DNA from: Oscillospiraceae bacterium
Lineage (GTDB): Bacteria; Bacillota; Clostridia; Oscillospirales; CAG-382
Direction of reading: 5' to 3'
Assembly: GCA_015064945.1 (NCBI GenBank)
Contig: SVRF01000004.1
Location: 1,383 to 65,382, forward strand
Length of the DNA: 64,000 nucleotides
The notes under the pieces are model-generated. The model had not been told where the DNA came from and did not search any database. It saw only the letters and a program-made list of their open reading frames with translations. A program made the position numbers and the translations under genes. The stretch's first letter is position 1. Each line of letters begins with the position of its first letter. This document shows positions 1 to 64,000 of the stretch, piece by piece.

Positions 1-901
1 ACAGGTACACGGTTTTTGCGTGCCGTGCTATAAGACGTGCCTGTTCCGCCGTTATCGCTGTACCCAAGGTGGCAACGGCGTTACCGAAGCCCGCCTGATG
101 CAAAGCCACGGCATCCATACAACCCTCACACATAATCAGGGTGTCCTCCCCCGAGTTCTTTGCCATATTAAGACCGAACACAAACTTGCTTTTCTTAAAA
201 CCCGGTGTGTCCGAGGTGTTTACGTACTTCCTGTCATCCGCTTCGTTAAGTCTGCGGGCGGAAAAGCCCAGCACGTCTCCGTTTACATCAATAAGCGGAA
301 AGGCTATTCTGTTGCGGAAAATATCGTACAGCCCACCGTTTTTGCCCCTGCGGCAGAGAAAAGCCGCCTCCAGCTCCTCCACGGTAAAGCCCTGTGCCGT
401 CAGATGCTTTGCAAGCATATCCCAGCTATCCGGCGCAAAGCCTATGCCAAAGCGGCGCACCGTAAGACTGCTGAGTGCACGTTTTTCCAAATAATCCCGT
501 GCCGCCTGCCCCATAGGCGCATTAAGGCACTTGTGGAAAAACCTTGCCGCCTCTGTAGTTGCGGCAATAACACGGTCACGGCGTACGCGGCTTACGGGTT
601 TCTCCTCCGTATCCTCCATCTGCAATCCCGCACGGTTTGCAAGATGCTCCACCGCTTCCCTGTATGAAAAGCCGCCCATCGCCATGGTAAAGCTTACCGC
701 ATCGCCGCCTGCACCGCAACCGAAGCAGTAATAACTGCGGGTTTTGGGGAACACCGTAAAGGACGGCGTCTTTTCGTTATGGAAAGGACAAAGCCCTATC
801 ATAACACTGCTTGCACGCTTTAGCGCAACGTATTGGGAAACTATATCCACTATATCGTTTCTGTCTTTTATTTCTTCCAAAAAGCCCGGGGAAAAAGCCA
901 T
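1..901 (-). CDS. dnaG: DNA primase (3' end runs off the window)
   Basis: Manual minus-strand translation from ATG at 901: MAFSPGFLEEIKDRNDIVDIVSQYVALKRASSVMIGLCPFHNEKTPSFTV, the CHC2 zinc-finger of DnaG; follows dgt. Absent from the ORF track because it has no stop in the window. Confidence 0.95.
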   Translation of the reverse strand, partial: MAFSPGFLEEIKDRNDIVDIVSQYVALKRASSVMIGLCPFHNEKTPSFTVFPKTRSYYCFGCGAGGDAVSFTMAMGGFSYREAVEHLANRAGLQMEDTEEKPVSRVRRDRVIAATTEAARFFHKCLNAPMGQAARDYLEKRALSSLTVRRFGIGFAPDSWDMLAKHLTAQGFTVEELEAAFLCRRGKNGGLYDIFRNRIAFPLIDVNGDVLGFSARRLNEADDRKYVNTSDTPGFKKSKFVFGLNMAKNSGEDTLIMCEGCMDAVALHQAGFGNAVATLGTAITAEQARLIARHAKTVYL

Positions 902-921
902 TTACTGCTCCCTTCCGTGCC

Positions 922-1923
922 CTAAACGCTCCATACCTTGGGCACGTATATTTCCTCAAAAGTGGAAATCGCATATCTGTCCGTCATTGCGGCGATATGG
1001 TCACATATACATCTTTCCGCACCGTCCGTTTCTATCATCTGCCTGTTTTCCGGCGGCAACAGCTGCGGATTTTTCTTATAATGCTCAAACAAATACTCTA
1101 TAAGCAGGGCAACCTTACTGTCCTCACTTTTAGCAAGAGGACTGGTATATACCCTGTCAAACATAAACGCCCTAAGCGCCATCATTGCGGACCCATAAGG
1201 CTCCGCCATACTGATATCACCCTCGGTGCCGCCTGCTATAACCGCCGATACCATCGTAGTTATACGCTTGCTGTGGGTATCCCCAAGCAAGTCGCTTAAA
1301 TCCTTGGGAATATCCTCAGGCGTAAGGAGTCCTGCACGGAATGCGTCGTCTATATCGTGGTTTATGTAAGCTATTCGGTCGGCAAACTTTACAAGCTGAC
1401 CTTCCAATGTTGCCGCCTTCATTTTACCGGAATGGTTAAGGATACCGTCCCGAACCTCGGCAGTAAGGTTAAGTCCTGCACCGTCGTTTTCCAGCACGTC
1501 CACCACCCTAAGGCTTTGCTCGTAATGGCGGAAGCCGCCTTCCATAATTTCGTCAAGGGCACGCTCGCCGCTGTGACCGAATGGGGTATGCCCCAAATCG
1601 TGTCCCAGTGCCGCCGCCTCCGTCAGGTCCTCGTTAAGACGCAGGGCACGGGCAAGGGTGCGTGCTATCTGCACCACCTCAAGGGTATGGGTAAGGCGTG
1701 TGCGGTAATGGTCGTCCTTGGGGTCGATAAACACCTGCATTTTATGCATAAGTCTGCGAAAAGACTTGCTGTGAGTTATCCTATCCCTGTCACGCTGGAA
1801 CTCCGTCCTTACAGGGCACGGCTCAGCATATCGAAGTCTGCCTGCGGTATCCGATGTTTTAAACGCCCGCCGACAAAGCTGAGCTTCTTCCATAAGCAAG
1901 GTCATATTTTTAGAATCCAACAC
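922..1923 (-). CDS. dgt: deoxyguanosinetriphosphate triphosphohydrolase (HD-domain dNTPase)
   Basis: RTEFQRDRDRI, FRRL, RTRLTHTLEV and GHDLGHTPFGHSGE motifs; usual position upstream of dnaG. Confidence 0.93.
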   Translation of the reverse strand: MLDSKNMTLLMEEAQLCRRAFKTSDTAGRLRYAEPCPVRTEFQRDRDRITHSKSFRRLMHKMQVFIDPKDDHYRTRLTHTLEVVQIARTLARALRLNEDLTEAAALGHDLGHTPFGHSGERALDEIMEGGFRHYEQSLRVVDVLENDGAGLNLTAEVRDGILNHSGKMKAATLEGQLVKFADRIAYINHDIDDAFRAGLLTPEDIPKDLSDLLGDTHSKRITTMVSAVIAGGTEGDISMAEPYGSAMMALRAFMFDRVYTSPLAKSEDSKVALLIEYLFEHYKKNPQLLPPENRQMIETDGAERCICDHIAAMTDRYAISTFEEIYVPKVWSV

Positions 1924-2058
1924 GACGCACCTGCCTCTTTAAGTCTGATTAAGGGCATAATAACCCTCTACTTTAGATAATATACGCCAAAAAAATAAAT
2001 TCTCCTTTAATTTTTTTAATTTTTTATTATAACTAATGTAAAAAAGCAAAAAAAGCTA

Positions 2059-2087
2059 TTGCCAAAACAGCAGTTTTGTGATAAACT
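2059..2087 (+). promoter_or_regulatory. putative sigA promoter for the DUF5685-pheS-pheT operon
   Basis: TTGCCA-17 nt-TAAACT with TG extension upstream of 2112. Confidence 0.5.
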
Positions 2088-2111
2088 GAAAAGAAAGGTG
2101 GCGAGGAATTT

Positions 2112-2987
2112 TTGTTTGGATATGTAAAACCCCTTACGGCAGAGCTGCTTGTTAAGGAGTATAACCTTTACAAGGCTATATACTGCGGTCTGTGCCGCAC
2201 GGGCGGAAAACGCATATCACGCCTTACACGCCTGTTTTTAAGCTATGACTTTACGGCGCTTGCCGCCCTTAGGATAGCCCTTGAGGGGGCAGAGCCAAAG
2301 CTTTGCAAAAAGCTTTGCCTTTACTCTATGAAAAAGAAGCCTGCCCTTGACTGTGATGGGGTCTTTACCTATACCGCCGCCGCTTTTGCCTGCCTTGGAT
2401 ACTGCAAGACGGAAGATGATATTCTGGATGAAAAGGGCTTCTCACGTTTGAAAAAGCTTGCGGTCCGTCCCCTTTTTAAACGGATGAACAAAAAGGCGGC
2501 AAAGCTTTATCCCGACCTGTACGGAAAAGTAAAGGTACACCTTGCGGAGCTTGCAGTGCTTGAAGGAGACAGCGAGCCCCACACCCTTGACAGCTATGCG
2601 GACGGTGCCGCAAAGGCTTTGGCGGTCATCGCCTCATACGGGCTTAAAGATACCGCTTACGCCATAGCATACGAGGCAGGGTACCACATCGGCAGATACA
2701 TATACATAGTTGACGCTGTTGACGACCTTAAGGCTGACGGCGAAAAAGGGCGGTTCAACCCCCTTGTACGCCATTACGGAAGCTATGAGAACGCAGTGGC
2801 AAATACCGACGAGATCGCACAGACCCTACGTGCAAGCGGCGTTCGTTTTTCTGCGGCGGTGGGCTTGGCGGAGGGCTCGGTCTACACAGATATATTGCAA
2901 AATATTGCACGCTACGGTATGGAAAACACCGTTGGTGATATTTATGATAAATACGCATACACTCGAAAGGAAAGCGAAGAATTATGA
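2112..2987 (+). CDS. DUF5685-like conserved protein
   Basis: MFGYV...Y.A.YCGLC...LSYD N-terminus and G.YIYIVDA.DDL..D...G.FNP motif; TTG start; overlaps pheS by 4 nt (ATGA). Confidence 0.75.
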   Translation: MFGYVKPLTAELLVKEYNLYKAIYCGLCRTGGKRISRLTRLFLSYDFTALAALRIALEGAEPKLCKKLCLYSMKKKPALDCDGVFTYTAAAFACLGYCKTEDDILDEKGFSRLKKLAVRPLFKRMNKKAAKLYPDLYGKVKVHLAELAVLEGDSEPHTLDSYADGAAKALAVIASYGLKDTAYAIAYEAGYHIGRYIYIVDAVDDLKADGEKGRFNPLVRHYGSYENAVANTDEIAQTLRASGVRFSAAVGLAEGSVYTDILQNIARYGMENTVGDIYDKYAYTRKESEEL

Positions 2988-4003
2988 AGAAACAGCTTGA
3001 GGAGATACTTACAAAAGCTTTGTCCGAGGTGGACACAGCGGCAGATGAACCTACCCTTAAAGCGGCACAGGTTGCATATCTGGGCAAAAAGGGTGCGCTT
3101 ACCGCCATTCTCAGAGGTATGGGCGGTTTAAGCCCCGAAGAAAGACCTGTTATAGGTGCACTTGCAAACGAGGTGCGCACACAAATAGAAACCGCTATTG
3201 ACGCAAAGCTTGGCGAGATAAAGGCAAAAGAGCTTGAGGCACGTCTGGCAAAAGAAAAGGTAGACGTTACCCTGCCTGCCAACAGCAAAAAGCCCGGCAG
3301 ACTTCATCCCCTTTCTCAGGTGGAAAAGGACTTGTCCGATATATTCGTAGGTATGGGCTTTACCATTGCGGAAGGTCCCGAGGTTGAGCTGGCGTACAAC
3401 AACTTTGACGCACTCAACGCTCCCGCAGACCACCCCTCCAGAGATTTTCAGGATACGTTCTACATCTCTCCCGAAGTGCTTTTGCGTACACAGACCTCTC
3501 CTGTACAGATAAGAGCGATGCAGGGCAAACAGCCCCCTATACGCATTATCTCCCCGGGCAGAGTTTACCGTTGTGACGAAGTTGACGGTACTCACTCTCC
3601 TATGTTCCACCAGCTTGAAGGTCTTGTTGTGGGCAAGGACATAAGCCTTGGCGACCTTAAGGGCACTCTTGAACAGTTTGCGAAGATTTATTTCGGCGAA
3701 GAGACCCGTACCCGTTTCCGTCCCCACAATTTCCCCTTTACCGAGCCCTCTGCAGAGGTAGACGTTAGTTGCTTTGTATGCGGCGGCAAGGGTTGCCGTT
3801 TGTGCAAGGGCGAAGGTTGGATCGAAATTTTGGGCGCAGGTATGGTACACCCTCACGTGCTTGAAAACTGCGGCATTGACCCTGAGGTTTACAGCGGCTT
3901 TGCATTCGGCGTTGGTCTTGAACGTGTTGTTATGATAAAATACGGCATTGACGATATGCGCCATCTTTACGAAAACGATTTGCGCTTCCTGTCGCAGTTT
4001 TAA
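2984..4003 (+). CDS. pheS: phenylalanine--tRNA ligase alpha subunit
   Basis: NFDALNAPADHPSRD, LLRTQTSPVQIR, FRPHNFPFTEPS and GFAFGVGLER motifs. Confidence 0.98.
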   Translation: MKKQLEEILTKALSEVDTAADEPTLKAAQVAYLGKKGALTAILRGMGGLSPEERPVIGALANEVRTQIETAIDAKLGEIKAKELEARLAKEKVDVTLPANSKKPGRLHPLSQVEKDLSDIFVGMGFTIAEGPEVELAYNNFDALNAPADHPSRDFQDTFYISPEVLLRTQTSPVQIRAMQGKQPPIRIISPGRVYRCDEVDGTHSPMFHQLEGLVVGKDISLGDLKGTLEQFAKIYFGEETRTRFRPHNFPFTEPSAEVDVSCFVCGGKGCRLCKGEGWIEILGAGMVHPHVLENCGIDPEVYSGFAFGVGLERVVMIKYGIDDMRHLYENDLRFLSQF

Positions 4004-4018
4004 GGGGAGGTTAGGATT

Positions 4019-6397
4019 ATGAAGGTTTCACTTAATTGGATAAAGGATTACGTAGATATAGGGATCAGTGCAAAAGAATTAGCTGATATTATGACCTATA
4101 CGGGCACAAAGGCTGAAAGCTGGGAGACTTTGCCCGAGAATTTGCAGAACATTGTTGTGGGCACCGTGCTTTCCACCGAAAAGCACCCTGATGCGGACAG
4201 ACTTACCGTGTGCCAAATTGATGTAGGTGCAGAAAATCCCGTGCAGATAATTACCGCCGCTACCAACGTAACGGCAGGTGTTAAGGTTCCCGTTTGTCTT
4301 GACGGTGCAATACTGTTTGACGGCACAAAGATCAAGAAGGGCAAGCTTAGAGGGCTCCCCTCCGAGGGTATGCTTTGCTCTATACACGAGCTTGGTCTTA
4401 CCCTTAACGACTTCCCCTATGCGGAAGATGACGGTATATTCCTTATTCAAGAGGAATGCTTTAACGGGCAGGATATCCGCGACGCGCTTAATATGCGTGA
4501 CGAGGTTATTGACTTTGAGCTTACCTTTAACCGTCCCGATTGTCTGGGCTTTATAGGCATTGCAAGGGAAGCAGCGGCTTCCATAGGCAAGCCCTTCAAG
4601 CTTAATGCACCCAAATACAACAGCTCCCCTGCCGCAGGCAAGGTTGAGGACTATATAAGCGTTGAAGTGCGCAACACCAAGCTTTGCCCCCGTTATTCTG
4701 CGGCGGTTGTTACCAACGTTAAGATAGAGCCCAGCCCTCTTTGGCTTAGAGCAAGACTTAAGGCGGCAGGCGTTCGTCCCATAAACAATATCGTTGATAT
4801 CACCAACTACGTAATGCTTGAGTACGGTCAGCCCATGCACGCATTCGACTACAACTATATAACCTCCAAGAAGATAGTTGTACGTAACGCCGCTGAGGGC
4901 GAATGCATTACCACTCTTGACGGTAACGAGCATACGCTTACCGAAAATATGCTTTGCATAGCTGACGGCGAAAAGCCCGTTGCACTTGCAGGCGTTATGG
5001 GCGGTCTTAACAGCGAAATTCTTGACAGCACCGCTACCGTAGTATTTGAGTCTGCAAACTTTGACCGTGCAAGCATCCGCCACACTTCCAGAGACTGCGG
5101 TCTCAGAACCGAAAGCAGCGGTAAGTTTGAGAAGGGGCTTCCCATCTGCAACACCGTACCTGCCCTTGAAAGAGCCCTTGAGCTTGTTGCAATGCTTGGT
5201 TGCGGTGAGATTGCTGAGGGTATAATAGATATATGCAACGCAGATATAGCACCCCGAAAGATTCCCTTTGACTACAAGCGCGTTAACGCGTTGCTCGGCA
5301 TAGACCTCAGCCGCGACGAAATGGCTGATATGCTGAAACCCCTTGAAATGTTTGTTGAAGGTGATGAGCTGGTTGTTCCTCCTTACAGAATGGATATGGA
5401 ACGCACAGCGGATATAGCAGAAGAGGTTGCAAGACTTTACGGCTACAACAAGATACCCTCCACTCTGTTTAAGGGCGAGGTTACAGTAGGCGCATACAGC
5501 AAGAGCCAAAAGTTTATAGCAGACCTTAAGGCGGCGGCTGTTGCCAACGGCTTCTATGAAATAGCAACCTATTCTTTCATCTCCCCCAAGGCTTATGACA
5601 GGATAGGTATGGCGGCGGACGACGCACGCAGAAACAGTATTAAGCTTATCAACCCTCTCGGCGAGGATACATCCGTAATGCGTACTGTTGCCCTTCCCTC
5701 TATGCTGGATGTGGTTGCATATAACCGCAACCGCAAGGCAGAGGTTATAGGTTTGTTTGAGTGCGCTACTGTTTACTACCCCACCGAGGACGGTATGTCC
5801 GACGAGCGCAAGGAGTTCGTTATTGCCATGGATGGCAAGGGCGACTTTTATGACCTTAAGGGCTATGTAGAGGCATTCCTTGACGGCGTTAACGTTAAGG
5901 CGTACAAGGTCGTTTCCGGCGAAGAAGCAGGCTTCCACCCAGGGATCTGTGCAAAGCTTTGCAAGGGCGACAAGGTTTTAGGCGTAATGGGACAGATACA
6001 CCCTGCCGTTGCGGCTGAATACGGACTTAGCAAGAGCACCTATGCGGCAGTACTGTACGTTAACGAGCTTCTTGAAATTGCCGACAACAGCAAGCAGTTT
6101 AAGAAGCTGCCCGCATTCCCTGCCCTCACCCGTGACTTGGCGCTCGTTATGGACGACGGAGTTGAAGCAGGTGCTGTTGAAGATATGATAAGAAAGTCTG
6201 CCGGCAAAGCACTTGAAAGCATAAAGGTATTTGACGTTTATAAAGGCGTAGGCGTTGCCGAGGGCAAAAAGAGCGTGGCGTTCAGTCTTGTATTCCGCTT
6301 GGCTGACAAGACTATGAACGATGCCGATGCAGACAAAGCCGTAGCCAATATACTTCGCAGACTAGAGGCAGAGGCAGGCATTACCCTGCGTTCCTAA
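4019..6397 (+). CDS. pheT: phenylalanine--tRNA ligase beta subunit
   Basis: KHPDADRL, NRPDCLG, RPINNIVDITNYVMLEYGQPMHAFD, DIAEEVARLYGY and C-terminal FDX-ACB domain. Confidence 0.98.
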   Translation: MKVSLNWIKDYVDIGISAKELADIMTYTGTKAESWETLPENLQNIVVGTVLSTEKHPDADRLTVCQIDVGAENPVQIITAATNVTAGVKVPVCLDGAILFDGTKIKKGKLRGLPSEGMLCSIHELGLTLNDFPYAEDDGIFLIQEECFNGQDIRDALNMRDEVIDFELTFNRPDCLGFIGIAREAAASIGKPFKLNAPKYNSSPAAGKVEDYISVEVRNTKLCPRYSAAVVTNVKIEPSPLWLRARLKAAGVRPINNIVDITNYVMLEYGQPMHAFDYNYITSKKIVVRNAAEGECITTLDGNEHTLTENMLCIADGEKPVALAGVMGGLNSEILDSTATVVFESANFDRASIRHTSRDCGLRTESSGKFEKGLPICNTVPALERALELVAMLGCGEIAEGIIDICNADIAPRKIPFDYKRVNALLGIDLSRDEMADMLKPLEMFVEGDELVVPPYRMDMERTADIAEEVARLYGYNKIPSTLFKGEVTVGAYSKSQKFIADLKAAAVANGFYEIATYSFISPKAYDRIGMAADDARRNSIKLINPLGEDTSVMRTVALPSMLDVVAYNRNRKAEVIGLFECATVYYPTEDGMSDERKEFVIAMDGKGDFYDLKGYVEAFLDGVNVKAYKVVSGEEAGFHPGICAKLCKGDKVLGVMGQIHPAVAAEYGLSKSTYAAVLYVNELLEIADNSKQFKKLPAFPALTRDLALVMDDGVEAGAVEDMIRKSAGKALESIKVFDVYKGVGVAEGKKSVAFSLVFRLADKTMNDADADKAVANILRRLEAEAGITLRS

Positions 6398-6430
6398 GGA
6401 CACATTGCCACCGATTAAGGAGAGTAAGTT

Positions 6431-6694
6431 ATGAACAAAATGAAGCAACCCGACCAAAAGACCCAACAGTTTAATATCTGCAATGAAAAAAATGCAGAAA
6501 TGCGTAAAATGCTTACCGAGGTGTATGACGCACTTAAGGAGAAGGGTTATAACCCCATCAACCAAATAGTTGGCTATATTTTGTCGGAAGACCCTACCTA
6601 CATCACAAGCTACAACAATGCTCGTTCCATTATAAGCAAGATGGACAGGTATGAACTGATGCGTGTTCTTGTTCAGGACTTCCTTCGTGTATAG
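6431..6694 (+). CDS. IreB/ReoM family (UPF0297) regulatory phosphoprotein
   Basis: [35 protein letters not shown] signature. Confidence 0.9.
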
Positions 6695-6719
6695 ACAAGC
6701 AAGTTAAGGAGAGATAATT

Positions 6720-7001
6720 ATGGAAAACGTATTAACCTACAAGGGTAAGCCTTTGGTTCGTCAGGGCAACTTTTTGTTCTACGGCCTGCCCACAGATAAA
6801 TATATTCTGTTTATGAATATATTAGAGTCTAAGAAAAGCGGAGATTTGGATATAGCAACAAAGGTGCTTGTGCAGATCCAAAGCACTTCCGATACCGCAT
6901 CCTTTAACGAAAAGGTTGTTAAACAGTGTGAAAAAAGCTCGTTCTTCGACGCTTTTGAAATCGGGATGATTTGGCTGGAAAGAGAGTTAAAGAAGGCATA
7001 A
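6720..7001 (+). CDS. conserved hypothetical protein (93 aa)
   Basis: AAGGAG RBS; LTYKGKPLVR start typical of a small clostridial protein; function unknown. Confidence 0.75.
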   Translation: MENVLTYKGKPLVRQGNFLFYGLPTDKYILFMNILESKKSGDLDIATKVLVQIQSTSDTASFNEKVVKQCEKSSFFDAFEIGMIWLERELKKA

Positions 7002-7354
7002 TGCCTTCCCCACTACTCTCTTCGTTCGCAGCGGGGACCCCGAAATTAATTAACACCTTTTCCGTTCGCTCGCGCTTTCGCGCTGCTTCGCAGCACTCAC
7101 GGAAACTATTGTGCATTTTCTGCGGCACTTGTCCGCAGAAAATGCTTTTATTTTTCTATAGTGTAAAAAAAGCTCGTTCTTCGACGCTTTTGAAATCGGG
7201 ATGATTTGGCCGGAAAGAGAGTTAAAGAAGGCATAATACCTTCCCCACTACTCTCTTCGTTCGCAGCGGGGACCCCGAAATTAATTAACACCTTTTCCGT
7301 TCGCTCGCGCTTTCGCGCTGCTTCGCAGCACTCACGGAAACTATTGTGCATTTT
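6925..7354. repeat. direct repeat, two ~195-bp copies (6925-7119, 7160-7354), period 235 bp
   Basis: Near-identical copies with 3 visible substitutions; each holds the last ~75 nt of ORF 6720-7001 plus a ~120-nt GC-rich element. Confidence 0.95.
7113..7155 (+). terminator. intrinsic terminator-like hairpin
   Basis: Perfect 13-bp stem GCATTTTCTGCGG/CCGCAGAAAATGC, 7-nt loop, T-rich tail. Confidence 0.65.
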
Positions 7355-7364
7355 TTAGACACAT

Positions 7365-7395
7365 AAAAATCCGCCCGAAAACGGGCGGATTTTTT
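7365..7395. terminator. bidirectional intrinsic terminator
   Basis: AAAAATCCGCCCG-aaaa-CGGGCGGATTTTT between convergent transcription units. Confidence 0.85.
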
Positions 7396-7474
7396 ACTTT
7401 GATTTTTTAACCTTAAAAACCTTTCTGAGTATCGGCTTTAGTATAGCAGGCGATTTGAAAACATAGACCTTTAT
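7394..7474 (-). CDS. spoVM: stage V sporulation protein M-like 26-aa amphipathic peptide (apparent ATA start)
   Basis: Manual translation (I/M)KVYVFKSPAILKPILRKVFKVKKSK*: 26 aa with Pro9, like SpoVM; AGGAGG 8 nt upstream of ATA. Not in the ORF track. Confidence 0.75.
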   Translation of the reverse strand: MKVYVFKSPAILKPILRKVFKVKKSK

Positions 7475-7487
7475 AACAAACACCTCC

Positions 7488-7634
7488 TTATCGACAGACA
7501 GCAAATACGCCCAAACTTAAAATAGCTACGCCCTGCACACAAACTAAAACTCCGTAGGGTAACAGACAAGTAAGTATCACCCCGACTCCGAAGGCGCAGG
7601 CGCAGGCGGCACACAGTCGGTTTCTTACACACAT
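7488..7634 (-). CDS. small hydrophobic Cys-rich membrane protein (48 aa) upstream of spoVM
   Basis: GGAGGG RBS 7 nt before ATG; MCVRNRLCAACACAFGVGVILTCLLPYGVLVCVQGVAILSLGVFAVCR*; its TAA overlaps the TAAGGAGG RBS of spoVM. Confidence 0.7.
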   Translation of the reverse strand: MCVRNRLCAACACAFGVGVILTCLLPYGVLVCVQGVAILSLGVFAVCR

Positions 7635-7685
7635 ACGGCTTCCCTCCATATTTTATAATACGCAAAGGCTTGTTTTTTGTTAAAA

Positions 7686-7715
7686 GGTATTTGTGCGTCC
7701 GAGAGCGCATAGAAT
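7686..7715 (+). promoter_or_regulatory. putative sigmaE (mother-cell) promoter
   Basis: GGTATTT-15 nt-CATAGAAT resembles the sigE -10 CATAcaaT, upstream of a spore coat gene. Confidence 0.4.
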
Positions 7716-7747
7716 TTAATAAAAAACACAAAAAGGAGAAGTCAATT

Positions 7748-9274
7748 ATGAAAGCGGAAATCGCAACAATACAGCTACCACGCACTATTTTGGAAACAGG
7801 CGCAGACAAGGATATTGAACTTGAATGCAATTTGGCCGACTACCTACCCGGGATAAACAGAGTTATACGCACCGAAGCAAATGTTATACCTGAGGAAACC
7901 ACTATAAACGGAAGCAAAGCCGAGGTTAAAGGTAAAGCCGTATTCTCTTTACTTTACGAATCCGATTATAAGGCGAAGCTTAAAAACGAAAAGTACACCG
8001 CCGATTTTATACAGCGCTTTGACGTGGGAGATTTGCCAAAGGGTGAATGCTTTGCAAGTTCAAGTTGCAGATGCAATTACGTAAGTTGTAAAACTCTTAA
8101 TCCGCGGCGTTTTGTTCTTAAATGCAGGGCAGACATTCACCTGGATATAAAGGCTATGCAAAGTACCGCGGTTGTTTCTATGGAGGACTGCAAAGGAGCG
8201 TTTTTTAAATCCGAAAAGCATCACTTCAATCGATGTGCACCGCAAATACGTAAAGATTTCAGTCTTGAGGAAAGCTTTTCTTTAGAAGGGCAAGAGCCCA
8301 TAGCCGAAATAATTTGCGCCACACTGCGATTTATGCCGTCGGAGGTAAGTGTTTCCGACTGCAGTGCGGCAATTCGAAGCAATGGAATTTTCAAGTGTCT
8401 GTATGAGGCTGAAAACGGAGATATAAAGCTTATAGAACGCAATTTTCCCGCAAACGTTACGGTAGACGACGAAACCGTTTACGAAGGCTGTGAATGCGGG
8501 GCTGAAATGATATGCGGTAGCTGTGAGGTTATAAAGGAGCAGGACAATTACGGTGAATACCGCATAATTGTTATGAACTGTAACGCAACAGCTTGCCTAA
8601 GTATTTATGAAAGAAGCGATATCAAAGTACCTACCGATATGTATTACGAGGAATACGAGTGCGCCGCTAAAAGCGAAAGCCTTGGTTTTGAAGAATTAGA
8701 ATTATTACCAAGACACAAATTTGGCATAGAAAAGCATTTAGAACCGCAAGAACTGCCTTTTACGGAATGCGTAGATACGGACGGAGTATTATATGTAACA
8801 GAGGCGGTAGCAGGAGAAAGCGGCATAAAAATAAAGGGTAAATTGTTGCTTAACGTGCTGGGAAAAGGCGAAAACGGATTTTATACCCAAGATTTCAGCG
8901 TACCTTTTGAGGAAGAGCTGCCCCTTGGCAGCTTTGGATGTAACTGTAAAATCAAGGCAAATGCAATACTTTGCAGTGTTAACACAGAGCTTTCCGAAAG
9001 CGGTGTAATGAAGCTTAAGGCAACGGGCGAGCTTTGTTGTACCGCCCACAAAAAGAGTGTGTTATATGCAATTACTGACGCAGAGGTATGCAAACGGGAA
9101 GACGCAGATGATAACCGCAAACCTGTAATCATATATTATCCCGACCCGGGTGAAACTGCGTGGGAGATAGGAAAAAGGTATCACACAAACCCCCAAAGTG
9201 TTATGGATAACAACCTTGATGTATTCGATAAGGATGGAGTGATAACCAAAGAACACAGCGTTCTGTTTATGTAG
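7748..9274 (+). CDS. SPOCS (DUF3794) + C-terminal LysM spore-coat morphogenetic protein (SipL-like)
   Basis: LADYLPGINRVI SPOCS-type start, repeated beta-rich units, C-terminal IIYYPDPGETAWEIGKRY LysM; ATG at 7748 with AAGGAG RBS, preferred over the ORF-track start. Confidence 0.75.
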   Translation: MKAEIATIQLPRTILETGADKDIELECNLADYLPGINRVIRTEANVIPEETTINGSKAEVKGKAVFSLLYESDYKAKLKNEKYTADFIQRFDVGDLPKGECFASSSCRCNYVSCKTLNPRRFVLKCRADIHLDIKAMQSTAVVSMEDCKGAFFKSEKHHFNRCAPQIRKDFSLEESFSLEGQEPIAEIICATLRFMPSEVSVSDCSAAIRSNGIFKCLYEAENGDIKLIERNFPANVTVDDETVYEGCECGAEMICGSCEVIKEQDNYGEYRIIVMNCNATACLSIYERSDIKVPTDMYYEEYECAAKSESLGFEELELLPRHKFGIEKHLEPQELPFTECVDTDGVLYVTEAVAGESGIKIKGKLLLNVLGKGENGFYTQDFSVPFEEELPLGSFGCNCKIKANAILCSVNTELSESGVMKLKATGELCCTAHKKSVLYAITDAEVCKREDADDNRKPVIIYYPDPGETAWEIGKRYHTNPQSVMDNNLDVFDKDGVITKEHSVLFM

Positions 9275-9346
9275 CCGTATTAAATCCCCCATTATTGTGT
9301 TAAATTATCACTCCGTACGGCAAAAACGTTTTAGAAATGCATATGA

Positions 9347-9376
9347 AAACGCCTTGCAGATGACTGCAAGGCGTTT
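9347..9376. terminator. intrinsic terminator between convergent genes
   Basis: AAACGCCTTGCAG-atga-CTGCAAGGCGTTT. Confidence 0.8.
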
Positions 9377-9452
9377 CGATTACTTATCCGTTATGCTGCG
9401 GCGGGGGGTTGTGCCGCATTACATAGTTTAATAAATAATTAAGTGTTTAAGC

Positions 9453-10364
9453 TTATGCTCTCTTCTTAAGAACAACAACAGCACCTGCGGAGATAACAGC
9501 GAGAACTGCGAATGCAGCAATGCCGAGGTCGCCGGTAGTAGGCTGGTCATTGTTGTTTTCAGGTTCAGAGGATTCTTCTACGGAAGATTCTTCGGAAGTT
9601 TCTTCGGAAGTTTCTTCAGAAGTGGTATCTTCAACGGGAGCTTCAGGGAGAACCTTGATAACGTCGCCGTCAGCGATGGAAGCGAGGTTGTTGGTGCCGT
9701 CGCCGATGAGCCAATCAGTAACGATGATGTCTTCTTCAGTGATTTCTGCGCCTTCTGCAACGTTGTAAGTAGCAGTAAGAACTACGTCGCCTTCGTTGTA
9801 GCCGATAGCGTCTGCGAAGGAAACGATGATGCCGTTAGCTGCAACGTCGAGATCGTTAACAACGGCACGGATGGGAGTGGTCTTGGAACCTTCAACGTAA
9901 GTGAGGTCTTCAGAGGTGGTAAGAGTGAAGCTACCGTTGCCGATGCCTGCGGGAAGAGTAACGGTGATGAGGCCGGTACCGTCTTCATTTACAGTGTAAG
10001 TAAAGGTGAAGGTGATTTCTGCGGGGCCTACAACAACGTCTTCGGAAGTTTCAGCGGAGTCTTCGGAAGTTTCAGCAGAATCTTCGGAAGTTTCAGCGGA
10101 GTCTTCAGAGGTTTCAGCGGAATCTTCGGAAGTTTCAGCGGAATCTTCGGAAGTTTCAGCAGAGTCTTCGGAAGTTTCAGCAGAGTCTTCGGAAGTTTCA
10201 GCAGAGTCTTCAGAGGTTTCAGCAGAGTCTTCGGAAGTTTCAACGGAAACTTCAGAAGTTTCTACGGATTCGTCAACGGATTCAACGGATTCTTCTGCAG
10301 ATACGGTAAAGCAAGTGAATGCTACCATAACGATTGCGAGAAGAAGAGCAATTGTCTTTCTCAT
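9453..10364 (-). CDS. cell-wall-anchored protein: signal peptide, acidic repeat stalk, divergent cohesin-like domain, sortase signal (putative anchoring scaffoldin)
   Basis: Signal peptide ending VSA; (SEDSAET)n; ~125-aa beta-rich domain with cohesin-like pattern (ITVTLPAGIGNGSFTLT..LTYVEG..GIIVSFA..GDVVLTATYNV); C-terminal QPTTGD + hydrophobic helix + KKRA. Confidence 0.7.
   Translation of the reverse strand: MRKTIALLLAIVMVAFTCFTVSAEESVESVDESVETSEVSVETSEDSAETSEDSAETSEDSAETSEDSAETSEDSAETSEDSAETSEDSAETSEDSAETSEDSAETSEDVVVGPAEITFTFTYTVNEDGTGLITVTLPAGIGNGSFTLTTSEDLTYVEGSKTTPIRAVVNDLDVAANGIIVSFADAIGYNEGDVVLTATYNVAEGAEITEEDIIVTDWLIGDGTNNLASIADGDVIKVLPEAPVEDTTSEETSEETSEESSVEESSEPENNNDQPTTGDLGIAAFAVLAVISAGAVVVLKKRA
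10039..10248. repeat. 21-bp tandem repeat, 10 copies (last one variant), encoding SEDSAET
   Basis: Unit TCTTCRGARGTTTCAGCRGAR on the + strand; the first nine copies differ only at synonymous sites. Confidence 0.95.
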
Positions 10365-10705
10365 TTTAGTTCTTTCTCCTTGATTAAATAAAAATTTTCT
10401 TTTGCTTGGGATAAATGAGTTTTGATGCGTAGGTTTTGTTTTAATTGCGTAACCCCCTCCTTTGCCCCATTAAGGACCAAACTGCGGTAAACCGCAACGA
10501 GTGCACCCTAACAGAGCAGCATAACCGGACTGACCAAAGGGCAAGCCCTATGGTCAACCACCATTATACCTGGTGCAAAGCACAGCGTGTGCAAGCACAC
10601 ATCCGTGAATTACAGGGTTAGCAAAGCAACTGCGCCCGCCACACCGAAAGCGACGGCGAGGCAGAGCGGCTGCCCCCACGCAAAGATTGTTACCCTATAA
10701 TCACC
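10365..10705 (-). ncRNA. long structured 5' leader / candidate cis-regulatory RNA
   Basis: Lies between a consensus promoter and the ATG; long stem GTGA-TTATAGGGT/ACCCTGTAA-TTCAC, nested GC hairpin, two G(CUUG)C tetraloop hairpins; G-U wobbles favour the minus strand. Confidence 0.55.
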
Positions 10706-10708
10706 TAT

Positions 10709-10737
10709 ATTATATAGCGGTGTTTGCAATTTGTCAA
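10709..10737 (-). promoter_or_regulatory. perfect-consensus sigA promoter for the anchored cohesin-like gene
   Basis: TTGACA-17 nt-TATAAT with an A-rich upstream tract. Confidence 0.85.
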
Positions 10738-10880
10738 TACTTTTTTTAAAAATTATTATGTCAATATTAACCTAATGAGCGAGTGTATTGCTGTGATTTG
10801 TAGTACAAAACACCATATTTACATTTGGGTTGATTTGCCATTCTATTTGTGTTATAATAACACGAAAGGCAGGTGTCATT

Positions 10881-11762
10881 ATGGCGGCTTGCGATATTTG
10901 TCCGAGAAGATGCGGCGTTGACCGAAACACTGCGTTTGGCTTTTGCGGCGAGGGTGCGCCGGTGCGTGTCGCGCGTGCTGCGCCCCACTATTGGGAGGAG
11001 CCGTGTATATCCGGCATAAAGGGCAGCGGCACGGTGTTTTTCAGCGGTTGCAACCTTAGATGCGCGTTTTGCCAAAACGGTGCTATATCCCACAAAGGGA
11101 TAGGCGAAAAAGTTACTGCCTGTCAGCTTGCCGATATTTTTATGCGATTGCAGGCAGAGGATGTGCACAACATAAACCTGGTTACGCCCACGCATTTTGC
11201 CGTGCAAATAAAAGAAGCCTTGTTGTCCGCAAAAAGCAAGGGGCTTTACTTACCTATCGTGTGGAACAGCGGCGGATACGAAAGCGTTGATACTTTGCGT
11301 TTGCTTAAAGACGTTATTGACATCTATATGCCCGACTTTAAATACGTAAGTGCAGATCTAAGCCGCAAATACTCCCATGCAGAGGACTATTTCTCCGTAG
11401 CGAAGGCGGCACTTGATGAGATGGTGTTGCAAAAAGGCGGTGCTGTATTTGAGGATGGGATTATGCAAAAGGGTGTGCTGGTACGGCATTTGGTTTTGCC
11501 CGGTTGTACCCATGACAGCAAAGCGGTTTTACGCTTTTTGCACCGCAGGTACGGTGCGTCTGTATACATAAGCGTAATGAAGCAATATACTCCGCCTAAG
11601 CATCCCGTACCCGACCAACTGGGACGGGCGCTTTATGAGGAGGAATACAAAGAGGTATGTGAATACGCCGAGAAGCTTGGCATAGAGCAAGGCTTTTTTC
11701 AAGAGGGAGACCCTGTAGGCGAAAGCTTTGTTCCCGATTTTGATTTAAGCGGGGTGAAATGA
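10881..11762 (+). CDS. radical SAM protein, PflX-like
   Basis: CDICPRRCGVDR, HYWEEPCISG, GTVFFSGCNLRCAFCQN (CxxxCxxC), VRHLVLPG. Confidence 0.88.
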   Translation: MAACDICPRRCGVDRNTAFGFCGEGAPVRVARAAPHYWEEPCISGIKGSGTVFFSGCNLRCAFCQNGAISHKGIGEKVTACQLADIFMRLQAEDVHNINLVTPTHFAVQIKEALLSAKSKGLYLPIVWNSGGYESVDTLRLLKDVIDIYMPDFKYVSADLSRKYSHAEDYFSVAKAALDEMVLQKGGAVFEDGIMQKGVLVRHLVLPGCTHDSKAVLRFLHRRYGASVYISVMKQYTPPKHPVPDQLGRALYEEEYKEVCEYAEKLGIEQGFFQEGDPVGESFVPDFDLSGVK

Positions 11763-12319
11763 GTTTGGTTGATAAAGAAACACTTGTAAGGGTTAAGGAC
11801 TATATACCCGATATATATGTTGACTTACCCTACAGCCGTAATGACAATTTTACGGGAAAAAGGCTTTATAATTTTAAGGATGCCTATTTACGCTACGGTA
11901 CGGTGTTAAAGCTTAAAGCCGCACAGGAATATGTGCGTGCGCACGGGGCGAGCATAATGATACTTGATGCGTACCGTCCTGCCGCCGCCCAATTTATTAT
12001 GTGGGAGGCTATGCCCGACGATGATTTTGTTGCCGACCCAAGACGGGGTTTTTCCAAGCATACGAGAGGAAGCACGGTAGATGTGACTTTGGTTACTCCC
12101 GAGGGTAGGCCTGTTGCTATGCCCTCCCCTTTTGACGATTTCAGCGGCGGAGCAAAACGGGTATACGACAACGTGCCCGAGGATGCGAGAAACAATATTC
12201 TGCTGTTGGAAGCCGCTATGGAGCAAGCAGGTTTTTGGGGCTACATAAACGAGTGGTGGCATTTTAACGACCACGATATTTACCCTGTGTTGGAAGAACC
12301 GGAGTTTTCGCTTTTATGA
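11759..12319 (+). CDS. D-alanyl-D-alanine dipeptidase (peptidase M15D, VanX/DdpX family)
   Basis: DNFTGKRLY, DAYRP, SKHTRGSTVDVTL (SxHxxGxxxD) and EWWHF. Confidence 0.9.
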   Translation: MSLVDKETLVRVKDYIPDIYVDLPYSRNDNFTGKRLYNFKDAYLRYGTVLKLKAAQEYVRAHGASIMILDAYRPAAAQFIMWEAMPDDDFVADPRRGFSKHTRGSTVDVTLVTPEGRPVAMPSPFDDFSGGAKRVYDNVPEDARNNILLLEAAMEQAGFWGYINEWWHFNDHDIYPVLEEPEFSLL

Positions 12320-12331
12320 GGAGGCGGTCTT

Positions 12332-12508
12332 ATGGAAAACAAATGCCTTAGCTGTGAATATTTCGATTATGATGACGAGACCGATACAGAAGGCTGTACC
12401 CGTGGGCTTGACGAAGATGATATGCTTAGATTTATGATGGGACAGACTGCTGCGTGTCCTTATTATAAATTCTACGACGAATACAAAACAGTAAGAAAAC
12501 AGAACTGA
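12332..12508 (+). CDS. small Cys-containing protein (DUF6472-like, 58 aa)
   Basis: GAGGAGG RBS; manual translation MENKCLSCEYFDYDDETDTEGCTRGLDEDDMLRFMMGQTAACPYYKFYDEYKTVRKQN*; below the ORF-track cutoff. Confidence 0.75.
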   Translation: MENKCLSCEYFDYDDETDTEGCTRGLDEDDMLRFMMGQTAACPYYKFYDEYKTVRKQN

Positions 12509-12518
12509 AAGGTGGGTT

Positions 12519-13712
12519 TTGACAATGATAAACAAAAAGATGGAACAGTTGGGAAAGGTGCGCTCTGTTATACGCGAGCTGTTTGAGTACGGTAAAAAGC
12601 GCAAGGCGGAGATCGGCGAGGACAAGGTGTTTGATTTCAGCTTGGGCAATCCCTCCGTACCTGCACCCGACTGTGTCAACGAAACTATAAAGGCGCTTAC
12701 CGAAGAGATGAGCTCTTTGCAGCTTCACGGCTATTCCTCTGCACAGGGCGATGCGGGTGTACGCAAATCCATTGCCGACTACTTGAACAAAGAGCACGGT
12801 GAGAGCTTCACCCCTGACAGCATTTATATGACGGTTGGTGCCGCCGCCAGCCTTACCATTTGTCTTAATGCTTTGGTATGTGACGGCGACGAGGTTATAG
12901 CTTTTGCGCCATTCTTCCCCGAATACCGCGTGTTCTCCGAAAGCGCAGGCGCTAAATTTGTTGCCCTTGCCCCCACAGAGGATTTCCAAATCGACGGAGA
13001 GGCATTTGCCGCGGCAATAAACGCAAATACCAAGGCGGTTATTGTCAACAGCCCCAACAATCCCTCCGGCGTTGTACTTACCGAGGAAAGCATAAAAACG
13101 CTTTGTGCCGTGCTTAAGGATAAAAGCAAAGAATACGGACATCCTATATATTTGATAACAGACGAGCCTTACAGAGAACTGGTTTACGACGGAGTTAAGG
13201 TACCCTTTATCACCAAGTATTACGATAACTGTCTTGTTTGCTACTCCTTCAGTAAATCCCTATCCATACCCGGTGAGCGTATCGGCTACATAGCCGTATC
13301 GCCGAGGATGAATTGTGAAAGAGACGTTTATGCGGCCATTTGCGGTGCGGGCAGAGCGCTTGGCTATGTTTGCGCTCCCTGTATGTTCCAGTTCGTTGCC
13401 GCAAGATGTTTGGGGCAAACGGCAGATGTCTCTGTCTATAAGCACAACAGAGACCTGCTTTACAACGCCCTTTGCGAATACGGCTACAAATGCGTTAAGC
13501 CTGACGGCGCTTTCTATTTGTTCCTTAAGACCCCTGAGGAAGACGCATCTGCCTTTTGCGAAAACGCAAAAAAGAAGGAGCTGTTGGTTGTACCCTCCGA
13601 CTCGTTCGGTTGCCCCGGCTATGTTAGGATATCCTACTGTGTATCCACAAAGCAGATAGAAAATGCTCTGCCCGCTTTTAAGGCATTGGCAGAGGAATAC
13701 GGCTTGAAATAA
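12519..13712 (+). CDS. PLP-dependent class I/II aminotransferase (aspartate aminotransferase-like)
   Basis: FSLGNP, NSPNNPSG, DEPYREL, SFSKSLSIPGERIGY; the true start may be ATG 12525. Confidence 0.92.
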   Translation: MTMINKKMEQLGKVRSVIRELFEYGKKRKAEIGEDKVFDFSLGNPSVPAPDCVNETIKALTEEMSSLQLHGYSSAQGDAGVRKSIADYLNKEHGESFTPDSIYMTVGAAASLTICLNALVCDGDEVIAFAPFFPEYRVFSESAGAKFVALAPTEDFQIDGEAFAAAINANTKAVIVNSPNNPSGVVLTEESIKTLCAVLKDKSKEYGHPIYLITDEPYRELVYDGVKVPFITKYYDNCLVCYSFSKSLSIPGERIGYIAVSPRMNCERDVYAAICGAGRALGYVCAPCMFQFVAARCLGQTADVSVYKHNRDLLYNALCEYGYKCVKPDGAFYLFLKTPEEDASAFCENAKKKELLVVPSDSFGCPGYVRISYCVSTKQIENALPAFKALAEEYGLK

Positions 13713-13722
13713 GGAGAGCTTT

Positions 13723-15504
13723 ATGAAAACAAGAAAAGAGATGAACCCCGAGTTTTTGTGGGACTTAAGCCATATATTCAAAGACGATTCCGCTTGGGAA
13801 GCGGCTTGTGAGGAAGCCGAAACGGCTATTGCCGCAGTTGCCGAAGCGCAAGGCACCTTGGGCGACAGCGCAGAAGCAATGAAAAAAGGCATAGGTCTTA
13901 TGTGCGATGCGGAAGAAAAGGTTATGCTTTGCTATCTGTATCCTATGCTTAAAAAGTCCACCGATGCAGGCGACAGCACTTTTCAGGCTATGGAAGCGAA
14001 GGCTATGGGGCTTATTGTAAAGCTTCAGTCTGCGGCGGCTTTCCTTAATCCCGAAATAGTTGCCATCCCCGAAGATCGTTTTGAGGAAATAGTGGCAAAC
14101 CCCATACTTAAAGACGAGCTTTTCAGTCTGCGCAAGGTAGTCAAGGCTAAGGCGCACACACTGTCAGCTGAGCAAGAGCTTATGCTGGCAAAGCTTGCCG
14201 ATGCGGCACAGACACCCGATAACGCATTCTCTATGCTTAACAACGTGGATTTGGAGTTTCCTACTATCAAGGACGCCGAAGGCAAGGATGTTCGGCTTAG
14301 CAACGGCAACTTCGGTGTTTACAGAGAAAGCCCCGTACGCAGTGTAAGAGAGGCAGCGTTTACCTCTTATTTTAACACCTTTAAAAAGTTTGAAAACACC
14401 ATTGCGGAGCTTTACAGCGGCAGCGTTAAGCTTGATTGCTATTTCGCGGACGTGCGCGGCTACAGCAGTGCCAGAGAGTCGGCGCTTTTCAACAACGATG
14501 TTCCCGAAACAGTATATGACAGCCTTATAGAAGCGGTGCACGACAGCCTGCCCTATATGCGCAAGTATTTAGAGCTTAGGAAAAAGGTTTTAGGCCTTGA
14601 AAAGATCGATTTGTTTGACCTTTACACACCTATGGTAGAGGACGTAAGCTTTGAAATGCCCTATGAAAAGTCGGTATCTCTTGTTAAGGAAGCTCTTAAA
14701 CCTCTCGGCGAAGAATACGGCAAGCTGCTTAATATGGCATTTGACAACAAGTGGATCGACGTATACGAAAACAAAGGCAAAAGAAGCGGCGCCTTTTCCT
14801 GCGGGGTACACGGCGTTCATCCCTATGTTTTGCTTAACTACACCGACACCCTTGACGACGCATTTACCCTTGCACACGAGTTGGGGCACGCAATGCACTC
14901 CTATAAGTCCTCCGAAGCCCAAAGCTTTCTTAACCACAATTACAGCATAATGGTGGCAGAGGTTGCTTCTACGGTTAACGAAGTGCTTTTGACATTACAC
15001 TTGCTTAAGACCGAGACCGACCCCAAGAGACGTGCTTACGTGCTTAACCACTTCCTCGAAAGCTTCCGTACCACCCTTTACCGCCAAACCCTGTTTGCGG
15101 AGTTTGAGAGGGAGACCCACAGTATGTGCGAAAAGGGAGAGGCGCTTACGGCACAAAGTCTTTCCGAGCTGTACAAGGGGCTTGTTTCCAAGTACTATGA
15201 AGGTGCGGAGATCAATGAGATTATGGCAAACGAATGGTCTTATATCCCCCACTTTTATACCGCATTTTATGTTTATCAATATGCTACGGGCTTTTCAAGC
15301 GCAGTAGCTATTGCAAAGAATATTTTGGAGACGGGCGATGCCACAGGATATTTGAAGTTCCTTACACTGGGCGGAAGTGACTACCCGATTGAAGAGCTTA
15401 AGGTTGCGGGCGTTGACCTTACCAAGCCTGAAACCGTTAAGAATGCGTTAGGTTTGTTTGACAGCACCATCGACGAGCTTGCAGAGCTTCTGGAGAAGCT
15501 GTAA
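13723..15504 (+). CDS. pepF: oligoendopeptidase F (peptidase M3B)
   Basis: GKRSGAFS, TLAHELGHAMHS (HExxH), AEVAST, IPHFY..FYVYQYA. Confidence 0.93.
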   Translation: MKTRKEMNPEFLWDLSHIFKDDSAWEAACEEAETAIAAVAEAQGTLGDSAEAMKKGIGLMCDAEEKVMLCYLYPMLKKSTDAGDSTFQAMEAKAMGLIVKLQSAAAFLNPEIVAIPEDRFEEIVANPILKDELFSLRKVVKAKAHTLSAEQELMLAKLADAAQTPDNAFSMLNNVDLEFPTIKDAEGKDVRLSNGNFGVYRESPVRSVREAAFTSYFNTFKKFENTIAELYSGSVKLDCYFADVRGYSSARESALFNNDVPETVYDSLIEAVHDSLPYMRKYLELRKKVLGLEKIDLFDLYTPMVEDVSFEMPYEKSVSLVKEALKPLGEEYGKLLNMAFDNKWIDVYENKGKRSGAFSCGVHGVHPYVLLNYTDTLDDAFTLAHELGHAMHSYKSSEAQSFLNHNYSIMVAEVASTVNEVLLTLHLLKTETDPKRRAYVLNHFLESFRTTLYRQTLFAEFERETHSMCEKGEALTAQSLSELYKGLVSKYYEGAEINEIMANEWSYIPHFYTAFYVYQYATGFSSAVAIAKNILETGDATGYLKFLTLGGSDYPIEELKVAGVDLTKPETVKNALGLFDSTIDELAELLEKL

Positions 15505-15558
15505 AACAACCAACATCTCACACTCGTTCGTAACGAAACCACATAACAAATAAAAAGG

Positions 15559-15591
15559 ATGCCGTGTAGGTTTTTGAAACCTACACGGCAT
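15559..15591. terminator. intrinsic terminator between convergent genes
   Basis: ATGCCGTGTAGGTTT-ttg-AAACCTACACGGCAT. Confidence 0.8.
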
Positions 15592-15607
15592 TAGTATTGT
15601 TAAGGTT

Positions 15608-16513
15608 TTATTCTGCCAAATATTCAAAAGGACCTATGAGGTCTGCATCGTACTTAAGAACGTTTGCGGCATCAAGGCTGTTGATCGTGCCGTCAAAGTT
15701 TACGTCTGCCGCCAAACTTTGGTCGTCATCCAAAGTGATAATCTTTGCATCGTGGCGAAGGATATATGCCGCATCCAAGTTGTCGGTAGAGCCGTCGCCG
15801 TTAACATCACCTATCTGATAAAAGTTTATATCTATAGTCATATCGCTTGTAACATTACCTTCTGTAACGCTGTAGGATTTGAAGCCGAAGCCTTCAACAA
15901 GAGAGATCTCGCCATCGGCAAATGAGGGAAGAATATCGGCAACAGCGGTACCTGCGGGAACGCTTATCTGAGTTTCGCCTACAACAGAACCGCCAACACC
16001 TACGTTGAAGGTAACGGTATAGTTTTCAACAAAAACAACATTTTTGTTAACGTCGCCGTCCGCCTGTGTTGCAAGTCTTGTTCTGCCGTTGGAAAGGTTC
16101 CAAAGCTTAACGTTTATATCATCACCGGTAATATCTGTGGCTGTGCCGTTAACTGCGAAGCTTACCGTAAGAACAACAGTACCTTCCGCATAATCCTCGG
16201 TATACGCAAAAGCCACGGAAAGACCGCTTACACCGTCTCTGTCATAATCTTCGTAAACGGTGCGAGAGATATCGGAAGCAAGAGATCCTTCAACAAGGCT
16301 GAGCTTATCGGAAGTATCAAAAACTATCTTACCGCTTTGTACGCCTGCAGGCAAGGTTGCGGTAAGTACGGCTGTGTTGCTGTTTTTGTCAACAACCAAG
16401 TTAAGACTGTAGGTGGGATATGAAGCCGCAAAAGCCTGCGTACCGAAAGCGCTTATCACAACAGCAAGCACAAGAACAAAAGCGATTGAAAGAGACATAC
16501 CTTTTTTAAACAT
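15608..16513 (-). CDS. secreted cohesin-like + dockerin protein (putative adaptor scaffoldin)
   Basis: Signal peptide (AFA); N-domain aligns with the 9453 domain; C-terminal duplicated Ca-loop GDVNGDGSTDNLDA / ADVNFDGTINSLDA. Confidence 0.75.
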   Translation of the reverse strand: MFKKGMSLSIAFVLVLAVVISAFGTQAFAASYPTYSLNLVVDKNSNTAVLTATLPAGVQSGKIVFDTSDKLSLVEGSLASDISRTVYEDYDRDGVSGLSVAFAYTEDYAEGTVVLTVSFAVNGTATDITGDDINVKLWNLSNGRTRLATQADGDVNKNVVFVENYTVTFNVGVGGSVVGETQISVPAGTAVADILPSFADGEISLVEGFGFKSYSVTEGNVTSDMTIDINFYQIGDVNGDGSTDNLDAAYILRHDAKIITLDDDQSLAADVNFDGTINSLDAANVLKYDADLIGPFEYLAE

Positions 16514-16573
16514 ACCAAAACTCCTTTTTGTTTGTTTACAGCGGAATATTGCGCCGTAACCTCAATTTAAATC

Positions 16574-16602
16574 ATTTTAACATATACACAGGAAATTGTC
16601 AA
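16574..16602 (-). promoter_or_regulatory. sigA promoter
   Basis: TTGACA-17 nt-TAAAAT with TG extension. Confidence 0.7.
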
Positions 16603-16652
16603 TGCTGACAAAACGCACATAAACAACTCTGTGTTTTTGTGAATTTTTCACA

Positions 16653-18671
16653 TCAGAACAATTTCACAAGCCCTGCGTCGTGCTTAAGAACTTGGGAAGC
16701 ATCCAAGCTATCCACTTCGCCGTCGCCGTTAACATCTCCCACTGCCAACTGATATACATCAAGCCCTGTCAACTCTGCATCGTAGCGAAGAATGTATGCC
16801 GCATCAAGATTATCCGTTTCGCCGTCATTGGTAACATCACCTATGGCATAGCTTAGCTCTGCCGTGCAGGAGCTTATGATTTGAGGAACACCACATCTGA
16901 TCGTACCGGTTATGGGTGTTGCCGCGCCCGACAAGGCGTTCTCGGACAGATGATAGCTGTAACTTACGGTGTTGCCGTCAACGGAAAGCTCTGTGCCCAT
17001 AACGGTGGGGGCGCTTATTATTCCGCCGTTGCCGTTGCTAAGCACAAACATATAAGCTTGGTTGGGAATAAATGTGCCCGTATACTCTATCCTGTATGTT
17101 AAAGTCTGAGCCGCATTGTTGTAAACCACGGTCACATCTTTTACAGTGCAAGCATAAATTTCGTCACCTTCGGAGCTTTCATCGGAGCTTTCAGCTTCTG
17201 AGCTTGTTTCTTCTAAATTCTCCGCATATTCCGCACGGACAACCAAGTTCATACCGCCGACGGTTATTGTCGTTGACACAGCACTTGCATCGGTTATCTC
17301 TCCGATACCTTCCACTATAGCCCAAGTGTCAAAGCGCATCCCCGCCTCGGGAGCGTCCGCAACAACTCTGATAACAGCGCCTGATTGGTAATAATCCTGT
17401 CTGTCATCGGGGTGGACCGTGCCGTTTATGACATCTACGCTGTAAAGCTGAGTAAAGCTTCCTCTTACCGTAGCGTCACCGTAAACGGTTACCGTAGTAA
17501 TTTGTGCCGTGGGGTCTGCTATTACAGCGTTGCCCTCTACAGTCCAGCCATCGAAAATGTATGCTCCACCTTCTGTTGCAAAGCGTATAGTTACCTTTTC
17601 TCCGTAGCTGTATGTGCCGCTTCCGTCACCGCCCACTACGTTAAGGGTGTACTGTGAGTCTGTATAGGTGGTTTTTATTATTACGTTGCTGTTTACGGTA
17701 AGTGCGGTGGTGCTTGCACTTGCGTCGGCAACTGTGCCGCCTACCTCTACCTCCCAGCCTGTAAACTCTTTACCTGTTACGGAGTCGGCAATTATTTCTA
17801 TTACGTCTCCCGCCTTGTAGTATTCCTTTACATCAGACTCCGCTATCTTACCGCCTGTTATGGTGACGGTGTAAAGCTCGGTATAATTTGCCTTTACCGT
17901 TGCGTTGCCGTATACGGTTACTGTAGTGCTTTGTGCGGTAGAGTCTGCTATTACAGCGTTGCCCTCTACAGTCCACCCCTCAAACTCGCAATTAGTGCCG
18001 GGGGCAGGGATAAACTCTATATCTACAACACTGCCGTAGCTGTGCACACCGCTACCTGTGCCGTCCACCACATTAAGGGTGTACTGCGATGCAGTATAAA
18101 CGGCGTTAACCGTCATATCCGATGTAACGGCGGAAAAATCTTTGTCCCACTTCACAAACTCATAGCCGGCAACGAGGGGAGCATCGGGGGCTGCGGCGGC
18201 GGTGCCGTAATCCACGGTTTGGGTTTTTAAAACCGTGCCGTCTTTGCCCACAAAGCTTACAGTAGGGTTTTTATCTATTATTACCACATCTACTGTATAA
18301 GGGGATATAATGTAAGACTGTGTACTCCGCACCGTTACACGCAAGGGCTTTGCGGCACTTGTAACAAGGCTTGTATCCACAGGAAAGCTATAGCTGAAGC
18401 TGTTATTTGCCACACCAAGCTGAGTGCCGTTAACGGTACGCATAGATATCTGCGTGCCGTTGGCGTTATTGAGTATAAACACATAGCTTTGGTTTGGAAT
18501 AAATGTGCCGCTGTATTTCACCGTGCAATTTACGGTTTCGGTCTGCGTATTATATACCGCAAGCATAGAGCTTACCTCGCAAGCGGATGTCGCATTTACG
18601 CTGATACCGCCCACCAAGCCCAGCATAAAACAAAAGCACAAAAGGCAAGCAGTTATCTTTTTAATTTTCAT
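16653..18671 (-). CDS. secreted dockerin protein with InlB-B/bacterial-repeat-like stalk and a duplicated unknown domain
   Basis: Signal peptide; repeats YTLNVV.G.GSG.YSYG..V.I...F.GW; two copies of a Y.GTFIPNQ.Y.F.L.N.NG domain; C-terminal dockerin GDVTNDGETDNLDA / GDVNGDGEVDSLDA. Confidence 0.8.
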   Translation of the reverse strand: MKIKKITACLLCFCFMLGLVGGISVNATSACEVSSMLAVYNTQTETVNCTVKYSGTFIPNQSYVFILNNANGTQISMRTVNGTQLGVANNSFSYSFPVDTSLVTSAAKPLRVTVRSTQSYIISPYTVDVVIIDKNPTVSFVGKDGTVLKTQTVDYGTAAAAPDAPLVAGYEFVKWDKDFSAVTSDMTVNAVYTASQYTLNVVDGTGSGVHSYGSVVDIEFIPAPGTNCEFEGWTVEGNAVIADSTAQSTTVTVYGNATVKANYTELYTVTITGGKIAESDVKEYYKAGDVIEIIADSVTGKEFTGWEVEVGGTVADASASTTALTVNSNVIIKTTYTDSQYTLNVVGGDGSGTYSYGEKVTIRFATEGGAYIFDGWTVEGNAVIADPTAQITTVTVYGDATVRGSFTQLYSVDVINGTVHPDDRQDYYQSGAVIRVVADAPEAGMRFDTWAIVEGIGEITDASAVSTTITVGGMNLVVRAEYAENLEETSSEAESSDESSEGDEIYACTVKDVTVVYNNAAQTLTYRIEYTGTFIPNQAYMFVLSNGNGGIISAPTVMGTELSVDGNTVSYSYHLSENALSGAATPITGTIRCGVPQIISSCTAELSYAIGDVTNDGETDNLDAAYILRYDAELTGLDVYQLAVGDVNGDGEVDSLDASQVLKHDAGLVKLF

Positions 18672-18761
18672 ATTTTTCCTCCGAACATATTTTTTTCGGC
18701 ATTGTTTTCAAGTTGATTATACCATAACAACAGACATTTGCCAATAAGTATTTTTTGGCTT

Positions 18762-19400
18762 TTAAAGCAATTCCTCAAACAAGCACCACGGTGTGCCAAC
18801 GGGCTTGGCGGTAAACTCCGTCATTTTGCCCATCCACGGAAAGCTTAGGCTATAAGACCAAAGCGCCATACCTTCTTTCTCGGTTCTGCCGCCGTATTTT
18901 CCGTCGCCGTACAGGGGCAAACGGCGGGAGGAAAACTGTACACGTATCTGGTGAGTGCGGCCTGTGTGCAACTGCACGTCGAGCAGTGACAACTGAGCGC
19001 CGTTATGATTAACTGTAGACAACAGCTTGTAATAGAGTGAAGCCTCTTTTACCCCTGCCCTGCTGTGCTTAACAACAAAGCTTTTGTTCTTTCTGCGATC
19101 GTGATACAGCAGATCCTTTAATACAGCCTCGTCAGCATCGGGAATGCCGCGCACCACGGTTAAATACCGCTTTATAAACTTACCCTCCGTTATGGCGGAA
19201 GAAAGCTTTGCCGCCGCAGAAGAGCTTTTGGCATAAACCATAAGTCCGCCTGTTCCTCTGTCCAGCCTGTGTACGGGAAAAATATCGCAGTCTAACCGTT
19301 CACGCAGAATTTGGGGCAAGGCGCCATCTCCGTCCTCCGACAGTAGACCTGCAGGTTTTATGCAGACCACAAAATCTTTGTCATCAAACAAAACCGTCAT
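18762..19400 (-). CDS. RluA-family RNA pseudouridine synthase
   Basis: KPAGL, VHRLDRGTGG, TGRTHQIRV, GDGKYG. Confidence 0.92.
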   Translation of the reverse strand: MTVLFDDKDFVVCIKPAGLLSEDGDGALPQILRERLDCDIFPVHRLDRGTGGLMVYAKSSSAAAKLSSAITEGKFIKRYLTVVRGIPDADEAVLKDLLYHDRRKNKSFVVKHSRAGVKEASLYYKLLSTVNHNGAQLSLLDVQLHTGRTHQIRVQFSSRRLPLYGDGKYGGRTEKEGMALWSYSLSFPWMGKMTEFTAKPVGTPWCLFEELL

Positions 19401-19422
19401 AAATCTATCTCCGCAAATTAAT

Positions 19423-19453
19423 AGCCACCGAGGGTATAAAACCCTCGGTGGCT
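19423..19453 (-). terminator. terminator-like hairpin after the amidase gene
   Basis: AGCCACCGAGGGT-n5-ACCCTCGGTGGCT. Confidence 0.7.
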
Positions 19454-19468
19454 TATAAGTATTACACT

Positions 19469-22084
19469 TTAGGGTTGAGTAGCTATAAACTTACGCATAA
19501 TTACCAAATCCGTCGTGTTAACAGCAGTGTCACCGTTGCCGTCGGAAGCCTTAAGGCCTGCCGAGGTTACGCCCGTCCGTTTGGAAATATATTTCCTTAG
19601 CATAAGCATATCGGTGGTATTACAGGTTGCGCTGCCGTCCAAGTCCATAGCAACAACAACTTCAATAACCGTGTCATTATAGTTTACTGTGTAGCCCGTA
19701 CCTATATAGCCGGAGCTTACTGCGTTGCCTGCCAAGTTCTTAACGGTAACATCCACGGTGAACAGAGCCTTGAAGGTATTTACATCCATAGCTAAGTCGC
19801 CGCCGTAGAGATAGCTTTCATCCATAGAATAACCATCTGCCGTTGCACTTGTGGTAAGTTCAAGAACGGGGTCAGGTTCCGGCTCGGGCTCGGGAACTAC
19901 AACATTATCTGAGCCGTAAACCTCTATTTCGGTAAACGCAGTTACGTAAGAAGCCGAAGTGAAGGTTACCCTTACGTATCTTGCGGTAACCCATGCGAAG
20001 TCTACCTTATGGGTGTAAACATTGCTTAACGCAGAGCCGTTTACATAAGAGTAAAGCAAAGTATCAACAAGGTTTTCTACATAATGATAGGTTACACCGT
20101 CGGTGGAGTATTCGATTTCCGCACTGTTGGTCTGATAGTCGCCAACACTGCTGCCACTGTCACCGAAGTCACAAATAGCAACCATACGGAAATTCCTTTG
20201 GGCGCCCAAGTCGATGGTCGTACCAAACTTCTGTGTGGTACCCTGGAAGGAAACGTAAGGAGTGTCCGTAGTGTTATAGCTATCCGTTGCCTTTGAGCCG
20301 TCGGTAAGCTTGGTTCTGTTTGTATCCTGCTGGTTGGTGTACTGATAGGTTATATCGGTACTGCCCTTCCAGGTGGTTGTATAGGACTTATTAAGTGCGT
20401 AGTTGGTAAGTCCGGTGGTATCTATTTCACCTGCGGTTTCGTAGTTAGCTTTAATTACCGCATCGGAACTGCCAATAGTAAAGGTGGTATTGTAAGAGTT
20501 AGCGTCACCGAAAGTGCCGCTACCGCTTTCGATAGACCAATGGGTGAAGGAGTAGCCTGTTCTTGTACTTGCGGAGATGTTAACAACCGTGCCTGCCGCA
20601 TATCTGCCGCTGCCTACGCCGTAGGTAATGGAAAGGTCAAAGTCTGTACGGTAGGTTGCTTCCAGCTCGATATCGCTGTTAAGAACCTTAACAGTAGTGG
20701 TTTTAGCTGTCTTGTCGGTAATGGTTGCAATACCGTTCTTAACCTCCCAAATATCAAAGAGACCTGCGCTGGAGGTTGCAGCGGTTACCGTAAAGGTCTC
20801 ACCCTTGGCAAGATACTTAACAGTGCTGCCGAAGGTGGTATCGTTCTTAACGCTTACCTTATAAACTCTGGTAAGAGTGCTGATATTTGCGGTGCCGCCG
20901 TTATACGTAGCGGTAGAACCGGAAATATTGGTAACGTTTACTATGCTGCCGGAAGATGTTCTGTAAGTACCGTAGTCATAGTCGTTTCTTACGTATGTAA
21001 AGTTATCAAGGTCTACCCAACCAACAGTACCGTTGGAGAGAGTTACCTTACCCCAGTCCCAACCGGTGATCTTAGCGTCAACAACGGTGCCGGAAGCGAT
21101 GGTGCCAACAGAACCGGTTGCGGAGTTACCTGCACGGTAAACGGTTACAGAGGAGTTTGCCTTGTAAAGACCGGGCTTGTAATACTTATAGTTGGGGTTG
21201 TAATATGTGTTCTTCACAGTATCGGTAGAAACATAAGAACCGCCGAATGCCTTGTAATAGTCATACATTCTGTCACGGAACACCTTATAATAAGTCCCAT
21301 CAACGCTGAAGGAAGCGTTGGTACCGAACACGTATCTCATCTGTATAGGACAGTTCTTACCGGCAGCGTGGTAGTGGGTGTAAACCTGAGTATAGGGGTT
21401 GAAGTTGAGCTTTACGCAGATAAACGCAACGAGCATTGCGAGGTATGTAGCGGTCTTATCAAAGTGAGATGCGTACCAGTCGTACATATCCGCCTGATTC
21501 CAGTGTTCACCGGAGAAGGTAGCATCTGCAGGGAAACCGTCGGTTGCGGTTTCAATACCTATACCGGTGCTGTTGGACAAATCGGAAATATTATATTTAC
21601 TTTTCTCGGTTGTAGAAGACCAATAGTTACCGCCTGCGTGCCAGCCCATTTCGTTAACGGGAAGCATCTGATAAAGGCCGTCGTTGCCGCAGGTGTAGTG
21701 CCAAGAAACGGAAGCGGTAGTAGTTCTACCGTAATTGTGGTTTGCAAGAGAAGTAGAAGTTACAGGGTATGCACCTGTATTGTGTACAACAACGTACTTC
21801 ATAGAGTTTATTGTGCCGGGGCGGTTTTTCTTGCCGGAAACTATAAACTCGGTCTTCATCTGTATTTCGTGGCGTGTACCTTCTGCCATCATAAAGGAAG
21901 TGTTATTTGTAAGCAAATCGTTATCAGGCAGTTGGAGATAATCGGGCACATAGATCTCAGGCGCTACAAAGTCCGCATCCGCAATAGCGGAAACAGTGGT
22001 AGTAGCAAAAGAGAATGTGCAAACGGTGCTTATCATCATAGCAACGACAAGCATAAAGGAAATTAAGCGTTTGTGATAATTCAT
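19469..22084 (-). CDS. secreted N-acetylmuramoyl-L-alanine amidase (Amidase_2) + SH3b + repeats + F5/8C-like + X-module/dockerin
   Basis: VVVHNTG, SWHY, GWHAG, N..GIGIE and THYHAAGKNCP Zn-amidase motifs; SH3b WGKV...GWV; TIDLG..ARYVRV..EIEVY discoidin-like; dockerin DLDGSATCNTTD / DGNGDTAVNTTD. Confidence 0.85.
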   Translation of the reverse strand: MNYHKRLISFMLVVAMMISTVCTFSFATTTVSAIADADFVAPEIYVPDYLQLPDNDLLTNNTSFMMAEGTRHEIQMKTEFIVSGKKNRPGTINSMKYVVVHNTGAYPVTSTSLANHNYGRTTTASVSWHYTCGNDGLYQMLPVNEMGWHAGGNYWSSTTEKSKYNISDLSNSTGIGIETATDGFPADATFSGEHWNQADMYDWYASHFDKTATYLAMLVAFICVKLNFNPYTQVYTHYHAAGKNCPIQMRYVFGTNASFSVDGTYYKVFRDRMYDYYKAFGGSYVSTDTVKNTYYNPNYKYYKPGLYKANSSVTVYRAGNSATGSVGTIASGTVVDAKITGWDWGKVTLSNGTVGWVDLDNFTYVRNDYDYGTYRTSSGSIVNVTNISGSTATYNGGTANISTLTRVYKVSVKNDTTFGSTVKYLAKGETFTVTAATSSAGLFDIWEVKNGIATITDKTAKTTTVKVLNSDIELEATYRTDFDLSITYGVGSGRYAAGTVVNISASTRTGYSFTHWSIESGSGTFGDANSYNTTFTIGSSDAVIKANYETAGEIDTTGLTNYALNKSYTTTWKGSTDITYQYTNQQDTNRTKLTDGSKATDSYNTTDTPYVSFQGTTQKFGTTIDLGAQRNFRMVAICDFGDSGSSVGDYQTNSAEIEYSTDGVTYHYVENLVDTLLYSYVNGSALSNVYTHKVDFAWVTARYVRVTFTSASYVTAFTEIEVYGSDNVVVPEPEPEPDPVLELTTSATADGYSMDESYLYGGDLAMDVNTFKALFTVDVTVKNLAGNAVSSGYIGTGYTVNYNDTVIEVVVAMDLDGSATCNTTDMLMLRKYISKRTGVTSAGLKASDGNGDTAVNTTDLVIMRKFIATQP

Positions 22085-22134
22085 AATATACCTCCTATGA
22101 ACATCAAATTAAGCACAATATATATTTATGGTTC

Positions 22135-22164
22135 ATTATATCACATCGACCTTAATAATTGCAA
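22135..22164 (-). promoter_or_regulatory. putative sigA promoter of the amidase gene
   Basis: TTGCAA-18 nt-TATAAT with TG extension. Confidence 0.55.
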
Positions 22165-22304
22165 TAGTCTTTGTAAATATTTTCTTTTTTGTACAATTTT
22201 CACAGTGGAATTTTTGTAGAAAATGCACAAACGCCGAGCTGCATTTTTGTTAAGTGCGAAAAATAAAAGAGGTAAAACGATTTTGTTTTTACCTCTTTGC
22301 AAAT

Positions 22305-22775
22305 TTAATCTTCATCCTCTTCGTCAAAATAATAGATGCTCTTTTTTTCCTGTTTTTCAAAATGGGTATCTATATACTGTTTGAGCGCGGAAAAGTCCTT
22401 TATATACTGCACCTTAAAATTAGTGCTTTGTACCGTCAACGTGCCGATGTTAAGCTTCTTTTGTTTTTCGGTTTGGATGAGAGTAAAAAAACTGCGGTCC
22501 ACATCCTTAACATTGAATTTTCTGCCGTCTGAGTAGCTTATATCCACGCTGTCGCCCTTAAAATGCAGGGTGACATTGCCGTTTTTGGCAGACTTATAAT
22601 AGGTGTAACCAAGAGCCAAGGCGATAATACACTCTACTGCCGCAATCTTTCCGATTCCGCTACCGTAAGTCAAGGCTACTGCTACCGCAGAAAACACCGC
22701 AAACAGTATAACAAGGCTTTTTAAATCACCTTTTTTGCGCATTACATTATCGGTTTTTACAATAAGCTCATCCAT
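22305..22775 (-). CDS. hypothetical membrane protein (two TM helices)
   Basis: GAGG RBS; two hydrophobic segments; last gene of the pdp operon. Confidence 0.7.
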   Translation of the reverse strand: MDELIVKTDNVMRKKGDLKSLVILFAVFSAVAVALTYGSGIGKIAAVECIIALALGYTYYKSAKNGNVTLHFKGDSVDISYSDGRKFNVKDVDRSFFTLIQTEKQKKLNIGTLTVQSTNFKVQYIKDFSALKQYIDTHFEKQEKKSIYYFDEEDED

Positions 22776-22789
22776 TGTTATACCTCTGT

Positions 22790-24091
22790 TTAAAGAATAA
22801 GTCCCCTGACAACGGGAGCTGTTTTCGGGGCTTCATCCCCTATTTCCGTAGCGGAAAGCACTACACGAGCCGCCTCTGCTATCGCATTTTCCCGATTGGT
22901 GTGCAGATATGCAATTACCTCGCCTGCCTGCACCTTATCGCCACGGCGTTTTTCCATTATTATGCCTGCGGCGTGGTCCACCCCGTCCTCCTTGCGCTCT
23001 CTGCCTGCGCCGAGGATAAGGCTTGCTCTTCCGTATTCCTTTGCGTCACTTACCGTTATGTAGCCTGTTTTTTCGGCTTTTACGGGATATACGAAACTTG
23101 CGGTTGGCAAAAGGTCGGGGTTATAAATACACTCCGCATCGCCGCCCTGCGCCTTTACCATATTTACAAAGCTCTTAAAGGCTTTTCCGCTTGCCAAGGC
23201 ATCCTTTGCCATATTACGGCACTCATCAATACTGCCCTTATCGCCAAGGTGAAGCATTACTGCCGCAAGTTCTGTGCACAGCTCTGCCAAAGTGCTGTCC
23301 CCGCCTCCGTGTAACACCTCCAATGCCTCCTTGACCTCAAGGGCGTTACCTATGGCTTTGCCCAAGGGTACATCCATATCCGTAAGCAATGCCGCAGTTT
23401 TTTTGCCTGCGGCGCCCCCGATTTTAACCATCGCTTTTGCAAGTTTTTCCGCATCCTCGGGGGTTTTATTAAAGGAGCCGCTGCCAACCTTTACATCCAG
23501 TACTATGCCATCTGCGCCAGAGGCAAGCTTTTTACCCATTATGCTTGACACTATCAGGGAATGATTTTCCACCGTGCCCGTAACGTCACGAAGAGCATAA
23601 AGCTTTTTGTCCGCCGGTGCAAGGTTGCCGCTTTGACCGCTTACCGCAAGTCCTGCACTGTTAACTGCGGCAAAAAACTCCTCCTTACTCAGAGAGGTGC
23701 GAAAGCCCTTTATTGACTCCAGCTTATCAACGGTACCGCCCGTGTGTCCAAGCCCTCTGCCGCTCATTTTAGCCACCTTTATACCCAATGAAGCTACCAA
23801 GGGAGCAACTATAAGGGTGGTTTTATCGCCCACACCGCCCGTGGAATGCTTATCGATTTTTACACCGTCTATAGGTGACAAATCTACTGTTTCGCCCGAA
23901 TCTCTGATGGCAAAGGTAAGATTTTCCGTCTCTTCCTCATCCATACCCTTAAGGCATATTGCCATAAGAAGTGCACTTATCTGATAATCGGGAATATTAC
24001 CTGCCGTGTACTCTTTGGTTACGTATTCTATCTCCGACTTGTTAAGCTTACCGCCGTCACGCTTTTTTATTATTATATCGGTTATATGCAT
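22790..24091 (-). CDS. pdp: pyrimidine-nucleoside phosphorylase
   Basis: DKHSTGGVGDK, KMSGRGLGHTGGT.DKLE, PADKKLYALRDVT. Confidence 0.96.
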   Translation of the reverse strand: MHITDIIIKKRDGGKLNKSEIEYVTKEYTAGNIPDYQISALLMAICLKGMDEEETENLTFAIRDSGETVDLSPIDGVKIDKHSTGGVGDKTTLIVAPLVASLGIKVAKMSGRGLGHTGGTVDKLESIKGFRTSLSKEEFFAAVNSAGLAVSGQSGNLAPADKKLYALRDVTGTVENHSLIVSSIMGKKLASGADGIVLDVKVGSGSFNKTPEDAEKLAKAMVKIGGAAGKKTAALLTDMDVPLGKAIGNALEVKEALEVLHGGGDSTLAELCTELAAVMLHLGDKGSIDECRNMAKDALASGKAFKSFVNMVKAQGGDAECIYNPDLLPTASFVYPVKAEKTGYITVSDAKEYGRASLILGAGRERKEDGVDHAAGIIMEKRRGDKVQAGEVIAYLHTNRENAIAEAARVVLSATEIGDEAPKTAPVVRGLIL

Positions 24092-24095
24092 TATG

Positions 24096-24500
24096 TTAAC
24101 CTCTTAGGTCGGTTTCGTTAAAGGCTGAGGGCAACAGCTCGCCAAGGCTCGTTTCCTTATAAGCCCCTGTACGGTCTGACACAAGAAGCACCTTAAGAGA
24201 AGGCGCACAAAACTCCGTCAATGCCTGACGGCACACGCCGCAGGGTGCAGTGGCAACAACGCTGTCTCCGCCGCCTGCTATTGCTATGGCGCTGAAACGT
24301 CTTTCGCCCTCGCTGACCGCCTTGAAGAGCGCAACGCGCTCGGCGCAGACAGTGGGGCTGAAAGCCGCATTTTCTATATTACATCCTGTGAAAATCTTGC
24401 CGTTTTCGGTAAGCAAAGCCGCACCTACCTTAAAGCTTGAGTAGGGGGCATAAGCGCTTTCCCTTGCGCCGACAGCGGCAAGAGCCAATTTCTTATACAC
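24096..24500 (-). CDS. cdd: cytidine deaminase
   Basis: [31 protein letters not shown]. Confidence 0.96.
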
Positions 24501-25155
24501 CTTTTTCCATCCCCTTAACGATGCTTACAATACGGCTGGTGCCAAGTCTGTGTGCGCCTGCATTGAGGAATGCAACGCCGTCCTCTAATGAAGAGATACC
24601 GCCTGCCGCCTTTATCTTTAAGCCTTTTGGAGCGTATTTTGCAAAAATTTCCACATCCTCCATAGTTGCACCGCTTTTGGAAAACCCTGTGGAGGTTTTT
24701 ATAAAGTCTGCGCCGGATTTGCCGCAGACTTCACACATCTTTATTTTTTCTTCCTTTGTAAGAAGGCAGGTTTCTATTATCACCTTTAAGACCTTATCAC
24801 CACAGGCAGCTTTTACAAGGCGTATTTCTTCCTCTAAAAAAGAAAAGTCTCCGTCCTTCAAAGCACCAAGGTTTATGACCATATCCACCTCGTCCGCACC
24901 GTTTGCCACCGCATCTGCCGCCTCAAAAGCCTTTGCGGCAGAGGTGCTGTATCCGTTGGGAAAGCCCACAACGGTGCATACCTTTACCCTGCCTGCACAG
25001 TAGTCCGCACAGCGTTTTACAAAAGCAGCGGGTACGCACACGGAGGCGGTACCGTAACGGATGCCTTCGTCACATATTTCCTTTATTTGAGCCCAAGTAG
25101 CGTCTACCTTAAGCAAGGTATGGTCCACGTGGGAAAGCAATTGCTTTATATCCAT
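24493..25155 (-). CDS. deoC: deoxyribose-phosphate aldolase
   Basis: [38 protein letters not shown]. Confidence 0.96.
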
Positions 25156-25167
25156 AATAAATCACCC

Positions 25168-26604
25168 TTATACAGCCGCACCGTCGGGAATATTTTTAAT
25201 AAGCTTTTTGTAAAGGGATGCGAACAAAACAAGACTGACCGTTATAGACATCATCTCTGCAATGGGGAAAGACCACCAAACGGCAGAGATCTTACCTGTA
25301 AGGGACAGCAAATACGCCGCAGGGACAAGCACCACAAGCTGACGGGCGGCAGAAACGATCATAGAGTTTATGCCCTTGCCCAAAGCCTGGAATACAGAGC
25401 CGATAACTATACAAAAGCTTGCTATGGGAAGATGCAGACTTATAGTGCCCAAAGCTTTTTCGCCTACCTCATAAAAGCTTTTGAGGTCACAGCCTGCCGG
25501 TTCAAAAATGCCGAGCAGACCGTGAGCGCAAAAGCGCATTACAAGACAGCCCACGGTAAGGAAGCAGAAGCCTGCCATCATAGCCAAACGCAAAGTCTTC
25601 ATCATACGCTTGCGGTTGCCTGCACCGAAATTATAAGCCATTATGGGTATAAGTCCGTTATTAAGGCCGAACATGGGCATAAAGAAGAAGCTTTGCAGTT
25701 TGAAATACACATTGTAAATTGTGTAGCCCATCTTATTCTCAAACCCATTAAGGATGCGTTGCATAAAATAGGTCATAAACGAACCAATTCCCACCATCAG
25801 AATGGAAGGAACGCCAATGGCGTATATCTTGCCGATTATCTTAAGGTCGGGACGGAACCTAAACAAGTTAAGCCTTACGTCCTTATTTTTAAGTACGTTA
25901 AAGATAACCGCCATACAAGCAGCGAAGATCTGACCGATTACGGTGGCGTAAGCCGCACCCGCAACGCCAAGACCCAAACCGAAGGGCATTGTTATGCCAA
26001 ACACCGCTTGCCCCTTGGAAAAAATAAATATAGGGTCAAGAATTATATTAATAATTGCGCCGGTTCCTTGGGTAAACATTGTATAAAGAGTTCTGCCTGT
26101 TGCCTGAAGCAGGCGTTCGAACATTATCTGAAAATAAACGCCGAAGGAAAGCAGACAAACTATACGCAGATATTGGATGCCGAACTCCTTGGTTTGAGCG
26201 TCCACATTGCAGGAGTTCATATAAATATCCACACCGAAAAAGCCGAAAAGAAGAAACGCCAAATATGCCATAAGGGCAAGGAATACGCCGTTTTCCGCAA
26301 TGCGATTGGCACGGTCAAACTTCTTCTCGCCCAAGGAACGGGAAAGAAGGGCGTTAACGCCCACGGCAGTACCGGTGCCCACGCCGATAAGTATGTTTTG
26401 CACAGGGAATGCCGCACCCACAGCGTCAAGCGCTGAGGCGCTTACCTTGGCAACAAATACGCTATCCACCACGTTGTACAACGCCTGCACCATCATAGAT
26501 ATTATCATAGGTACTGACATCGTAATAAGCAGTTTGCCCACGGGCATAGTGCCCATTTTGTTCTCTTTTGGCGGTGCCTTTACCGCAGAACCGACTTCGC
26601 TCAT
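25168..26604 (-). CDS. MATE family efflux transporter
   Basis: LYNVVDSVFV, NIILDPIFIF, GVAGAAYATVIGQ; multiple TM helices. Confidence 0.93.
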   Translation of the reverse strand: MSEVGSAVKAPPKENKMGTMPVGKLLITMSVPMIISMMVQALYNVVDSVFVAKVSASALDAVGAAFPVQNILIGVGTGTAVGVNALLSRSLGEKKFDRANRIAENGVFLALMAYLAFLLFGFFGVDIYMNSCNVDAQTKEFGIQYLRIVCLLSFGVYFQIMFERLLQATGRTLYTMFTQGTGAIINIILDPIFIFSKGQAVFGITMPFGLGLGVAGAAYATVIGQIFAACMAVIFNVLKNKDVRLNLFRFRPDLKIIGKIYAIGVPSILMVGIGSFMTYFMQRILNGFENKMGYTIYNVYFKLQSFFFMPMFGLNNGLIPIMAYNFGAGNRKRMMKTLRLAMMAGFCFLTVGCLVMRFCAHGLLGIFEPAGCDLKSFYEVGEKALGTISLHLPIASFCIVIGSVFQALGKGINSMIVSAARQLVVLVPAAYLLSLTGKISAVWWSFPIAEMMSITVSLVLFASLYKKLIKNIPDGAAV

Positions 26605-26625
26605 TTTTAACCTCTGAATATAAAA

Positions 26626-28650
26626 CTAAATCAACTTCTTAAGTGCGCCCGTGGGACAAAGCTCTACGCATTTGCCGCAGTCGGCACAAACTTTTGTTAT
26701 ATCCTTGTTTGCAAATTCGGGCTTGATAACGGTGGTAAAGCCCCTGCCTACCAAGCCGAGAATGCCCTGCTTTGCAACCTCGTCACAAACACGCACGCAC
26801 AGACCGCAAAGTATACACTTACCGTTGTTTCTTTCGATAAGCTCCAGCTTTGTCTCGCTTTCGGTACGGCGTTTTGCGCCTTCAAACCTTACGGTATTGA
26901 TATACATATCACTGTAACGAATAAGCTTACAGTCCTTGTAATCGTGACAGCCGCATTCAAGACAGCGCTTTGCCTCCGCTCTTGCAGCCTCTTCGGAAAA
27001 TCCAAGATATATCTCGCCGAAGTCCTTTTTGCGTTCTTCTGCGGGACGGATGGGCATTTCCGCACGGGGAAGCTTTTCTCTGTCCTCAAAGTCCTTTTCG
27101 CTTACCTTGCGTTCGGAAAGGAATGGCTTTCTGTAGGGAACATCTGCGCCCTTAAGATATGCATCTACAACCAACGCCGCACGGTTACCTTCGCCGATTG
27201 CCTCGACTGCTATGCTTGCGCCCTTGTTGGTAGCATCACCTATGGCGAATACGCCTTCTATATTGGTGCGGAAGCTGTTTTCATCAGCGGCAATAATACC
27301 TCTGCGATTAAGCTCCAAGGTTTCAAAGCCATTTACGCACACCTTTTGACCGATAGCGGCAATAAAGCTGTCCGCTTCGATATACTCAAATTTGCCCTCT
27401 ACGGGAACGGGGCTTCTTCTGCCGCCTGCATCGGGCTCACCCAGCTCCATAACCTGAAGCTTTACGGATTTAAGAACACCGTCTTCCCCTATCAACTCGC
27501 AGGGGTTAACAAGGAAGCGGAAGTTTACGCCCTCTTCCTTTGCTTCTTCGATCTCTATCTTTTCCGCAGGCATTTCCTTTTCGGTACGACGGTAAACAAC
27601 GGTTACTTCTTTTGCACCGAGTCTTACTGCGCTGCGGCAAGCGTCCATAGCGGTATTACCGCCGCCAACGATGACAACTTTTTCACCGACGGAAACAGGG
27701 TTACCCTCTGCAATACTGCGCAAAAATTCTATGCCGCCGTATACGCCCTTAAGCTCCTCACCGGGGCAGCCTACCTTCATACCTGTCCATGCACCGATAG
27801 CAACTATAACTGCATCGTTCTGCGCCTTAAGCTCCTCAAAGCTTGCGTCTTTGCCGATAGTTACGCCGCAGCGTATTTCTACGCCTGCCTTTTGGATATG
27901 GGCTATTTCCTTATCCAAAACAGCCTTGGGCAAACGGTATTCAGGTATACCGTAACGAAGCATACCGCCCGCCTTGGGCATCTGCTCGTAAATAGTTACG
28001 GAATGGCCCTTAAGTGCCAGAAAATATGCGGTGGTAAGGCCGCCGGGGCCGCCGCCGATAACAGCAACCTTTTTGCCTGTGGGCGCTTCCTTTATTATTT
28101 CCTGTTCGTCTGCAGCAAGCACTCTGTCTGCCGCAAAGAACTTAAGCTGTGCTATGGACAAAGGCTGTTCCACATATTTTCTGCGGCAAGCCTTTTCACA
28201 GGGGTGAGGGCACACTCTGCCGATGGATGCGGGCAGAGGAAGCTTTTCCCTTAAAATACGAACTGCTTCTGCATCGTCACCTTCTGCTATTGCCTTTACA
28301 TAACCCTGTACGTCTGTACCTGCAGGGCAGTTAAGGCCGCAGGGGCCTTTACAGTCACCGTCATGGTCGCTCATAAGCAGTTCAAGCGCAAGCTTGCGGG
28401 ATGCAAGCACGCGAGGGCTGTTTGTATCGATATCCATACCGTCGCTTGCTACCGTAGAGCAAGCACGCATAAGCTTGGGCATGCCCTTTGCTTCTACAAC
28501 GCAAAGACCGCATGCGCCGTAGTTTTTAACAAGCTCGCTCTCGCACAGGGTGGGTATCTCCACACCGCCGCGACGGGCTATTTGCAAAATAGTTTCGCCC
28601 TTTTCGCCCGTAAGGGGAATACCGTTTATTATAATATTTATCTTTTCCAT
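26626..28650 (-). CDS. [2Fe-2S]/GltD-like FAD-NADPH oxidoreductase with C-terminal 2x[4Fe-4S] (StnC/NsoC-like)
   Basis: IPTLC..GACGLCVVE..RACST; GRVCPHPCE..CRR; GGGPGG; GGGNTAMD; EAKRCLECGC; CILCGLCVRVC and CADCGKCVELCPTG. Confidence 0.85.
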   Translation of the reverse strand: MEKINIIINGIPLTGEKGETILQIARRGGVEIPTLCESELVKNYGACGLCVVEAKGMPKLMRACSTVASDGMDIDTNSPRVLASRKLALELLMSDHDGDCKGPCGLNCPAGTDVQGYVKAIAEGDDAEAVRILREKLPLPASIGRVCPHPCEKACRRKYVEQPLSIAQLKFFAADRVLAADEQEIIKEAPTGKKVAVIGGGPGGLTTAYFLALKGHSVTIYEQMPKAGGMLRYGIPEYRLPKAVLDKEIAHIQKAGVEIRCGVTIGKDASFEELKAQNDAVIVAIGAWTGMKVGCPGEELKGVYGGIEFLRSIAEGNPVSVGEKVVIVGGGNTAMDACRSAVRLGAKEVTVVYRRTEKEMPAEKIEIEEAKEEGVNFRFLVNPCELIGEDGVLKSVKLQVMELGEPDAGGRRSPVPVEGKFEYIEADSFIAAIGQKVCVNGFETLELNRRGIIAADENSFRTNIEGVFAIGDATNKGASIAVEAIGEGNRAALVVDAYLKGADVPYRKPFLSERKVSEKDFEDREKLPRAEMPIRPAEERKKDFGEIYLGFSEEAARAEAKRCLECGCHDYKDCKLIRYSDMYINTVRFEGAKRRTESETKLELIERNNGKCILCGLCVRVCDEVAKQGILGLVGRGFTTVIKPEFANKDITKVCADCGKCVELCPTGALKKLI

Positions 28651-28669
28651 AATTTGCTTATCCCCCTTC

Positions 28670-38050: not shown

Positions 38051-39832
38051 TTAGTATATGATGTTTTTTCCGGAGCAATGCTTCCTTATCATCAGCAGGT
38101 CGGCGGTATTTACGGCACTGTCGCCTGTAAGATCTGCCGCCGCCTTTTCCAATGCGGAAGGAGATGAAGCGGTAAGAAGCTTACGTACAGCTACCATATC
38201 CGTGGTGTTTACGGCACCGTCGCCCGAGAGGTCGCCGGGGATAACGACCCTAACGCTGTTGAGAACATCGCCTGCCCCATCATACTGAACAACGGTGCAG
38301 CCCGTGCCGATATAGCCCATATCTGCAAGAGCATTACCTCCAACGGCAAGCACGCTTACATCGCATTTAAACTGCGCCTTAAGGTCTGCAGCGGAAACAC
38401 CCATTGCCTTTACCGTTACAAAGCTATCGTCAAGGCTGTACTTTGAGCCGTCAACCAGCTCGAAGGGAGCATCAAACTCAGAAGCCAAGGTAACAACGGT
38501 ATATGTGCCCACATCGTAGCTTGTACCGTTTTCCGTATAAGTATAGCTGATTTTATAACCGTCCTTAAGCACCGCACTGCCTGCAACTGCGTTGCCTGCG
38601 GCATCTTTAACGGTAACGGTACAGTCGGGCATACCGTCTATGGCGTGCTGCGCGGTAGTACCGTAGATAACACGGATATCATCACCGCAAAGCTTTTTCA
38701 TATTCTTGATAAGTGCAGGTCTCTGAACTTCCCAGTTAGCATTATAACCCGCATCGTCGGGGTGACAGCTGTCTATAAGACAATCGGGAGAGAGACCCTC
38801 TGCCTTCCACATGGTATAAAGGTCAATAACAAGATTATTTTCCTCTGCCGCAACCTGACGCATACAGTCAATAAAGCTGTCAAGATATGCAACCTCGCCG
38901 CCGAAGGAGCTGTAGTCGCCTTTATCAAACACGCCGCCCACGGTGGTGGACATATCAATAACATTAGCGGTCATAAACAGTGTGGTTGCACCAAGAGCGT
39001 TATTTTTGGTGCGGATACCTCTGAGCGCAGTCTTGTATTTTTCCAGTAAGGAGGTTGTGGGTGCCGCAGAATAAGCGTCGTTAATACCGAAAGAAACTAT
39101 CACTATCTCGGGGTTATGAGAAGCTACATAGGTATCATAACGGGCAGAAAGAGATGCCCAGGAGGTATCGCCCCCGAAGCCTGCATTGATAACGGTGGTG
39201 TGGAAATAGTCGCCCCAAACAGAGGTCCAACCGCCGCCTGCCGTAATACTGTCCCCCTCGGCAACTATTTTTCTGTTACTGTAAGGAGTAACCTTTGGAA
39301 GGGTAGGTCTTACTGTTTCCACGGTAACGTAGGAGTTGGAAGAGTAGTCACTGCCGCCCCATGTACCTGTTATGCTTAAAGTTTTGTTAGCAACATCTAT
39401 GTTGTGAAGGTAAAGCCTGTCCCCTACCCTTACATGTTGCCACACGGACCAGTTAGCCCTTGAAATAGAAGAACCTGCGGAAGTGAGAGGTGCATAACTG
39501 AACAGTATGCCGATATAGCCCTGCTCTACCACCTTAGTATAAGAACGGTGATTTGCAACCTTGGTTACCACCTCGTAGTATCCGCCCTCTGCATTATACT
39601 TTGCATAAGCCTTTTCGTAATAAAGACCGCTTATACTGTTACCGGGGGTAACTATGGAAAAATGGTTTGCGGTGACACTGTCCCAAACACCGTTGAACTT
39701 GGTAACAGTAAGCTTACCTATGTTTTCTACAACTTTGTCACCTTCTATTCGCTTATTTTCCTCCGCACCCGCAACAACGCACATGCCAAGCAGCATTATT
39801 GCGGAAAGAACAAAAGCAATAATTCTTTTCAT
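38051..39832 (-). CDS. secreted SGNH/GDSL hydrolase + X-module/dockerin
   Basis: Blocks GDSIT, NAGFGG, FGIND, DSCHP; GYIGTG then dockerin GDLSGDGAVNTTD / DLTGDSAVNTAD; unknown N-terminal domain. Confidence 0.85.
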   Translation of the reverse strand: MKRIIAFVLSAIMLLGMCVVAGAEENKRIEGDKVVENIGKLTVTKFNGVWDSVTANHFSIVTPGNSISGLYYEKAYAKYNAEGGYYEVVTKVANHRSYTKVVEQGYIGILFSYAPLTSAGSSISRANWSVWQHVRVGDRLYLHNIDVANKTLSITGTWGGSDYSSNSYVTVETVRPTLPKVTPYSNRKIVAEGDSITAGGGWTSVWGDYFHTTVINAGFGGDTSWASLSARYDTYVASHNPEIVIVSFGINDAYSAAPTTSLLEKYKTALRGIRTKNNALGATTLFMTANVIDMSTTVGGVFDKGDYSSFGGEVAYLDSFIDCMRQVAAEENNLVIDLYTMWKAEGLSPDCLIDSCHPDDAGYNANWEVQRPALIKNMKKLCGDDIRVIYGTTAQHAIDGMPDCTVTVKDAAGNAVAGSAVLKDGYKISYTYTENGTSYDVGTYTVVTLASEFDAPFELVDGSKYSLDDSFVTVKAMGVSAADLKAQFKCDVSVLAVGGNALADMGYIGTGCTVVQYDGAGDVLNSVRVVIPGDLSGDGAVNTTDMVAVRKLLTASSPSALEKAAADLTGDSAVNTADLLMIRKHCSGKNIIY

Positions 39833-39954
39833 ATAAAATTCCTCCCTCGTTTCTACCGTAGTATCAACTTTAGTTTATAGCATCAAAACCTGTTTTGTCA
39901 AGCAAAACTTTAAATGCAACAAAAAATTATTTGTTATTTTAGCACAATGTTATA

Positions 39955-39983
39955 TTGACTTTTTTTTGCTTTTTTGGTATAAT
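39955..39983 (+). promoter_or_regulatory. sigA promoter
   Basis: TTGACT-17 nt-TATAAT with TG extension. Confidence 0.75.
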
Positions 39984-40036
39984 GTATCATCTTTAATTGA
40001 ATGCAGACAAAACAGTCTGCGGAAAGGCGGTTTAGT

Positions 40037-42529
40037 ATGAAAAAACTGTTGTCACTGGTTTTGGTACTTGCCCTTTGCATTCCCGTTATTGCAATAAACG
40101 GCATTACCGAAACAACGGTTGCGGCTGCTTCCAGCCACGTTTACATGATCGTAACCAACCCCGGGCAAGACATGAACACGCAGATGAACATAAGCTTTCA
40201 CTCTGACTACACCTACACAGGCTGTTACGTAGAGTATACCAAGGCTACCGACACCTCCTTTGCCAACGCAACAAAGGTTACGGGTAGCTATGACAGCGAT
40301 GACTATATGTGGTTCTACAACAGATACACCACATCCTCTACCTCATCTGCAAAGTTCACAACCAAATTTTTAAACTACAATGTTGACCTCAGCGGTCTTA
40401 CTCCCAACACCAAGTACATTTACAGAATTTGTGACGGTGCCGGTGCTTACTCCGAGACTTATGCCTTCAAAACCGCAGGTCAGAGCGAGTTCTCTATGAT
40501 TTGGCTCTCCGACATTCACATAAGCCACACGGAAACTACGAAGCAAACAAAATATCAGAACGCTATAAACTGGGCTGAAAACAACACTAAATACGAAATC
40601 GGCTTAAATATCAACACCGGTGACGTTGTTGCCAGCGGTGACAGATATAAGTTCTGGCAGCAGTTCTACTCTCCCACCGTTTACAAGAAATACCCTTACG
40701 CTTCCACAGTCGGCAACCACGACCTTTATGACAGTATGATGGATGACGACCCCGAATATACTCAGTACTGGAAGGGCGGCGAATACTTCCGTATTACTGC
40801 AAATTATCCCGATAACGGTTATGTTCAGACATCCTCCAGAATAAGCGGTTATCTTGTAGATGACGGTTATTCTGCCCACGCAAGCAAGTCTTCCTCTACC
40901 CTTTTCGACCCCGGCTCCGGTAAATATGCAGGTAAATACATAACCGGTGCAAAGGAAGACCTTAACGGCAGAACATACTGGTTCCTTTACAACAGAATAC
41001 TTTATATAAGCTTTGACTATTATGCAATGACCGCAACATCTGAAAAGCAAACCGCTTTTGACTGGGCATACGATGTTATCGATGCTAACAAGGGCAAGTA
41101 TGATTATCTCATAGTATCCGAACACCTTAACCTTATTTGGGGCGACGGTGGTAACAGCAGATATTATACTGATTACCAGAATTTCCTTGATACCGCAAAT
41201 GTAGATATATTCCTTTGCGGCGATAACCATATTTATTACCGTTCCGACAAGCTTTACGGCGGTGCAAAGACAAGTGACCCCGAAAAAGGCACGGTAATCA
41301 TTCAGGCACCCGCTATTACCAATGTTTCTACCTATCCTACCTACACAGGCGCTAAGGAACCCTACGGTGTTTCCAGATATTCTTCTGCTGACTATGTCGG
41401 TGCGTTTGCAATAGATGTTGACAGCAGCGGCATGCACTTTAAGCTTGGTATAGGCTCCGGCACGGGCGCTAATATGGCTACCCACGAAACCTTTACCATT
41501 CCCAAGAAGACCCGTTATACCGATGCTGCTACCGGCATCTACACCGCTACAAGCGCGCTTACAGTTAAGGAAACCTCCGATGCTTCCGCAAAGACACTTA
41601 CCTCCATCCCCGCAGGCACAGTATTTGAAGTTAACGAAGGTAACGGTCAGTGGGGCAGAGTTCGCTACAACGGATTTACCGGTTGGGTAAACCTTGGCAC
41701 TATGTCCCCCACCCACTACACAACAGACGTAAATACACCCGAACAGTTTGAAATCTCCAACGTAAACGTTGGTTACGCTTCCTCTCATATGTTGGATGCA
41801 TATACCCCTGCTTACGGCAGTACCATTGCAAACGGCGGCTGGCTGTTCAGCGGCAACGTAACCGTTACGGGCGTAAGAGACAGCAACGGCGCATACAAGG
41901 TTACTGCACAGGATACAAGCGGTAACGCAAAGAACACCACCGCTATTCCCGCTGACGGTTGTGTATTTCTTATTAACAAGAGCTACGCAAATTATGCAGC
42001 GTTTATGGACGCGCTTGCAGTTGGTAAATACTTTACCTTAGACTCTAACAGAATAACCGTTTACACTGCTAATCCCGGCGAAGCCAATGTAACACCTTCT
42101 ATCCCCGGTACGGAGCCTGAGCCTGAGCCCGAGCTTGAGCTTACCGAAACCGCAGTAAGCAACGGCTACTCTATGGACGAAACCTATCTTTACGGCAGTG
42201 CTGTCGGTCTTAACATTGCTTCTATTAAGGCTTTATTTACCGTAGATGTTACCGTTAAGAATTTGACTGGCAGCGAAGTAAGCTCCGGCTTTGTAGGTAC
42301 AGGTTATACAGTAGTTTATATGGACACCGTTATAGAGGTAGTTGTTGACTTTGACTTGGATGGCAGTGCAACCTGTAACACCACCGACCTGCTTATGCTT
42401 AGAAAATACATTTCCAAGCGTTCCGGCGTTACGGATGCAGGTATTAAGGCGGCTGACGGTAATGGTGATACCACCATTAACACGACAGACTTTGTAATTT
42501 TGCGCAAGTTTATTACTTCCCAACCCTAA
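40037..42529 (+). CDS. secreted purple-acid-phosphatase-like metallophosphoesterase (FN3-like + MPP) + SH3b + X-module/dockerin
   Basis: LSGLTPNTKYIYRI FN3-like; SDIH, TGDVV, VGNHD, CGDNH; SH3b WGRVRYNGFTGWV; dockerin DLDGSATCNTTD; ATG 40037 after GGAAAGG. Confidence 0.85.
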   Translation: MKKLLSLVLVLALCIPVIAINGITETTVAAASSHVYMIVTNPGQDMNTQMNISFHSDYTYTGCYVEYTKATDTSFANATKVTGSYDSDDYMWFYNRYTTSSTSSAKFTTKFLNYNVDLSGLTPNTKYIYRICDGAGAYSETYAFKTAGQSEFSMIWLSDIHISHTETTKQTKYQNAINWAENNTKYEIGLNINTGDVVASGDRYKFWQQFYSPTVYKKYPYASTVGNHDLYDSMMDDDPEYTQYWKGGEYFRITANYPDNGYVQTSSRISGYLVDDGYSAHASKSSSTLFDPGSGKYAGKYITGAKEDLNGRTYWFLYNRILYISFDYYAMTATSEKQTAFDWAYDVIDANKGKYDYLIVSEHLNLIWGDGGNSRYYTDYQNFLDTANVDIFLCGDNHIYYRSDKLYGGAKTSDPEKGTVIIQAPAITNVSTYPTYTGAKEPYGVSRYSSADYVGAFAIDVDSSGMHFKLGIGSGTGANMATHETFTIPKKTRYTDAATGIYTATSALTVKETSDASAKTLTSIPAGTVFEVNEGNGQWGRVRYNGFTGWVNLGTMSPTHYTTDVNTPEQFEISNVNVGYASSHMLDAYTPAYGSTIANGGWLFSGNVTVTGVRDSNGAYKVTAQDTSGNAKNTTAIPADGCVFLINKSYANYAAFMDALAVGKYFTLDSNRITVYTANPGEANVTPSIPGTEPEPEPELELTETAVSNGYSMDETYLYGSAVGLNIASIKALFTVDVTVKNLTGSEVSSGFVGTGYTVVYMDTVIEVVVDFDLDGSATCNTTDLLMLRKYISKRSGVTDAGIKAADGNGDTTINTTDFVILRKFITSQP

Positions 42530-42538
42530 AATATGACG

Positions 42539-42571
42539 ACCGCCGAGGGGAATTCCCTCGGCGGTATTTTT
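42539..42571 (+). terminator. intrinsic terminator
   Basis: ACCGCCGAGGG-gaatt-CCCTCGGCGGT + ATTTTT. Confidence 0.8.
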
Positions 42572-42625
42572 GTGTTTATAATAAAAAAGTTTCGCCTTAT
42601 AGATTTAATATTTCCTTAATTATTA

Positions 42626-42654
42626 TTGACAGCGCCTTTGTAATTTGGTATAAT
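42626..42654 (+). promoter_or_regulatory. perfect-consensus sigA promoter
   Basis: TTGACA-17 nt-TATAAT with TG extension. Confidence 0.82.
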
Positions 42655-42705
42655 TCACGTATTAAATAATAAAGCAGATTTTACATCTGCGGAAAGGTCA
42701 GTTTT

Positions 42706-45219
42706 ATGAAAAAGCTGTTAGCTATTCTCCTAACATTGGCAATGTGTATACCTTGCTTTGGGGCTACAAGCCTTCCTGCTTCGGCAATAGTCTCTCCCCA
42801 CGTATACATGATTGTCACCAACCCCGGCGAAGATATGAACACTCAGATGAACGTTGGTTGGCACTCCGATTTCACCTACACCAACTGCTTTGTTGAGTAC
42901 ACCACTGCTGACGATACTTCTTTTGCAAACGCAACTAAGGTAAACGGCAGCTATGATGATGACGACTATTTGTGGTTTATGGACCGTTCCACCACCAACG
43001 CTATAGGTCCAGAGTTCCACACCACACCCTTCCTCAACTACGGTGCAGAACTTGACGGTCTTACCCCCGATACCGATTACATTTACAGAATTTGTGACGG
43101 CGAAGGCGCTTATTCCGAAACCTATGCGTTCAAGACCGCAGGTCAGGATGAGTTCTCCATTTTGTGGCTCTCCGATATGCACCTTGACAGAAACTCTGCA
43201 AAAGAAGCTAAGTACCAGTCAAGTATCGATTACGTTAGCGCTCTTGCAAAGTACGACATCGGTCTTTACTTCAACACCGGTGACGTTGTTGCCAGCGGCG
43301 ACAGATACAACTACTGGCAGTATCTTTATGATTTTGACATTATGAAGAACGTTACTTACGCCGCTACCGTAGGTAACCACGACTTGTTTGACAGCATGAT
43401 GGACGATGACCCCAACTACACCTCTTTCTGGGCTTCTTCCGAATATTTCCGCATCGCTGCTAACTATCCCGACAACGGCTATACCCAGACCTCTGCAAGA
43501 ATAAGCAATTATCTCAACAATCACCTTTATTCCGACTTTATAAGCCAGCCTGCAAACAAGCTTGTGCTTATGGACGAAGGTACCCTTACCGGCAAAAAGA
43601 TCTCCGGCGCTTATGAAGATACCAACGGCAGAGCTTATTGGTTTATTTATAACAGAATTTTGTTTATCGTATTTGACTACTATGCAATGACCTACAATGC
43701 AGAAATAGGCAACGCATTCAACTGGGCTTACGATATTATCGATGCTAACAAGGGCAACTACGACTATCTCTTCTGCACAGAACACCTTAACATCTGGTGG
43801 GGCGACAGCGGTACAAGCAGATACTATGACCGTTATCAGGCATTCCTTGACAACGCAAACGTAGACGTATTCTTTGCAGGCGATAACCACATTTATTTCC
43901 GCTCTCACTCCCTCGTTGGTGGTGAGGTCAACACCGACCCCGAAAAGGGCACCTATTTCCTGCAAGCACCCGCAATAACCAACACCTCCACCTATGGTCA
44001 CGCTTCCGGTCCCAGCGGTGTTGGCGCTAACTGCTATGCTGACGCAGACTATCTCGGCGGCGTTATGATAGACGTTGACAGTGACGGCTTGCACTTTACC
44101 GTTGCTACCGCTACAGGCGACGGCTCTAACTACTCTGTATATGAAAAGTTTGACCTTCCCAAGAAGGTACGCTATGCAGATGCTACTCAGGGCATCTACA
44201 AGCTCAGCACCGATATGCCCCTTTACGAAACCACCGACGTTACTTCCACCGTGCTTGAAACCATCCCTGCAGGTTCCGAAGTAGAGGTTTACGAAGCTAA
44301 CGGTATTTGGGGTAAGATCCGTTACAACAACAGAAGCGGTTGGACCAGACTTGCTAACGTAGAGCTTTTGGACGAAGTTGACAATCCTTCCTCCTATCCC
44401 AGCTATGCTCTTACCGGCGGTTACAACGCTAAGTACACCGCAGAAGGTTTGTACGCTTACACCCCCGCTTATGGTGCGACCATAGCTAACGGCGGTTGGT
44501 CCTTTGCATACAACACCGTTTGGATAGCTACCGAACAGGAAGACGGTACTTACATCATCACCGAAATCAATGCTGAAAGCGGCGTTCCCAAGAAGGATAC
44601 TCCCACCTCCGACACTACCGTTGTACTTATGGGTGGCAGCGGCACCTCAGCAGAGCTTGCAGATACCCTTATTCTTGGCTATCAGTTCACTCTCGACTGG
44701 GCACAGGGCGAGATCCACAGCGTAGGCGAGTTTGAACAGGAAGACGACGGTGAAGATTCTTCCTCCGAGGAAGAAACCTCCGATGAACCCTCCTCTTCCG
44801 AAGAAACCTCTGACGACATTTCTTCCGATGAAGAAACCTCCGACGACATTTCTTCCGATGAAGAAACCTCCGACGCTGCTTCCTCCGACGAAGAAACTTC
44901 CGACATCGCTTCTTCCGAAGAAACCTCTGACGACGCTTCCTCCGATGACGCTTCCTCTGAGGACAGCTCTGAAGATGACTCTTCCGAAGACGTAGCTGAC
45001 GTAGCTTACGGCGACGTAAACGGCGACGGTCAAATTAACAGCCTTGACGCTGCACAGACTCTTAAGCACGACGCCAAACTCATCACCCTTGATGACGCTG
45101 CACTTACCGCTGCCGACGTAAACGGTGACGGCGAGGTTAACAGCCTTGACGCCGCACAGGTTCTTAAATTTGATGCTAAGCTTATCAACATTTTTCCTGT
45201 TGAAGAAGCCGCTGAATAA
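42706..45219 (+). CDS. paralogous secreted metallophosphoesterase + SH3b + acidic linker + dockerin
   Basis: Closely similar to 40037 over ~650 aa; C-terminal SSDEETSDD repeats and dockerin GDVNGDGQINSLDA / ADVNGDGEVNSLDA. Confidence 0.85.
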   Translation: MKKLLAILLTLAMCIPCFGATSLPASAIVSPHVYMIVTNPGEDMNTQMNVGWHSDFTYTNCFVEYTTADDTSFANATKVNGSYDDDDYLWFMDRSTTNAIGPEFHTTPFLNYGAELDGLTPDTDYIYRICDGEGAYSETYAFKTAGQDEFSILWLSDMHLDRNSAKEAKYQSSIDYVSALAKYDIGLYFNTGDVVASGDRYNYWQYLYDFDIMKNVTYAATVGNHDLFDSMMDDDPNYTSFWASSEYFRIAANYPDNGYTQTSARISNYLNNHLYSDFISQPANKLVLMDEGTLTGKKISGAYEDTNGRAYWFIYNRILFIVFDYYAMTYNAEIGNAFNWAYDIIDANKGNYDYLFCTEHLNIWWGDSGTSRYYDRYQAFLDNANVDVFFAGDNHIYFRSHSLVGGEVNTDPEKGTYFLQAPAITNTSTYGHASGPSGVGANCYADADYLGGVMIDVDSDGLHFTVATATGDGSNYSVYEKFDLPKKVRYADATQGIYKLSTDMPLYETTDVTSTVLETIPAGSEVEVYEANGIWGKIRYNNRSGWTRLANVELLDEVDNPSSYPSYALTGGYNAKYTAEGLYAYTPAYGATIANGGWSFAYNTVWIATEQEDGTYIITEINAESGVPKKDTPTSDTTVVLMGGSGTSAELADTLILGYQFTLDWAQGEIHSVGEFEQEDDGEDSSSEEETSDEPSSSEETSDDISSDEETSDDISSDEETSDAASSDEETSDIASSEETSDDASSDDASSEDSSEDDSSEDVADVAYGDVNGDGQINSLDAAQTLKHDAKLITLDDAALTAADVNGDGEVNSLDAAQVLKFDAKLINIFPVEEAAE
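44758..44990 (+). repeat. imperfect ~30-bp tandem repeats encoding an SSDEETSDDI linker
   Basis: TCTTCCGATGAAGAAACCTCCGACGACATT-like units. Confidence 0.85.
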
Positions 45220-45236
45220 TTAAAATCAAATGCAAA

Positions 45237-45260
45237 ACGGGGTAGGTCTTCCTACCCCGT
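45237..45260. terminator. terminator hairpin between convergent genes
   Basis: ACGGGGTAGG-tctt-CCTACCCCGT. Confidence 0.75.
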
Positions 45261-45295
45261 AATTTTATTTATAAGCCAACAAAAAAAGCGAAGGG

Positions 45296-46375
45296 TCACT
45301 TCCCTTCGCTTTTTCTGTTTGATTTTTGTTTTTTACTTTTCTTCTCTACAGGTAAATTAACCGTAAAGATACTGCCTTTGCCAAGCTCGCTTTTTACACT
45401 TATATCGCCGCCGCACAGCTCTGCTATACGCTTGCAGAGAGAAAGCCCCAAGCCGTAGCCCTCGGATTGATGAGATATATCCACCTGATAAAATCGGTCA
45501 AAAATTTTATCTATTTTATCGGCAGGTATCCCCTGCCCTTGGTCGGACACACTTACGGTAACGCAGTCTTCGCCGTTACTGCAACGAAGAGAGACCGTGC
45601 CGCCGGGAGGGCTGAATTTTATTGCGTTTGATATGAGATTTATCCACAAGTGAGACAGCATATCCTCGTCAGAGCTGTAATACACCTCCTCAAGTTCTAT
45701 GTCCGGCTCTATATTTTTTGCGCTCCATTGCTTTTCAAGCAACAGCATACAACGGCGAAGCTGTTCGTCCAAAGAAAAACGTTCTTCCTTGACAGGTGCA
45801 CTTGTATGCTCCAAATCCGTAAGCAAAAGTATATTGGCCGCCATATCCGCAAGACGCTCTGACTCATCCACAATTATTTGCAAATACTCACGTTTTTGTG
45901 CTTCGTTCAGGTTTTTGTCCACAAGCAACTCGTTTGCAAAGCCTTTAATGGAGTTTATGGGAGTCTTGAACTCGTGAGAAAAATTGCTTATAAAGTCCGT
46001 CCTTAAAAGCTGAATATTGCCAAGCTCCTCCACCATTCCGTTAAAGCCGGACACCAGTGACTGAAGTTCGTTAGAGGTATCACGCTCCTCAACCCTTACG
46101 CTGAAATCGCCGTTTTTTACCTTTTGCGTAGCCTTTGCCAGGCTTTTGATAGGCAAAACAAAAAAACGGGTCACCGGAATGGAAAACAAAGTGCTTATTA
46201 TAACGGCAGAACTGAATATTATAATTATAAAGGGATAGTGACCGCCAAGACTTGCGTTGTTCTCCTTAAGCCAAAGGTAAAGCCACAGCCCCACAAGAGC
46301 AAATGCACCCGCAAAAAGCAAAGTTATAAGCACCGCCGTAAGGATAAGCGCACGAATTGACAGACGGCGCCTCAT
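45296..46375 (-). CDS. HAMP-domain sensor histidine kinase
   Basis: Two TM helices with a short loop; SHEFKTP, NLISNAIKF, DQGQGI, GYGLGL. Confidence 0.93.
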   Translation of the reverse strand: MRRRLSIRALILTAVLITLLFAGAFALVGLWLYLWLKENNASLGGHYPFIIIIFSSAVIISTLFSIPVTRFFVLPIKSLAKATQKVKNGDFSVRVEERDTSNELQSLVSGFNGMVEELGNIQLLRTDFISNFSHEFKTPINSIKGFANELLVDKNLNEAQKREYLQIIVDESERLADMAANILLLTDLEHTSAPVKEERFSLDEQLRRCMLLLEKQWSAKNIEPDIELEEVYYSSDEDMLSHLWINLISNAIKFSPPGGTVSLRCSNGEDCVTVSVSDQGQGIPADKIDKIFDRFYQVDISHQSEGYGLGLSLCKRIAELCGGDISVKSELGKGSIFTVNLPVEKKSKKQKSNRKSEGK

Positions 46376-47055
46376 TTATCGTCACCTCCGCATACAGCCT
46401 TATAGCCCAAGCCCCTCACCGTCTCTATGGAAAAATCCGTGTTGTTGCGGAAACGGTCCCTCAAACGGTTTATGTGCACGTCCACGGTTCGCTCGTCGGT
46501 GTCGCTTTCCATATCCCACAGCTCGTCCATAAGCTGGCGGCGTGTATGTATTTTACCCGGGGAAGACAAAAGCTTGTAGATAAGCAAAAACTCTTTCTGG
46601 GGCAGGGTTTCCGTCTTTCCGTCGAAGGTAACAGAAAGTGCTTCAAAATCGAAAACTGTATCTCCTACCGAAAGTCGTTTTTCATTTACTATCTTTGCTC
46701 TGCGAAGTAATGCCGCTATACGCAACAACAGCTCTTCCTCGTCCACAGGCTTGACCACATAGTCGTCCGTGCCGGAGATAAAGCCCTTGCGCTTATCCAC
46801 AGCCGTATCCTTTGCGGTAACCATTATTATAGGCGTGTTCATACCGCCAGCCCTAAGGGTGGCGGCAAATTCGAAGCCATCCATTTTAGGCATCATCACA
46901 TCCAAAACAATAAGGTCAGTATGCTTTCGGTCAAGAAGCTCCAATGCCTCCTCACCATCATGAGCAATAAGTACATTATAACCTGCCCTAAGCAGCAATG
47001 CCTTTAAAAGCTTGCAGGTGTTAACATTGTCATCAACTACCATAATATCAAACAT
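46372..47055 (-). CDS. OmpR-family response regulator
   Basis: VVDD, LDVMMPKMDG, DDYVVKP, RTVDVHINRLR, TVRGLGY. Confidence 0.94.
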   Translation of the reverse strand: MFDIMVVDDNVNTCKLLKALLLRAGYNVLIAHDGEEALELLDRKHTDLIVLDVMMPKMDGFEFAATLRAGGMNTPIIMVTAKDTAVDKRKGFISGTDDYVVKPVDEEELLLRIAALLRRAKIVNEKRLSVGDTVFDFEALSVTFDGKTETLPQKEFLLIYKLLSSPGKIHTRRQLMDELWDMESDTDERTVDVHINRLRDRFRNNTDFSIETVRGLGYKAVCGGDDK

Positions 47056-47139
47056 AAATATACCTCCTTGTATAGTAGATTATAGCACATAATACAGCAA
47101 AAAGGAACAATTATGTAAAATTTTTGCACAGCTTTTAGG

Positions 47140-47168
47140 TTGACAAAGCAGGGAGGCTGTTGTATAAT
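47140..47168 (+). promoter_or_regulatory. perfect-consensus sigA promoter for psd-metK
   Basis: TTGACA-17 nt-TATAAT. Confidence 0.82.
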
Positions 47169-47201
47169 GTTAGGGAATATGATAAAAGGATAAGATTTGC
47201 C

Positions 47202-48071
47202 ATGGCGTTGTTGTTAAAAAAGAGGGACGGCAGCTACATTATCGTCGGCAACAAGCAAGAGCGCACACTGAAGTTTTTGTACAAAACCGTATCAGGCAGG
47301 GTGGTGCTTAAGCTTTTGACACGTCCCGTAGTGTCCAAGGTTACGGGCAAGGTGCTTGACAGCAGAATAAGCGCATTTGCGGCAAAAAGCGCTATAAAAA
47401 AGCGCAAAATAGAAACCGAAATGCTGGAGAAAAGTAAGTTTAAGTCTTACAACGATTTTTTCACACGCAAGCTTAAGGAGGGCGGCAGACCCGTTGATAT
47501 GTTGCCCGAAACCCTTATAAGCCCTTGCGACTCCAAGCTTTCCGCATATACCATAGGCGAAGACAGCAGTTTTGTTATCAAGGGCACGCCTTACACCGTT
47601 AACGACCTGCTCGGCGGTGACCGCATCTATAAGGAATATATAGGCGGTACTTGCCTTATCTTCCGCTTGGCGGTTGACGACTACCACCGCTATTGCTATT
47701 TTGATAACGGCAAAAAAGGCGACAATAAATATCTTAAAGGCATTCTGCACACGGTACACCCCATTGTTGTGGGCGAGTACAACATTTACAAGCGCAACTG
47801 CCGTGAATATACGGTTATGGATACCGAAAATTTCGGCAAGGTTGTACAGGTTGAGGTTGGCGCTATGATGGTGGGCAGGATAAAGAATTTCCACGGTGCG
47901 CACAGCTTTAAGCGCGGTGAGGAAAAAGGTATGTTTGAGTTTGGCGGTTCTACAATAGTACTGCTTCTTAAAGAGAACGCCGCCGTGCTTGATGCGGACA
48001 TATTACAAAACAGCGCAAACGGTGTGGAAACTATCGTTAAATACGGCGAGAAGATCGGCCATAAAGCGTAA
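47202..48071 (+). CDS. psd: phosphatidylserine decarboxylase
   Basis: SYNDFFTRKL, SPCDS, FRLAVDDYHRY, EVGAMMVG, FEFGGST autocleavage motif; start placed at ATG 47202, downstream of the promoter. Confidence 0.88.
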   Translation: MALLLKKRDGSYIIVGNKQERTLKFLYKTVSGRVVLKLLTRPVVSKVTGKVLDSRISAFAAKSAIKKRKIETEMLEKSKFKSYNDFFTRKLKEGGRPVDMLPETLISPCDSKLSAYTIGEDSSFVIKGTPYTVNDLLGGDRIYKEYIGGTCLIFRLAVDDYHRYCYFDNGKKGDNKYLKGILHTVHPIVVGEYNIYKRNCREYTVMDTENFGKVVQVEVGAMMVGRIKNFHGAHSFKRGEEKGMFEFGGSTIVLLLKENAAVLDADILQNSANGVETIVKYGEKIGHKA

Positions 48072-48101
48072 ATAATTACTTAAGAGAAAGGATTATATAT
48101 T

Positions 48102-49280
48102 ATGAAAAAGTTTTTCACTTCCGAATCGGTTACAGAAGGACATCCTGACAAAATATGTGACAAAATAAGCGACAGTGTTCTTGATGCTATACTCGAAAAA
48201 GACCCTATGGCAAGAGTTGCCTGCGAAACCGCTTGTACAACAGGCTTGGTTTTGGTAATGGGTGAAATTACCACAGATGCATACGTTGACATACAGGGTA
48301 TAGTAAGAGAAGCGGTGAGAGAAATAGGCTATGACTCTTCAGAAAAGGGCTTTGACTGCAATACCTGCGGCGTTATCGTTGCTCTTGACGAGCAGTCCAA
48401 GGATATAGCAATGGGCGTTGACAAGGCGCTTGAAGCTAAGGAAGGTACTATTTCCGACAAGTATGATACAGGCGCAGGCGACCAGGGCATGGTATTTGGC
48501 TTTGCTTGTGACGAAACCGAAGAGCTTATGCCTCTCCCCATCTCTATGTCCCACAAGCTTTCCAAGCAGCTTACCGCTGTTCGTAAGAACGGTACCCTTC
48601 CCTACCTCCGTGCAGACGGTAAGACACAGGTTACCGTTGAATACGTGGACGGCAAGCCCGCACGTATCGACAGCATCGTTGTTTCCTCTCAGCACGCAGC
48701 AGATGTTGGTCTTGAACAGATAAGAGCAGACATAATCGCCAACGTTATTACCCCCATAGTTCCCGCAAATTACATTGACGAAAACACCAAGATATACGTT
48801 AATCCCACAGGCAGATTTGTTACCGGCGGTCCCAACGGCGACAGCGGTCTTACAGGCAGAAAGATAATTGTTGATACCTATGGCGGCTACGCAAGCCACG
48901 GCGGCGGTGCTTTCTCCGGTAAGGACCCCACAAAGGTTGACCGCAGTGCGGCTTATATGGCACGCTACGTTGCAAAGAACATTGTTGCTTCCGGCATAGC
49001 TTCCGCTTGCGAAGTGCAGATTGCTTACGCAATAGGCGTTGCAAAGCCCCTTTCCGTTTACATCGACACCAGAGGAACCTGCAGTGTGGTTTCTGACCAG
49101 CGTTTAGCAGAGATAGTTAACGAGGTATTTGACCTTCGTCCTGCGGCTATTATCGAAAAGCTGGAGCTTAGAAAGCCCCAGTACCGTCCCCTTTCCGCAT
49201 ACGGTCACTTCGGCAGAGAAGAGCTTGGCGTTAAGTGGGAAGACACCGATATGGTGGAAGCTATTAAGAGCAAACTTTAA
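48102..49280 (+). CDS. metK: S-adenosylmethionine synthetase
   Basis: [39 protein letters not shown]. Confidence 0.98.
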
Positions 49281-49286
49281 TCACCT

Positions 49287-49317
49287 TAAGGGGTCGGCTG
49301 TAAGGTCGACCCCCTTA
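49287..49317 (+). terminator. hairpin after metK
   Basis: TAAGGGGTCGGC...GTCGACCCCCTTA; weak U-tract. Confidence 0.55.
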
Positions 49318-49342
49318 TAGTATTACAAAAGGAGGACAGCAG

Positions 49343-51523
49343 GTGGAAAAGCTTGAAGGTGTAGTTGAACATATTGTATATACAAACCCCGAAAACGGCT
49401 ATACCGTTTGCCTGCTGGACTGCGGCAACGGCGAACCGATCACCGCCGTAGGATTGCTTCCCTCCACGGTTGAAGGGGAAAAGCTTGTAGCAACGGGAGC
49501 TTGGACAAACCACCCCAGCTTTGGCAAGCAATTTCGCATTGAAAGCTATGAAAAGCAACTGCCCGACGGTGCGGAGGGGATGTATAAATTCCTATCCTCG
49601 GGCTATATAAAGGGGCTGGGACCCATTACCGCAATGCGATTAGTGGAGAAGTACGGGGAAGAAAGCTTTGACGTGCTGTCCAATCATCCCGAATGGCTTG
49701 CGGAATTCAAAGGAATAAGCCGTAAGCGTGCCCTTGCCATAGGCGAGGATTTTAAGCTGAAGTTCGGTATGCGTGACGTAATAATGTTTTGCAGTAAGTA
49801 CTTCGGCACGGCTATCTGCACCAAGATATACAAGCGCTACGGCGGCGGTGCGGTGGAGCTGATAAAAGCCAACCCCTATATGCTTTGCGACGATATCATG
49901 GGCATAAGCTTTGAACGTGTTGACAAGATGGCGGCGGATTTGGAGTTTCCTCCCGATGCCCCCGAGCGTGTTAAAAGCTTTATAAAGCACGTGCTTTTAA
50001 CAGCGGCTTATAACGGCGGGCACTGTTATATGCCTATGGAGGAGCTTACGGAAACGGTAGCCCGCAGCTTGGATATAGACCCTGTATACGCTGAAAGCTG
50101 TATGAACGGGCTGGCACAGCTTGGTCAGCTTGTCCTTGGAAGCGGCAGATGTGCCCTTAAGCTTTACAGCGAGGCGGAGCGTTTTATAGCGCAAAAGCTT
50201 GCCTCTATGGCAAGGTGTGAGCTCCCTTACAGAATAGCAGGCATAGACGACAGCATAAGTTTTTTGCAAAAGAAGTACGACATAGAATATGCACCCAACC
50301 AAAAGCGTGCAATAAAATGCGCCACCAGCAACGGCGTTACCGTTGTTACGGGCGGACCGGGCACAGGTAAAACCACGGTTATAAAAGCGATACTGGAGAT
50401 ATTTGCCGCATCGGGCATAAGCTTTATGCTGTGCGCACCTACGGGACGTGCCGCTAAGCGGATGAGCGAAGCGTCGGGCAACGAAGCCAAGACAATACAC
50501 AGGCTTTTGGAAACCAAGTTCAACAGCAAGGGTGAGCAGATATTTGTGCACGACAGGCACAATCCCCTGCCCTACAGCGCCATTATTGTGGACGAGGTCA
50601 GTATGGTTGACGCTTTATTGATGGAAAACCTGCTTAGGGCAATACGTGACGGCTCCTACCTAATCCTTATCGGGGACAGCGACCAGCTGCCGCCCGTAGG
50701 TGCAGGTAACGTGCTTTCGGATATTATTGCCTCCGGAGTGTTCCCTGTAATAAGGCTTAACGAAATATTTAGGCAGGCGAGAGAAAGTCTTATCATTGTT
50801 AACGCCCACAGCATAAACGCAGGTGAACTGCCCGAGCTTGCGGACAAAAAGAAGGACTTTTTCTTTATGGAACGGCAAAACGCCGAGGAGATGACAGAGC
50901 TTATAAGTCAGCTTTGCAAAACCAGACTACCCAACCGCTACGGAATAGACCCCAAAAGCGACATACAGATAATAACCCCCACACGAAAAGGGCCGATGGG
51001 CACTGCCGCCCTTAACGCCGCTTTGCAGGATGCGCTTAACCCCAAAGGAAAAGGAAAAAACGAGTGTAAGATAGGCAGCACTCTATACCGTGAGGGTGAC
51101 AAGGTGATGCAGACCAAGAACAATTACGATATACCTTGGAATGCGGACGGTGTTGACGGTACAGGGGTTTTTAACGGAGATATAGGCATAATTAAAAGGC
51201 TTGACGCCCACGACCAGACCGCCCTTATTAAGTTTGATGACCGCTTGGCGGAATACGATTTTTCTATGTTTGAGGACGTTGACCACGCCTATGCAGTTAC
51301 GGTGCATAAAAGTCAGGGCAGTGAGTACCCCATTGTTATTATCCCCTTCTTTGATTTTCCGCCTATGCTTATGTACCGCAGTCTGCTTTATACAGGCGTT
51401 ACCCGTGCAAAGCAAATGTTTATAGGCATAGGTAAGTCGGCACGGCTTGCACAAATGGTTATGAACGACCGCAAGCTGCTACGAAACACCACACTTAGAG
51501 AATTGCTTGAAAGTATAGAATAA
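49343..51523 (+). CDS. recD2: ATP-dependent RecD2-like DNA helicase
   Basis: IKGLGP HhH; GGPGTGKTT, APTGRAAKR, DEVSM, GDSDQLP, AVTVHKSQGSE. Confidence 0.93.
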   Translation: MEKLEGVVEHIVYTNPENGYTVCLLDCGNGEPITAVGLLPSTVEGEKLVATGAWTNHPSFGKQFRIESYEKQLPDGAEGMYKFLSSGYIKGLGPITAMRLVEKYGEESFDVLSNHPEWLAEFKGISRKRALAIGEDFKLKFGMRDVIMFCSKYFGTAICTKIYKRYGGGAVELIKANPYMLCDDIMGISFERVDKMAADLEFPPDAPERVKSFIKHVLLTAAYNGGHCYMPMEELTETVARSLDIDPVYAESCMNGLAQLGQLVLGSGRCALKLYSEAERFIAQKLASMARCELPYRIAGIDDSISFLQKKYDIEYAPNQKRAIKCATSNGVTVVTGGPGTGKTTVIKAILEIFAASGISFMLCAPTGRAAKRMSEASGNEAKTIHRLLETKFNSKGEQIFVHDRHNPLPYSAIIVDEVSMVDALLMENLLRAIRDGSYLILIGDSDQLPPVGAGNVLSDIIASGVFPVIRLNEIFRQARESLIIVNAHSINAGELPELADKKKDFFFMERQNAEEMTELISQLCKTRLPNRYGIDPKSDIQIITPTRKGPMGTAALNAALQDALNPKGKGKNECKIGSTLYREGDKVMQTKNNYDIPWNADGVDGTGVFNGDIGIIKRLDAHDQTALIKFDDRLAEYDFSMFEDVDHAYAVTVHKSQGSEYPIVIIPFFDFPPMLMYRSLLYTGVTRAKQMFIGIGKSARLAQMVMNDRKLLRNTTLRELLESIE

Positions 51524-51532
51524 TGCAAATAT

Positions 51533-51590
51533 AACAGCATGAGCCCGACCATACGGTCGGGCTCATGCTGTTTCTTTCTTTTTCTTTCAA
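51533..51590 (+). terminator. intrinsic terminator
   Basis: AACAGCATGAGCCCGACC-atac-GGTCGGGCTCATGCTGTT + T-rich tail. Confidence 0.85.
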
Positions 51591-51694
51591 ACTATGTAAA
51601 CCTACTTGCTTTTGCTTAGCGAAAATATCATCAAAGTCAAAACCAAGCCTACAATGGCGGCACAAGTTATAATTATCTTTTTGCTCATCGCAAT

Positions 51695-52792
51695 TTACAC
51701 TCTGTCAGGGTATGGGATACACTTGGTAATAAGCAGTGTAACGCCGACTTTATCCATATACACGCATTGATAGGGGCTTGTGTCATAAGGAGTTTCGTAA
51801 AAAGCTACGCAGAATACTTCTTTTGCATCGTCATAGGAGAATACTACGTGACGGTATTCGTCGGGGTATTCCGCCTTTGCCCTCTCCTCAGCGGCTTCAA
51901 GGCTGTTGATTTCCGGAAGCGGTGTATCTATAGGCTGTGTATTAACAAAGCCTTCGGTTATACGCTCCAGCTCATTGGCGGCGCCGCGGTGGGTGCCTTC
52001 CATTACTGCGCTCCAATCAAAGCGGTTTGCGCCGTAGCTGTAAAACCTGTGCTCTTTTTCATAGTGTATGCCAAAGCGGTCCAAATCCTCAACCGTCACT
52101 CTTCCGTTTTCAAAAGCGGTGATCAGGTCTTCGCTTGTGCCGTTTGAATAATAAACGGTGATGTAATCGCCTTTCCAGCAGGTGAAGAGATAGGCGTAAG
52201 TATCGTCCTCGTAAAAGTATTGTATGGCCTCGCCCACGCCCTTGCCGTAGGAATCGTCTACTATATTTGTTACTTCGGAAGCGTTGAAACAGCGCTCGGC
52301 TCTTATATAATCTATATCATAGCTATCTAAGTCGGCAATAGTTACGATACCCGTTACAAAGGCATTCTTTACGTTTTCACTTGTGCCGTCGGAATAATGC
52401 ACTGTGATATAACGGCTCATTATGCAAGGGAAGTAATAATGATAGTCGTCATCCTCATAAAAGAATTCAAGTGCATCGTCAAGTCCCTTGCCGTAGGAAT
52501 CGTCAACAATGTTTATTACGGTTTTTAGAGCCGTAAGCCCTGCATCATATCTGAGTATGCCTGAGGCATCAAGGCTGTTAACCACGCCGTCTTCGTTATA
52601 ATCGGCGCAAGCAAGTTTCGCACCCTCAAGGCTTATTAACTTAGCGTCGTGCTTTAGCACCTGCGCCGCATCAAGACTGTTTACGGTTCCGTCAAGGGTT
52701 ACGTCCCCAATGGGAAAGAGTGACGTTGCGAACGCCGTAAGGTTAACGCAAAGGGTAAAAGCAACAATTCCGATAAAAATCTTTTTAATCAT
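51695..52792 (-). CDS. secreted protein with N-terminal dockerin, two ~75-aa unknown repeats and a C-terminal unknown domain
   Basis: Signal peptide (AFA); GDVTLDGTVNSLDA / ADYNEDGVVNSLDA; repeats NIVDDSYGKG..A...FYEDD.Y.Y.F...YITV.YS.GTSE. Confidence 0.8.
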   Translation of the reverse strand: MIKKIFIGIVAFTLCVNLTAFATSLFPIGDVTLDGTVNSLDAAQVLKHDAKLISLEGAKLACADYNEDGVVNSLDASGILRYDAGLTALKTVINIVDDSYGKGLDDALEFFYEDDDYHYYFPCIMSRYITVHYSDGTSENVKNAFVTGIVTIADLDSYDIDYIRAERCFNASEVTNIVDDSYGKGVGEAIQYFYEDDTYAYLFTCWKGDYITVYYSNGTSEDLITAFENGRVTVEDLDRFGIHYEKEHRFYSYGANRFDWSAVMEGTHRGAANELERITEGFVNTQPIDTPLPEINSLEAAEERAKAEYPDEYRHVVFSYDDAKEVFCVAFYETPYDTSPYQCVYMDKVGVTLLITKCIPYPDRV

Positions 52793-52828
52793 AAAAGCAC
52801 TTCCTTTCTTTAAAATTATGAGTAAACT

Positions 52829-55231
52829 CTATTCACCGCTGATTACGTAAAGGGTTACGCCGCTTTGGTTAAGGTAAACTATTTGGTCGCCGCCTGCGGT
52901 ATCAGTCATAGAAAAATGCACCGCCCAAGTGTGGTCTATATGGGAATAGTGGGTGGCCACAGTATCGTATTCCACGGTGCACTCAAGTGCCGCTCTCTCT
53001 ACTGCATCTTCAGAACAGGTTATGGGGTCGGAGTCTTCGTTTACAAAGCCGTCAGTCTTTACAGCACAGCCCGGGTGCTCGGAAAGTATCCTACTTGAAT
53101 CGGGCATTACGCTGAAGGACTCATCCTCGGCGGTCTTTTCTTCTGCATAGTAGAATATGTCGTACTCCTTAAGCTGTTCTATGCTCACGTGGTTATATTC
53201 CAGCGCCTCTACGATATTCTCCGCAGTGCCGTCTTTATAATGCACTACTATCCCTGTGCTTTGTATAAAAGGGAAATAGTAGATATAATTGTCGTCCACA
53301 TAGAAGGCTTCAAGAGCTTCGGCGCCGCCGTCGGTAAGGTCCTCTATATAGTCCACGTCCTTGGGGCCGTCGCCGGAACTTGGCTTGGGGGGATCATCAA
53401 CCATACCCACTTTAGTTCCTAATTCCTTTTCGTAGTATATGCCGAAACGATCCAAATCTTCAATAGTAACTATGCCTGTTTTGAAAGCATCACGAACGTT
53501 TTCGCTTGTGCCGTCGGAATAATACACAATTATTTCGCCGCCTATTAAATTGGTGAAATAATAGGTATAGGTCCCGTCAGTATAAAAGTGATCGTAAGCG
53601 GGGCATATAAAACCATAGTCGTTTTCGTCAACTATATTTACTACGGTTTTTGTGCCGACTTCCGTTGGGTCAACTGCAGGTTTACCTACTGCTATGTCGT
53701 CTCCGATAGCGGGTACGTCATCGGTCACGGGCAAATCCGTAGGTTCGCCGTTAGGTGTATTTTGAGGGTCATCAACTACTGGCGGTACATATTCGGGGGC
53801 AGTATATTCTGCACCGCAGTATTCGTATATAAGACGGGTCATAAGGTCAACAAGCAGCTCTTCTTTATACTCCTGCACGGAAGGGGGCAAGTGACTGCCT
53901 CCCACACCGCTTGTGTCCGTAAGGAAGGCGTAGCTACCGCCGGTAAGCACTGCATAGCTTCTTAAAAGAATTTCCGTATCTTTGTTTATACCGCTGGATG
54001 CCACGGGTATAATCCTTATGCCCATTTCGGCGGCTTTTTTAATTGTGCCGCTGAGGTCATCTATTATCTGCGGGTCCTTATGGGGCGGTGCATCCAAAAT
54101 AAGAAACAGTATCTTTACGCTGTCCTCTTCCCATGCGTGGTCATATACGGCGTTGCGCAGTGCTCTGTCCACCGCTTCCTCATAGTCACCGCCGCCGGAT
54201 GCATACTGCTCTGCCACGTTTTGCTTTACCTTTTGCGGGTCGGTCTCAAAGGCGTAGTATTTTACTATATACTCGTCCTGCAGGTCACGGTAAAAGTTTA
54301 CGCTGGTGCGTACATCAAAGCCTGTATCGGATGCACGGTTGATTATCTCCACGACCTCTGCCTTAAGATAGGCTATCTCGTCACCCATGGAGCCTGTGGT
54401 ATCCACCACAAACATAAGGTCAAGCTTTTTGATTTCTTTTACGCTGTCAAATACAAAATGATAGCTGTCTCCGCTGTATCCCGGCTCACGGGTAAAGCCT
54501 ACGCTTTGCTCCTTACCGTTGTAGTTTACGGTAATATTTACAGGTGCCGCGCCGCCTGCACTGTAAAACAGATACGCCTTACCAGCCGCGTTGGTAACTG
54601 CAGAATACAGAACCTTACCTTCACCGTCAAGGAGTTTTACCAAGGCGCCGCCCGCAGAGGTTAAATTCAAGCCTTCTGCTTGAGGATCATCCATCCTCTC
54701 GTGTACTGCCACATCAACGGTAACACGTTTTGCGCTTTGTAGCTTCCATTCCTCCACGTAGCTGTTCCATTGGCTTTCCAAAAGAGCTTTCCAAGCTGCA
54801 AAGTCATCATTGTCACGTATCTCGCCTGCGGTAAGGGTACCTGCGGTTGCCTGAATATCCGAGCCCACCCAATCCTCGGGCATATACTCGGGGGTACCGA
54901 GAGGTGCTTCTGCTTTATCTTCGGCATCGCCCTCGTATCTTTCGTCTTCCATAAGGACGCCGTCCATAGCATCCTCAGTGGGTAACATTGCTCCGCCGTT
55001 CATATCATGGGAAGGGGAGCCCTCTATAACGCCGTCCTTATTTTCTGCGGAAAGCTTTCCCTCGTCCTTGTTGTTATCCGTTGGATTTTTGCTTTCCTCG
55101 CCCTTGCTGTCCGCAACCACGTTGGGAGCAGATGTGTCTTCAGCCTTCTCATCACCGCCGCAAGCGCATATAAGTAACATAAGCGTTGCCAAAAGCAAAG
55201 CCAACACGGTTTTTAATGTTTTATGTTTCAT
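52829..55231 (-). CDS. vWA-domain lipoprotein with two ~75-aa unknown repeats
   Basis: Lipobox ICAC; MIDAS DLMFVVDTTGSM, GGGDYEEAV, LILDAPPH; C-terminal repeats and end domain shared with 51695-52792. Confidence 0.82.
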   Translation of the reverse strand: MKHKTLKTVLALLLATLMLLICACGGDEKAEDTSAPNVVADSKGEESKNPTDNNKDEGKLSAENKDGVIEGSPSHDMNGGAMLPTEDAMDGVLMEDERYEGDAEDKAEAPLGTPEYMPEDWVGSDIQATAGTLTAGEIRDNDDFAAWKALLESQWNSYVEEWKLQSAKRVTVDVAVHERMDDPQAEGLNLTSAGGALVKLLDGEGKVLYSAVTNAAGKAYLFYSAGGAAPVNITVNYNGKEQSVGFTREPGYSGDSYHFVFDSVKEIKKLDLMFVVDTTGSMGDEIAYLKAEVVEIINRASDTGFDVRTSVNFYRDLQDEYIVKYYAFETDPQKVKQNVAEQYASGGGDYEEAVDRALRNAVYDHAWEEDSVKILFLILDAPPHKDPQIIDDLSGTIKKAAEMGIRIIPVASSGINKDTEILLRSYAVLTGGSYAFLTDTSGVGGSHLPPSVQEYKEELLVDLMTRLIYEYCGAEYTAPEYVPPVVDDPQNTPNGEPTDLPVTDDVPAIGDDIAVGKPAVDPTEVGTKTVVNIVDENDYGFICPAYDHFYTDGTYTYYFTNLIGGEIIVYYSDGTSENVRDAFKTGIVTIEDLDRFGIYYEKELGTKVGMVDDPPKPSSGDGPKDVDYIEDLTDGGAEALEAFYVDDNYIYYFPFIQSTGIVVHYKDGTAENIVEALEYNHVSIEQLKEYDIFYYAEEKTAEDESFSVMPDSSRILSEHPGCAVKTDGFVNEDSDPITCSEDAVERAALECTVEYDTVATHYSHIDHTWAVHFSMTDTAGGDQIVYLNQSGVTLYVISGE

Positions 55232-55265
55232 ATTGATTACCTCCCGTTTTGTCCTTTCATTAGAT

Positions 55266-55293
55266 TAGACGAAAAAGCTGTAAAAAACTCTCA
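55266..55293 (-). promoter_or_regulatory. possible ECF-sigma promoter
   Basis: TGAGAG-16 nt-CGTCTA, similar to the TGAAAC-N16-CGTC pattern of SigV/W/M-type promoters. Confidence 0.35.
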
Positions 55294-55341
55294 CCCATTT
55301 TAACAAAAAAAGCCTGCGCTATCAGGCGCAGACTTTTACCC

Positions 55342-56403
55342 CTATGCAATTACACGGTTTTCCCAAACAAATTCCATTACCTTATCCCAATAGATACTGG
55401 TTATAATATCATCTTTGCCGTGCTTTTTTTCCAGTTCAGCGGCGGAAATACCCTCCTCCTTGGCATAGGCTTCAAGACGGGTCTTGTATTCCTCGTCGCT
55501 TATATCTCTGCCAAACTCCCTGTCAAGTATGGCGTACATTGCTATTTCGGATTTGTAATAGTCCTCTGCATAGGCAATTGCATCCTGCCTCCACGTCTGA
55601 ACATCGGTACCGATAACGATCTCTACACCGGCGCCGTATTTAGCCGCCTCTTCTTTGTAGTGCTGATACATTGCTTCAACGTGACGGTAAACTATATCAC
55701 CCGGATATTTAATAATCTCACAGTTTTCAAGCGCCGCCTTCCAAGCCTCGGTATACATGGTATCCTGCGCCTGCTTTTCAAGCTGCTTTTTGGCGTAAGC
55801 GTCAAAATCTTTGGCGGAATCCAGTCCGAAATGCTCCTTAACAAAGGCATCGTCTATGGTAGCGTCGGTCTTGTCTTTTTCCTGTATTTTGTTAACGGTA
55901 ATCTCAAGCTTTAAAGTCTTGCCCCTAAGACCTTGGCTGAAATAATCGCTTGGCACGGTTATATTAGTACTTACGGTGTTGCCTACTTCAATACCTACAA
56001 GATGCTGTTCTATCTCGGGGAAATCAAAATCTCCGTCGCCCACAACAAGGTTTGCGCTTGTACTGCCGCCATCAAAGGTCACGCCGTTTAGGTATGCCGT
56101 GTAGCTTATATTAACATTATCTCCCGTTTCTACCTTCTTTTTATCCAAGGGCTTGTAGTAGGCGTACTTCTTTTGCAGTTCTGCCTTGTAGCCTTCCACA
56201 TCCGCATCGGTAACAGTCACTTCATTAACCGAAACACCCTTGTAGTTACCCAATATGATGTACTGCTCCATATCCTCGTCAAGCTTGCCTATATATTCAA
56301 AAACATCGATACTTTCTTCCTTAGACTCCTCTTTATTATCCTCTTTTTTGCAAGCGCAAAGGACAAAAACAAGCGCAAGCATAAACAAAAACGCTTTCTT
56401 CAA
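55342..56403 (-). CDS. trigger-factor-like FKBP PPIase lipoprotein lacking the ribosome-binding domain
   Basis: Lipobox LCAC; LGNYKG..V..V.VTD.DV, GD.VNI.Y......FDGG, V.VPSDY...LRGK; TTG start with AAGGAGG. Confidence 0.78.
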   Translation of the reverse strand: MKKAFLFMLALVFVLCACKKEDNKEESKEESIDVFEYIGKLDEDMEQYIILGNYKGVSVNEVTVTDADVEGYKAELQKKYAYYKPLDKKKVETGDNVNISYTAYLNGVTFDGGSTSANLVVGDGDFDFPEIEQHLVGIEVGNTVSTNITVPSDYFSQGLRGKTLKLEITVNKIQEKDKTDATIDDAFVKEHFGLDSAKDFDAYAKKQLEKQAQDTMYTEAWKAALENCEIIKYPGDIVYRHVEAMYQHYKEEAAKYGAGVEIVIGTDVQTWRQDAIAYAEDYYKSEIAMYAILDREFGRDISDEEYKTRLEAYAKEEGISAAELEKKHGKDDIITSIYWDKVMEFVWENRVIA

Positions 56404-56428
56404 GGCACATACCTCCTTTTACTTGTTA

Positions 56429-56457
56429 ATTCTATCAATATTTACCGTGATTGTCAA
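56429..56457 (-). promoter_or_regulatory. sigA promoter
   Basis: TTGACA-17 nt-TAGAAT with TG extension. Confidence 0.7.
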
Positions 56458-56536
56458 GAATTATTTAATTTACGTTAATGTTGAATTTATATTAGAATAA
56501 TATAATTGCGTATCTGTACAATGAAAGGCGAAAAAT

Positions 56537-59383
56537 ATGGTAAAACTTACTGCAATCAAAAAGAGCTACACCGTTGGCGACAACAAAGTTGAAGCGCTTA
56601 AGGGTATCGACCTGCAGTTCAGAAAAGGTGAATTTGTATCCATATTAGGGCCGTCGGGCTGTGGCAAAACCACTATGCTTAACATCATCGGCGGTCTTGA
56701 CAGATACGACAGCGGCGACATCGAAGTTAACGGCGTAAGCACCAAAGCCTATAAAGCGGCAGATTGGGATGCATACCGTAACCATTCGGTAGGTTTTGTT
56801 TTCCAAAGCTATAACCTTATAGGGCACCAAACTGTTCTGTCTAACGTGGAACTGGCGCTTACCCTTGCCGGTGTGTCTAAATCGGAACGCCGCCGCAGGG
56901 CTAAGGAAGCTCTTGAACAGGTTGGTCTGGGGGCAGAGATAAAGAAGAAGCCCAATCAGCTTTCCGGCGGTCAGATGCAACGTGTTGCAATAGCACGTGC
57001 GCTTATAAACGATCCTGAGATTATTTTGGCCGATGAACCAACGGGCGCTCTTGACAGCGAAACAAGCAAGCAGGTTATGGAAATACTTGCGGAAGTAGCA
57101 AAAAAACGCTTGGTAATAATGGTAACACATAACGGCGAACTGGCGGAGGAATACTCCACCCGTATAATAAGACTTTCCGACGGTGTGGTTATCTCCGACA
57201 GCAACCCCTGCAATTTGGCTGAATACTCCACAAGCAAGGGAAAGGCAGGAGACGCTAAAAAGGCAACAAAGAAGTCTATGACCTTAAAGACAGCCTTTAC
57301 CCTATCCCTTAATAACCTGTTTACCAAGAAAGGCAGAACTTTTCTTACCGCCTTTGCAGGCAGTATAGGTATAATAGGCATTGCGCTTATTTTGTCGTTA
57401 TCCAGCGGCGTTCAGGGATATATTGACCGTGTGCAGGAAGAAACGCTTTCCACCTATCCTTTGACCATAATGTCCACCACTATGAGCAACGGAATGAGCG
57501 TTATGTTCACAGAAGAAACGGACGAGGAATTTGAGCGTGCACCTAACACCGTATATTCCAGCACCGCCCTTTCTACTTTGTATAACTCCATACAAAGCGA
57601 TATACATTATAACGACCTGAGAGCGCTTAAGGCATTCATAGAAGGTGAGGAGATCCCCTTCCCCGAGGACGTACGGAACAAATTGGAAGGTACGGATATT
57701 AAAACCACCTACACCATTGCGCCCGGCAAAATCAAAGACGTAGCAACCGTGCAGTACAGCTACGGACTTACCCTTAGTTTTTACTGTGCGGATACCTCCG
57801 ACGGCGTGGTTAAAGCAGACACTTTGGAAATTATCGACACCATCTACGAAGAGGTTATGGGTATGAGCTATACGGATATGCTTAACTCTATGTCCGGTAT
57901 GATGGGCGGCGCATTGGGCAACATAGCAAGCAGTGCGTCTATGGATATGTGGTGCGAGCTTATAGACAACCAAGAGTTGCTTGACAGTCAGTACGAAATG
58001 CTGGAAGGTCATTGGCCTGAAAAGCATAATCAGGTTGTATTGTGCGTATCCGAAAACTACAAAATCAACGAGTTTGTAGAGTTCGGTATGAACCTTAAGA
58101 GCCGTGAAGAGCTGGAAAAAATGCTTGCGCAGATAAAGGACCCCGAAAATAACAGCAACGTTGAATACGAAAGAAACGCATATACATTTAAGGAACTGCT
58201 TGACACCAAATTCAAGCTGGTGCTTAACTGCGACCGTTATGCAGAAAGTAACGGCAAGTGGTACGATAACAGCAGCAACCCCGAATTTCTTAAGGAATTG
58301 GTAGACAACGGAACAGAAATTGAAATAGTAGGCATAATCCGTCCCAGAGAAGATTCCGTTGCCCAATCAATGTCAGGCGTTTTGGGATATTCACACGATT
58401 TGGTTGAATATATAATAAACGCAACCAACGAAAGCGATATTGTAAAAGCGCAAAAAGCCAACCCCGAGATAAACGTTTTGACCGGCAAGCCCTTCACAAC
58501 CGGCAACAACACAGAAAACGAACTACCTCAGGAATTTATTGATTTTGCTGACAAGCTTGACGAGGAAACCAAAGCAGAGTATTATGCCCTTTTGGAAAGT
58601 CAGGACAGCGCAAAATGGATGGCATTTATGGGCAAGCTTGACGACGGGCTTAAGACAGAATTTATGGGTATGGTCAGCAGTATGGGCAACAACGGCTATA
58701 ATACGGATGCCACATACGAAAGCAATTTGGATATGTTTGGCTCGGTAGACTTTGACACCCCGAAATCCATAAACCTTTATCCCGTGGATTTTGAAGCAAA
58801 GGATATAATCAAGGAAGAGGTAGAGCGTTTCAACAACGACCGTAAAATTCGCTTTGCCGCTTATATCGACACAGAAGCAATCGAAGACGGAAAGGCTGCA
58901 GAGCCGGAAGATAAATACGATATTATTTACTCCGACCTGCTTGCGGTTATGCTTTCCTCTGTAAGCACCATAATTAACGCCATATCCTATGTGCTTATTG
59001 CATTTGTTTCCATATCCTTGGTGGTTTCTTCCATAATGATAGGTGTAATAACCTATATTTCCGTTCTGGAGCGAACAAAGGAAATAGGCATTCTTCGTGC
59101 TATGGGCGCATCAAAACGCGATATAGCGAGAGTTTTCAACGCAGAAACGCTTATCGTCGGCTTTGTTGCAGGCGCTTTGGGTATTATCGTTACCGTCCTG
59201 TTGAATATTCCCATCAACATCATCATTAACAACATAGCGGAGATAGGAAACATAGCCAAGCTTCCCTTGATCGGCGGACTTTTACTCGTGGCGATAAGTA
59301 TGTTCCTTACCTTTATTGCAGGGCTTATTCCTTCCAGAATAGCCGCTAAGAAAGACCCTGTTGTAGCATTAAGAACCGAATAA
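56537..59383 (+). CDS. fused ABC ATPase/FtsX-type permease (MacB-like)
   Basis: GPSGCGKTT, LSGGQMQR, LADEPTG, VTH; large extracellular loop; ERTKEIGILRAMGA. Confidence 0.92.
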   Translation: MVKLTAIKKSYTVGDNKVEALKGIDLQFRKGEFVSILGPSGCGKTTMLNIIGGLDRYDSGDIEVNGVSTKAYKAADWDAYRNHSVGFVFQSYNLIGHQTVLSNVELALTLAGVSKSERRRRAKEALEQVGLGAEIKKKPNQLSGGQMQRVAIARALINDPEIILADEPTGALDSETSKQVMEILAEVAKKRLVIMVTHNGELAEEYSTRIIRLSDGVVISDSNPCNLAEYSTSKGKAGDAKKATKKSMTLKTAFTLSLNNLFTKKGRTFLTAFAGSIGIIGIALILSLSSGVQGYIDRVQEETLSTYPLTIMSTTMSNGMSVMFTEETDEEFERAPNTVYSSTALSTLYNSIQSDIHYNDLRALKAFIEGEEIPFPEDVRNKLEGTDIKTTYTIAPGKIKDVATVQYSYGLTLSFYCADTSDGVVKADTLEIIDTIYEEVMGMSYTDMLNSMSGMMGGALGNIASSASMDMWCELIDNQELLDSQYEMLEGHWPEKHNQVVLCVSENYKINEFVEFGMNLKSREELEKMLAQIKDPENNSNVEYERNAYTFKELLDTKFKLVLNCDRYAESNGKWYDNSSNPEFLKELVDNGTEIEIVGIIRPREDSVAQSMSGVLGYSHDLVEYIINATNESDIVKAQKANPEINVLTGKPFTTGNNTENELPQEFIDFADKLDEETKAEYYALLESQDSAKWMAFMGKLDDGLKTEFMGMVSSMGNNGYNTDATYESNLDMFGSVDFDTPKSINLYPVDFEAKDIIKEEVERFNNDRKIRFAAYIDTEAIEDGKAAEPEDKYDIIYSDLLAVMLSSVSTIINAISYVLIAFVSISLVVSSIMIGVITYISVLERTKEIGILRAMGASKRDIARVFNAETLIVGFVAGALGIIVTVLLNIPINIIINNIAEIGNIAKLPLIGGLLLVAISMFLTFIAGLIPSRIAAKKDPVVALRTE

Positions 59384-59476
59384 TAACCTCAATAAGCCTT
59401 CGGGCTTCTTAGGAAATACCGCAAAAAGATGCGCTTGCCTTAGGAAAACTTGTTTACGTTTTTTTCGGCAAGCGCA

Positions 59477-59505
59477 TTGACATTTTGTGTCAAAAGTAAT
59501 ACAAT
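59477..59505 (+). promoter_or_regulatory. sigA promoter with an overlapping inverted repeat
   Basis: TTGACA-17 nt-TACAAT; TTGACA-ttttg-TGTCAA palindrome over the -35. Confidence 0.65.
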
Positions 59506-59544
59506 AAGATTACAGAAACATTTTCTTTTTGAAAGGATCTATCT

Positions 59545-59781
59545 ATGGACGCACTTAAGAAATTCTTCCCCTTTTCCTTTGGCGCTAAAGACGTAGCCGC
59601 GCTTATAATTAAAATAGTTCTCTATTTGGTTGTAGGTATAATTATCGGCGTAGTTCTTGGCTTGGTTGGCAAAATTCCCGTTGTTGGAATAATAACCGGC
59701 ATAGTTGGTGCAATTGTTGAGCTTTATATACTTTGCGGCATTGTACTTACAGTTCTTGATTATTTAAAGATACTTAAATAG
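59545..59781 (+). CDS. small hydrophobic membrane protein (78 aa)
   Basis: AAAGGA RBS, own promoter and terminator; KIPVVG hairpin between two TM segments. Confidence 0.8.
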   Translation: MDALKKFFPFSFGAKDVAALIIKIVLYLVVGIIIGVVLGLVGKIPVVGIITGIVGAIVELYILCGIVLTVLDYLKILK

Positions 59782-59788
59782 CAAAGCA

Positions 59789-59820
59789 AAAGCCTTCGGT
59801 AAACCGAAGGCTTTATTTTT
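59789..59820 (+). terminator. intrinsic terminator
   Basis: AAAGCCTTCGG-taaa-CCGAAGGCTTT + ATTTTT. Confidence 0.82.
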
Positions 59821-59995
59821 GCAAAAACGCCCAGACAAGGCGGAATAAAAGTATGCGCCCTTTTCAACTTAACACCGTAACAAATGCGCAGCAAGACAGA
59901 TTTTTGAGGTACACGGCAAATACAATTAAGGCAGTTGCCGTTTATATTGCTTGGCTCCGATTTTACTGCCTAAAGGGGGCAACGAAACACAGGAT

Positions 59996-60027
59996 AAAAA
60001 ATCCCGACCCTTTTGGGGTCGGGATTT
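59996..60027 (-). terminator. intrinsic terminator
   Basis: AAATCCCGACCC-n5-GGGTCGGGATTT with a T tail on the minus strand. Confidence 0.8.
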
Positions 60028-60055
60028 ATCGATTCTAAATCAAGCTAACTTTGAA

Positions 60056-61126
60056 TTAGTTGAGAACCATGATTTCGTCGAACTGAAGAACGTACACGGG
60101 AGAAGAGGTAAGAACTCTTACATATCTACCGGTAGCTGCAGAGTCGAGAGTGAAAGTGTAGGTGTAGTTTTCAACGTTTTCGCTGTCTTCCTGTTCCTGG
60201 TGCTTGATAAGGGGAGCGTCAGCTATTTCTTCAGAGGAGAAAGTAGCGTTGAGCTTGGAGCCCCATGCGCCAAGAGTATCACCAACATAGATCATGGTGG
60301 TAGCGGTGTTGAAGCCACGGTTGTTCTTGTTAGCAACGCCATCACGAACGCCGCAGAATACTACGGAGTTGATGTCGGACTTGGTTTCGCCAAGGTCGAT
60401 AACATATTCGAAAATTGCGTTGGTGCCAACGAAAGCAACGGTAACGCCTTCGAGAGAACCGTTAGGACCAAAATCTGCGCCTGCTGCGGTTATACCGTCG
60501 GTAAGCTTGGTAAGGTTTACGTCGCCCCAAAGGTCAAAAGTGGTAGCGCCGGAAGCGTCAGCGAGGAAGTAAGAAGCTGCGTCGCCGGGGAAAGCAGCGG
60601 GAGTAAGGTTCTTGGAAACGGTGTAGGGAGCGCCTGCAGCATAGTTGGTCTTGCCTGCGGGAACTACTACGGGAGAACCGGTGCCGGGAGGATCGTTGTC
60701 TTCGGGATCTTCAACGGGAGCTTCGGAAGAGTCAACGGGTTCTTCAGACTCAACAGGAGCTTCAGAGGATTCAACGGGAGCTTCGGAAGATTCAACTACG
60801 GAGTCTTCAGAAGTTTCTTCGGAAGCAGCAGAGTCTTCAGAGGTTTCTTCGGAAGCAGCGGAGTCTTCAGAAGTTTCTTCGGAAGCAGCAGAGTCTTCAG
60901 AAGTTTCTTCGGAAGCAACGGAGTCTTCAGAGGTTTCTTCGGAAACTTCGGAAGTTTCAACAGATTCAGCAGAGTCTTCAGAAGGATCTTCAACCTTGCT
61001 GCTGTCAGCGGGAGCCTGGGAGGAAGCGTCAGAAGAGGTTTCTTCTTCGCCGCCGCAAGCTGCGAAAGAGAATGCCATGGTAAGAACCATAGACACTGCC
61101 AGAAGCATAACTAAAAGCTTTTTCAT
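60056..61126 (-). CDS. lipoprotein with S/E-rich repeat stalk and C-terminal F5/8C (discoidin/CBM32)-like domain
   Basis: ATG 61126 with AAGGAG; lipobox FAAC; SEETSEDSAA repeats; TNYA..KLTDG..VIDLG..GRYVRV..DEI.V. Confidence 0.78.
   Translation of the reverse strand: MKKLLVMLLAVSMVLTMAFSFAACGGEEETSSDASSQAPADSSKVEDPSEDSAESVETSEVSEETSEDSVASEETSEDSAASEETSEDSAASEETSEDSAASEETSEDSVVESSEAPVESSEAPVESEEPVDSSEAPVEDPEDNDPPGTGSPVVVPAGKTNYAAGAPYTVSKNLTPAAFPGDAASYFLADASGATTFDLWGDVNLTKLTDGITAAGADFGPNGSLEGVTVAFVGTNAIFEYVIDLGETKSDINSVVFCGVRDGVANKNNRGFNTATTMIYVGDTLGAWGSKLNATFSSEEIADAPLIKHQEQEDSENVENYTYTFTLDSAATGRYVRVLTSSPVYVLQFDEIMVLN
60801..60950. repeat. 30-bp tandem repeat, 5 copies
   Basis: GAGTCTTCAGARGTTTCTTCGGAAGCAGCR units. 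Confidence 0.92.
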
Positions 61127-61163
61127 GTTTTTTCTCCTTGTATAAGAAAATATTTCTGTAAAC

Positions 61164-61192
61164 ATTATACTCACGGTTATTTGCTTTGTCAA
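61164..61192 (-). promoter_or_regulatory. perfect-consensus sigA promoter
   Basis: TTGACA-17 nt-TATAAT. Confidence 0.82.
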
Positions 61193-61397
61193 GCCCTTTT
61201 TTCAAGTTTTGGTAAAATTGGTTTTTTTGCAATACAACCGCACCTGTTATTTGTCTATTATTTGCAAACGTCAAAAATGTTCATCGTAAAGTATGCCCAA
61301 ATAACCAAAATGCTATTAGTTTTGGTGATGTGCATATTGACAAAAGTTATAATTAATATTAAAATATGTAAGTATATATCACAAGGAGTTGTTTTTG

Positions 61398-62273
61398 ATG
61401 AATTTTAAGCTTGATAAAAGCAAAATCAAGTCCGCATTGGTTAAACACAAAACGGTGTTTATAATGCTTTTGGGACTTGTTTTGGTTTTGGTAATTTTAC
61501 TTATTGCCGTGTACGGTAACTCAAACGGCGGCAATGAAGACGGCGGCAACGCTTCCTCTGAGCAACATGGTAGTGAAGACTCAAAGGAAAAAAGCGACAG
61601 CGAAACGGAGCAAACACCTTCGGATGCGGAGTCCGACCGCGACAAGCAACCCGGGCTTGAAGCGGAAAGCAGACCTGAGGAAAACAAAGAAATTCCGTAC
61701 AAAAACACAAAGCTGTACCACGTGTTTGATTATGTGGATAAGTATCACTTATACATACGCACAAGGCAACACATTCTTTCAGACTTCGGTTACACTACCC
61801 ACGTAATTGAGTACGCCTTTAACGGAGTGAAAATATATCTACATCAAGAGGTTAACGGCGAGGATTTGCACTATTACAGCGACGGCAAACAGCTTTACGG
61901 CTTGGATTTTGAGGAGCAGACCTATACCTTACTTGCGCCAAACACCTATACCGCAGATGAAATTTTGTATTTGGGGAATTACACCCATTGCTCTGACACA
62001 GGCAAGGATGAATTTTTGGGAAAAACGCTTGATTACGAGGATTTTACCGCAACAGACACCGAATGGATACGTTACTACTTTAACGAAGACGAAAGCCTTG
62101 CGGGATACGAACGATACGATACGCTTACAAACGAAATTATAGAGATAACAAGCTATGAGATGTTTACGAGCGAATTCCCCGAGGATGCGGTGTTGTATTT
62201 TGATATTCCTGCGGGATTTGATAAATACACGGATGTTATTGAATTCTCGGACCTGTTTTGGGAAGAATATTAA
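61398..62273 (+). CDS. hypothetical membrane-anchored extracellular protein
   Basis: Single N-terminal TM, disordered linker, Tyr-rich beta domain ending F.IP.GF; start uncertain (61389 or 61398). Confidence 0.65.
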   Translation: MNFKLDKSKIKSALVKHKTVFIMLLGLVLVLVILLIAVYGNSNGGNEDGGNASSEQHGSEDSKEKSDSETEQTPSDAESDRDKQPGLEAESRPEENKEIPYKNTKLYHVFDYVDKYHLYIRTRQHILSDFGYTTHVIEYAFNGVKIYLHQEVNGEDLHYYSDGKQLYGLDFEEQTYTLLAPNTYTADEILYLGNYTHCSDTGKDEFLGKTLDYEDFTATDTEWIRYYFNEDESLAGYERYDTLTNEIIEITSYEMFTSEFPEDAVLYFDIPAGFDKYTDVIEFSDLFWEEY

Positions 62274-62299
62274 CTTTGTAAAAAGGGTTGTTGTATATT

Positions 62300-63232
62300 A
62301 TGAAGAAAACTATATTTGTACTGATAATGACGGTGCTTTTGTTGCTTTGCGCCTGTAAAAGCAGCGATAACGGTGAAAACGGTGACGCAAACGGAAGCTC
62401 CGTCGGAAATACGGAATTTTTGCCTAATATGGGGGACAGCATAGTATCCGAGGCTGACGGAAACGGCAAGCTTCCCCAATACTCCCCGGTAAGTAAGGAA
62501 GACGCAGAGTCGGCGCTGAGCTTGGTAAGCGACAGCTTTGACGAAGACAAGACGGAAAAGCTTGCAGAGGGGCTTAGCCTCAGAAGCATAAGCTTCGGCG
62601 ACAGCAAGGCCTATATACTTACAGCCGACCTTAGCAAATACAGCATCAAAGCTTCTACGCCTTACGGTTTGGCTCCCGACGGCACGTTGCAGAGCTTGGG
62701 CGGACAGAAACAGCTTTCCGAAATAAACGGCGTCAAGGCGGTTGCCGCAATAGCCGCCAACGAGACCGACAGAGCAACGGCAGTTCCCAAGGGAATGATA
62801 GTAACGGACGGTAAGGTCTTATACAAAACAAGCAGCAACGATGGCAGTGTTTTCTTTGGCCTTTACGAAGACGGTAAGCCCTTTGCCTGCACCTACGCCG
62901 AATACGGCGAGATATACCGCAACAAGGTTACCGAGATGGTATCCGCCGCACACATAATAGCTCTTGACGGAAAGACCGTAGCCGTTGCCGGCTCTGTTTA
63001 CGAGGAAAAGAAACTTCGCACAGGTGCAGGTTTTTCCGCAGACGGAACAAAGCTTTGTATGGTATACGGCGAAAACCTTGATATAAGTCAGCTTAGCAAC
63101 CTGTTGATAGGCAGCGGTTGCAGTGTTGCTGTTAACTTTGGGAACGGCGGCGAGCTTGGGATGCTTTGCGGTGACAATTTGTACGGCGCAAACGTATCCG
63201 TAGGCCCTGCATTGCTGATTACGGAAAAATAA
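62300..63232 (+). CDS. lipoprotein, phosphodiester glycosidase (NAGPA)-like, divergent
   Basis: Lipobox LCAC; AVAAIAAN, PKGMIVTDGK, FFGLYEDG, RTGAG, GC..AVNFGNGG resemble degenerate NAGPA motifs. Confidence 0.6.
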   Translation: MKKTIFVLIMTVLLLLCACKSSDNGENGDANGSSVGNTEFLPNMGDSIVSEADGNGKLPQYSPVSKEDAESALSLVSDSFDEDKTEKLAEGLSLRSISFGDSKAYILTADLSKYSIKASTPYGLAPDGTLQSLGGQKQLSEINGVKAVAAIAANETDRATAVPKGMIVTDGKVLYKTSSNDGSVFFGLYEDGKPFACTYAEYGEIYRNKVTEMVSAAHIIALDGKTVAVAGSVYEEKKLRTGAGFSADGTKLCMVYGENLDISQLSNLLIGSGCSVAVNFGNGGELGMLCGDNLYGANVSVGPALLITEK

Positions 63233-63251
63233 AATACAGGAGGAAAGGTTT

Positions 63252-64000
63252 ATGAAGATTGCAGCAAAGAGATTTTTATTTTTACTGTTGGCTGCCCTTA
63301 TGCTTTTGTCGGTTGCCTGCAAAAAAGGTGATGAAACAAAAGACACCTCAAGCACAGCGGAGCAAAGCGCTATGTCCGAAGATGACACATCGGTGGAAAA
63401 CGGTGACGTAACCGAGGACGGCTACTTTAAGAAGCTTAACCAAGGCTATGACATTGACGAGTCTGCACCCACACTTGAAGGGGACGTTGTTATCATTCAG
63501 TTAAACAACACCGCCGCCTTTGCTTTGGACGCAGGTGCTATGCCTTCCCTTTCCGCTTTTGCCGATAAAGCTGCGTATTACACCGATTTTTACGCGCAGC
63601 AAGGCACAGAGGAAGGCGTGTATTCCGCCTTGACCTCTCTTTACGCACCTATTGAAGGTATGAACAGCAATGCGGCTTATTACGGTCTTGCGCATCTGTT
63701 TGCTGAAAACGGATATGAGGTTTATGCAGGCAGTATGGGCCGTGAAGACACAAGCTGTTCCAAGGAGCTTGCTTCTGCTTTGGGCATCGGCAAAGGACTT
63801 ACCCACATCTACGGTTTGCCTGAGAAGGACGCATCCGACTACACCGAAGAAGAGCTTAAATCTTCCATAGCAAAAGGCGAGCTGCTTCCCGAATTCTTCG
63901 GTTTTTCAGCAGATAACGGAAAGAAAGATTTTATATTTATCGAAGCGGATGGGATAGAATATCCCTACATCCCCGTTTCTACGGACGGCGTTGCCATAGA
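63252..64000 (+). CDS. lipoprotein with a degenerate sulfatase/LtaS-like domain (runs off the window)
   Basis: Manual translation MKIAAKRFLFLLLAALMLLSVAC...DVVIIQLNN...MPSLSAFADKAAYYTDFYAQQGTEEGVYSALTSLY...LAHLFAENGYEV; open to the window end. Confidence 0.55.
   Translation, partial: MKIAAKRFLFLLLAALMLLSVACKKGDETKDTSSTAEQSAMSEDDTSVENGDVTEDGYFKKLNQGYDIDESAPTLEGDVVIIQLNNTAAFALDAGAMPSLSAFADKAAYYTDFYAQQGTEEGVYSALTSLYAPIEGMNSNAAYYGLAHLFAENGYEVYAGSMGREDTSCSKELASALGIGKGLTHIYGLPEKDASDYTEEELKSSIAKGELLPEFFGFSADNGKKDFIFIEADGIEYPYIPVSTDGVAI

Follow-up and report, generated by a model that had tools for sequence, protein, structure and literature searches.

In an uncultured gut bacterium of the Clostridia, two secreted proteins probably carry one copy each of a diverged cohesin domain that is missed by standard annotation. 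In the explanation that we find best and hold to be likely, one of them (P0001) is an anchor and the other (P0002) an adaptor, and their divergent cohesins bind dockerins in a non-cellulosomal type of surface display. Both genes lie in the 64-kb stretch of DNA that was analysed as a whole, here called the window (Table 1).

The preliminary description had reported the two genes with an anchor and an adaptor layout, and this is borne out: both ORFs are real, one protein ends in QPTTGD, a hydrophobic helix and KKRA, and the other has a C-terminal Pfam dockerin. Each gene has a ribosome-binding site, a promoter-like site and a signal peptide, and both genes are conserved, with unchanged gene order, on two contigs of related MAGs, L001 and L002. 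The shared domain is about 130 aa long. BLASTP with composition-based statistics aligned residues 122-237 of P0001 to residues 34-157 of P0002 with 51 identities in 124 positions (41%; 65.1 bits, E 1e-16), and all five motif pairs that had been quoted earlier are present in this alignment. The domain bounds first proposed by eye, 9645-10019 and 16028-16420, are close to the envelopes of the family HMM. In a six-frame search of the window with this HMM, the copies of P0001 and P0002 were found at E 2e-43 and 2e-47, and there was no third copy at a domain E<10. A recent duplication of one gene was rejected because the family tree places the two copies in separate clades.

Table 1. Features of the window, with positions counted from its first nucleotide
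Feature	Position	Strand	Remarks
Terminator-like hairpin	15559..15591	-	15 pairs then T-run; directly past the P0002 stop
P0002 gene	15608..16513	-	ORF, 301 aa; monovalent adaptor candidate
P0002 dockerin	15650..15811	-	aa 235-288; class A (DVNGDG..NSLDAA.VLK.DA); Pfam PF00404
P0002 middle domain	15818..16018	-	aa 166-232; probably a Listeria-Bacteroides repeat (Flg_new)-like spacer
P0002 cohesin-like domain	16019..16429	-	aa 29-165; family-HMM envelope
Promoter-like site of P0002	16574..16602	-	11/12, with TG; about 60 nt upstream of the start; consensus match only
P0001 gene	9453..10364	-	ORF, 303 aa; monovalent wall-anchor scaffoldin candidate
P0001 sorting signal, sortase-like	9456..9545	-	QPTTGD, hydrophobic helix, KKRA; non-canonical; from sequence
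P0001 cohesin-like domain	9627..10028	-	aa 113-246; family-HMM envelope; modelled as window:9639-10037
Tandem 21-bp repeat	10038..10262	-	10.7 copies, giving the (SAETSED)n acidic stalk ahead of the domain; Tandem Repeats Finder
P0001 signal peptide	10296..10364	-	MRKTIALLLAIVMVAFTCFTVSA; read from sequence; cleavage probably after VSA
Structured non-coding 5' leader	10420..10705	-	between promoter-like site and RBS of the anchor gene
Promoter-like site of P0001	10709..10737	-	TTGACA-17-TATAAT, 12/12; anchor transcription unit; consensus match only
P0003, InlB B-repeat/Flg_new	16653..18671	-	class A dockerin; candidate ligand; Pfam
P0004, N-acetylmuramoyl-L-alanine amidase	19469..22084	-	class B dockerin; candidate ligand; Pfam
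811-aa secreted protein	31159..33594	-	class B dockerin (Dockerin_1 1.8e-7); candidate ligand
GDSL esterase/lipase	38051..39832	-	class B dockerin; candidate ligand; Pfam
Purple-acid-type metallophosphoesterase with SH3	40001..42529	+	class B dockerin; candidate ligand; Pfam
Paralogous metallophosphoesterase	42706..45219	+	class A dockerin; candidate ligand; Pfam
365-aa protein	51695..52792	-	N-terminal class A dockerin right behind the signal peptide; candidate ligand; Pfam

P0001 is composed of a signal peptide, an acidic repeat stalk, the cohesin-like domain, a further acidic stalk and a sorting signal. The 21-bp repeat behind the first stalk has 90% matches and a score of 338, and the stalk is not the same in the orthologues, which keep the gene order at L001:14062-15093 and L002:10189-11091. 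The C-terminus reads ...QPTTGDLGIAAFAVLAVISAGAVVVLKKRA and has three parts, namely the motif QPTTGD, the hydrophobic helix LGIAAFAVLAVISAGAVVVL and the basic tail KKRA. We term this tail only sortase-like, because its motif, (Q)PTTGD or PxTGD, stands in P0001 without a canonical LPXTG, Gram_pos_anchor (PF00746) gave no match at E<=1, and all NCBIfam matches of the tail were sub-threshold (IsdC tail, E 0.022; EF0750_LPXTG, E 0.065). No sortase gene was found among the 44 ORFs scanned in the 64-kb window. The tail PxTGD[AL]G-TM-KK[RK]A recurs in L001, L002, P0017, P0026, P0030, P0032, P0039, P0067, P0068 and P0075, with variants in P0018 (AKTGD...KKRS) and P0039 (SGTGD); by pattern match, a tail of the P0001 type is carried by the orthologues and 10 other family members.

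Upstream of the anchor gene lies a structured, ultra-conserved leader RNA that has no Rfam match. Its nucleotide identity is 96.7% with L001 and 94.0% with L002, compared to 65-81% in the flanking coding DNA, and the promoter-like site ahead of it is conserved in both contigs. The predicted fold has a minimum free energy of -127.3 kcal/mol (z -4.66) and 95 pairs, with pairing kept at 4 of 4 variable pairs. When the window and the leader were scanned against Rfam, no match reached the gathering thresholds and those at E>1 were junk; ARAGORN found nothing.

In P0002, the signal peptide is followed by the cohesin-like domain, a small beta domain and the dockerin. Its four orthologues are all 301 aa long and 64-93% identical, and the gene order is kept at L001:7917-8822 and L002:4087-4992. 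The middle domain itself has no Pfam match, and the region aligned to it in relatives matches Flg_new (P0023, 1.5e-7; P0036, 2.2e-3); judging from the sequences, it is probably a Flg_new-like spacer. The C-terminus scores 40.8 bits with Dockerin_1 (PF00404; cut-off 22.9, E 2.6e-10) and shows two D.N.DG...D segments, and the PDB search returned 1ohz_B at E 1.2e-7 as well as the dockerin regions of Ruminococcus bromii Amy12 and Amy16. With an HMM match above the cut-off and duplicated calcium-binding loop-helix segments, it is by sequence a type I dockerin.

Neither P0001 nor P0002 was matched by the Pfam cohesin model PF00963 (gathering score 24.1 bits), even when E was allowed up to 1. We do not file the two domains as its members, since the model as it stands gives no match above the cut-off. 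Two of the 67 family domains were matched by it, both below threshold as whole proteins (P0074, 20.7 bits; P0075, 16.9 bits). Among PDB sequences, no cohesin was found by phmmer with P0001 and P0002 or by hmmsearch with the family profiles A1 and A2; the flavivirus E proteins (E 0.003) and filamins returned by A2 were rejected as borderline, chance-like matches. Profile comparison by hhalign, using 63 family rows from which P0074 and P0075 had been taken out, linked the family to the P0074 clade with 97.9% probability (E 4e-13, 119 columns). Five other members of that clade were scanned (P0079-P0083); all of them have LPXTG-type tails, and three, P0081, P0082 and P0083, pass Pfam Cohesin with 34.1, 29.9 and 30.8 bits, compared to 24.1. 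At the level of sequence profiles, the domains are homologous to the cohesin superfamily through this one intermediate clade. Neighbours in a protein language model belonged to PF00963-bearing sets or clusters in 22 of 30 cases for P0002 and 26 of 30 for P0001 (top score 0.93), but we give them little weight because their recognition values (2252 and 2219) lie under the mark of 2300. A weak, sub-threshold match to PF19079 (CFSR) over about 30 residues was present in 29 of the 67 family domains.

The AF2 models of the two domains are all-beta with 10 DSSP strands each (P0002, pLDDT 96.3; P0001, pLDDT 96.1; pTM 0.89 for both). When they were compared with the PDB by Foldseek, cohesins made up all eight matches of P0002 at E<=1e-3 and six of the seven of P0001, the seventh being a CBM2; for P0002, cohesins or cohesin-like modules were 35 of the 41 among the matches listed. 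The top matches, all at probability 1.00, covered type I, II and III as well as non-cellulosomal cohesins, with TM up to 0.54 for P0002 and 0.60 for P0001, whose best match was cohesin 5 of R. flavefaciens ScaB (5n5p; TM 0.58-0.60, E 2e-4). Overall, the values are modest (E 2e-4 to 1e-2, TM 0.35-0.60, rmsd 5-10 A). The available text of PMC13463774 uses TM-align >= 0.65 to 1OHZ, 1TYJ or 2ZF9 as its structural criterion for cohesins; all of our TM values are < 0.65, though they come from Foldseek, which differs in program and alignment from the tool of that cut-off. P0002 reached 0.45 with 2zf9_B, and 1ohz and 1tyj were not among the matches listed. By their best superposition, which is on solved cohesins, both models are predicted to have the cohesin fold, a nine-stranded beta jelly roll. 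An Ig or CBM fold as the best structural match had been set beforehand as the contrary outcome, and for both models the best match was a cohesin. From the earlier proposal of a new cohesin subfamily, the word cohesin is retained on the Foldseek and profile results and divergence on the lack of a PF00963 match at E<=1, while novelty is a matter of degree.

A relative of cohesins that no longer binds dockerins could have the same fold and serve on stalks, lipid anchors and dockerin proteins as a surface adhesin, or as a module resembling CBM2 or chitin-binding domains. At E 6e-4 to 1e-2, Foldseek also matched CBM2 (6qfs, 1exg), chitin-binding domains (5dhd, 2czn), ACE19 and the RrgB pilin. The accessible part of PMC13463774 warns that profiles of cohesin-like beta-sandwiches capture CBMs as well, and a binding module would be natural on the peptidoglycan hydrolases and LRR proteins that bear the domain in many family members. 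However, cohesins rank above CBMs for both models, the profile-profile link leads to a clade that passes Pfam Cohesin, and the monovalent anchored modules are found near eight dockerins with no other cohesin candidate. We therefore regard the loss of dockerin binding as unlikely.

The wider family also bears on the function of the domain. A search of 1.84e9 representatives with the family HMM gave 70 matches, of which 64 were judged true; 56 relatives had E<=1e-10. The spurious partial or repeat matches P0069, P0071-P0073, P0076 and P0077 were set aside, P0070 is partial, and the alignments A2 and A4 were made without P0006, P0034 and P0044. A word-index homologue search found only four close orthologues for the P0002 domain and none at 166-531 aa for the P0001 domain, although its orthologues in L001 and L002 exist. 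Dockerin_1 was matched (E<=0.01) in 27 of the 63 members scanned, and other members have PxTGD-TM-KKRA tails or a lipoprotein-type signal peptide with the domain at the end; patterns recognised sortase-like tails in 11 and lipoprotein-type leaders in 16 of 68 members. A single origin of each attachment type was rejected, as the family tree needs 19 label changes compared to a minimum of 3. The cohesin reading is favoured by this diversity, because varied surface attachment or dockerin fusion is expected of a cohesin module.

X-modules stabilise the neighbouring dockerin in type II and type III X-Doc dyads, and the domain might be a companion of this kind instead of a receptor. It adjoins a dockerin almost without a linker in the L005 ORF 5664-8582, P0021, P0025, P0033 and P0034, and every fused dockerin recognised by pattern belongs to class A (29 among the 68 members, with none of class B). 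This is nevertheless very unlikely, given the members without dockerins (the 11 sortase-like tails and 16 lipoprotein-type leaders among the 68), the separate domain between the cohesin-like domain and the dockerin in P0002, the scaffoldin-like tandems of two or three copies in P0010-P0013, and the structural and profile matches, which are cohesins. That the similarity is due to chance or composition, or that the ORFs are not real genes, is scarcely credible: low-complexity acidic repeats abound in both proteins, but the match, at E 1e-16 with composition-based statistics, lies outside them, and there are the 56 relatives at E<=1e-10, orthologues in kept gene order and confident folds.

Dockerins are common in gut Clostridia that do not degrade cellulose, and their receptors are often obscure because cohesins diverge past the reach of HMMs. 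In the 64-kb window there are eight dockerin proteins, all with PF00404 above the cut-off, which fall into two sequence classes of four each (A and B); by sequence, dockerin partners are encoded in the same genome as the cohesin-like domains. None of the eight has a glycoside hydrolase domain. P0004 matches Amidase_2 (1e-16) and Dockerin_1 (2.5e-8) and has dockerin matches in the PDB too, and the two metallophosphoesterases are 53% identical over 674 aa. We propose surface display of a non-cellulosomal type because the cargo, consisting of a muramoyl-alanine amidase, a GDSL esterase, two metallophosphoesterases and InlB-repeat proteins, is non-cellulolytic. A role as dockerin receptor fits the monovalent modules on sortase or lipoprotein anchors, since eight dockerins and no other cohesin candidate are found in the region. 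Canonical cohesins serving these dockerins may lie elsewhere, because the window covers only 64 kb of the genome.

In the anchor-and-adaptor explanation, the sortase-like signal would attach P0001 to the wall or retain it in the membrane, the cohesin-like domains would bind dockerins in the usual calcium-dependent manner, and P0001 would thereby keep dockerin-bearing proteins at the cell surface. P0002 would dock via its own dockerin and present a second cohesin, which could allow chaining or a switch between the two dockerin classes of the window. We infer the binding of dockerins by the two domains, the dockerin class for each copy and the processing by sortase. A predicted complex of the P0001 domain with the P0002 dockerin (residues 228-301) and two calcium ions, run without controls, gave an ipSAE of 0.31/0.30, compared to a mark of 0.32, and weighs neither for nor against binding. 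A more elaborate version, in which two distinct receptors, a self-contained display system, orthogonal dockerin classes, an unnamed cohesin clade and control by a leader RNA are all combined, is tentative and, taken as a whole, rather doubtful. In that combination, the anchor cohesin would take class A dockerins, including that of the adaptor, and the adaptor cohesin class B; the adaptor would be a true type-switch by which the autolysin-like amidase, the GDSL esterase and a phosphoesterase reach the wall; the domains would form a previously unnamed clade with three surface attachments (sortase, lipid anchor and dockerin); and the new ultra-conserved structured leader RNA would control the anchor gene.

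For one uncultured lineage, the family offers a candidate dockerin receptor, and as such it would predict which enzymes are held at the surface, here a peptidoglycan amidase, an esterase, phosphoesterases and repeat proteins. An HMM from the alignments of 65 to 67 rows would annotate about 64 protein clusters that are now without a name. The lipoprotein-anchored versions would add another mode of cohesin attachment; no lipoprotein-anchored cohesin was met in the excerpts returned by our literature search. Published work already covers, in principle, divergent ruminococcal cohesins as well as monovalent anchors and adaptors, which keeps the practical gain modest.

Among known systems, the cohesins of Clostridium perfringens glycosidases (2vo8, 2jh2, 2o4e) and Archaeoglobus fulgidus (2xdh) are likewise single, non-cellulosomal modules for protein-protein docking and were among the top Foldseek matches (TM 0.43-0.53). 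However, they sit on other hosts, large toxin-complex glycosidases and an archaeal protein, have no pair of sortase anchor and adaptor, and show no sequence similarity to the present domains. R. flavefaciens, with ScaE and monovalent adaptors (type III; 2zf9, 5n5p, 5lxv, 8ajy), shares the plan of a sortase-anchored monovalent cohesin, and its cohesin-dockerin adaptors switch type or extend the assembly, as stated in the available text of PMC13463774. Its ScaB Coh5 (5n5p) is the best structural match of P0001 (TM 0.60), and ScaE (2zf9_B) gave a Foldseek TM of just 0.45 with P0002. In contrast to R. flavefaciens, the present domains have no sequence similarity to its cohesins detectable by phmmer or hmmsearch in the PDB, and neither a polyvalent primary scaffoldin nor cellulases were seen in the 64-kb window.

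The 'AF2-only' cohesin groups 4-7 of Ruminococcus (Minor et al. 2026, PMC13463774) are, in the accessible part of that paper, invisible to HMM and BLAST annotation, and they include monovalent adaptors and, in one case, a single cohesin tethered to the membrane. Set beside them by description alone, the present family is similar in having cohesin-fold domains hidden from HMMs in dockerin-rich gut bacteria of the Oscillospiraceae type, and it differs in that the genomes there are named Ruminococcus and the related MAGs here are labelled only Eubacteriales or Clostridia bacterium. Because these divergent cohesins were published in 2026, we rate the domains of P0001 and P0002 as a sequence-divergent addition to a known type. 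As far as the same text goes, R. bromii was alone of 33 species in that AF2 added no scaffoldins beyond those found by sequence.

Monovalent sortase anchors and proteins with a cohesin plus a dockerin are already known, according to the available text of PMC4611034, from which the following details of R. bromii are also taken. Sca2 combines one cohesin with a sortase signal at its C-terminus, and the dockerins that it binds belong to proteins other than glycosidases, for example peptidases and LRR proteins. Amy4/Sca1 has a cohesin and then a dockerin and is able to self-associate. The present system differs from the amylosome of R. bromii in its cargo without amylase or other glycoside hydrolases, its PxTGD sorting motif and its domains missed by Pfam. 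It is similar in the single-cohesin anchor (Sca2 and P0001), the cohesin-dockerin protein (Amy4 and P0002), the non-cellulolytic host, and the P0002 dockerin, which matches the dockerin regions of Amy12 and Amy16 in sequence. P0001 and P0002 most likely resemble Sca2 and Amy4 in a non-cellulosomal cohesin-dockerin display.

The preliminary description had reported two copies of one cohesin-like domain between positions 9645 and 16420, one in a wall-anchor layout and the other in an adaptor layout. Both open reading frames were recovered at the positions given there, and BLASTP aligned residues 122-237 of the anchor candidate P0001 with residues 34-157 of the adaptor candidate P0002 (51 of 124 positions identical, 41%; 65.1 bits, E 1e-16), an alignment that contains all the motif pairs quoted earlier. 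The layouts also held. At its C-terminus, P0001 has QPTTGD followed by 20 hydrophobic residues and KKRA, and P0002 has a dockerin that scored 40.8 bits in Pfam (cut-off 22.9). A search of all six frames with the family HMM found only these two copies in the window. The spacer of P0002 had no Pfam match itself, but its counterpart in relatives was matched by Flg_new (Listeria-Bacteroides repeat).

Features of the window, with dockerin classes assigned by eye (class A, DVNGDG..NSLDAA.VLK.DA.L; class B, D.DGS..NTTD…LRK.I)
Feature	Position	Strand	Dockerin class	Remarks
SipL/SPOCS-domain protein	7670-9274	+
Anchor candidate P0001	9453-10364	-		303 aa; signal peptide (…FTVSA/EES), acidic stalk, ~130-aa domain, second acidic stretch, sorting signal
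P0001 second acidic stretch	9576-9623	-		12-bp repeat, between domain and sorting signal
P0001 acidic stalk repeat	10038-10262	-		21-bp tandem repeat, 10.7 copies, 5' of domain
Leader	10420-10705	-		~285 nt, non-coding, GC-rich
Adaptor candidate P0002	15608-16513	-	A	301 aa; signal peptide (…AFA/AS), domain, ~65-aa spacer, dockerin
InlB-repeat protein P0003	16653-18671	-	A
811-aa protein	31159-33594		B
Metallophosphoesterase	40001-42529	+	B	Pur_ac_phosph_N, Metallophos, SH3
Metallophosphoesterase	42706-45219	+	A	Pur_ac_phosph_N, Metallophos, SH3
N-terminal-dockerin protein	51695-52792	-	A	365 aa; dockerin right after signal peptide, then two ~90-aa internal copies (NIVDDSYGKG…)
Amidase P0004			B
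GDSL esterase			B

Shine-Dalgarno and promoter-like sites precede both genes, and a terminator-like hairpin of 15 pairs lies 3' of the P0002 gene. The order anchor, radical-SAM, M15 peptidase, aminotransferase, M3 peptidase, adaptor and InlB-repeat dockerin protein is the same in the window and in two related MAG contigs, L001 and L002; the amidase dockerin protein is also present in the L001 locus. The anchor stalks differ in repeat unit and length among these orthologues (303 aa in P0001, about 343 aa in L001:14062-15093 and 300 aa in L002:10189-11091), and therefore the stalk evolves by repeat turnover.

The domain is not annotated by the sequence libraries, because Pfam gave no Cohesin match in P0001 or P0002 even at E<=1, an NCBIfam scan of both proteins gave no relevant match, and no cohesin was matched to the domain when the whole set of PDB sequences was searched with phmmer and with profiles; these PDB searches matched dockerins to the tail of P0002. 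The structural comparison, in contrast, pointed to cohesins. AlphaFold2 models built from 65- and 67-row alignments were all-beta, with pLDDT of 96.3 for P0002 and 96.1 for P0001 and pTM of 0.89. At E<=1e-3, all eight Foldseek PDB matches of the P0002 model were cohesins (C. acetobutylicum CohA2, A. fulgidus non-cellulosomal, C. perfringens GH33 and P. cellulosolvens ScaB Coh7 among them), as were six of the seven for P0001, the remaining one being a CBM2. Cohesins or cohesin-like modules made up 35 of 41 among the P0002 matches listed, and the best structural match of P0001 was R. flavefaciens ScaB Coh5 (TM 0.58-0.60).

A second line came from sequence profiles. The weakest family members, P0074 and P0075, had sub-threshold Pfam Cohesin matches, and relatives of P0074 at 65% identity exceeded the threshold (34.1, 29.9 and 30.8 bits against 24.1); these relatives are monovalent and have LPXTG-type tails. 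When the family without P0074 and P0075 was compared with the P0074 clade by hhalign, the probability was 97.9% (E 4e-13, 119 columns). Protein language-model neighbours fell in PF00963-carrying sets for P0002 (22/30) and P0001 (26/30), with recognition values below the tool's reliability mark, and so they count as weak support. Against a cohesin, the TM-scores were modest (0.35-0.60, rmsd 5-10 A), and the Foldseek matches also included CBM2, chitin-binding, pilin and ACE19 folds. In addition, PF19079 CFSR (collagen-flanked surface repeat) had a weak, sub-threshold match in 29 of 67 family domains (best E 3e-4). This match spans the N-terminal ~30 residues of the domain (e.g. aa 33-60 of P0002), a 'TYTVTLTDNGDGTATVTA' hairpin, and is probably a local motif similarity. 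Since predicted structure, sequence profile and language-model neighbours agree, we conclude that this is a diverged cohesin-superfamily domain which PF00963 does not recognise, with putative dockerin binding. The interpretation in the preliminary description is thus supported.

The family is small. Word-index searches returned only four 301-aa orthologues for P0002 and found no relatives of P0001, and a six-sequence profile (A1, HMMER) run on 1.84 billion cluster representatives gave 70 matches at E<=1e-3 and 56 at E<=1e-10. Of the 70, we accepted 64 as true members and left out six short, repeated partial matches. Pfam scans of 63 family matches, together with inspection of the protein ends, revealed five layouts. 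In the first, a signal peptide is followed by the domain, zero to several Flg_new repeats and a dockerin (Dockerin_1 at E<=0.01 in 27 of the 63). The second has a signal peptide, an occasional other domain, the domain, an acidic linker and a PxTGD[AL]G-hydrophobic helix-KK[RK]A tail, and the third, of ~230 aa, opens with a lipoprotein-type signal peptide (…C), which a linker joins to the domain at the very end of the protein. In the fourth, the domain sits on enzymes or binding proteins with a dockerin (CHAP, M23, SH3 + ricin, LRR_5) or with no dockerin match (the VWA protein P0057 and a Ser/Thr kinase + LRR protein), and in the fifth (P0010-P0013) there are two or three tandem copies. By simple patterns, 29 of 68 members carried the class A dockerin motif and none the class B motif, while 11 had a sortase-like tail, 16 a lipoprotein-type leader and 12 were unclassified.

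The fusions to CHAP, M23, ricin/SH3, VWA and kinase + LRR are P0021, P0025, P0061, P0040, P0049, P0057 and L005:5664-8582 (on a further relative's contig); in this group a class A dockerin often lies directly C-terminal to the fused domain, almost without a linker. The lipoprotein-type members, roughly one in four of the family, are P0027-P0031, P0035, P0041, P0046, P0050, P0052, P0054, P0056, P0058 and P0062-P0065, with none in the window. From their leaders, they would be lipid-anchored monovalent cohesins, a form not mentioned in the available excerpts of PMC4611034 or PMC13463774; the word 'lipoprotein' is absent from the latter. In a maximum-likelihood tree of 67 domains, P0001 and P0002 fell in different clades, and therefore the two copies in the window are old paralogues. 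The attachment types were interspersed: at least 3 label changes would be required, the tree needed 19, and shuffling gave 32 on average, so the mode of attachment was swapped often.

None of the eight dockerin-bearing proteins in the window had a glycoside hydrolase domain in Pfam; the sole such domain found, a GH20, was on a protein without a dockerin match. Solved dockerins were matched by both classes. The tandem metallophosphoesterases are paralogues (53% identity across 674 aa), and their differing dockerins suggest that the organism has two distinct docking specificities. In the N-terminal-dockerin protein, the remainder had no Pfam family match. P0003 has an unannotated ~90-aa domain at both ends (…YSGTFIPNQSYVFILNNANG… and …YTGTFIPNQAYMFVLSNGNG…) with Flg_new repeats between them. 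In a serine protease of the PDB (8x39_A/8x3a_A, 151-152 aa), the class A dockerin of P0002 matched residues 4-57 and the class B dockerin of P0004 matched two stretches, best at residues 77-132. Because these regions are separate, this protein may carry two dockerins resembling the two classes.

Upstream of the anchor gene, the leader is flanked by a perfect TTGACA-17-TATAAT sigma-70-type promoter on its 5' side and by the anchor RBS on its 3' side. Its nucleotide identity to counterparts at L001:13719-14006 (96.7%) and L002:9875-10135 (94.0%) exceeds the 65-81% of the adjacent coding DNA. It folded with an MFE z of -4.66 (none of 100 shuffles was as stable), all four variable predicted pairs still pair in the three sequences, one hairpin tip is cleanly absent from L002, and Rfam 15 gave no match. 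It could represent a novel riboswitch or leader, or else a small RNA of its own; with three sequences only, it is a lead and not a demonstrated RNA family. The SipL/SPOCS-domain protein belongs by name to a spore-coat morphogenesis family, which suggests that the organism forms spores.

The simplest reading of P0001 and P0002 is a non-cellulosomal display system, for which we infer binding, specificity and sortase cleavage. P0001 would be held at the surface and present its single cohesin on a long acidic stalk, where the dockerin proteins of the window would bind. P0002 would dock through its own class A dockerin and present a further cohesin, which would either chain or switch the dockerin class. 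That the dockerins fused to family members all appear to be class A would fit self-chaining, of the kind seen for R. bromii Amy4, as well as type switching.

The principle has already been published, since cohesins detectable by AF2 only, anchors and adaptors are described in the available parts of PMC4611034 and PMC13463774. According to the latter (Minor et al. 2026), 177 of 538 ruminococcal cohesins were detectable by AF2 only, new structural groups were defined, and monovalent adaptors and a membrane-tethered single cohesin were described. Our literature searches found no prior description naming the present family. What appears to be new here is a small cohesin-like clade in uncultured Eubacteriales MAGs, along with its candidate non-glycosidase cargo and the putative lipoprotein-anchored versions in relatives. 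As described in PMC4611034, Sca2 of R. bromii carries one cohesin together with a sortase signal and is a receptor for the dockerins of peptidases and LRR proteins, and Amy4 of the same species combines a cohesin with a dockerin and binds itself. These two are the closest functional analogues of P0001 and P0002, whose own binding is putative, and the logic of the pair is also like that of R. flavefaciens ScaE and its monovalent adaptors.

Follow-up and report, generated by a model that had tools for sequence, protein, structure and literature searches.

Cohesin-dockerin systems have mostly been studied as plant-fibre machines assembled on multi-cohesin scaffoldins, and in C. thermocellum the anchors OlpA and OlpC bind enzyme dockerins directly. 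In case of Ruminococcus flavefaciens FD-1, two papers assign the dockerins to groups 1 to 6 and report four verified cohesin-dockerin specificities (PMC2930009, PMC5301203). The latter paper further describes three long insertions by which the ScaB and CttA dockerins buttress a stalk-like X module, and a cysteine peptidase that also has an X module-dockerin (X-Doc) dyad. The cargo of the Ruminococcus bromii amylosome is reported to consist of GH13 amylases (PMC4611034), and the 'X modules' of this species are reported to be CBM37-like and not tied to dockerins (PMC5814915).

Inside the window, the whole 64-kb stretch of DNA analysed here, the Pfam family Dockerin_1 (PF00404) gave eight matches only, in the eight ORFs named by a preliminary description of the locus (Table 1). 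E-values ranged from 2.2e-13 to 1.8e-7 and scores from 31.7 to 50.6 bits, against a curated cut-off of 22.9. The division of these ORFs into two classes of four held up: in class A, all eight dockerin repeats have S-L or N-L at positions 10-11, L-K or L-R at 17-18 and D-A at 20-21, and in class B, six of eight repeats have T-T and two have T-A at 10-11, with R-K at 17-18 throughout. The assignment of an amidase to class B was borne out by the Amidase_2 Pfam match, endolysin PHROGs and class B dockerin of ORF 19469. The label 'bacteriocin-like' for ORF 31159 found no support, its sole match being Pfam Phage_RBD_prop exactly at the cut-off, with none in NCBIfam and PHROGs. A G(Y/F)(I/V)GTG motif lies upstream of the dockerin in all four class B and none of the four class A ORFs. 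The preliminary description was right to place this motif ahead of every class B dockerin but not to place it at the end of the module, since it sits 12 residues (as in the amidase, GYIGTG) or 18 residues before the dockerin and is followed by two beta-strands.

Table 1. Docking units of the window; dockerin and X module coordinates were obtained with our own dockerin HMM and our own X HMM.
Feature	Position	ORF	Strand	Evidence
Class A dockerin, C-terminal, 301-aa protein of unknown function	15638..15817	15608-16513	-	Dockerin_1 E 2.6e-10; loops N-L/L-R, S-L/L-K; X module absent
Class A dockerin, C-terminal, 672-aa InlB-B-repeat (Flg_new_2) protein	16668..16850	16653-18671	-	Dockerin_1 E 1.2e-8; Flg_new_2 E 1.3e-23; loops N-L/L-R, S-L/L-K
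X module (19673-19864) and class B dockerin (19475-19657), Amidase_2 protein	19475..19864	19469-22084	-	Amidase_2 E 1e-16; Dockerin_1 E 2.5e-8; X HMM E 1.6e-20; endolysin PHROGs
X module (31381-31572) and class B dockerin (31165-31347), 811-aa two-repeat protein of unknown function	31165..31572	31159-33594	-	Dockerin_1 E 1.8e-7; X HMM E 3.3e-14
X module (38279-38464) and class B dockerin (38066-38245), GDSL lipase/esterase	38066..38464	38051-39832	-	Lipase_GDSL_2 E 1e-20; Dockerin_1 E 4.3e-10; X HMM E 2.2e-24
Second, partial X-like stretch of the GDSL protein	38540-38677	38051-39832	-	X HMM E 4.9e-11
X module (42134-42325) and class B dockerin (42341-42523), purple-acid-phosphatase-like protein	42134..42523	40001/40037-42529	+	Pfam matches; X HMM E 9.7e-19
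Class A dockerin, purple-acid-phosphatase-like protein	45001..45183	42706-45219	+	Pur_ac_phosph_N, Metallophos; Dockerin_1 E 2.2e-13; Ser/Asp/Glu-rich linker in front
Class A dockerin, N-terminal, right after signal peptide, 365-aa protein	52535..52714	51695-52792	-	Dockerin_1 E 2.1e-9, residues 29-79

Across the whole genome of this uncultured gut bacterium, PF00404 gave 93 matches at E<=0.01. Full dockerins, on secreted proteins, number 89, each with two 12-residue Ca-binding loops (D1, N/D3, D5, D12) followed by a helix; the second loop is degenerate in a few class B members, e.g. C31_27162. Class A accounts for 51 of the 89 (S/N-L at 10-11, L-K/R at 17-18, D-A at 20-21), and 38 are class B-like with the canonical S/T-T at 10-11 and R-K at 17-18. 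Clustering of all dockerins, proposed earlier as a check, recovered the same split without the use of motifs (average linkage on identity, k=2), uniting all 51 class A and 34 of the 38 class B dockerins. Mean pairwise identity is 62% within class A, 34% within class B (range 15-83%) and 28% between the classes, and the first and second repeats are 71% identical in class A and 37% in class B. Based on our X HMM (E<=0.01), an X module lies directly ahead of the dockerin in 27 of 38 class B-like dockerins and in none of the 51 class A dockerins (Fisher p 2.5e-14, a value that overstates the association because paralogues are not independent). The X module was thus 'always' present, as first described, in the four class B dockerins of the window but not in the genome. 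In a relaxed search of the other 11, six showed weak X matches (E 1e-9 to 3e-3), one of which overlaps a Pfam Big_2 domain, and those of C53 and C40_24190 were not significant (E>0.05). The clearest X-less members are C33 and C6_8341, where the dockerin comes right after the signal peptide, and C75. Both classes are genuine, and the X module goes with class B. The groups differ at putative recognition positions, and these are residues published as such in PMC3413522, where C. thermocellum dockerins have S(T/S) at 10-11 and K(R/K) at 17-18 and those of A. cellulolyticus S(I/L) and R(X).

The X module is small (ca. 65-85 aa) and beta-rich, and the class B dockerins, ca. 60 aa long, are canonically spaced. 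An AF2 model of the dyad of ORF 38051 (pLDDT 92.6, pTM 0.83) and the alignment show the last X strand leading straight into the first Ca loop, so that module and dockerin, fused without a linker, would form one rigid unit of ca. 140 aa. The dockerin half of the model matches the type I dockerin of C. thermocellum (2ccl_B) at Z 10.4 with an rmsd of 1.7 over 61 residues, and eight more dockerin chains at Z 8.2-10.0. For the X module alone, the structural search suggested in the preliminary description returned no clear fold match: the best Foldseek hit had E 0.28, and VIA-align reached Z 4.3 with the Ig-like C-terminal domain of RgpB and Z 3.1-3.6 for folds of the ubiquitin-like and Ig-like types, values at which no fold can be assigned. 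Pfam gave nothing meaningful for the module alone at E up to 10, the X profile found nothing below E 0.35 among PDB sequences, with X-Doc chains absent at E<=10, and the top ESM Atlas score of 0.77 (Cadherin-like) was below the level of more than a lead. Keyword searches of open-access literature, together with a term search within PMC11557425, returned no description of the X module or of a cassette of X-Doc and transmembrane cohesin, a weak absence.

The two docking units differ in range. A profile of the X module alone found 1217 protein clusters worldwide at E<=1e-3, and 148 of the best 150 of these match our X HMM. The dockerin follows directly after X in 144 of these 148 top matches and none is class A-like; X-linked dockerins worldwide vary at positions 10, 11, 17 and 18. 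X stays in front of the dockerin also where the pair is N-terminal (C23_77866, C3_4094, C41_3182). X-Doc is one conserved unit, and presumably an old one that is widespread in the order. Class B is heterogeneous, class A a tight, genus-restricted expansion: among 121 genomes of the order, only this genome (50 dockerins) and the same-genus genome G008 (38) have class A matches of at least 85 bits, the best elsewhere reaching 71 bits. D/E/S account for over 50% of the 40 residues ahead of the dockerin in 18 of 50 class A dockerins and in none of 38 class B dockerins.

Two docking addresses are likely, and we lean slightly towards two dockerin-based address tags. The first would be X-Doc, a canonical type I-like dockerin (S/T-T at 10-11, R-K at 17-18) on its X module, probably directed to a membrane cohesin. 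The second would be class A, a very uniform and internally symmetrical dockerin that scores highly only in this genus, with hydrophobic Leu residues at both 11 and 17 and with D-A conserved at 20-21. Attached directly or via long acidic Ser/Asp/Glu linkers, it would most likely plug into other cohesins, a different subset of the six that the genome encodes.

These six, found with Pfam, are distinct monovalent proteins (C31:26162, C72:15298, C26:59802, C47:16681, C40:24190, C72:27940); iterative searches of the genome with a genus cohesin HMM yielded no cohesin beyond them, and no multi-cohesin scaffoldin was found in this genome or in four others of the genus (91-99% complete). An explanation of the low count by the incompleteness of the assembly (84% complete) was rejected, as the 91-99% complete genomes of the genus have 2-6 cohesins each. 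All six have counterparts in the genome G004. Five also carry a dockerin, class B-like at the end of three and class A in two, so the wiring could be hierarchical rather than two parallel networks; C72_15298 is the sole protein with a cohesin and a clear X-Doc, and in C72_27940, which also has a cohesin, the X match is weak. With class B heterogeneous and six different monovalent cohesins present, two networks may be too few. In such a scheme, class A would have one specificity and class B several, spread over the six cohesins and possibly arranged as a hierarchy with cohesin-plus-dockerin adaptors as in R. flavefaciens. We consider this unlikely, although it carries appreciable weight. Subgroups are visible within the low class B identity, with candidates in GDLSGDG...RKHCSG, DLDGSATCNTTD and the unusual L-N variants (C72_15298, C56), and R. 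flavefaciens FD-1 has ca. 11 dockerin subgroups and four verified specificities (PMC2930009, PMC5301203). However, the class B subgroups have the X module and the S/T-T, R-K pattern in common, and raising k from 2 to 6 in the clustering brought no better silhouette score.

The cargo comprises mainly wall hydrolases, phosphatases, esterases, LRR proteins and unknowns. The X-Doc carriers are free of cohesin in 25 of 27 HMM-detected cases (amidases, GDSL, phosphatases, GH43, GHL10, peptidases and unknowns), and many are peptidoglycan hydrolases, including the amidase of the window. The idea that the classes divide the cargo neatly by function was rejected, since six enzyme families carry both tags. 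The adjacent phosphatases ORF 40037 (class B) and ORF 42706 (class A) are 53% identical over 674 aligned positions, the similarity stopping where the docking units begin, and the GDSL ORF 38051 (class B) of the window is 66% identical to C47_19860 (class A) over 479 positions; Amidase_3, NAGPA, Peptidase_S8 and Cthe_2159 likewise occur with either tag. That the same enzyme types, even adjacent paralogues, have either tag suggests the delivery of a single activity to two sites. Alternatively, both classes could bind the same cohesins and differ by ancestry and tethering, with a rigid X in one and a flexible acidic linker in the other, rather than by address. Solved type I dockerins match both classes by sequence, the enzyme families are shared, and genomes of the genus have merely 2-6 cohesins. 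We nevertheless judge this reading improbable: residues 10/11 and 17/18 differ consistently in both repeats, at the positions reported to separate the C. thermocellum and A. cellulolyticus sets (PMC3413522), adjacent paralogues share the catalytic part but have wholly different docking units, and the 51 copies of class A have stayed at 62% mean identity, pointing to selection for a single surface.

For the two-tag reading, the most likely partner of X-Doc is a membrane-held monovalent cohesin, here C31:26162-27124, which has a C-terminal transmembrane helix. In all six genomes of the genus examined, an X-Doc gene is followed directly by an SP-cohesin-linker-TM gene, and the same order, with a Coh-Cadherin-like-TM gene as the second member, recurs in genomes of four other families (G131, G032, G049, G062). 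In G078, a cohesin-SLH protein stands beside an X-Doc-bearing giant protein. Among the genomes of the order with a single X, it lies within ca. 2 kb of a cohesin in six of eight, and Pfam cohesins occur in 14 of 15 X-bearing compared with 54 of 106 X-less genomes (121 genomes of the order). Since not all membrane-anchored cohesins of the other families match our genus cohesin HMM, the data establish analogy of the cassettes but not orthology. Gene neighbourhood is weak evidence of binding. A complex prediction for one pair, C31:26162-27124 (six orthologues aligned) with the X-Doc of ORF 31159, run without controls, gave ipSAE values of 0.23 and 0.23, below the mark of 0.32, and speaks neither for nor against binding. 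If the membrane cohesin is the partner, X-Doc cargo would be displayed on the producer's own surface, and one such cohesin for ca. 30 X-Doc proteins would imply competition for it, or further partners.

It is, in our estimation, very improbable that X-Doc does not bind cohesin but is a Ca-dependent stabilising or wall- or glycan-binding unit, in which X would be a small binding module while the neighbouring cohesins would serve other dockerins. In favour are the lack of a known fold or function for the X module, the many peptidoglycan hydrolases among its cargoes, which need wall targeting, and X-rich G087 (81% complete, 12 X modules), which has no Pfam cohesin match. Against this stand the canonical dockerin half with intact Ca loops and S/T-T, R-K helices, the anchored cohesin gene directly downstream in the genus and in four other families, and the presence of cohesins in nearly all X-bearing genomes. 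The option raised earlier that class B is a non-docking EF-hand pair is unlikely because class B folds as a canonical type I dockerin and X-Doc genes adjoin anchored cohesin genes in many genomes.

A wider form of the two-tag reading is tentative and in our view not quite as likely as its opposite. In this form, an unnamed and widespread family of X-dockerin dyads and a membrane monovalent cohesin encoded downstream would constitute a two-gene surface-display cassette across several families of gut Clostridia; the plug would have spread to ca. 30 enzymes in this genus, many of them peptidoglycan hydrolases, while the second, genus-specific class would allow paralogues to be sent to two sites. 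If true, ca. 90 dockerin proteins facing six single-cohesin proteins would make a compact model of enzyme addressing to two sites, with the natural A/B paralogue pairs as built-in controls. In these bacteria, surface display may then have begun with the simple cassette of X-Doc and membrane cohesin. Further, a new X-module family could be added to domain libraries and the annotation of more than 1000 protein clusters improved, and designer scaffolds could draw on two presumably non-cross-reacting plugs from one organism and a rigid X-Doc unit. Should both classes bind the same cohesins, only ordinary dockerin sequence diversity would be left.

Multi-specificity dockerin sets and X-Doc systems are already known, and this genome is a variant of them. 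With R. flavefaciens FD-1 it shares the many dockerins per genome whose sequence groups predict different cohesin partners, the presence of lineage-exclusive groups next to 'clostridial' type I-like ones, and, on the two-tag reading, a group that brings cargo including peptidases to a cell-surface cohesin (PMC2930009, PMC5301203). In contrast to FD-1, there are six monovalent cohesins only, the lineage-specific class signature is a different one (S-L...L-K.DA), the putatively surface-directed class has X on ca. 30 enzymes instead of two or three scaffoldin-type proteins, and the cargo consists mostly of enzymes other than those for plant fibre.

Type II X-Doc units (C. thermocellum CipA X-DocII, PDB 2b59/3kcp; A. 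cellulolyticus X60-Doc) likewise have X directly before the dockerin as one unit, their X-linked dockerins form their own sequence class within the genome (PMC3413522), and their partner is an anchoring cell-surface cohesin, as would be the case here. The X module described here is shorter and has no sequence match to any PDB chain, and 2b59, 3kcp and 4wi0 gave no structural match beyond the dockerin half. Whole-dyad alignments to 2b59_B, 4wi0_B and 5g5d_B had rmsd values of 12-14 A, and these chains are not among the 50 X-only matches listed. Further, the attached dockerin is type I-like rather than type II, the dyad sits on enzymes and is sometimes N-terminal rather than at the C-terminus of scaffoldins, and a transmembrane helix is the putative anchor in place of SLH repeats.

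As in R. flavefaciens ScaB/CttA and ScaE (PDB 4iu2), X-Doc dyads would attach proteins to a monovalent surface cohesin. Unlike these type III dockerins, those of class B have canonical length and lack the long insertions, 4iu2_B aligns to the whole dyad at only Z 5.5 and rmsd 5.1, and ScaE is sortase-anchored. C. thermocellum OlpA and OlpC (PDB 3ul4, 4dh2) are similar as single-cohesin anchors showing individual enzymes on the cell via type I dockerins, and the dockerins of these structures are among the best structural matches of the class B half (Z 9.4-10.0); they differ in being SLH-anchored, in an enzyme side without X and in being a minor offshoot of a large cellulosome built on scaffoldins. 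The R. bromii amylosome, finally, resembles the present system as one of gut Clostridia with few cohesins and non-cellulolytic cargo, and class A has weak sequence matches to its Amy12, Amy16 and Amy10 dockerins (E 7e-5 to 1.4e-3).

Pfam Dockerin_1 was matched above its curated cut-off in all eight ORFs named in the preliminary description, and these contain the only PF00404 matches inside the window. A dockerin HMM, built from the eight window dockerins and iterated three times, was used to align all dockerins of the genome, and bore out the two classes with the loop residues that had been assigned to them. In all eight repeats (dockerin halves) of the four class A dockerins (ORFs starting at 15608, 16653, 42706 and 51695), positions 10-11 are S-L or N-L, positions 17-18 L-K or L-R and positions 20-21 D-A. 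For class B (19469, 31159, 38051 and 40037), positions 10-11 are T-T in six and T-A in two of eight repeats, and 17-18 are R-K in 8/8. The motif G(Y/F)(I/V)GTG lies 12 or 18 residues upstream of every window class B dockerin and was not found ahead of those of class A. The module of ca. 65-85 aa containing it (X; X-Doc together with the dockerin) does not end there as had been described: two more strands follow, and then the first calcium loop without a linker.

The source assembly (2.02 Mb, 80 contigs, 84% complete; window at C30:1383-65382) yielded 93 PF00404 matches at E ≤ 0.01, and 95 matches in 92 ORFs with the dockerin HMM, 89 of them spanning at least 46 of 61 model positions. By the L11/D20-A21 criterion, these 89 dockerins split into 51 of class A and 38 others (class B). 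This rule is motif-based and is supported by motif-free clustering of all genome dockerins (average linkage, pairwise identity), where 51/51 class A dockerins fell together and 34/38 of class B in the other cluster. Mean identity is 62% within class A (71% between a dockerin's own two repeats), 34% within class B (37%) and 28% between the classes. Given these figures, class A is a true class; class B is better regarded as this genome's varied set of canonical dockerins, mostly X-linked. Separately, two class B-like dockerins on contigs C72 and C56 have L-N at 17-18, a non-canonical second loop and a repeated DYNQVLN(C/V/F)AKGR helix, and may represent a third specificity.

A module-only HMM (six seed copies, four iterations; like all HMMs here, built from sequences of this genome) placed X directly upstream (no more than 25 aa away) of 27/38 class B and 0/51 class A dockerins (Fisher p 2.5e-14, overstated since paralogues are non-independent). 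The claim that the module always precedes class B thus holds by motif for 4/4 dockerins in the window but not genome-wide. In a relaxed search, weak matches (E 1e-9 to 3e-3) were obtained ahead of six of the remaining eleven, one overlapping a Pfam Big_2 domain, and no significant match (E > 0.05) for C53 and C40_24190. The clearest X-less cases are C33 and C6_8341, both with the dockerin directly behind the signal peptide, and C75.

Searching 1.84 billion representative proteins with an X-only profile gave 1217 clusters at E ≤ 1e-3, of which 87 reach E ≤ 1e-10. Among the best 150 of the 1217, 148 match the X HMM and 144 of these have a dockerin directly after X, none with the class A signature; the other four look truncated. 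The X-linked dockerins of these top matches follow the canonical pattern with variation (S/T/A at 10, T/A/S at 11, K/R at 17). Among named records, the nearest with almost identical X-dockerin units are gut MAGs labelled 'Eubacteriales bacterium' or 'Clostridia bacterium', which places the source organism among the uncultured Clostridia of the gut. X was present in 15 of 121 sampled genomes of the order (13 of 86 genera, at least nine families). The two genomes from the window's genus contain 28 and 25 copies, G087 contains 12, and each of the others 1-5. Class A matches of at least 85 bits were confined among the 121 to the source genome (50) and a same-genus genome (38), the best elsewhere reaching 71 bits. 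Judged by these distributions, class A is a genus-restricted expansion and X-Doc the older, widespread form.

X had no Pfam match at E up to 10, and a profile of 24 copies found no PDB sequence below E 0.35. AlphaFold2 produced a confident two-domain model of the ORF 38051 X-Doc from a 24-row alignment (pLDDT 92.6, pTM 0.83; X alone, pLDDT 88.3), in which X forms a small, beta-rich module that includes a single short helix. The class B dockerin in this model resembles type I dockerins of known structure (2ccl_B, Z 10.4; 4dh2_D, 10.0; 3ul4_B, 9.4). The structural search proposed for the GYIGTG module was run, and the best matches of X alone (VIA-align Z 4.3; Foldseek E 0.28) are too weak to place it among known folds or known X modules, which is no proof that its fold is new; the whole dyad superimposes on the X-Doc entries 2b59, 4wi0, 5g5d and 4iu2 only at rmsd 5-14 Å. 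Partial X-like stretches also occur inside GDSL proteins, one in the window (E 4.9e-11, ca. 100 aa ahead of the actual X-Doc) and one on C47 (residues 397-443, E 6.6e-11, far from the class A dockerin), so the pre-dockerin position is not the only one at which the X fold, wholly or in part, is found.

Pfam scans of all dockerin ORFs showed class B to be enriched in peptidoglycan hydrolases (two Amidase_2, three Amidase_3, Glucosaminidase, CHAP, two Peptidase_C39_2), alongside three GHL10 proteins, phosphatases, GDSL esterases, GH43 and a nuclease-like protein. The class A set includes four BspA-type LRR proteins, two NAGPA, phosphatases, a 5'-nucleotidase, GH5, CBM9, subtilases and two Amidase_3, and many of its proteins lack any Pfam family. 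A clean cargo split is ruled out by six families occurring with both tags (purple-acid-phosphatase-like, GDSL, Amidase_3, NAGPA, Peptidase_S8 and Cthe_2159). Between neighbouring or close A/B paralogues the docking unit is the main difference: ORFs 40037 (B) and 42706 (A) share 53% identity across 674 positions, the divergence starting exactly at the X-Doc, or at the acidic linker plus dockerin, and ORF 38051 (B) is 66% identical to C47_19860 (A) over 479 positions. More than half of the 40 residues upstream of the dockerin are D, E or S in 18/50 class A but 0/38 class B proteins; class A dockerins sit on flexible acidic linkers or directly on a domain, those of class B on the rigid X module.

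Two class A proteins of the window contain further repeats. The 51695 protein and the neighbouring VWA-domain lipoprotein-like protein each hold two copies of a module of ca. 70 aa without Pfam match, reading approximately NIVD...YY(F/Y)...(V/I)(H/Y)YSDGTSENV...G.V(T/S)I.DLD in translation, and thus an unnamed repeat is common to these adjacent genes. The 16653 protein has an internal duplication of a ca. 100-aa module (Y(S/T)GTFIPNQ(S/A)Y(V/M)F(I/V)L(N/S)N(A/G)NG), with copies in an N-terminal part and just ahead of the dockerin, separated by InlB-B-type repeats and an acidic linker.

Locations of individual features (W, window; C-numbers, contigs of the source genome)
Location	Strand	Feature
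W:16653-18671	-	class A protein, 672 aa
W:38540-38677	-	partial X-like stretch, GDSL protein
W:51695-52792	-	class A protein, 365 aa
W:52829-55231	-	VWA-domain lipoprotein-like protein, 800 aa
C31:26162-27124		membrane cohesin: signal peptide, cohesin, acidic linker, C-terminal transmembrane helix with basic tail
C31:27162-29360		X-Doc gene upstream of membrane cohesin
C47:19860-22448		protein with partial X-like stretch
C56:6374-9967		class B-like dockerin, L-N at 17-18
C72:15298-19140		class B-like dockerin, L-N at 17-18
C72:15298-28800		run of class B genes with cohesin proteins among them

Six cohesin modules, one per protein, were found in the genome, and an iterated genus HMM recovered no further ones. 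This low number is real rather than an assembly artefact, because four same-genus genomes of 91-99% completeness also have 2-6 cohesins, one per protein. The gene for the membrane cohesin on C31 immediately follows one for an X-Doc amidase, with two more class B genes nearby. An X-Doc gene directly followed by a transmembrane-anchored cohesin gene was seen in 6/6 genus genomes in which the locus was examined, and the same order recurs in G131, G032, G049 and G062 from four other families. There, the downstream protein (L158-L161) comprises a signal peptide, cohesin, two Cadherin-like domains (PF12733), a linker and a transmembrane helix; the window's genus has an acidic linker in place of the Cadherin-like domains. 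In G078, a giant protein with cohesin plus X-Doc adjoins a cohesin-SLH protein, and 6/8 single-X genomes of the order have X within ca. 2 kb of a cohesin. Pfam cohesins occur in 14/15 X-bearing genomes compared with 54/106 others, related genomes being non-independent. Mainly on these neighbourhoods and this co-occurrence, an anchored, monovalent cohesin is proposed as the partner of X-Doc. Classes, fusion, folds, distributions and synteny are observed; cohesin partners, cargo location and orthogonality are inferred.

In all six genus genomes (L138-L143), the X-Doc encoded directly ahead of the membrane cohesin shows degeneration of its second calcium loop (e.g. S-I-I-E-K-G) but retains the S-T-(A/S)-D-L-L-H-x-(R/E)-K helix that follows, possibly a sign of a single binding mode. 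Contig C72 carries what looks like a second cohesin-dockerin locus, with a 1281-aa cohesin plus X-Doc protein, Amidase_3 and GBS_Bsp-like X-Doc proteins and a 287-aa cohesin-dockerin protein.

The preliminary description was thus confirmed and extended as an observation and supported in part as an interpretation; the two classes may well be orthogonal. An open-access keyword search, including terms within PMC11557425, found no description of the X module or the X-Doc/TM-cohesin cassette. Swapping dockerin residues of the kind that separates the classes changes specificity. The contrast of T-T/R-K with S-L/L-K sits at positions distinguishing published sets, S(T/S) and K(R/K) in C. thermocellum versus S(I/L) and R(X) in A. 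cellulolyticus (PMC3413522). Several specificities within one genome are established for R. flavefaciens FD-1 (PMC2930009, PMC5301203), as are X-Doc dyads binding anchoring cohesins in the type II systems of clostridia and the type III systems of R. flavefaciens (PMC5301203, PMC3413522). The present system is a variant of both, set apart in that a different kind of X module is attached to type I-like dockerins on about 30 enzymes, that the candidate partner suggested by synteny is transmembrane-anchored, and that a genus-specific second dockerin class and A/B paralogue pairs are present.
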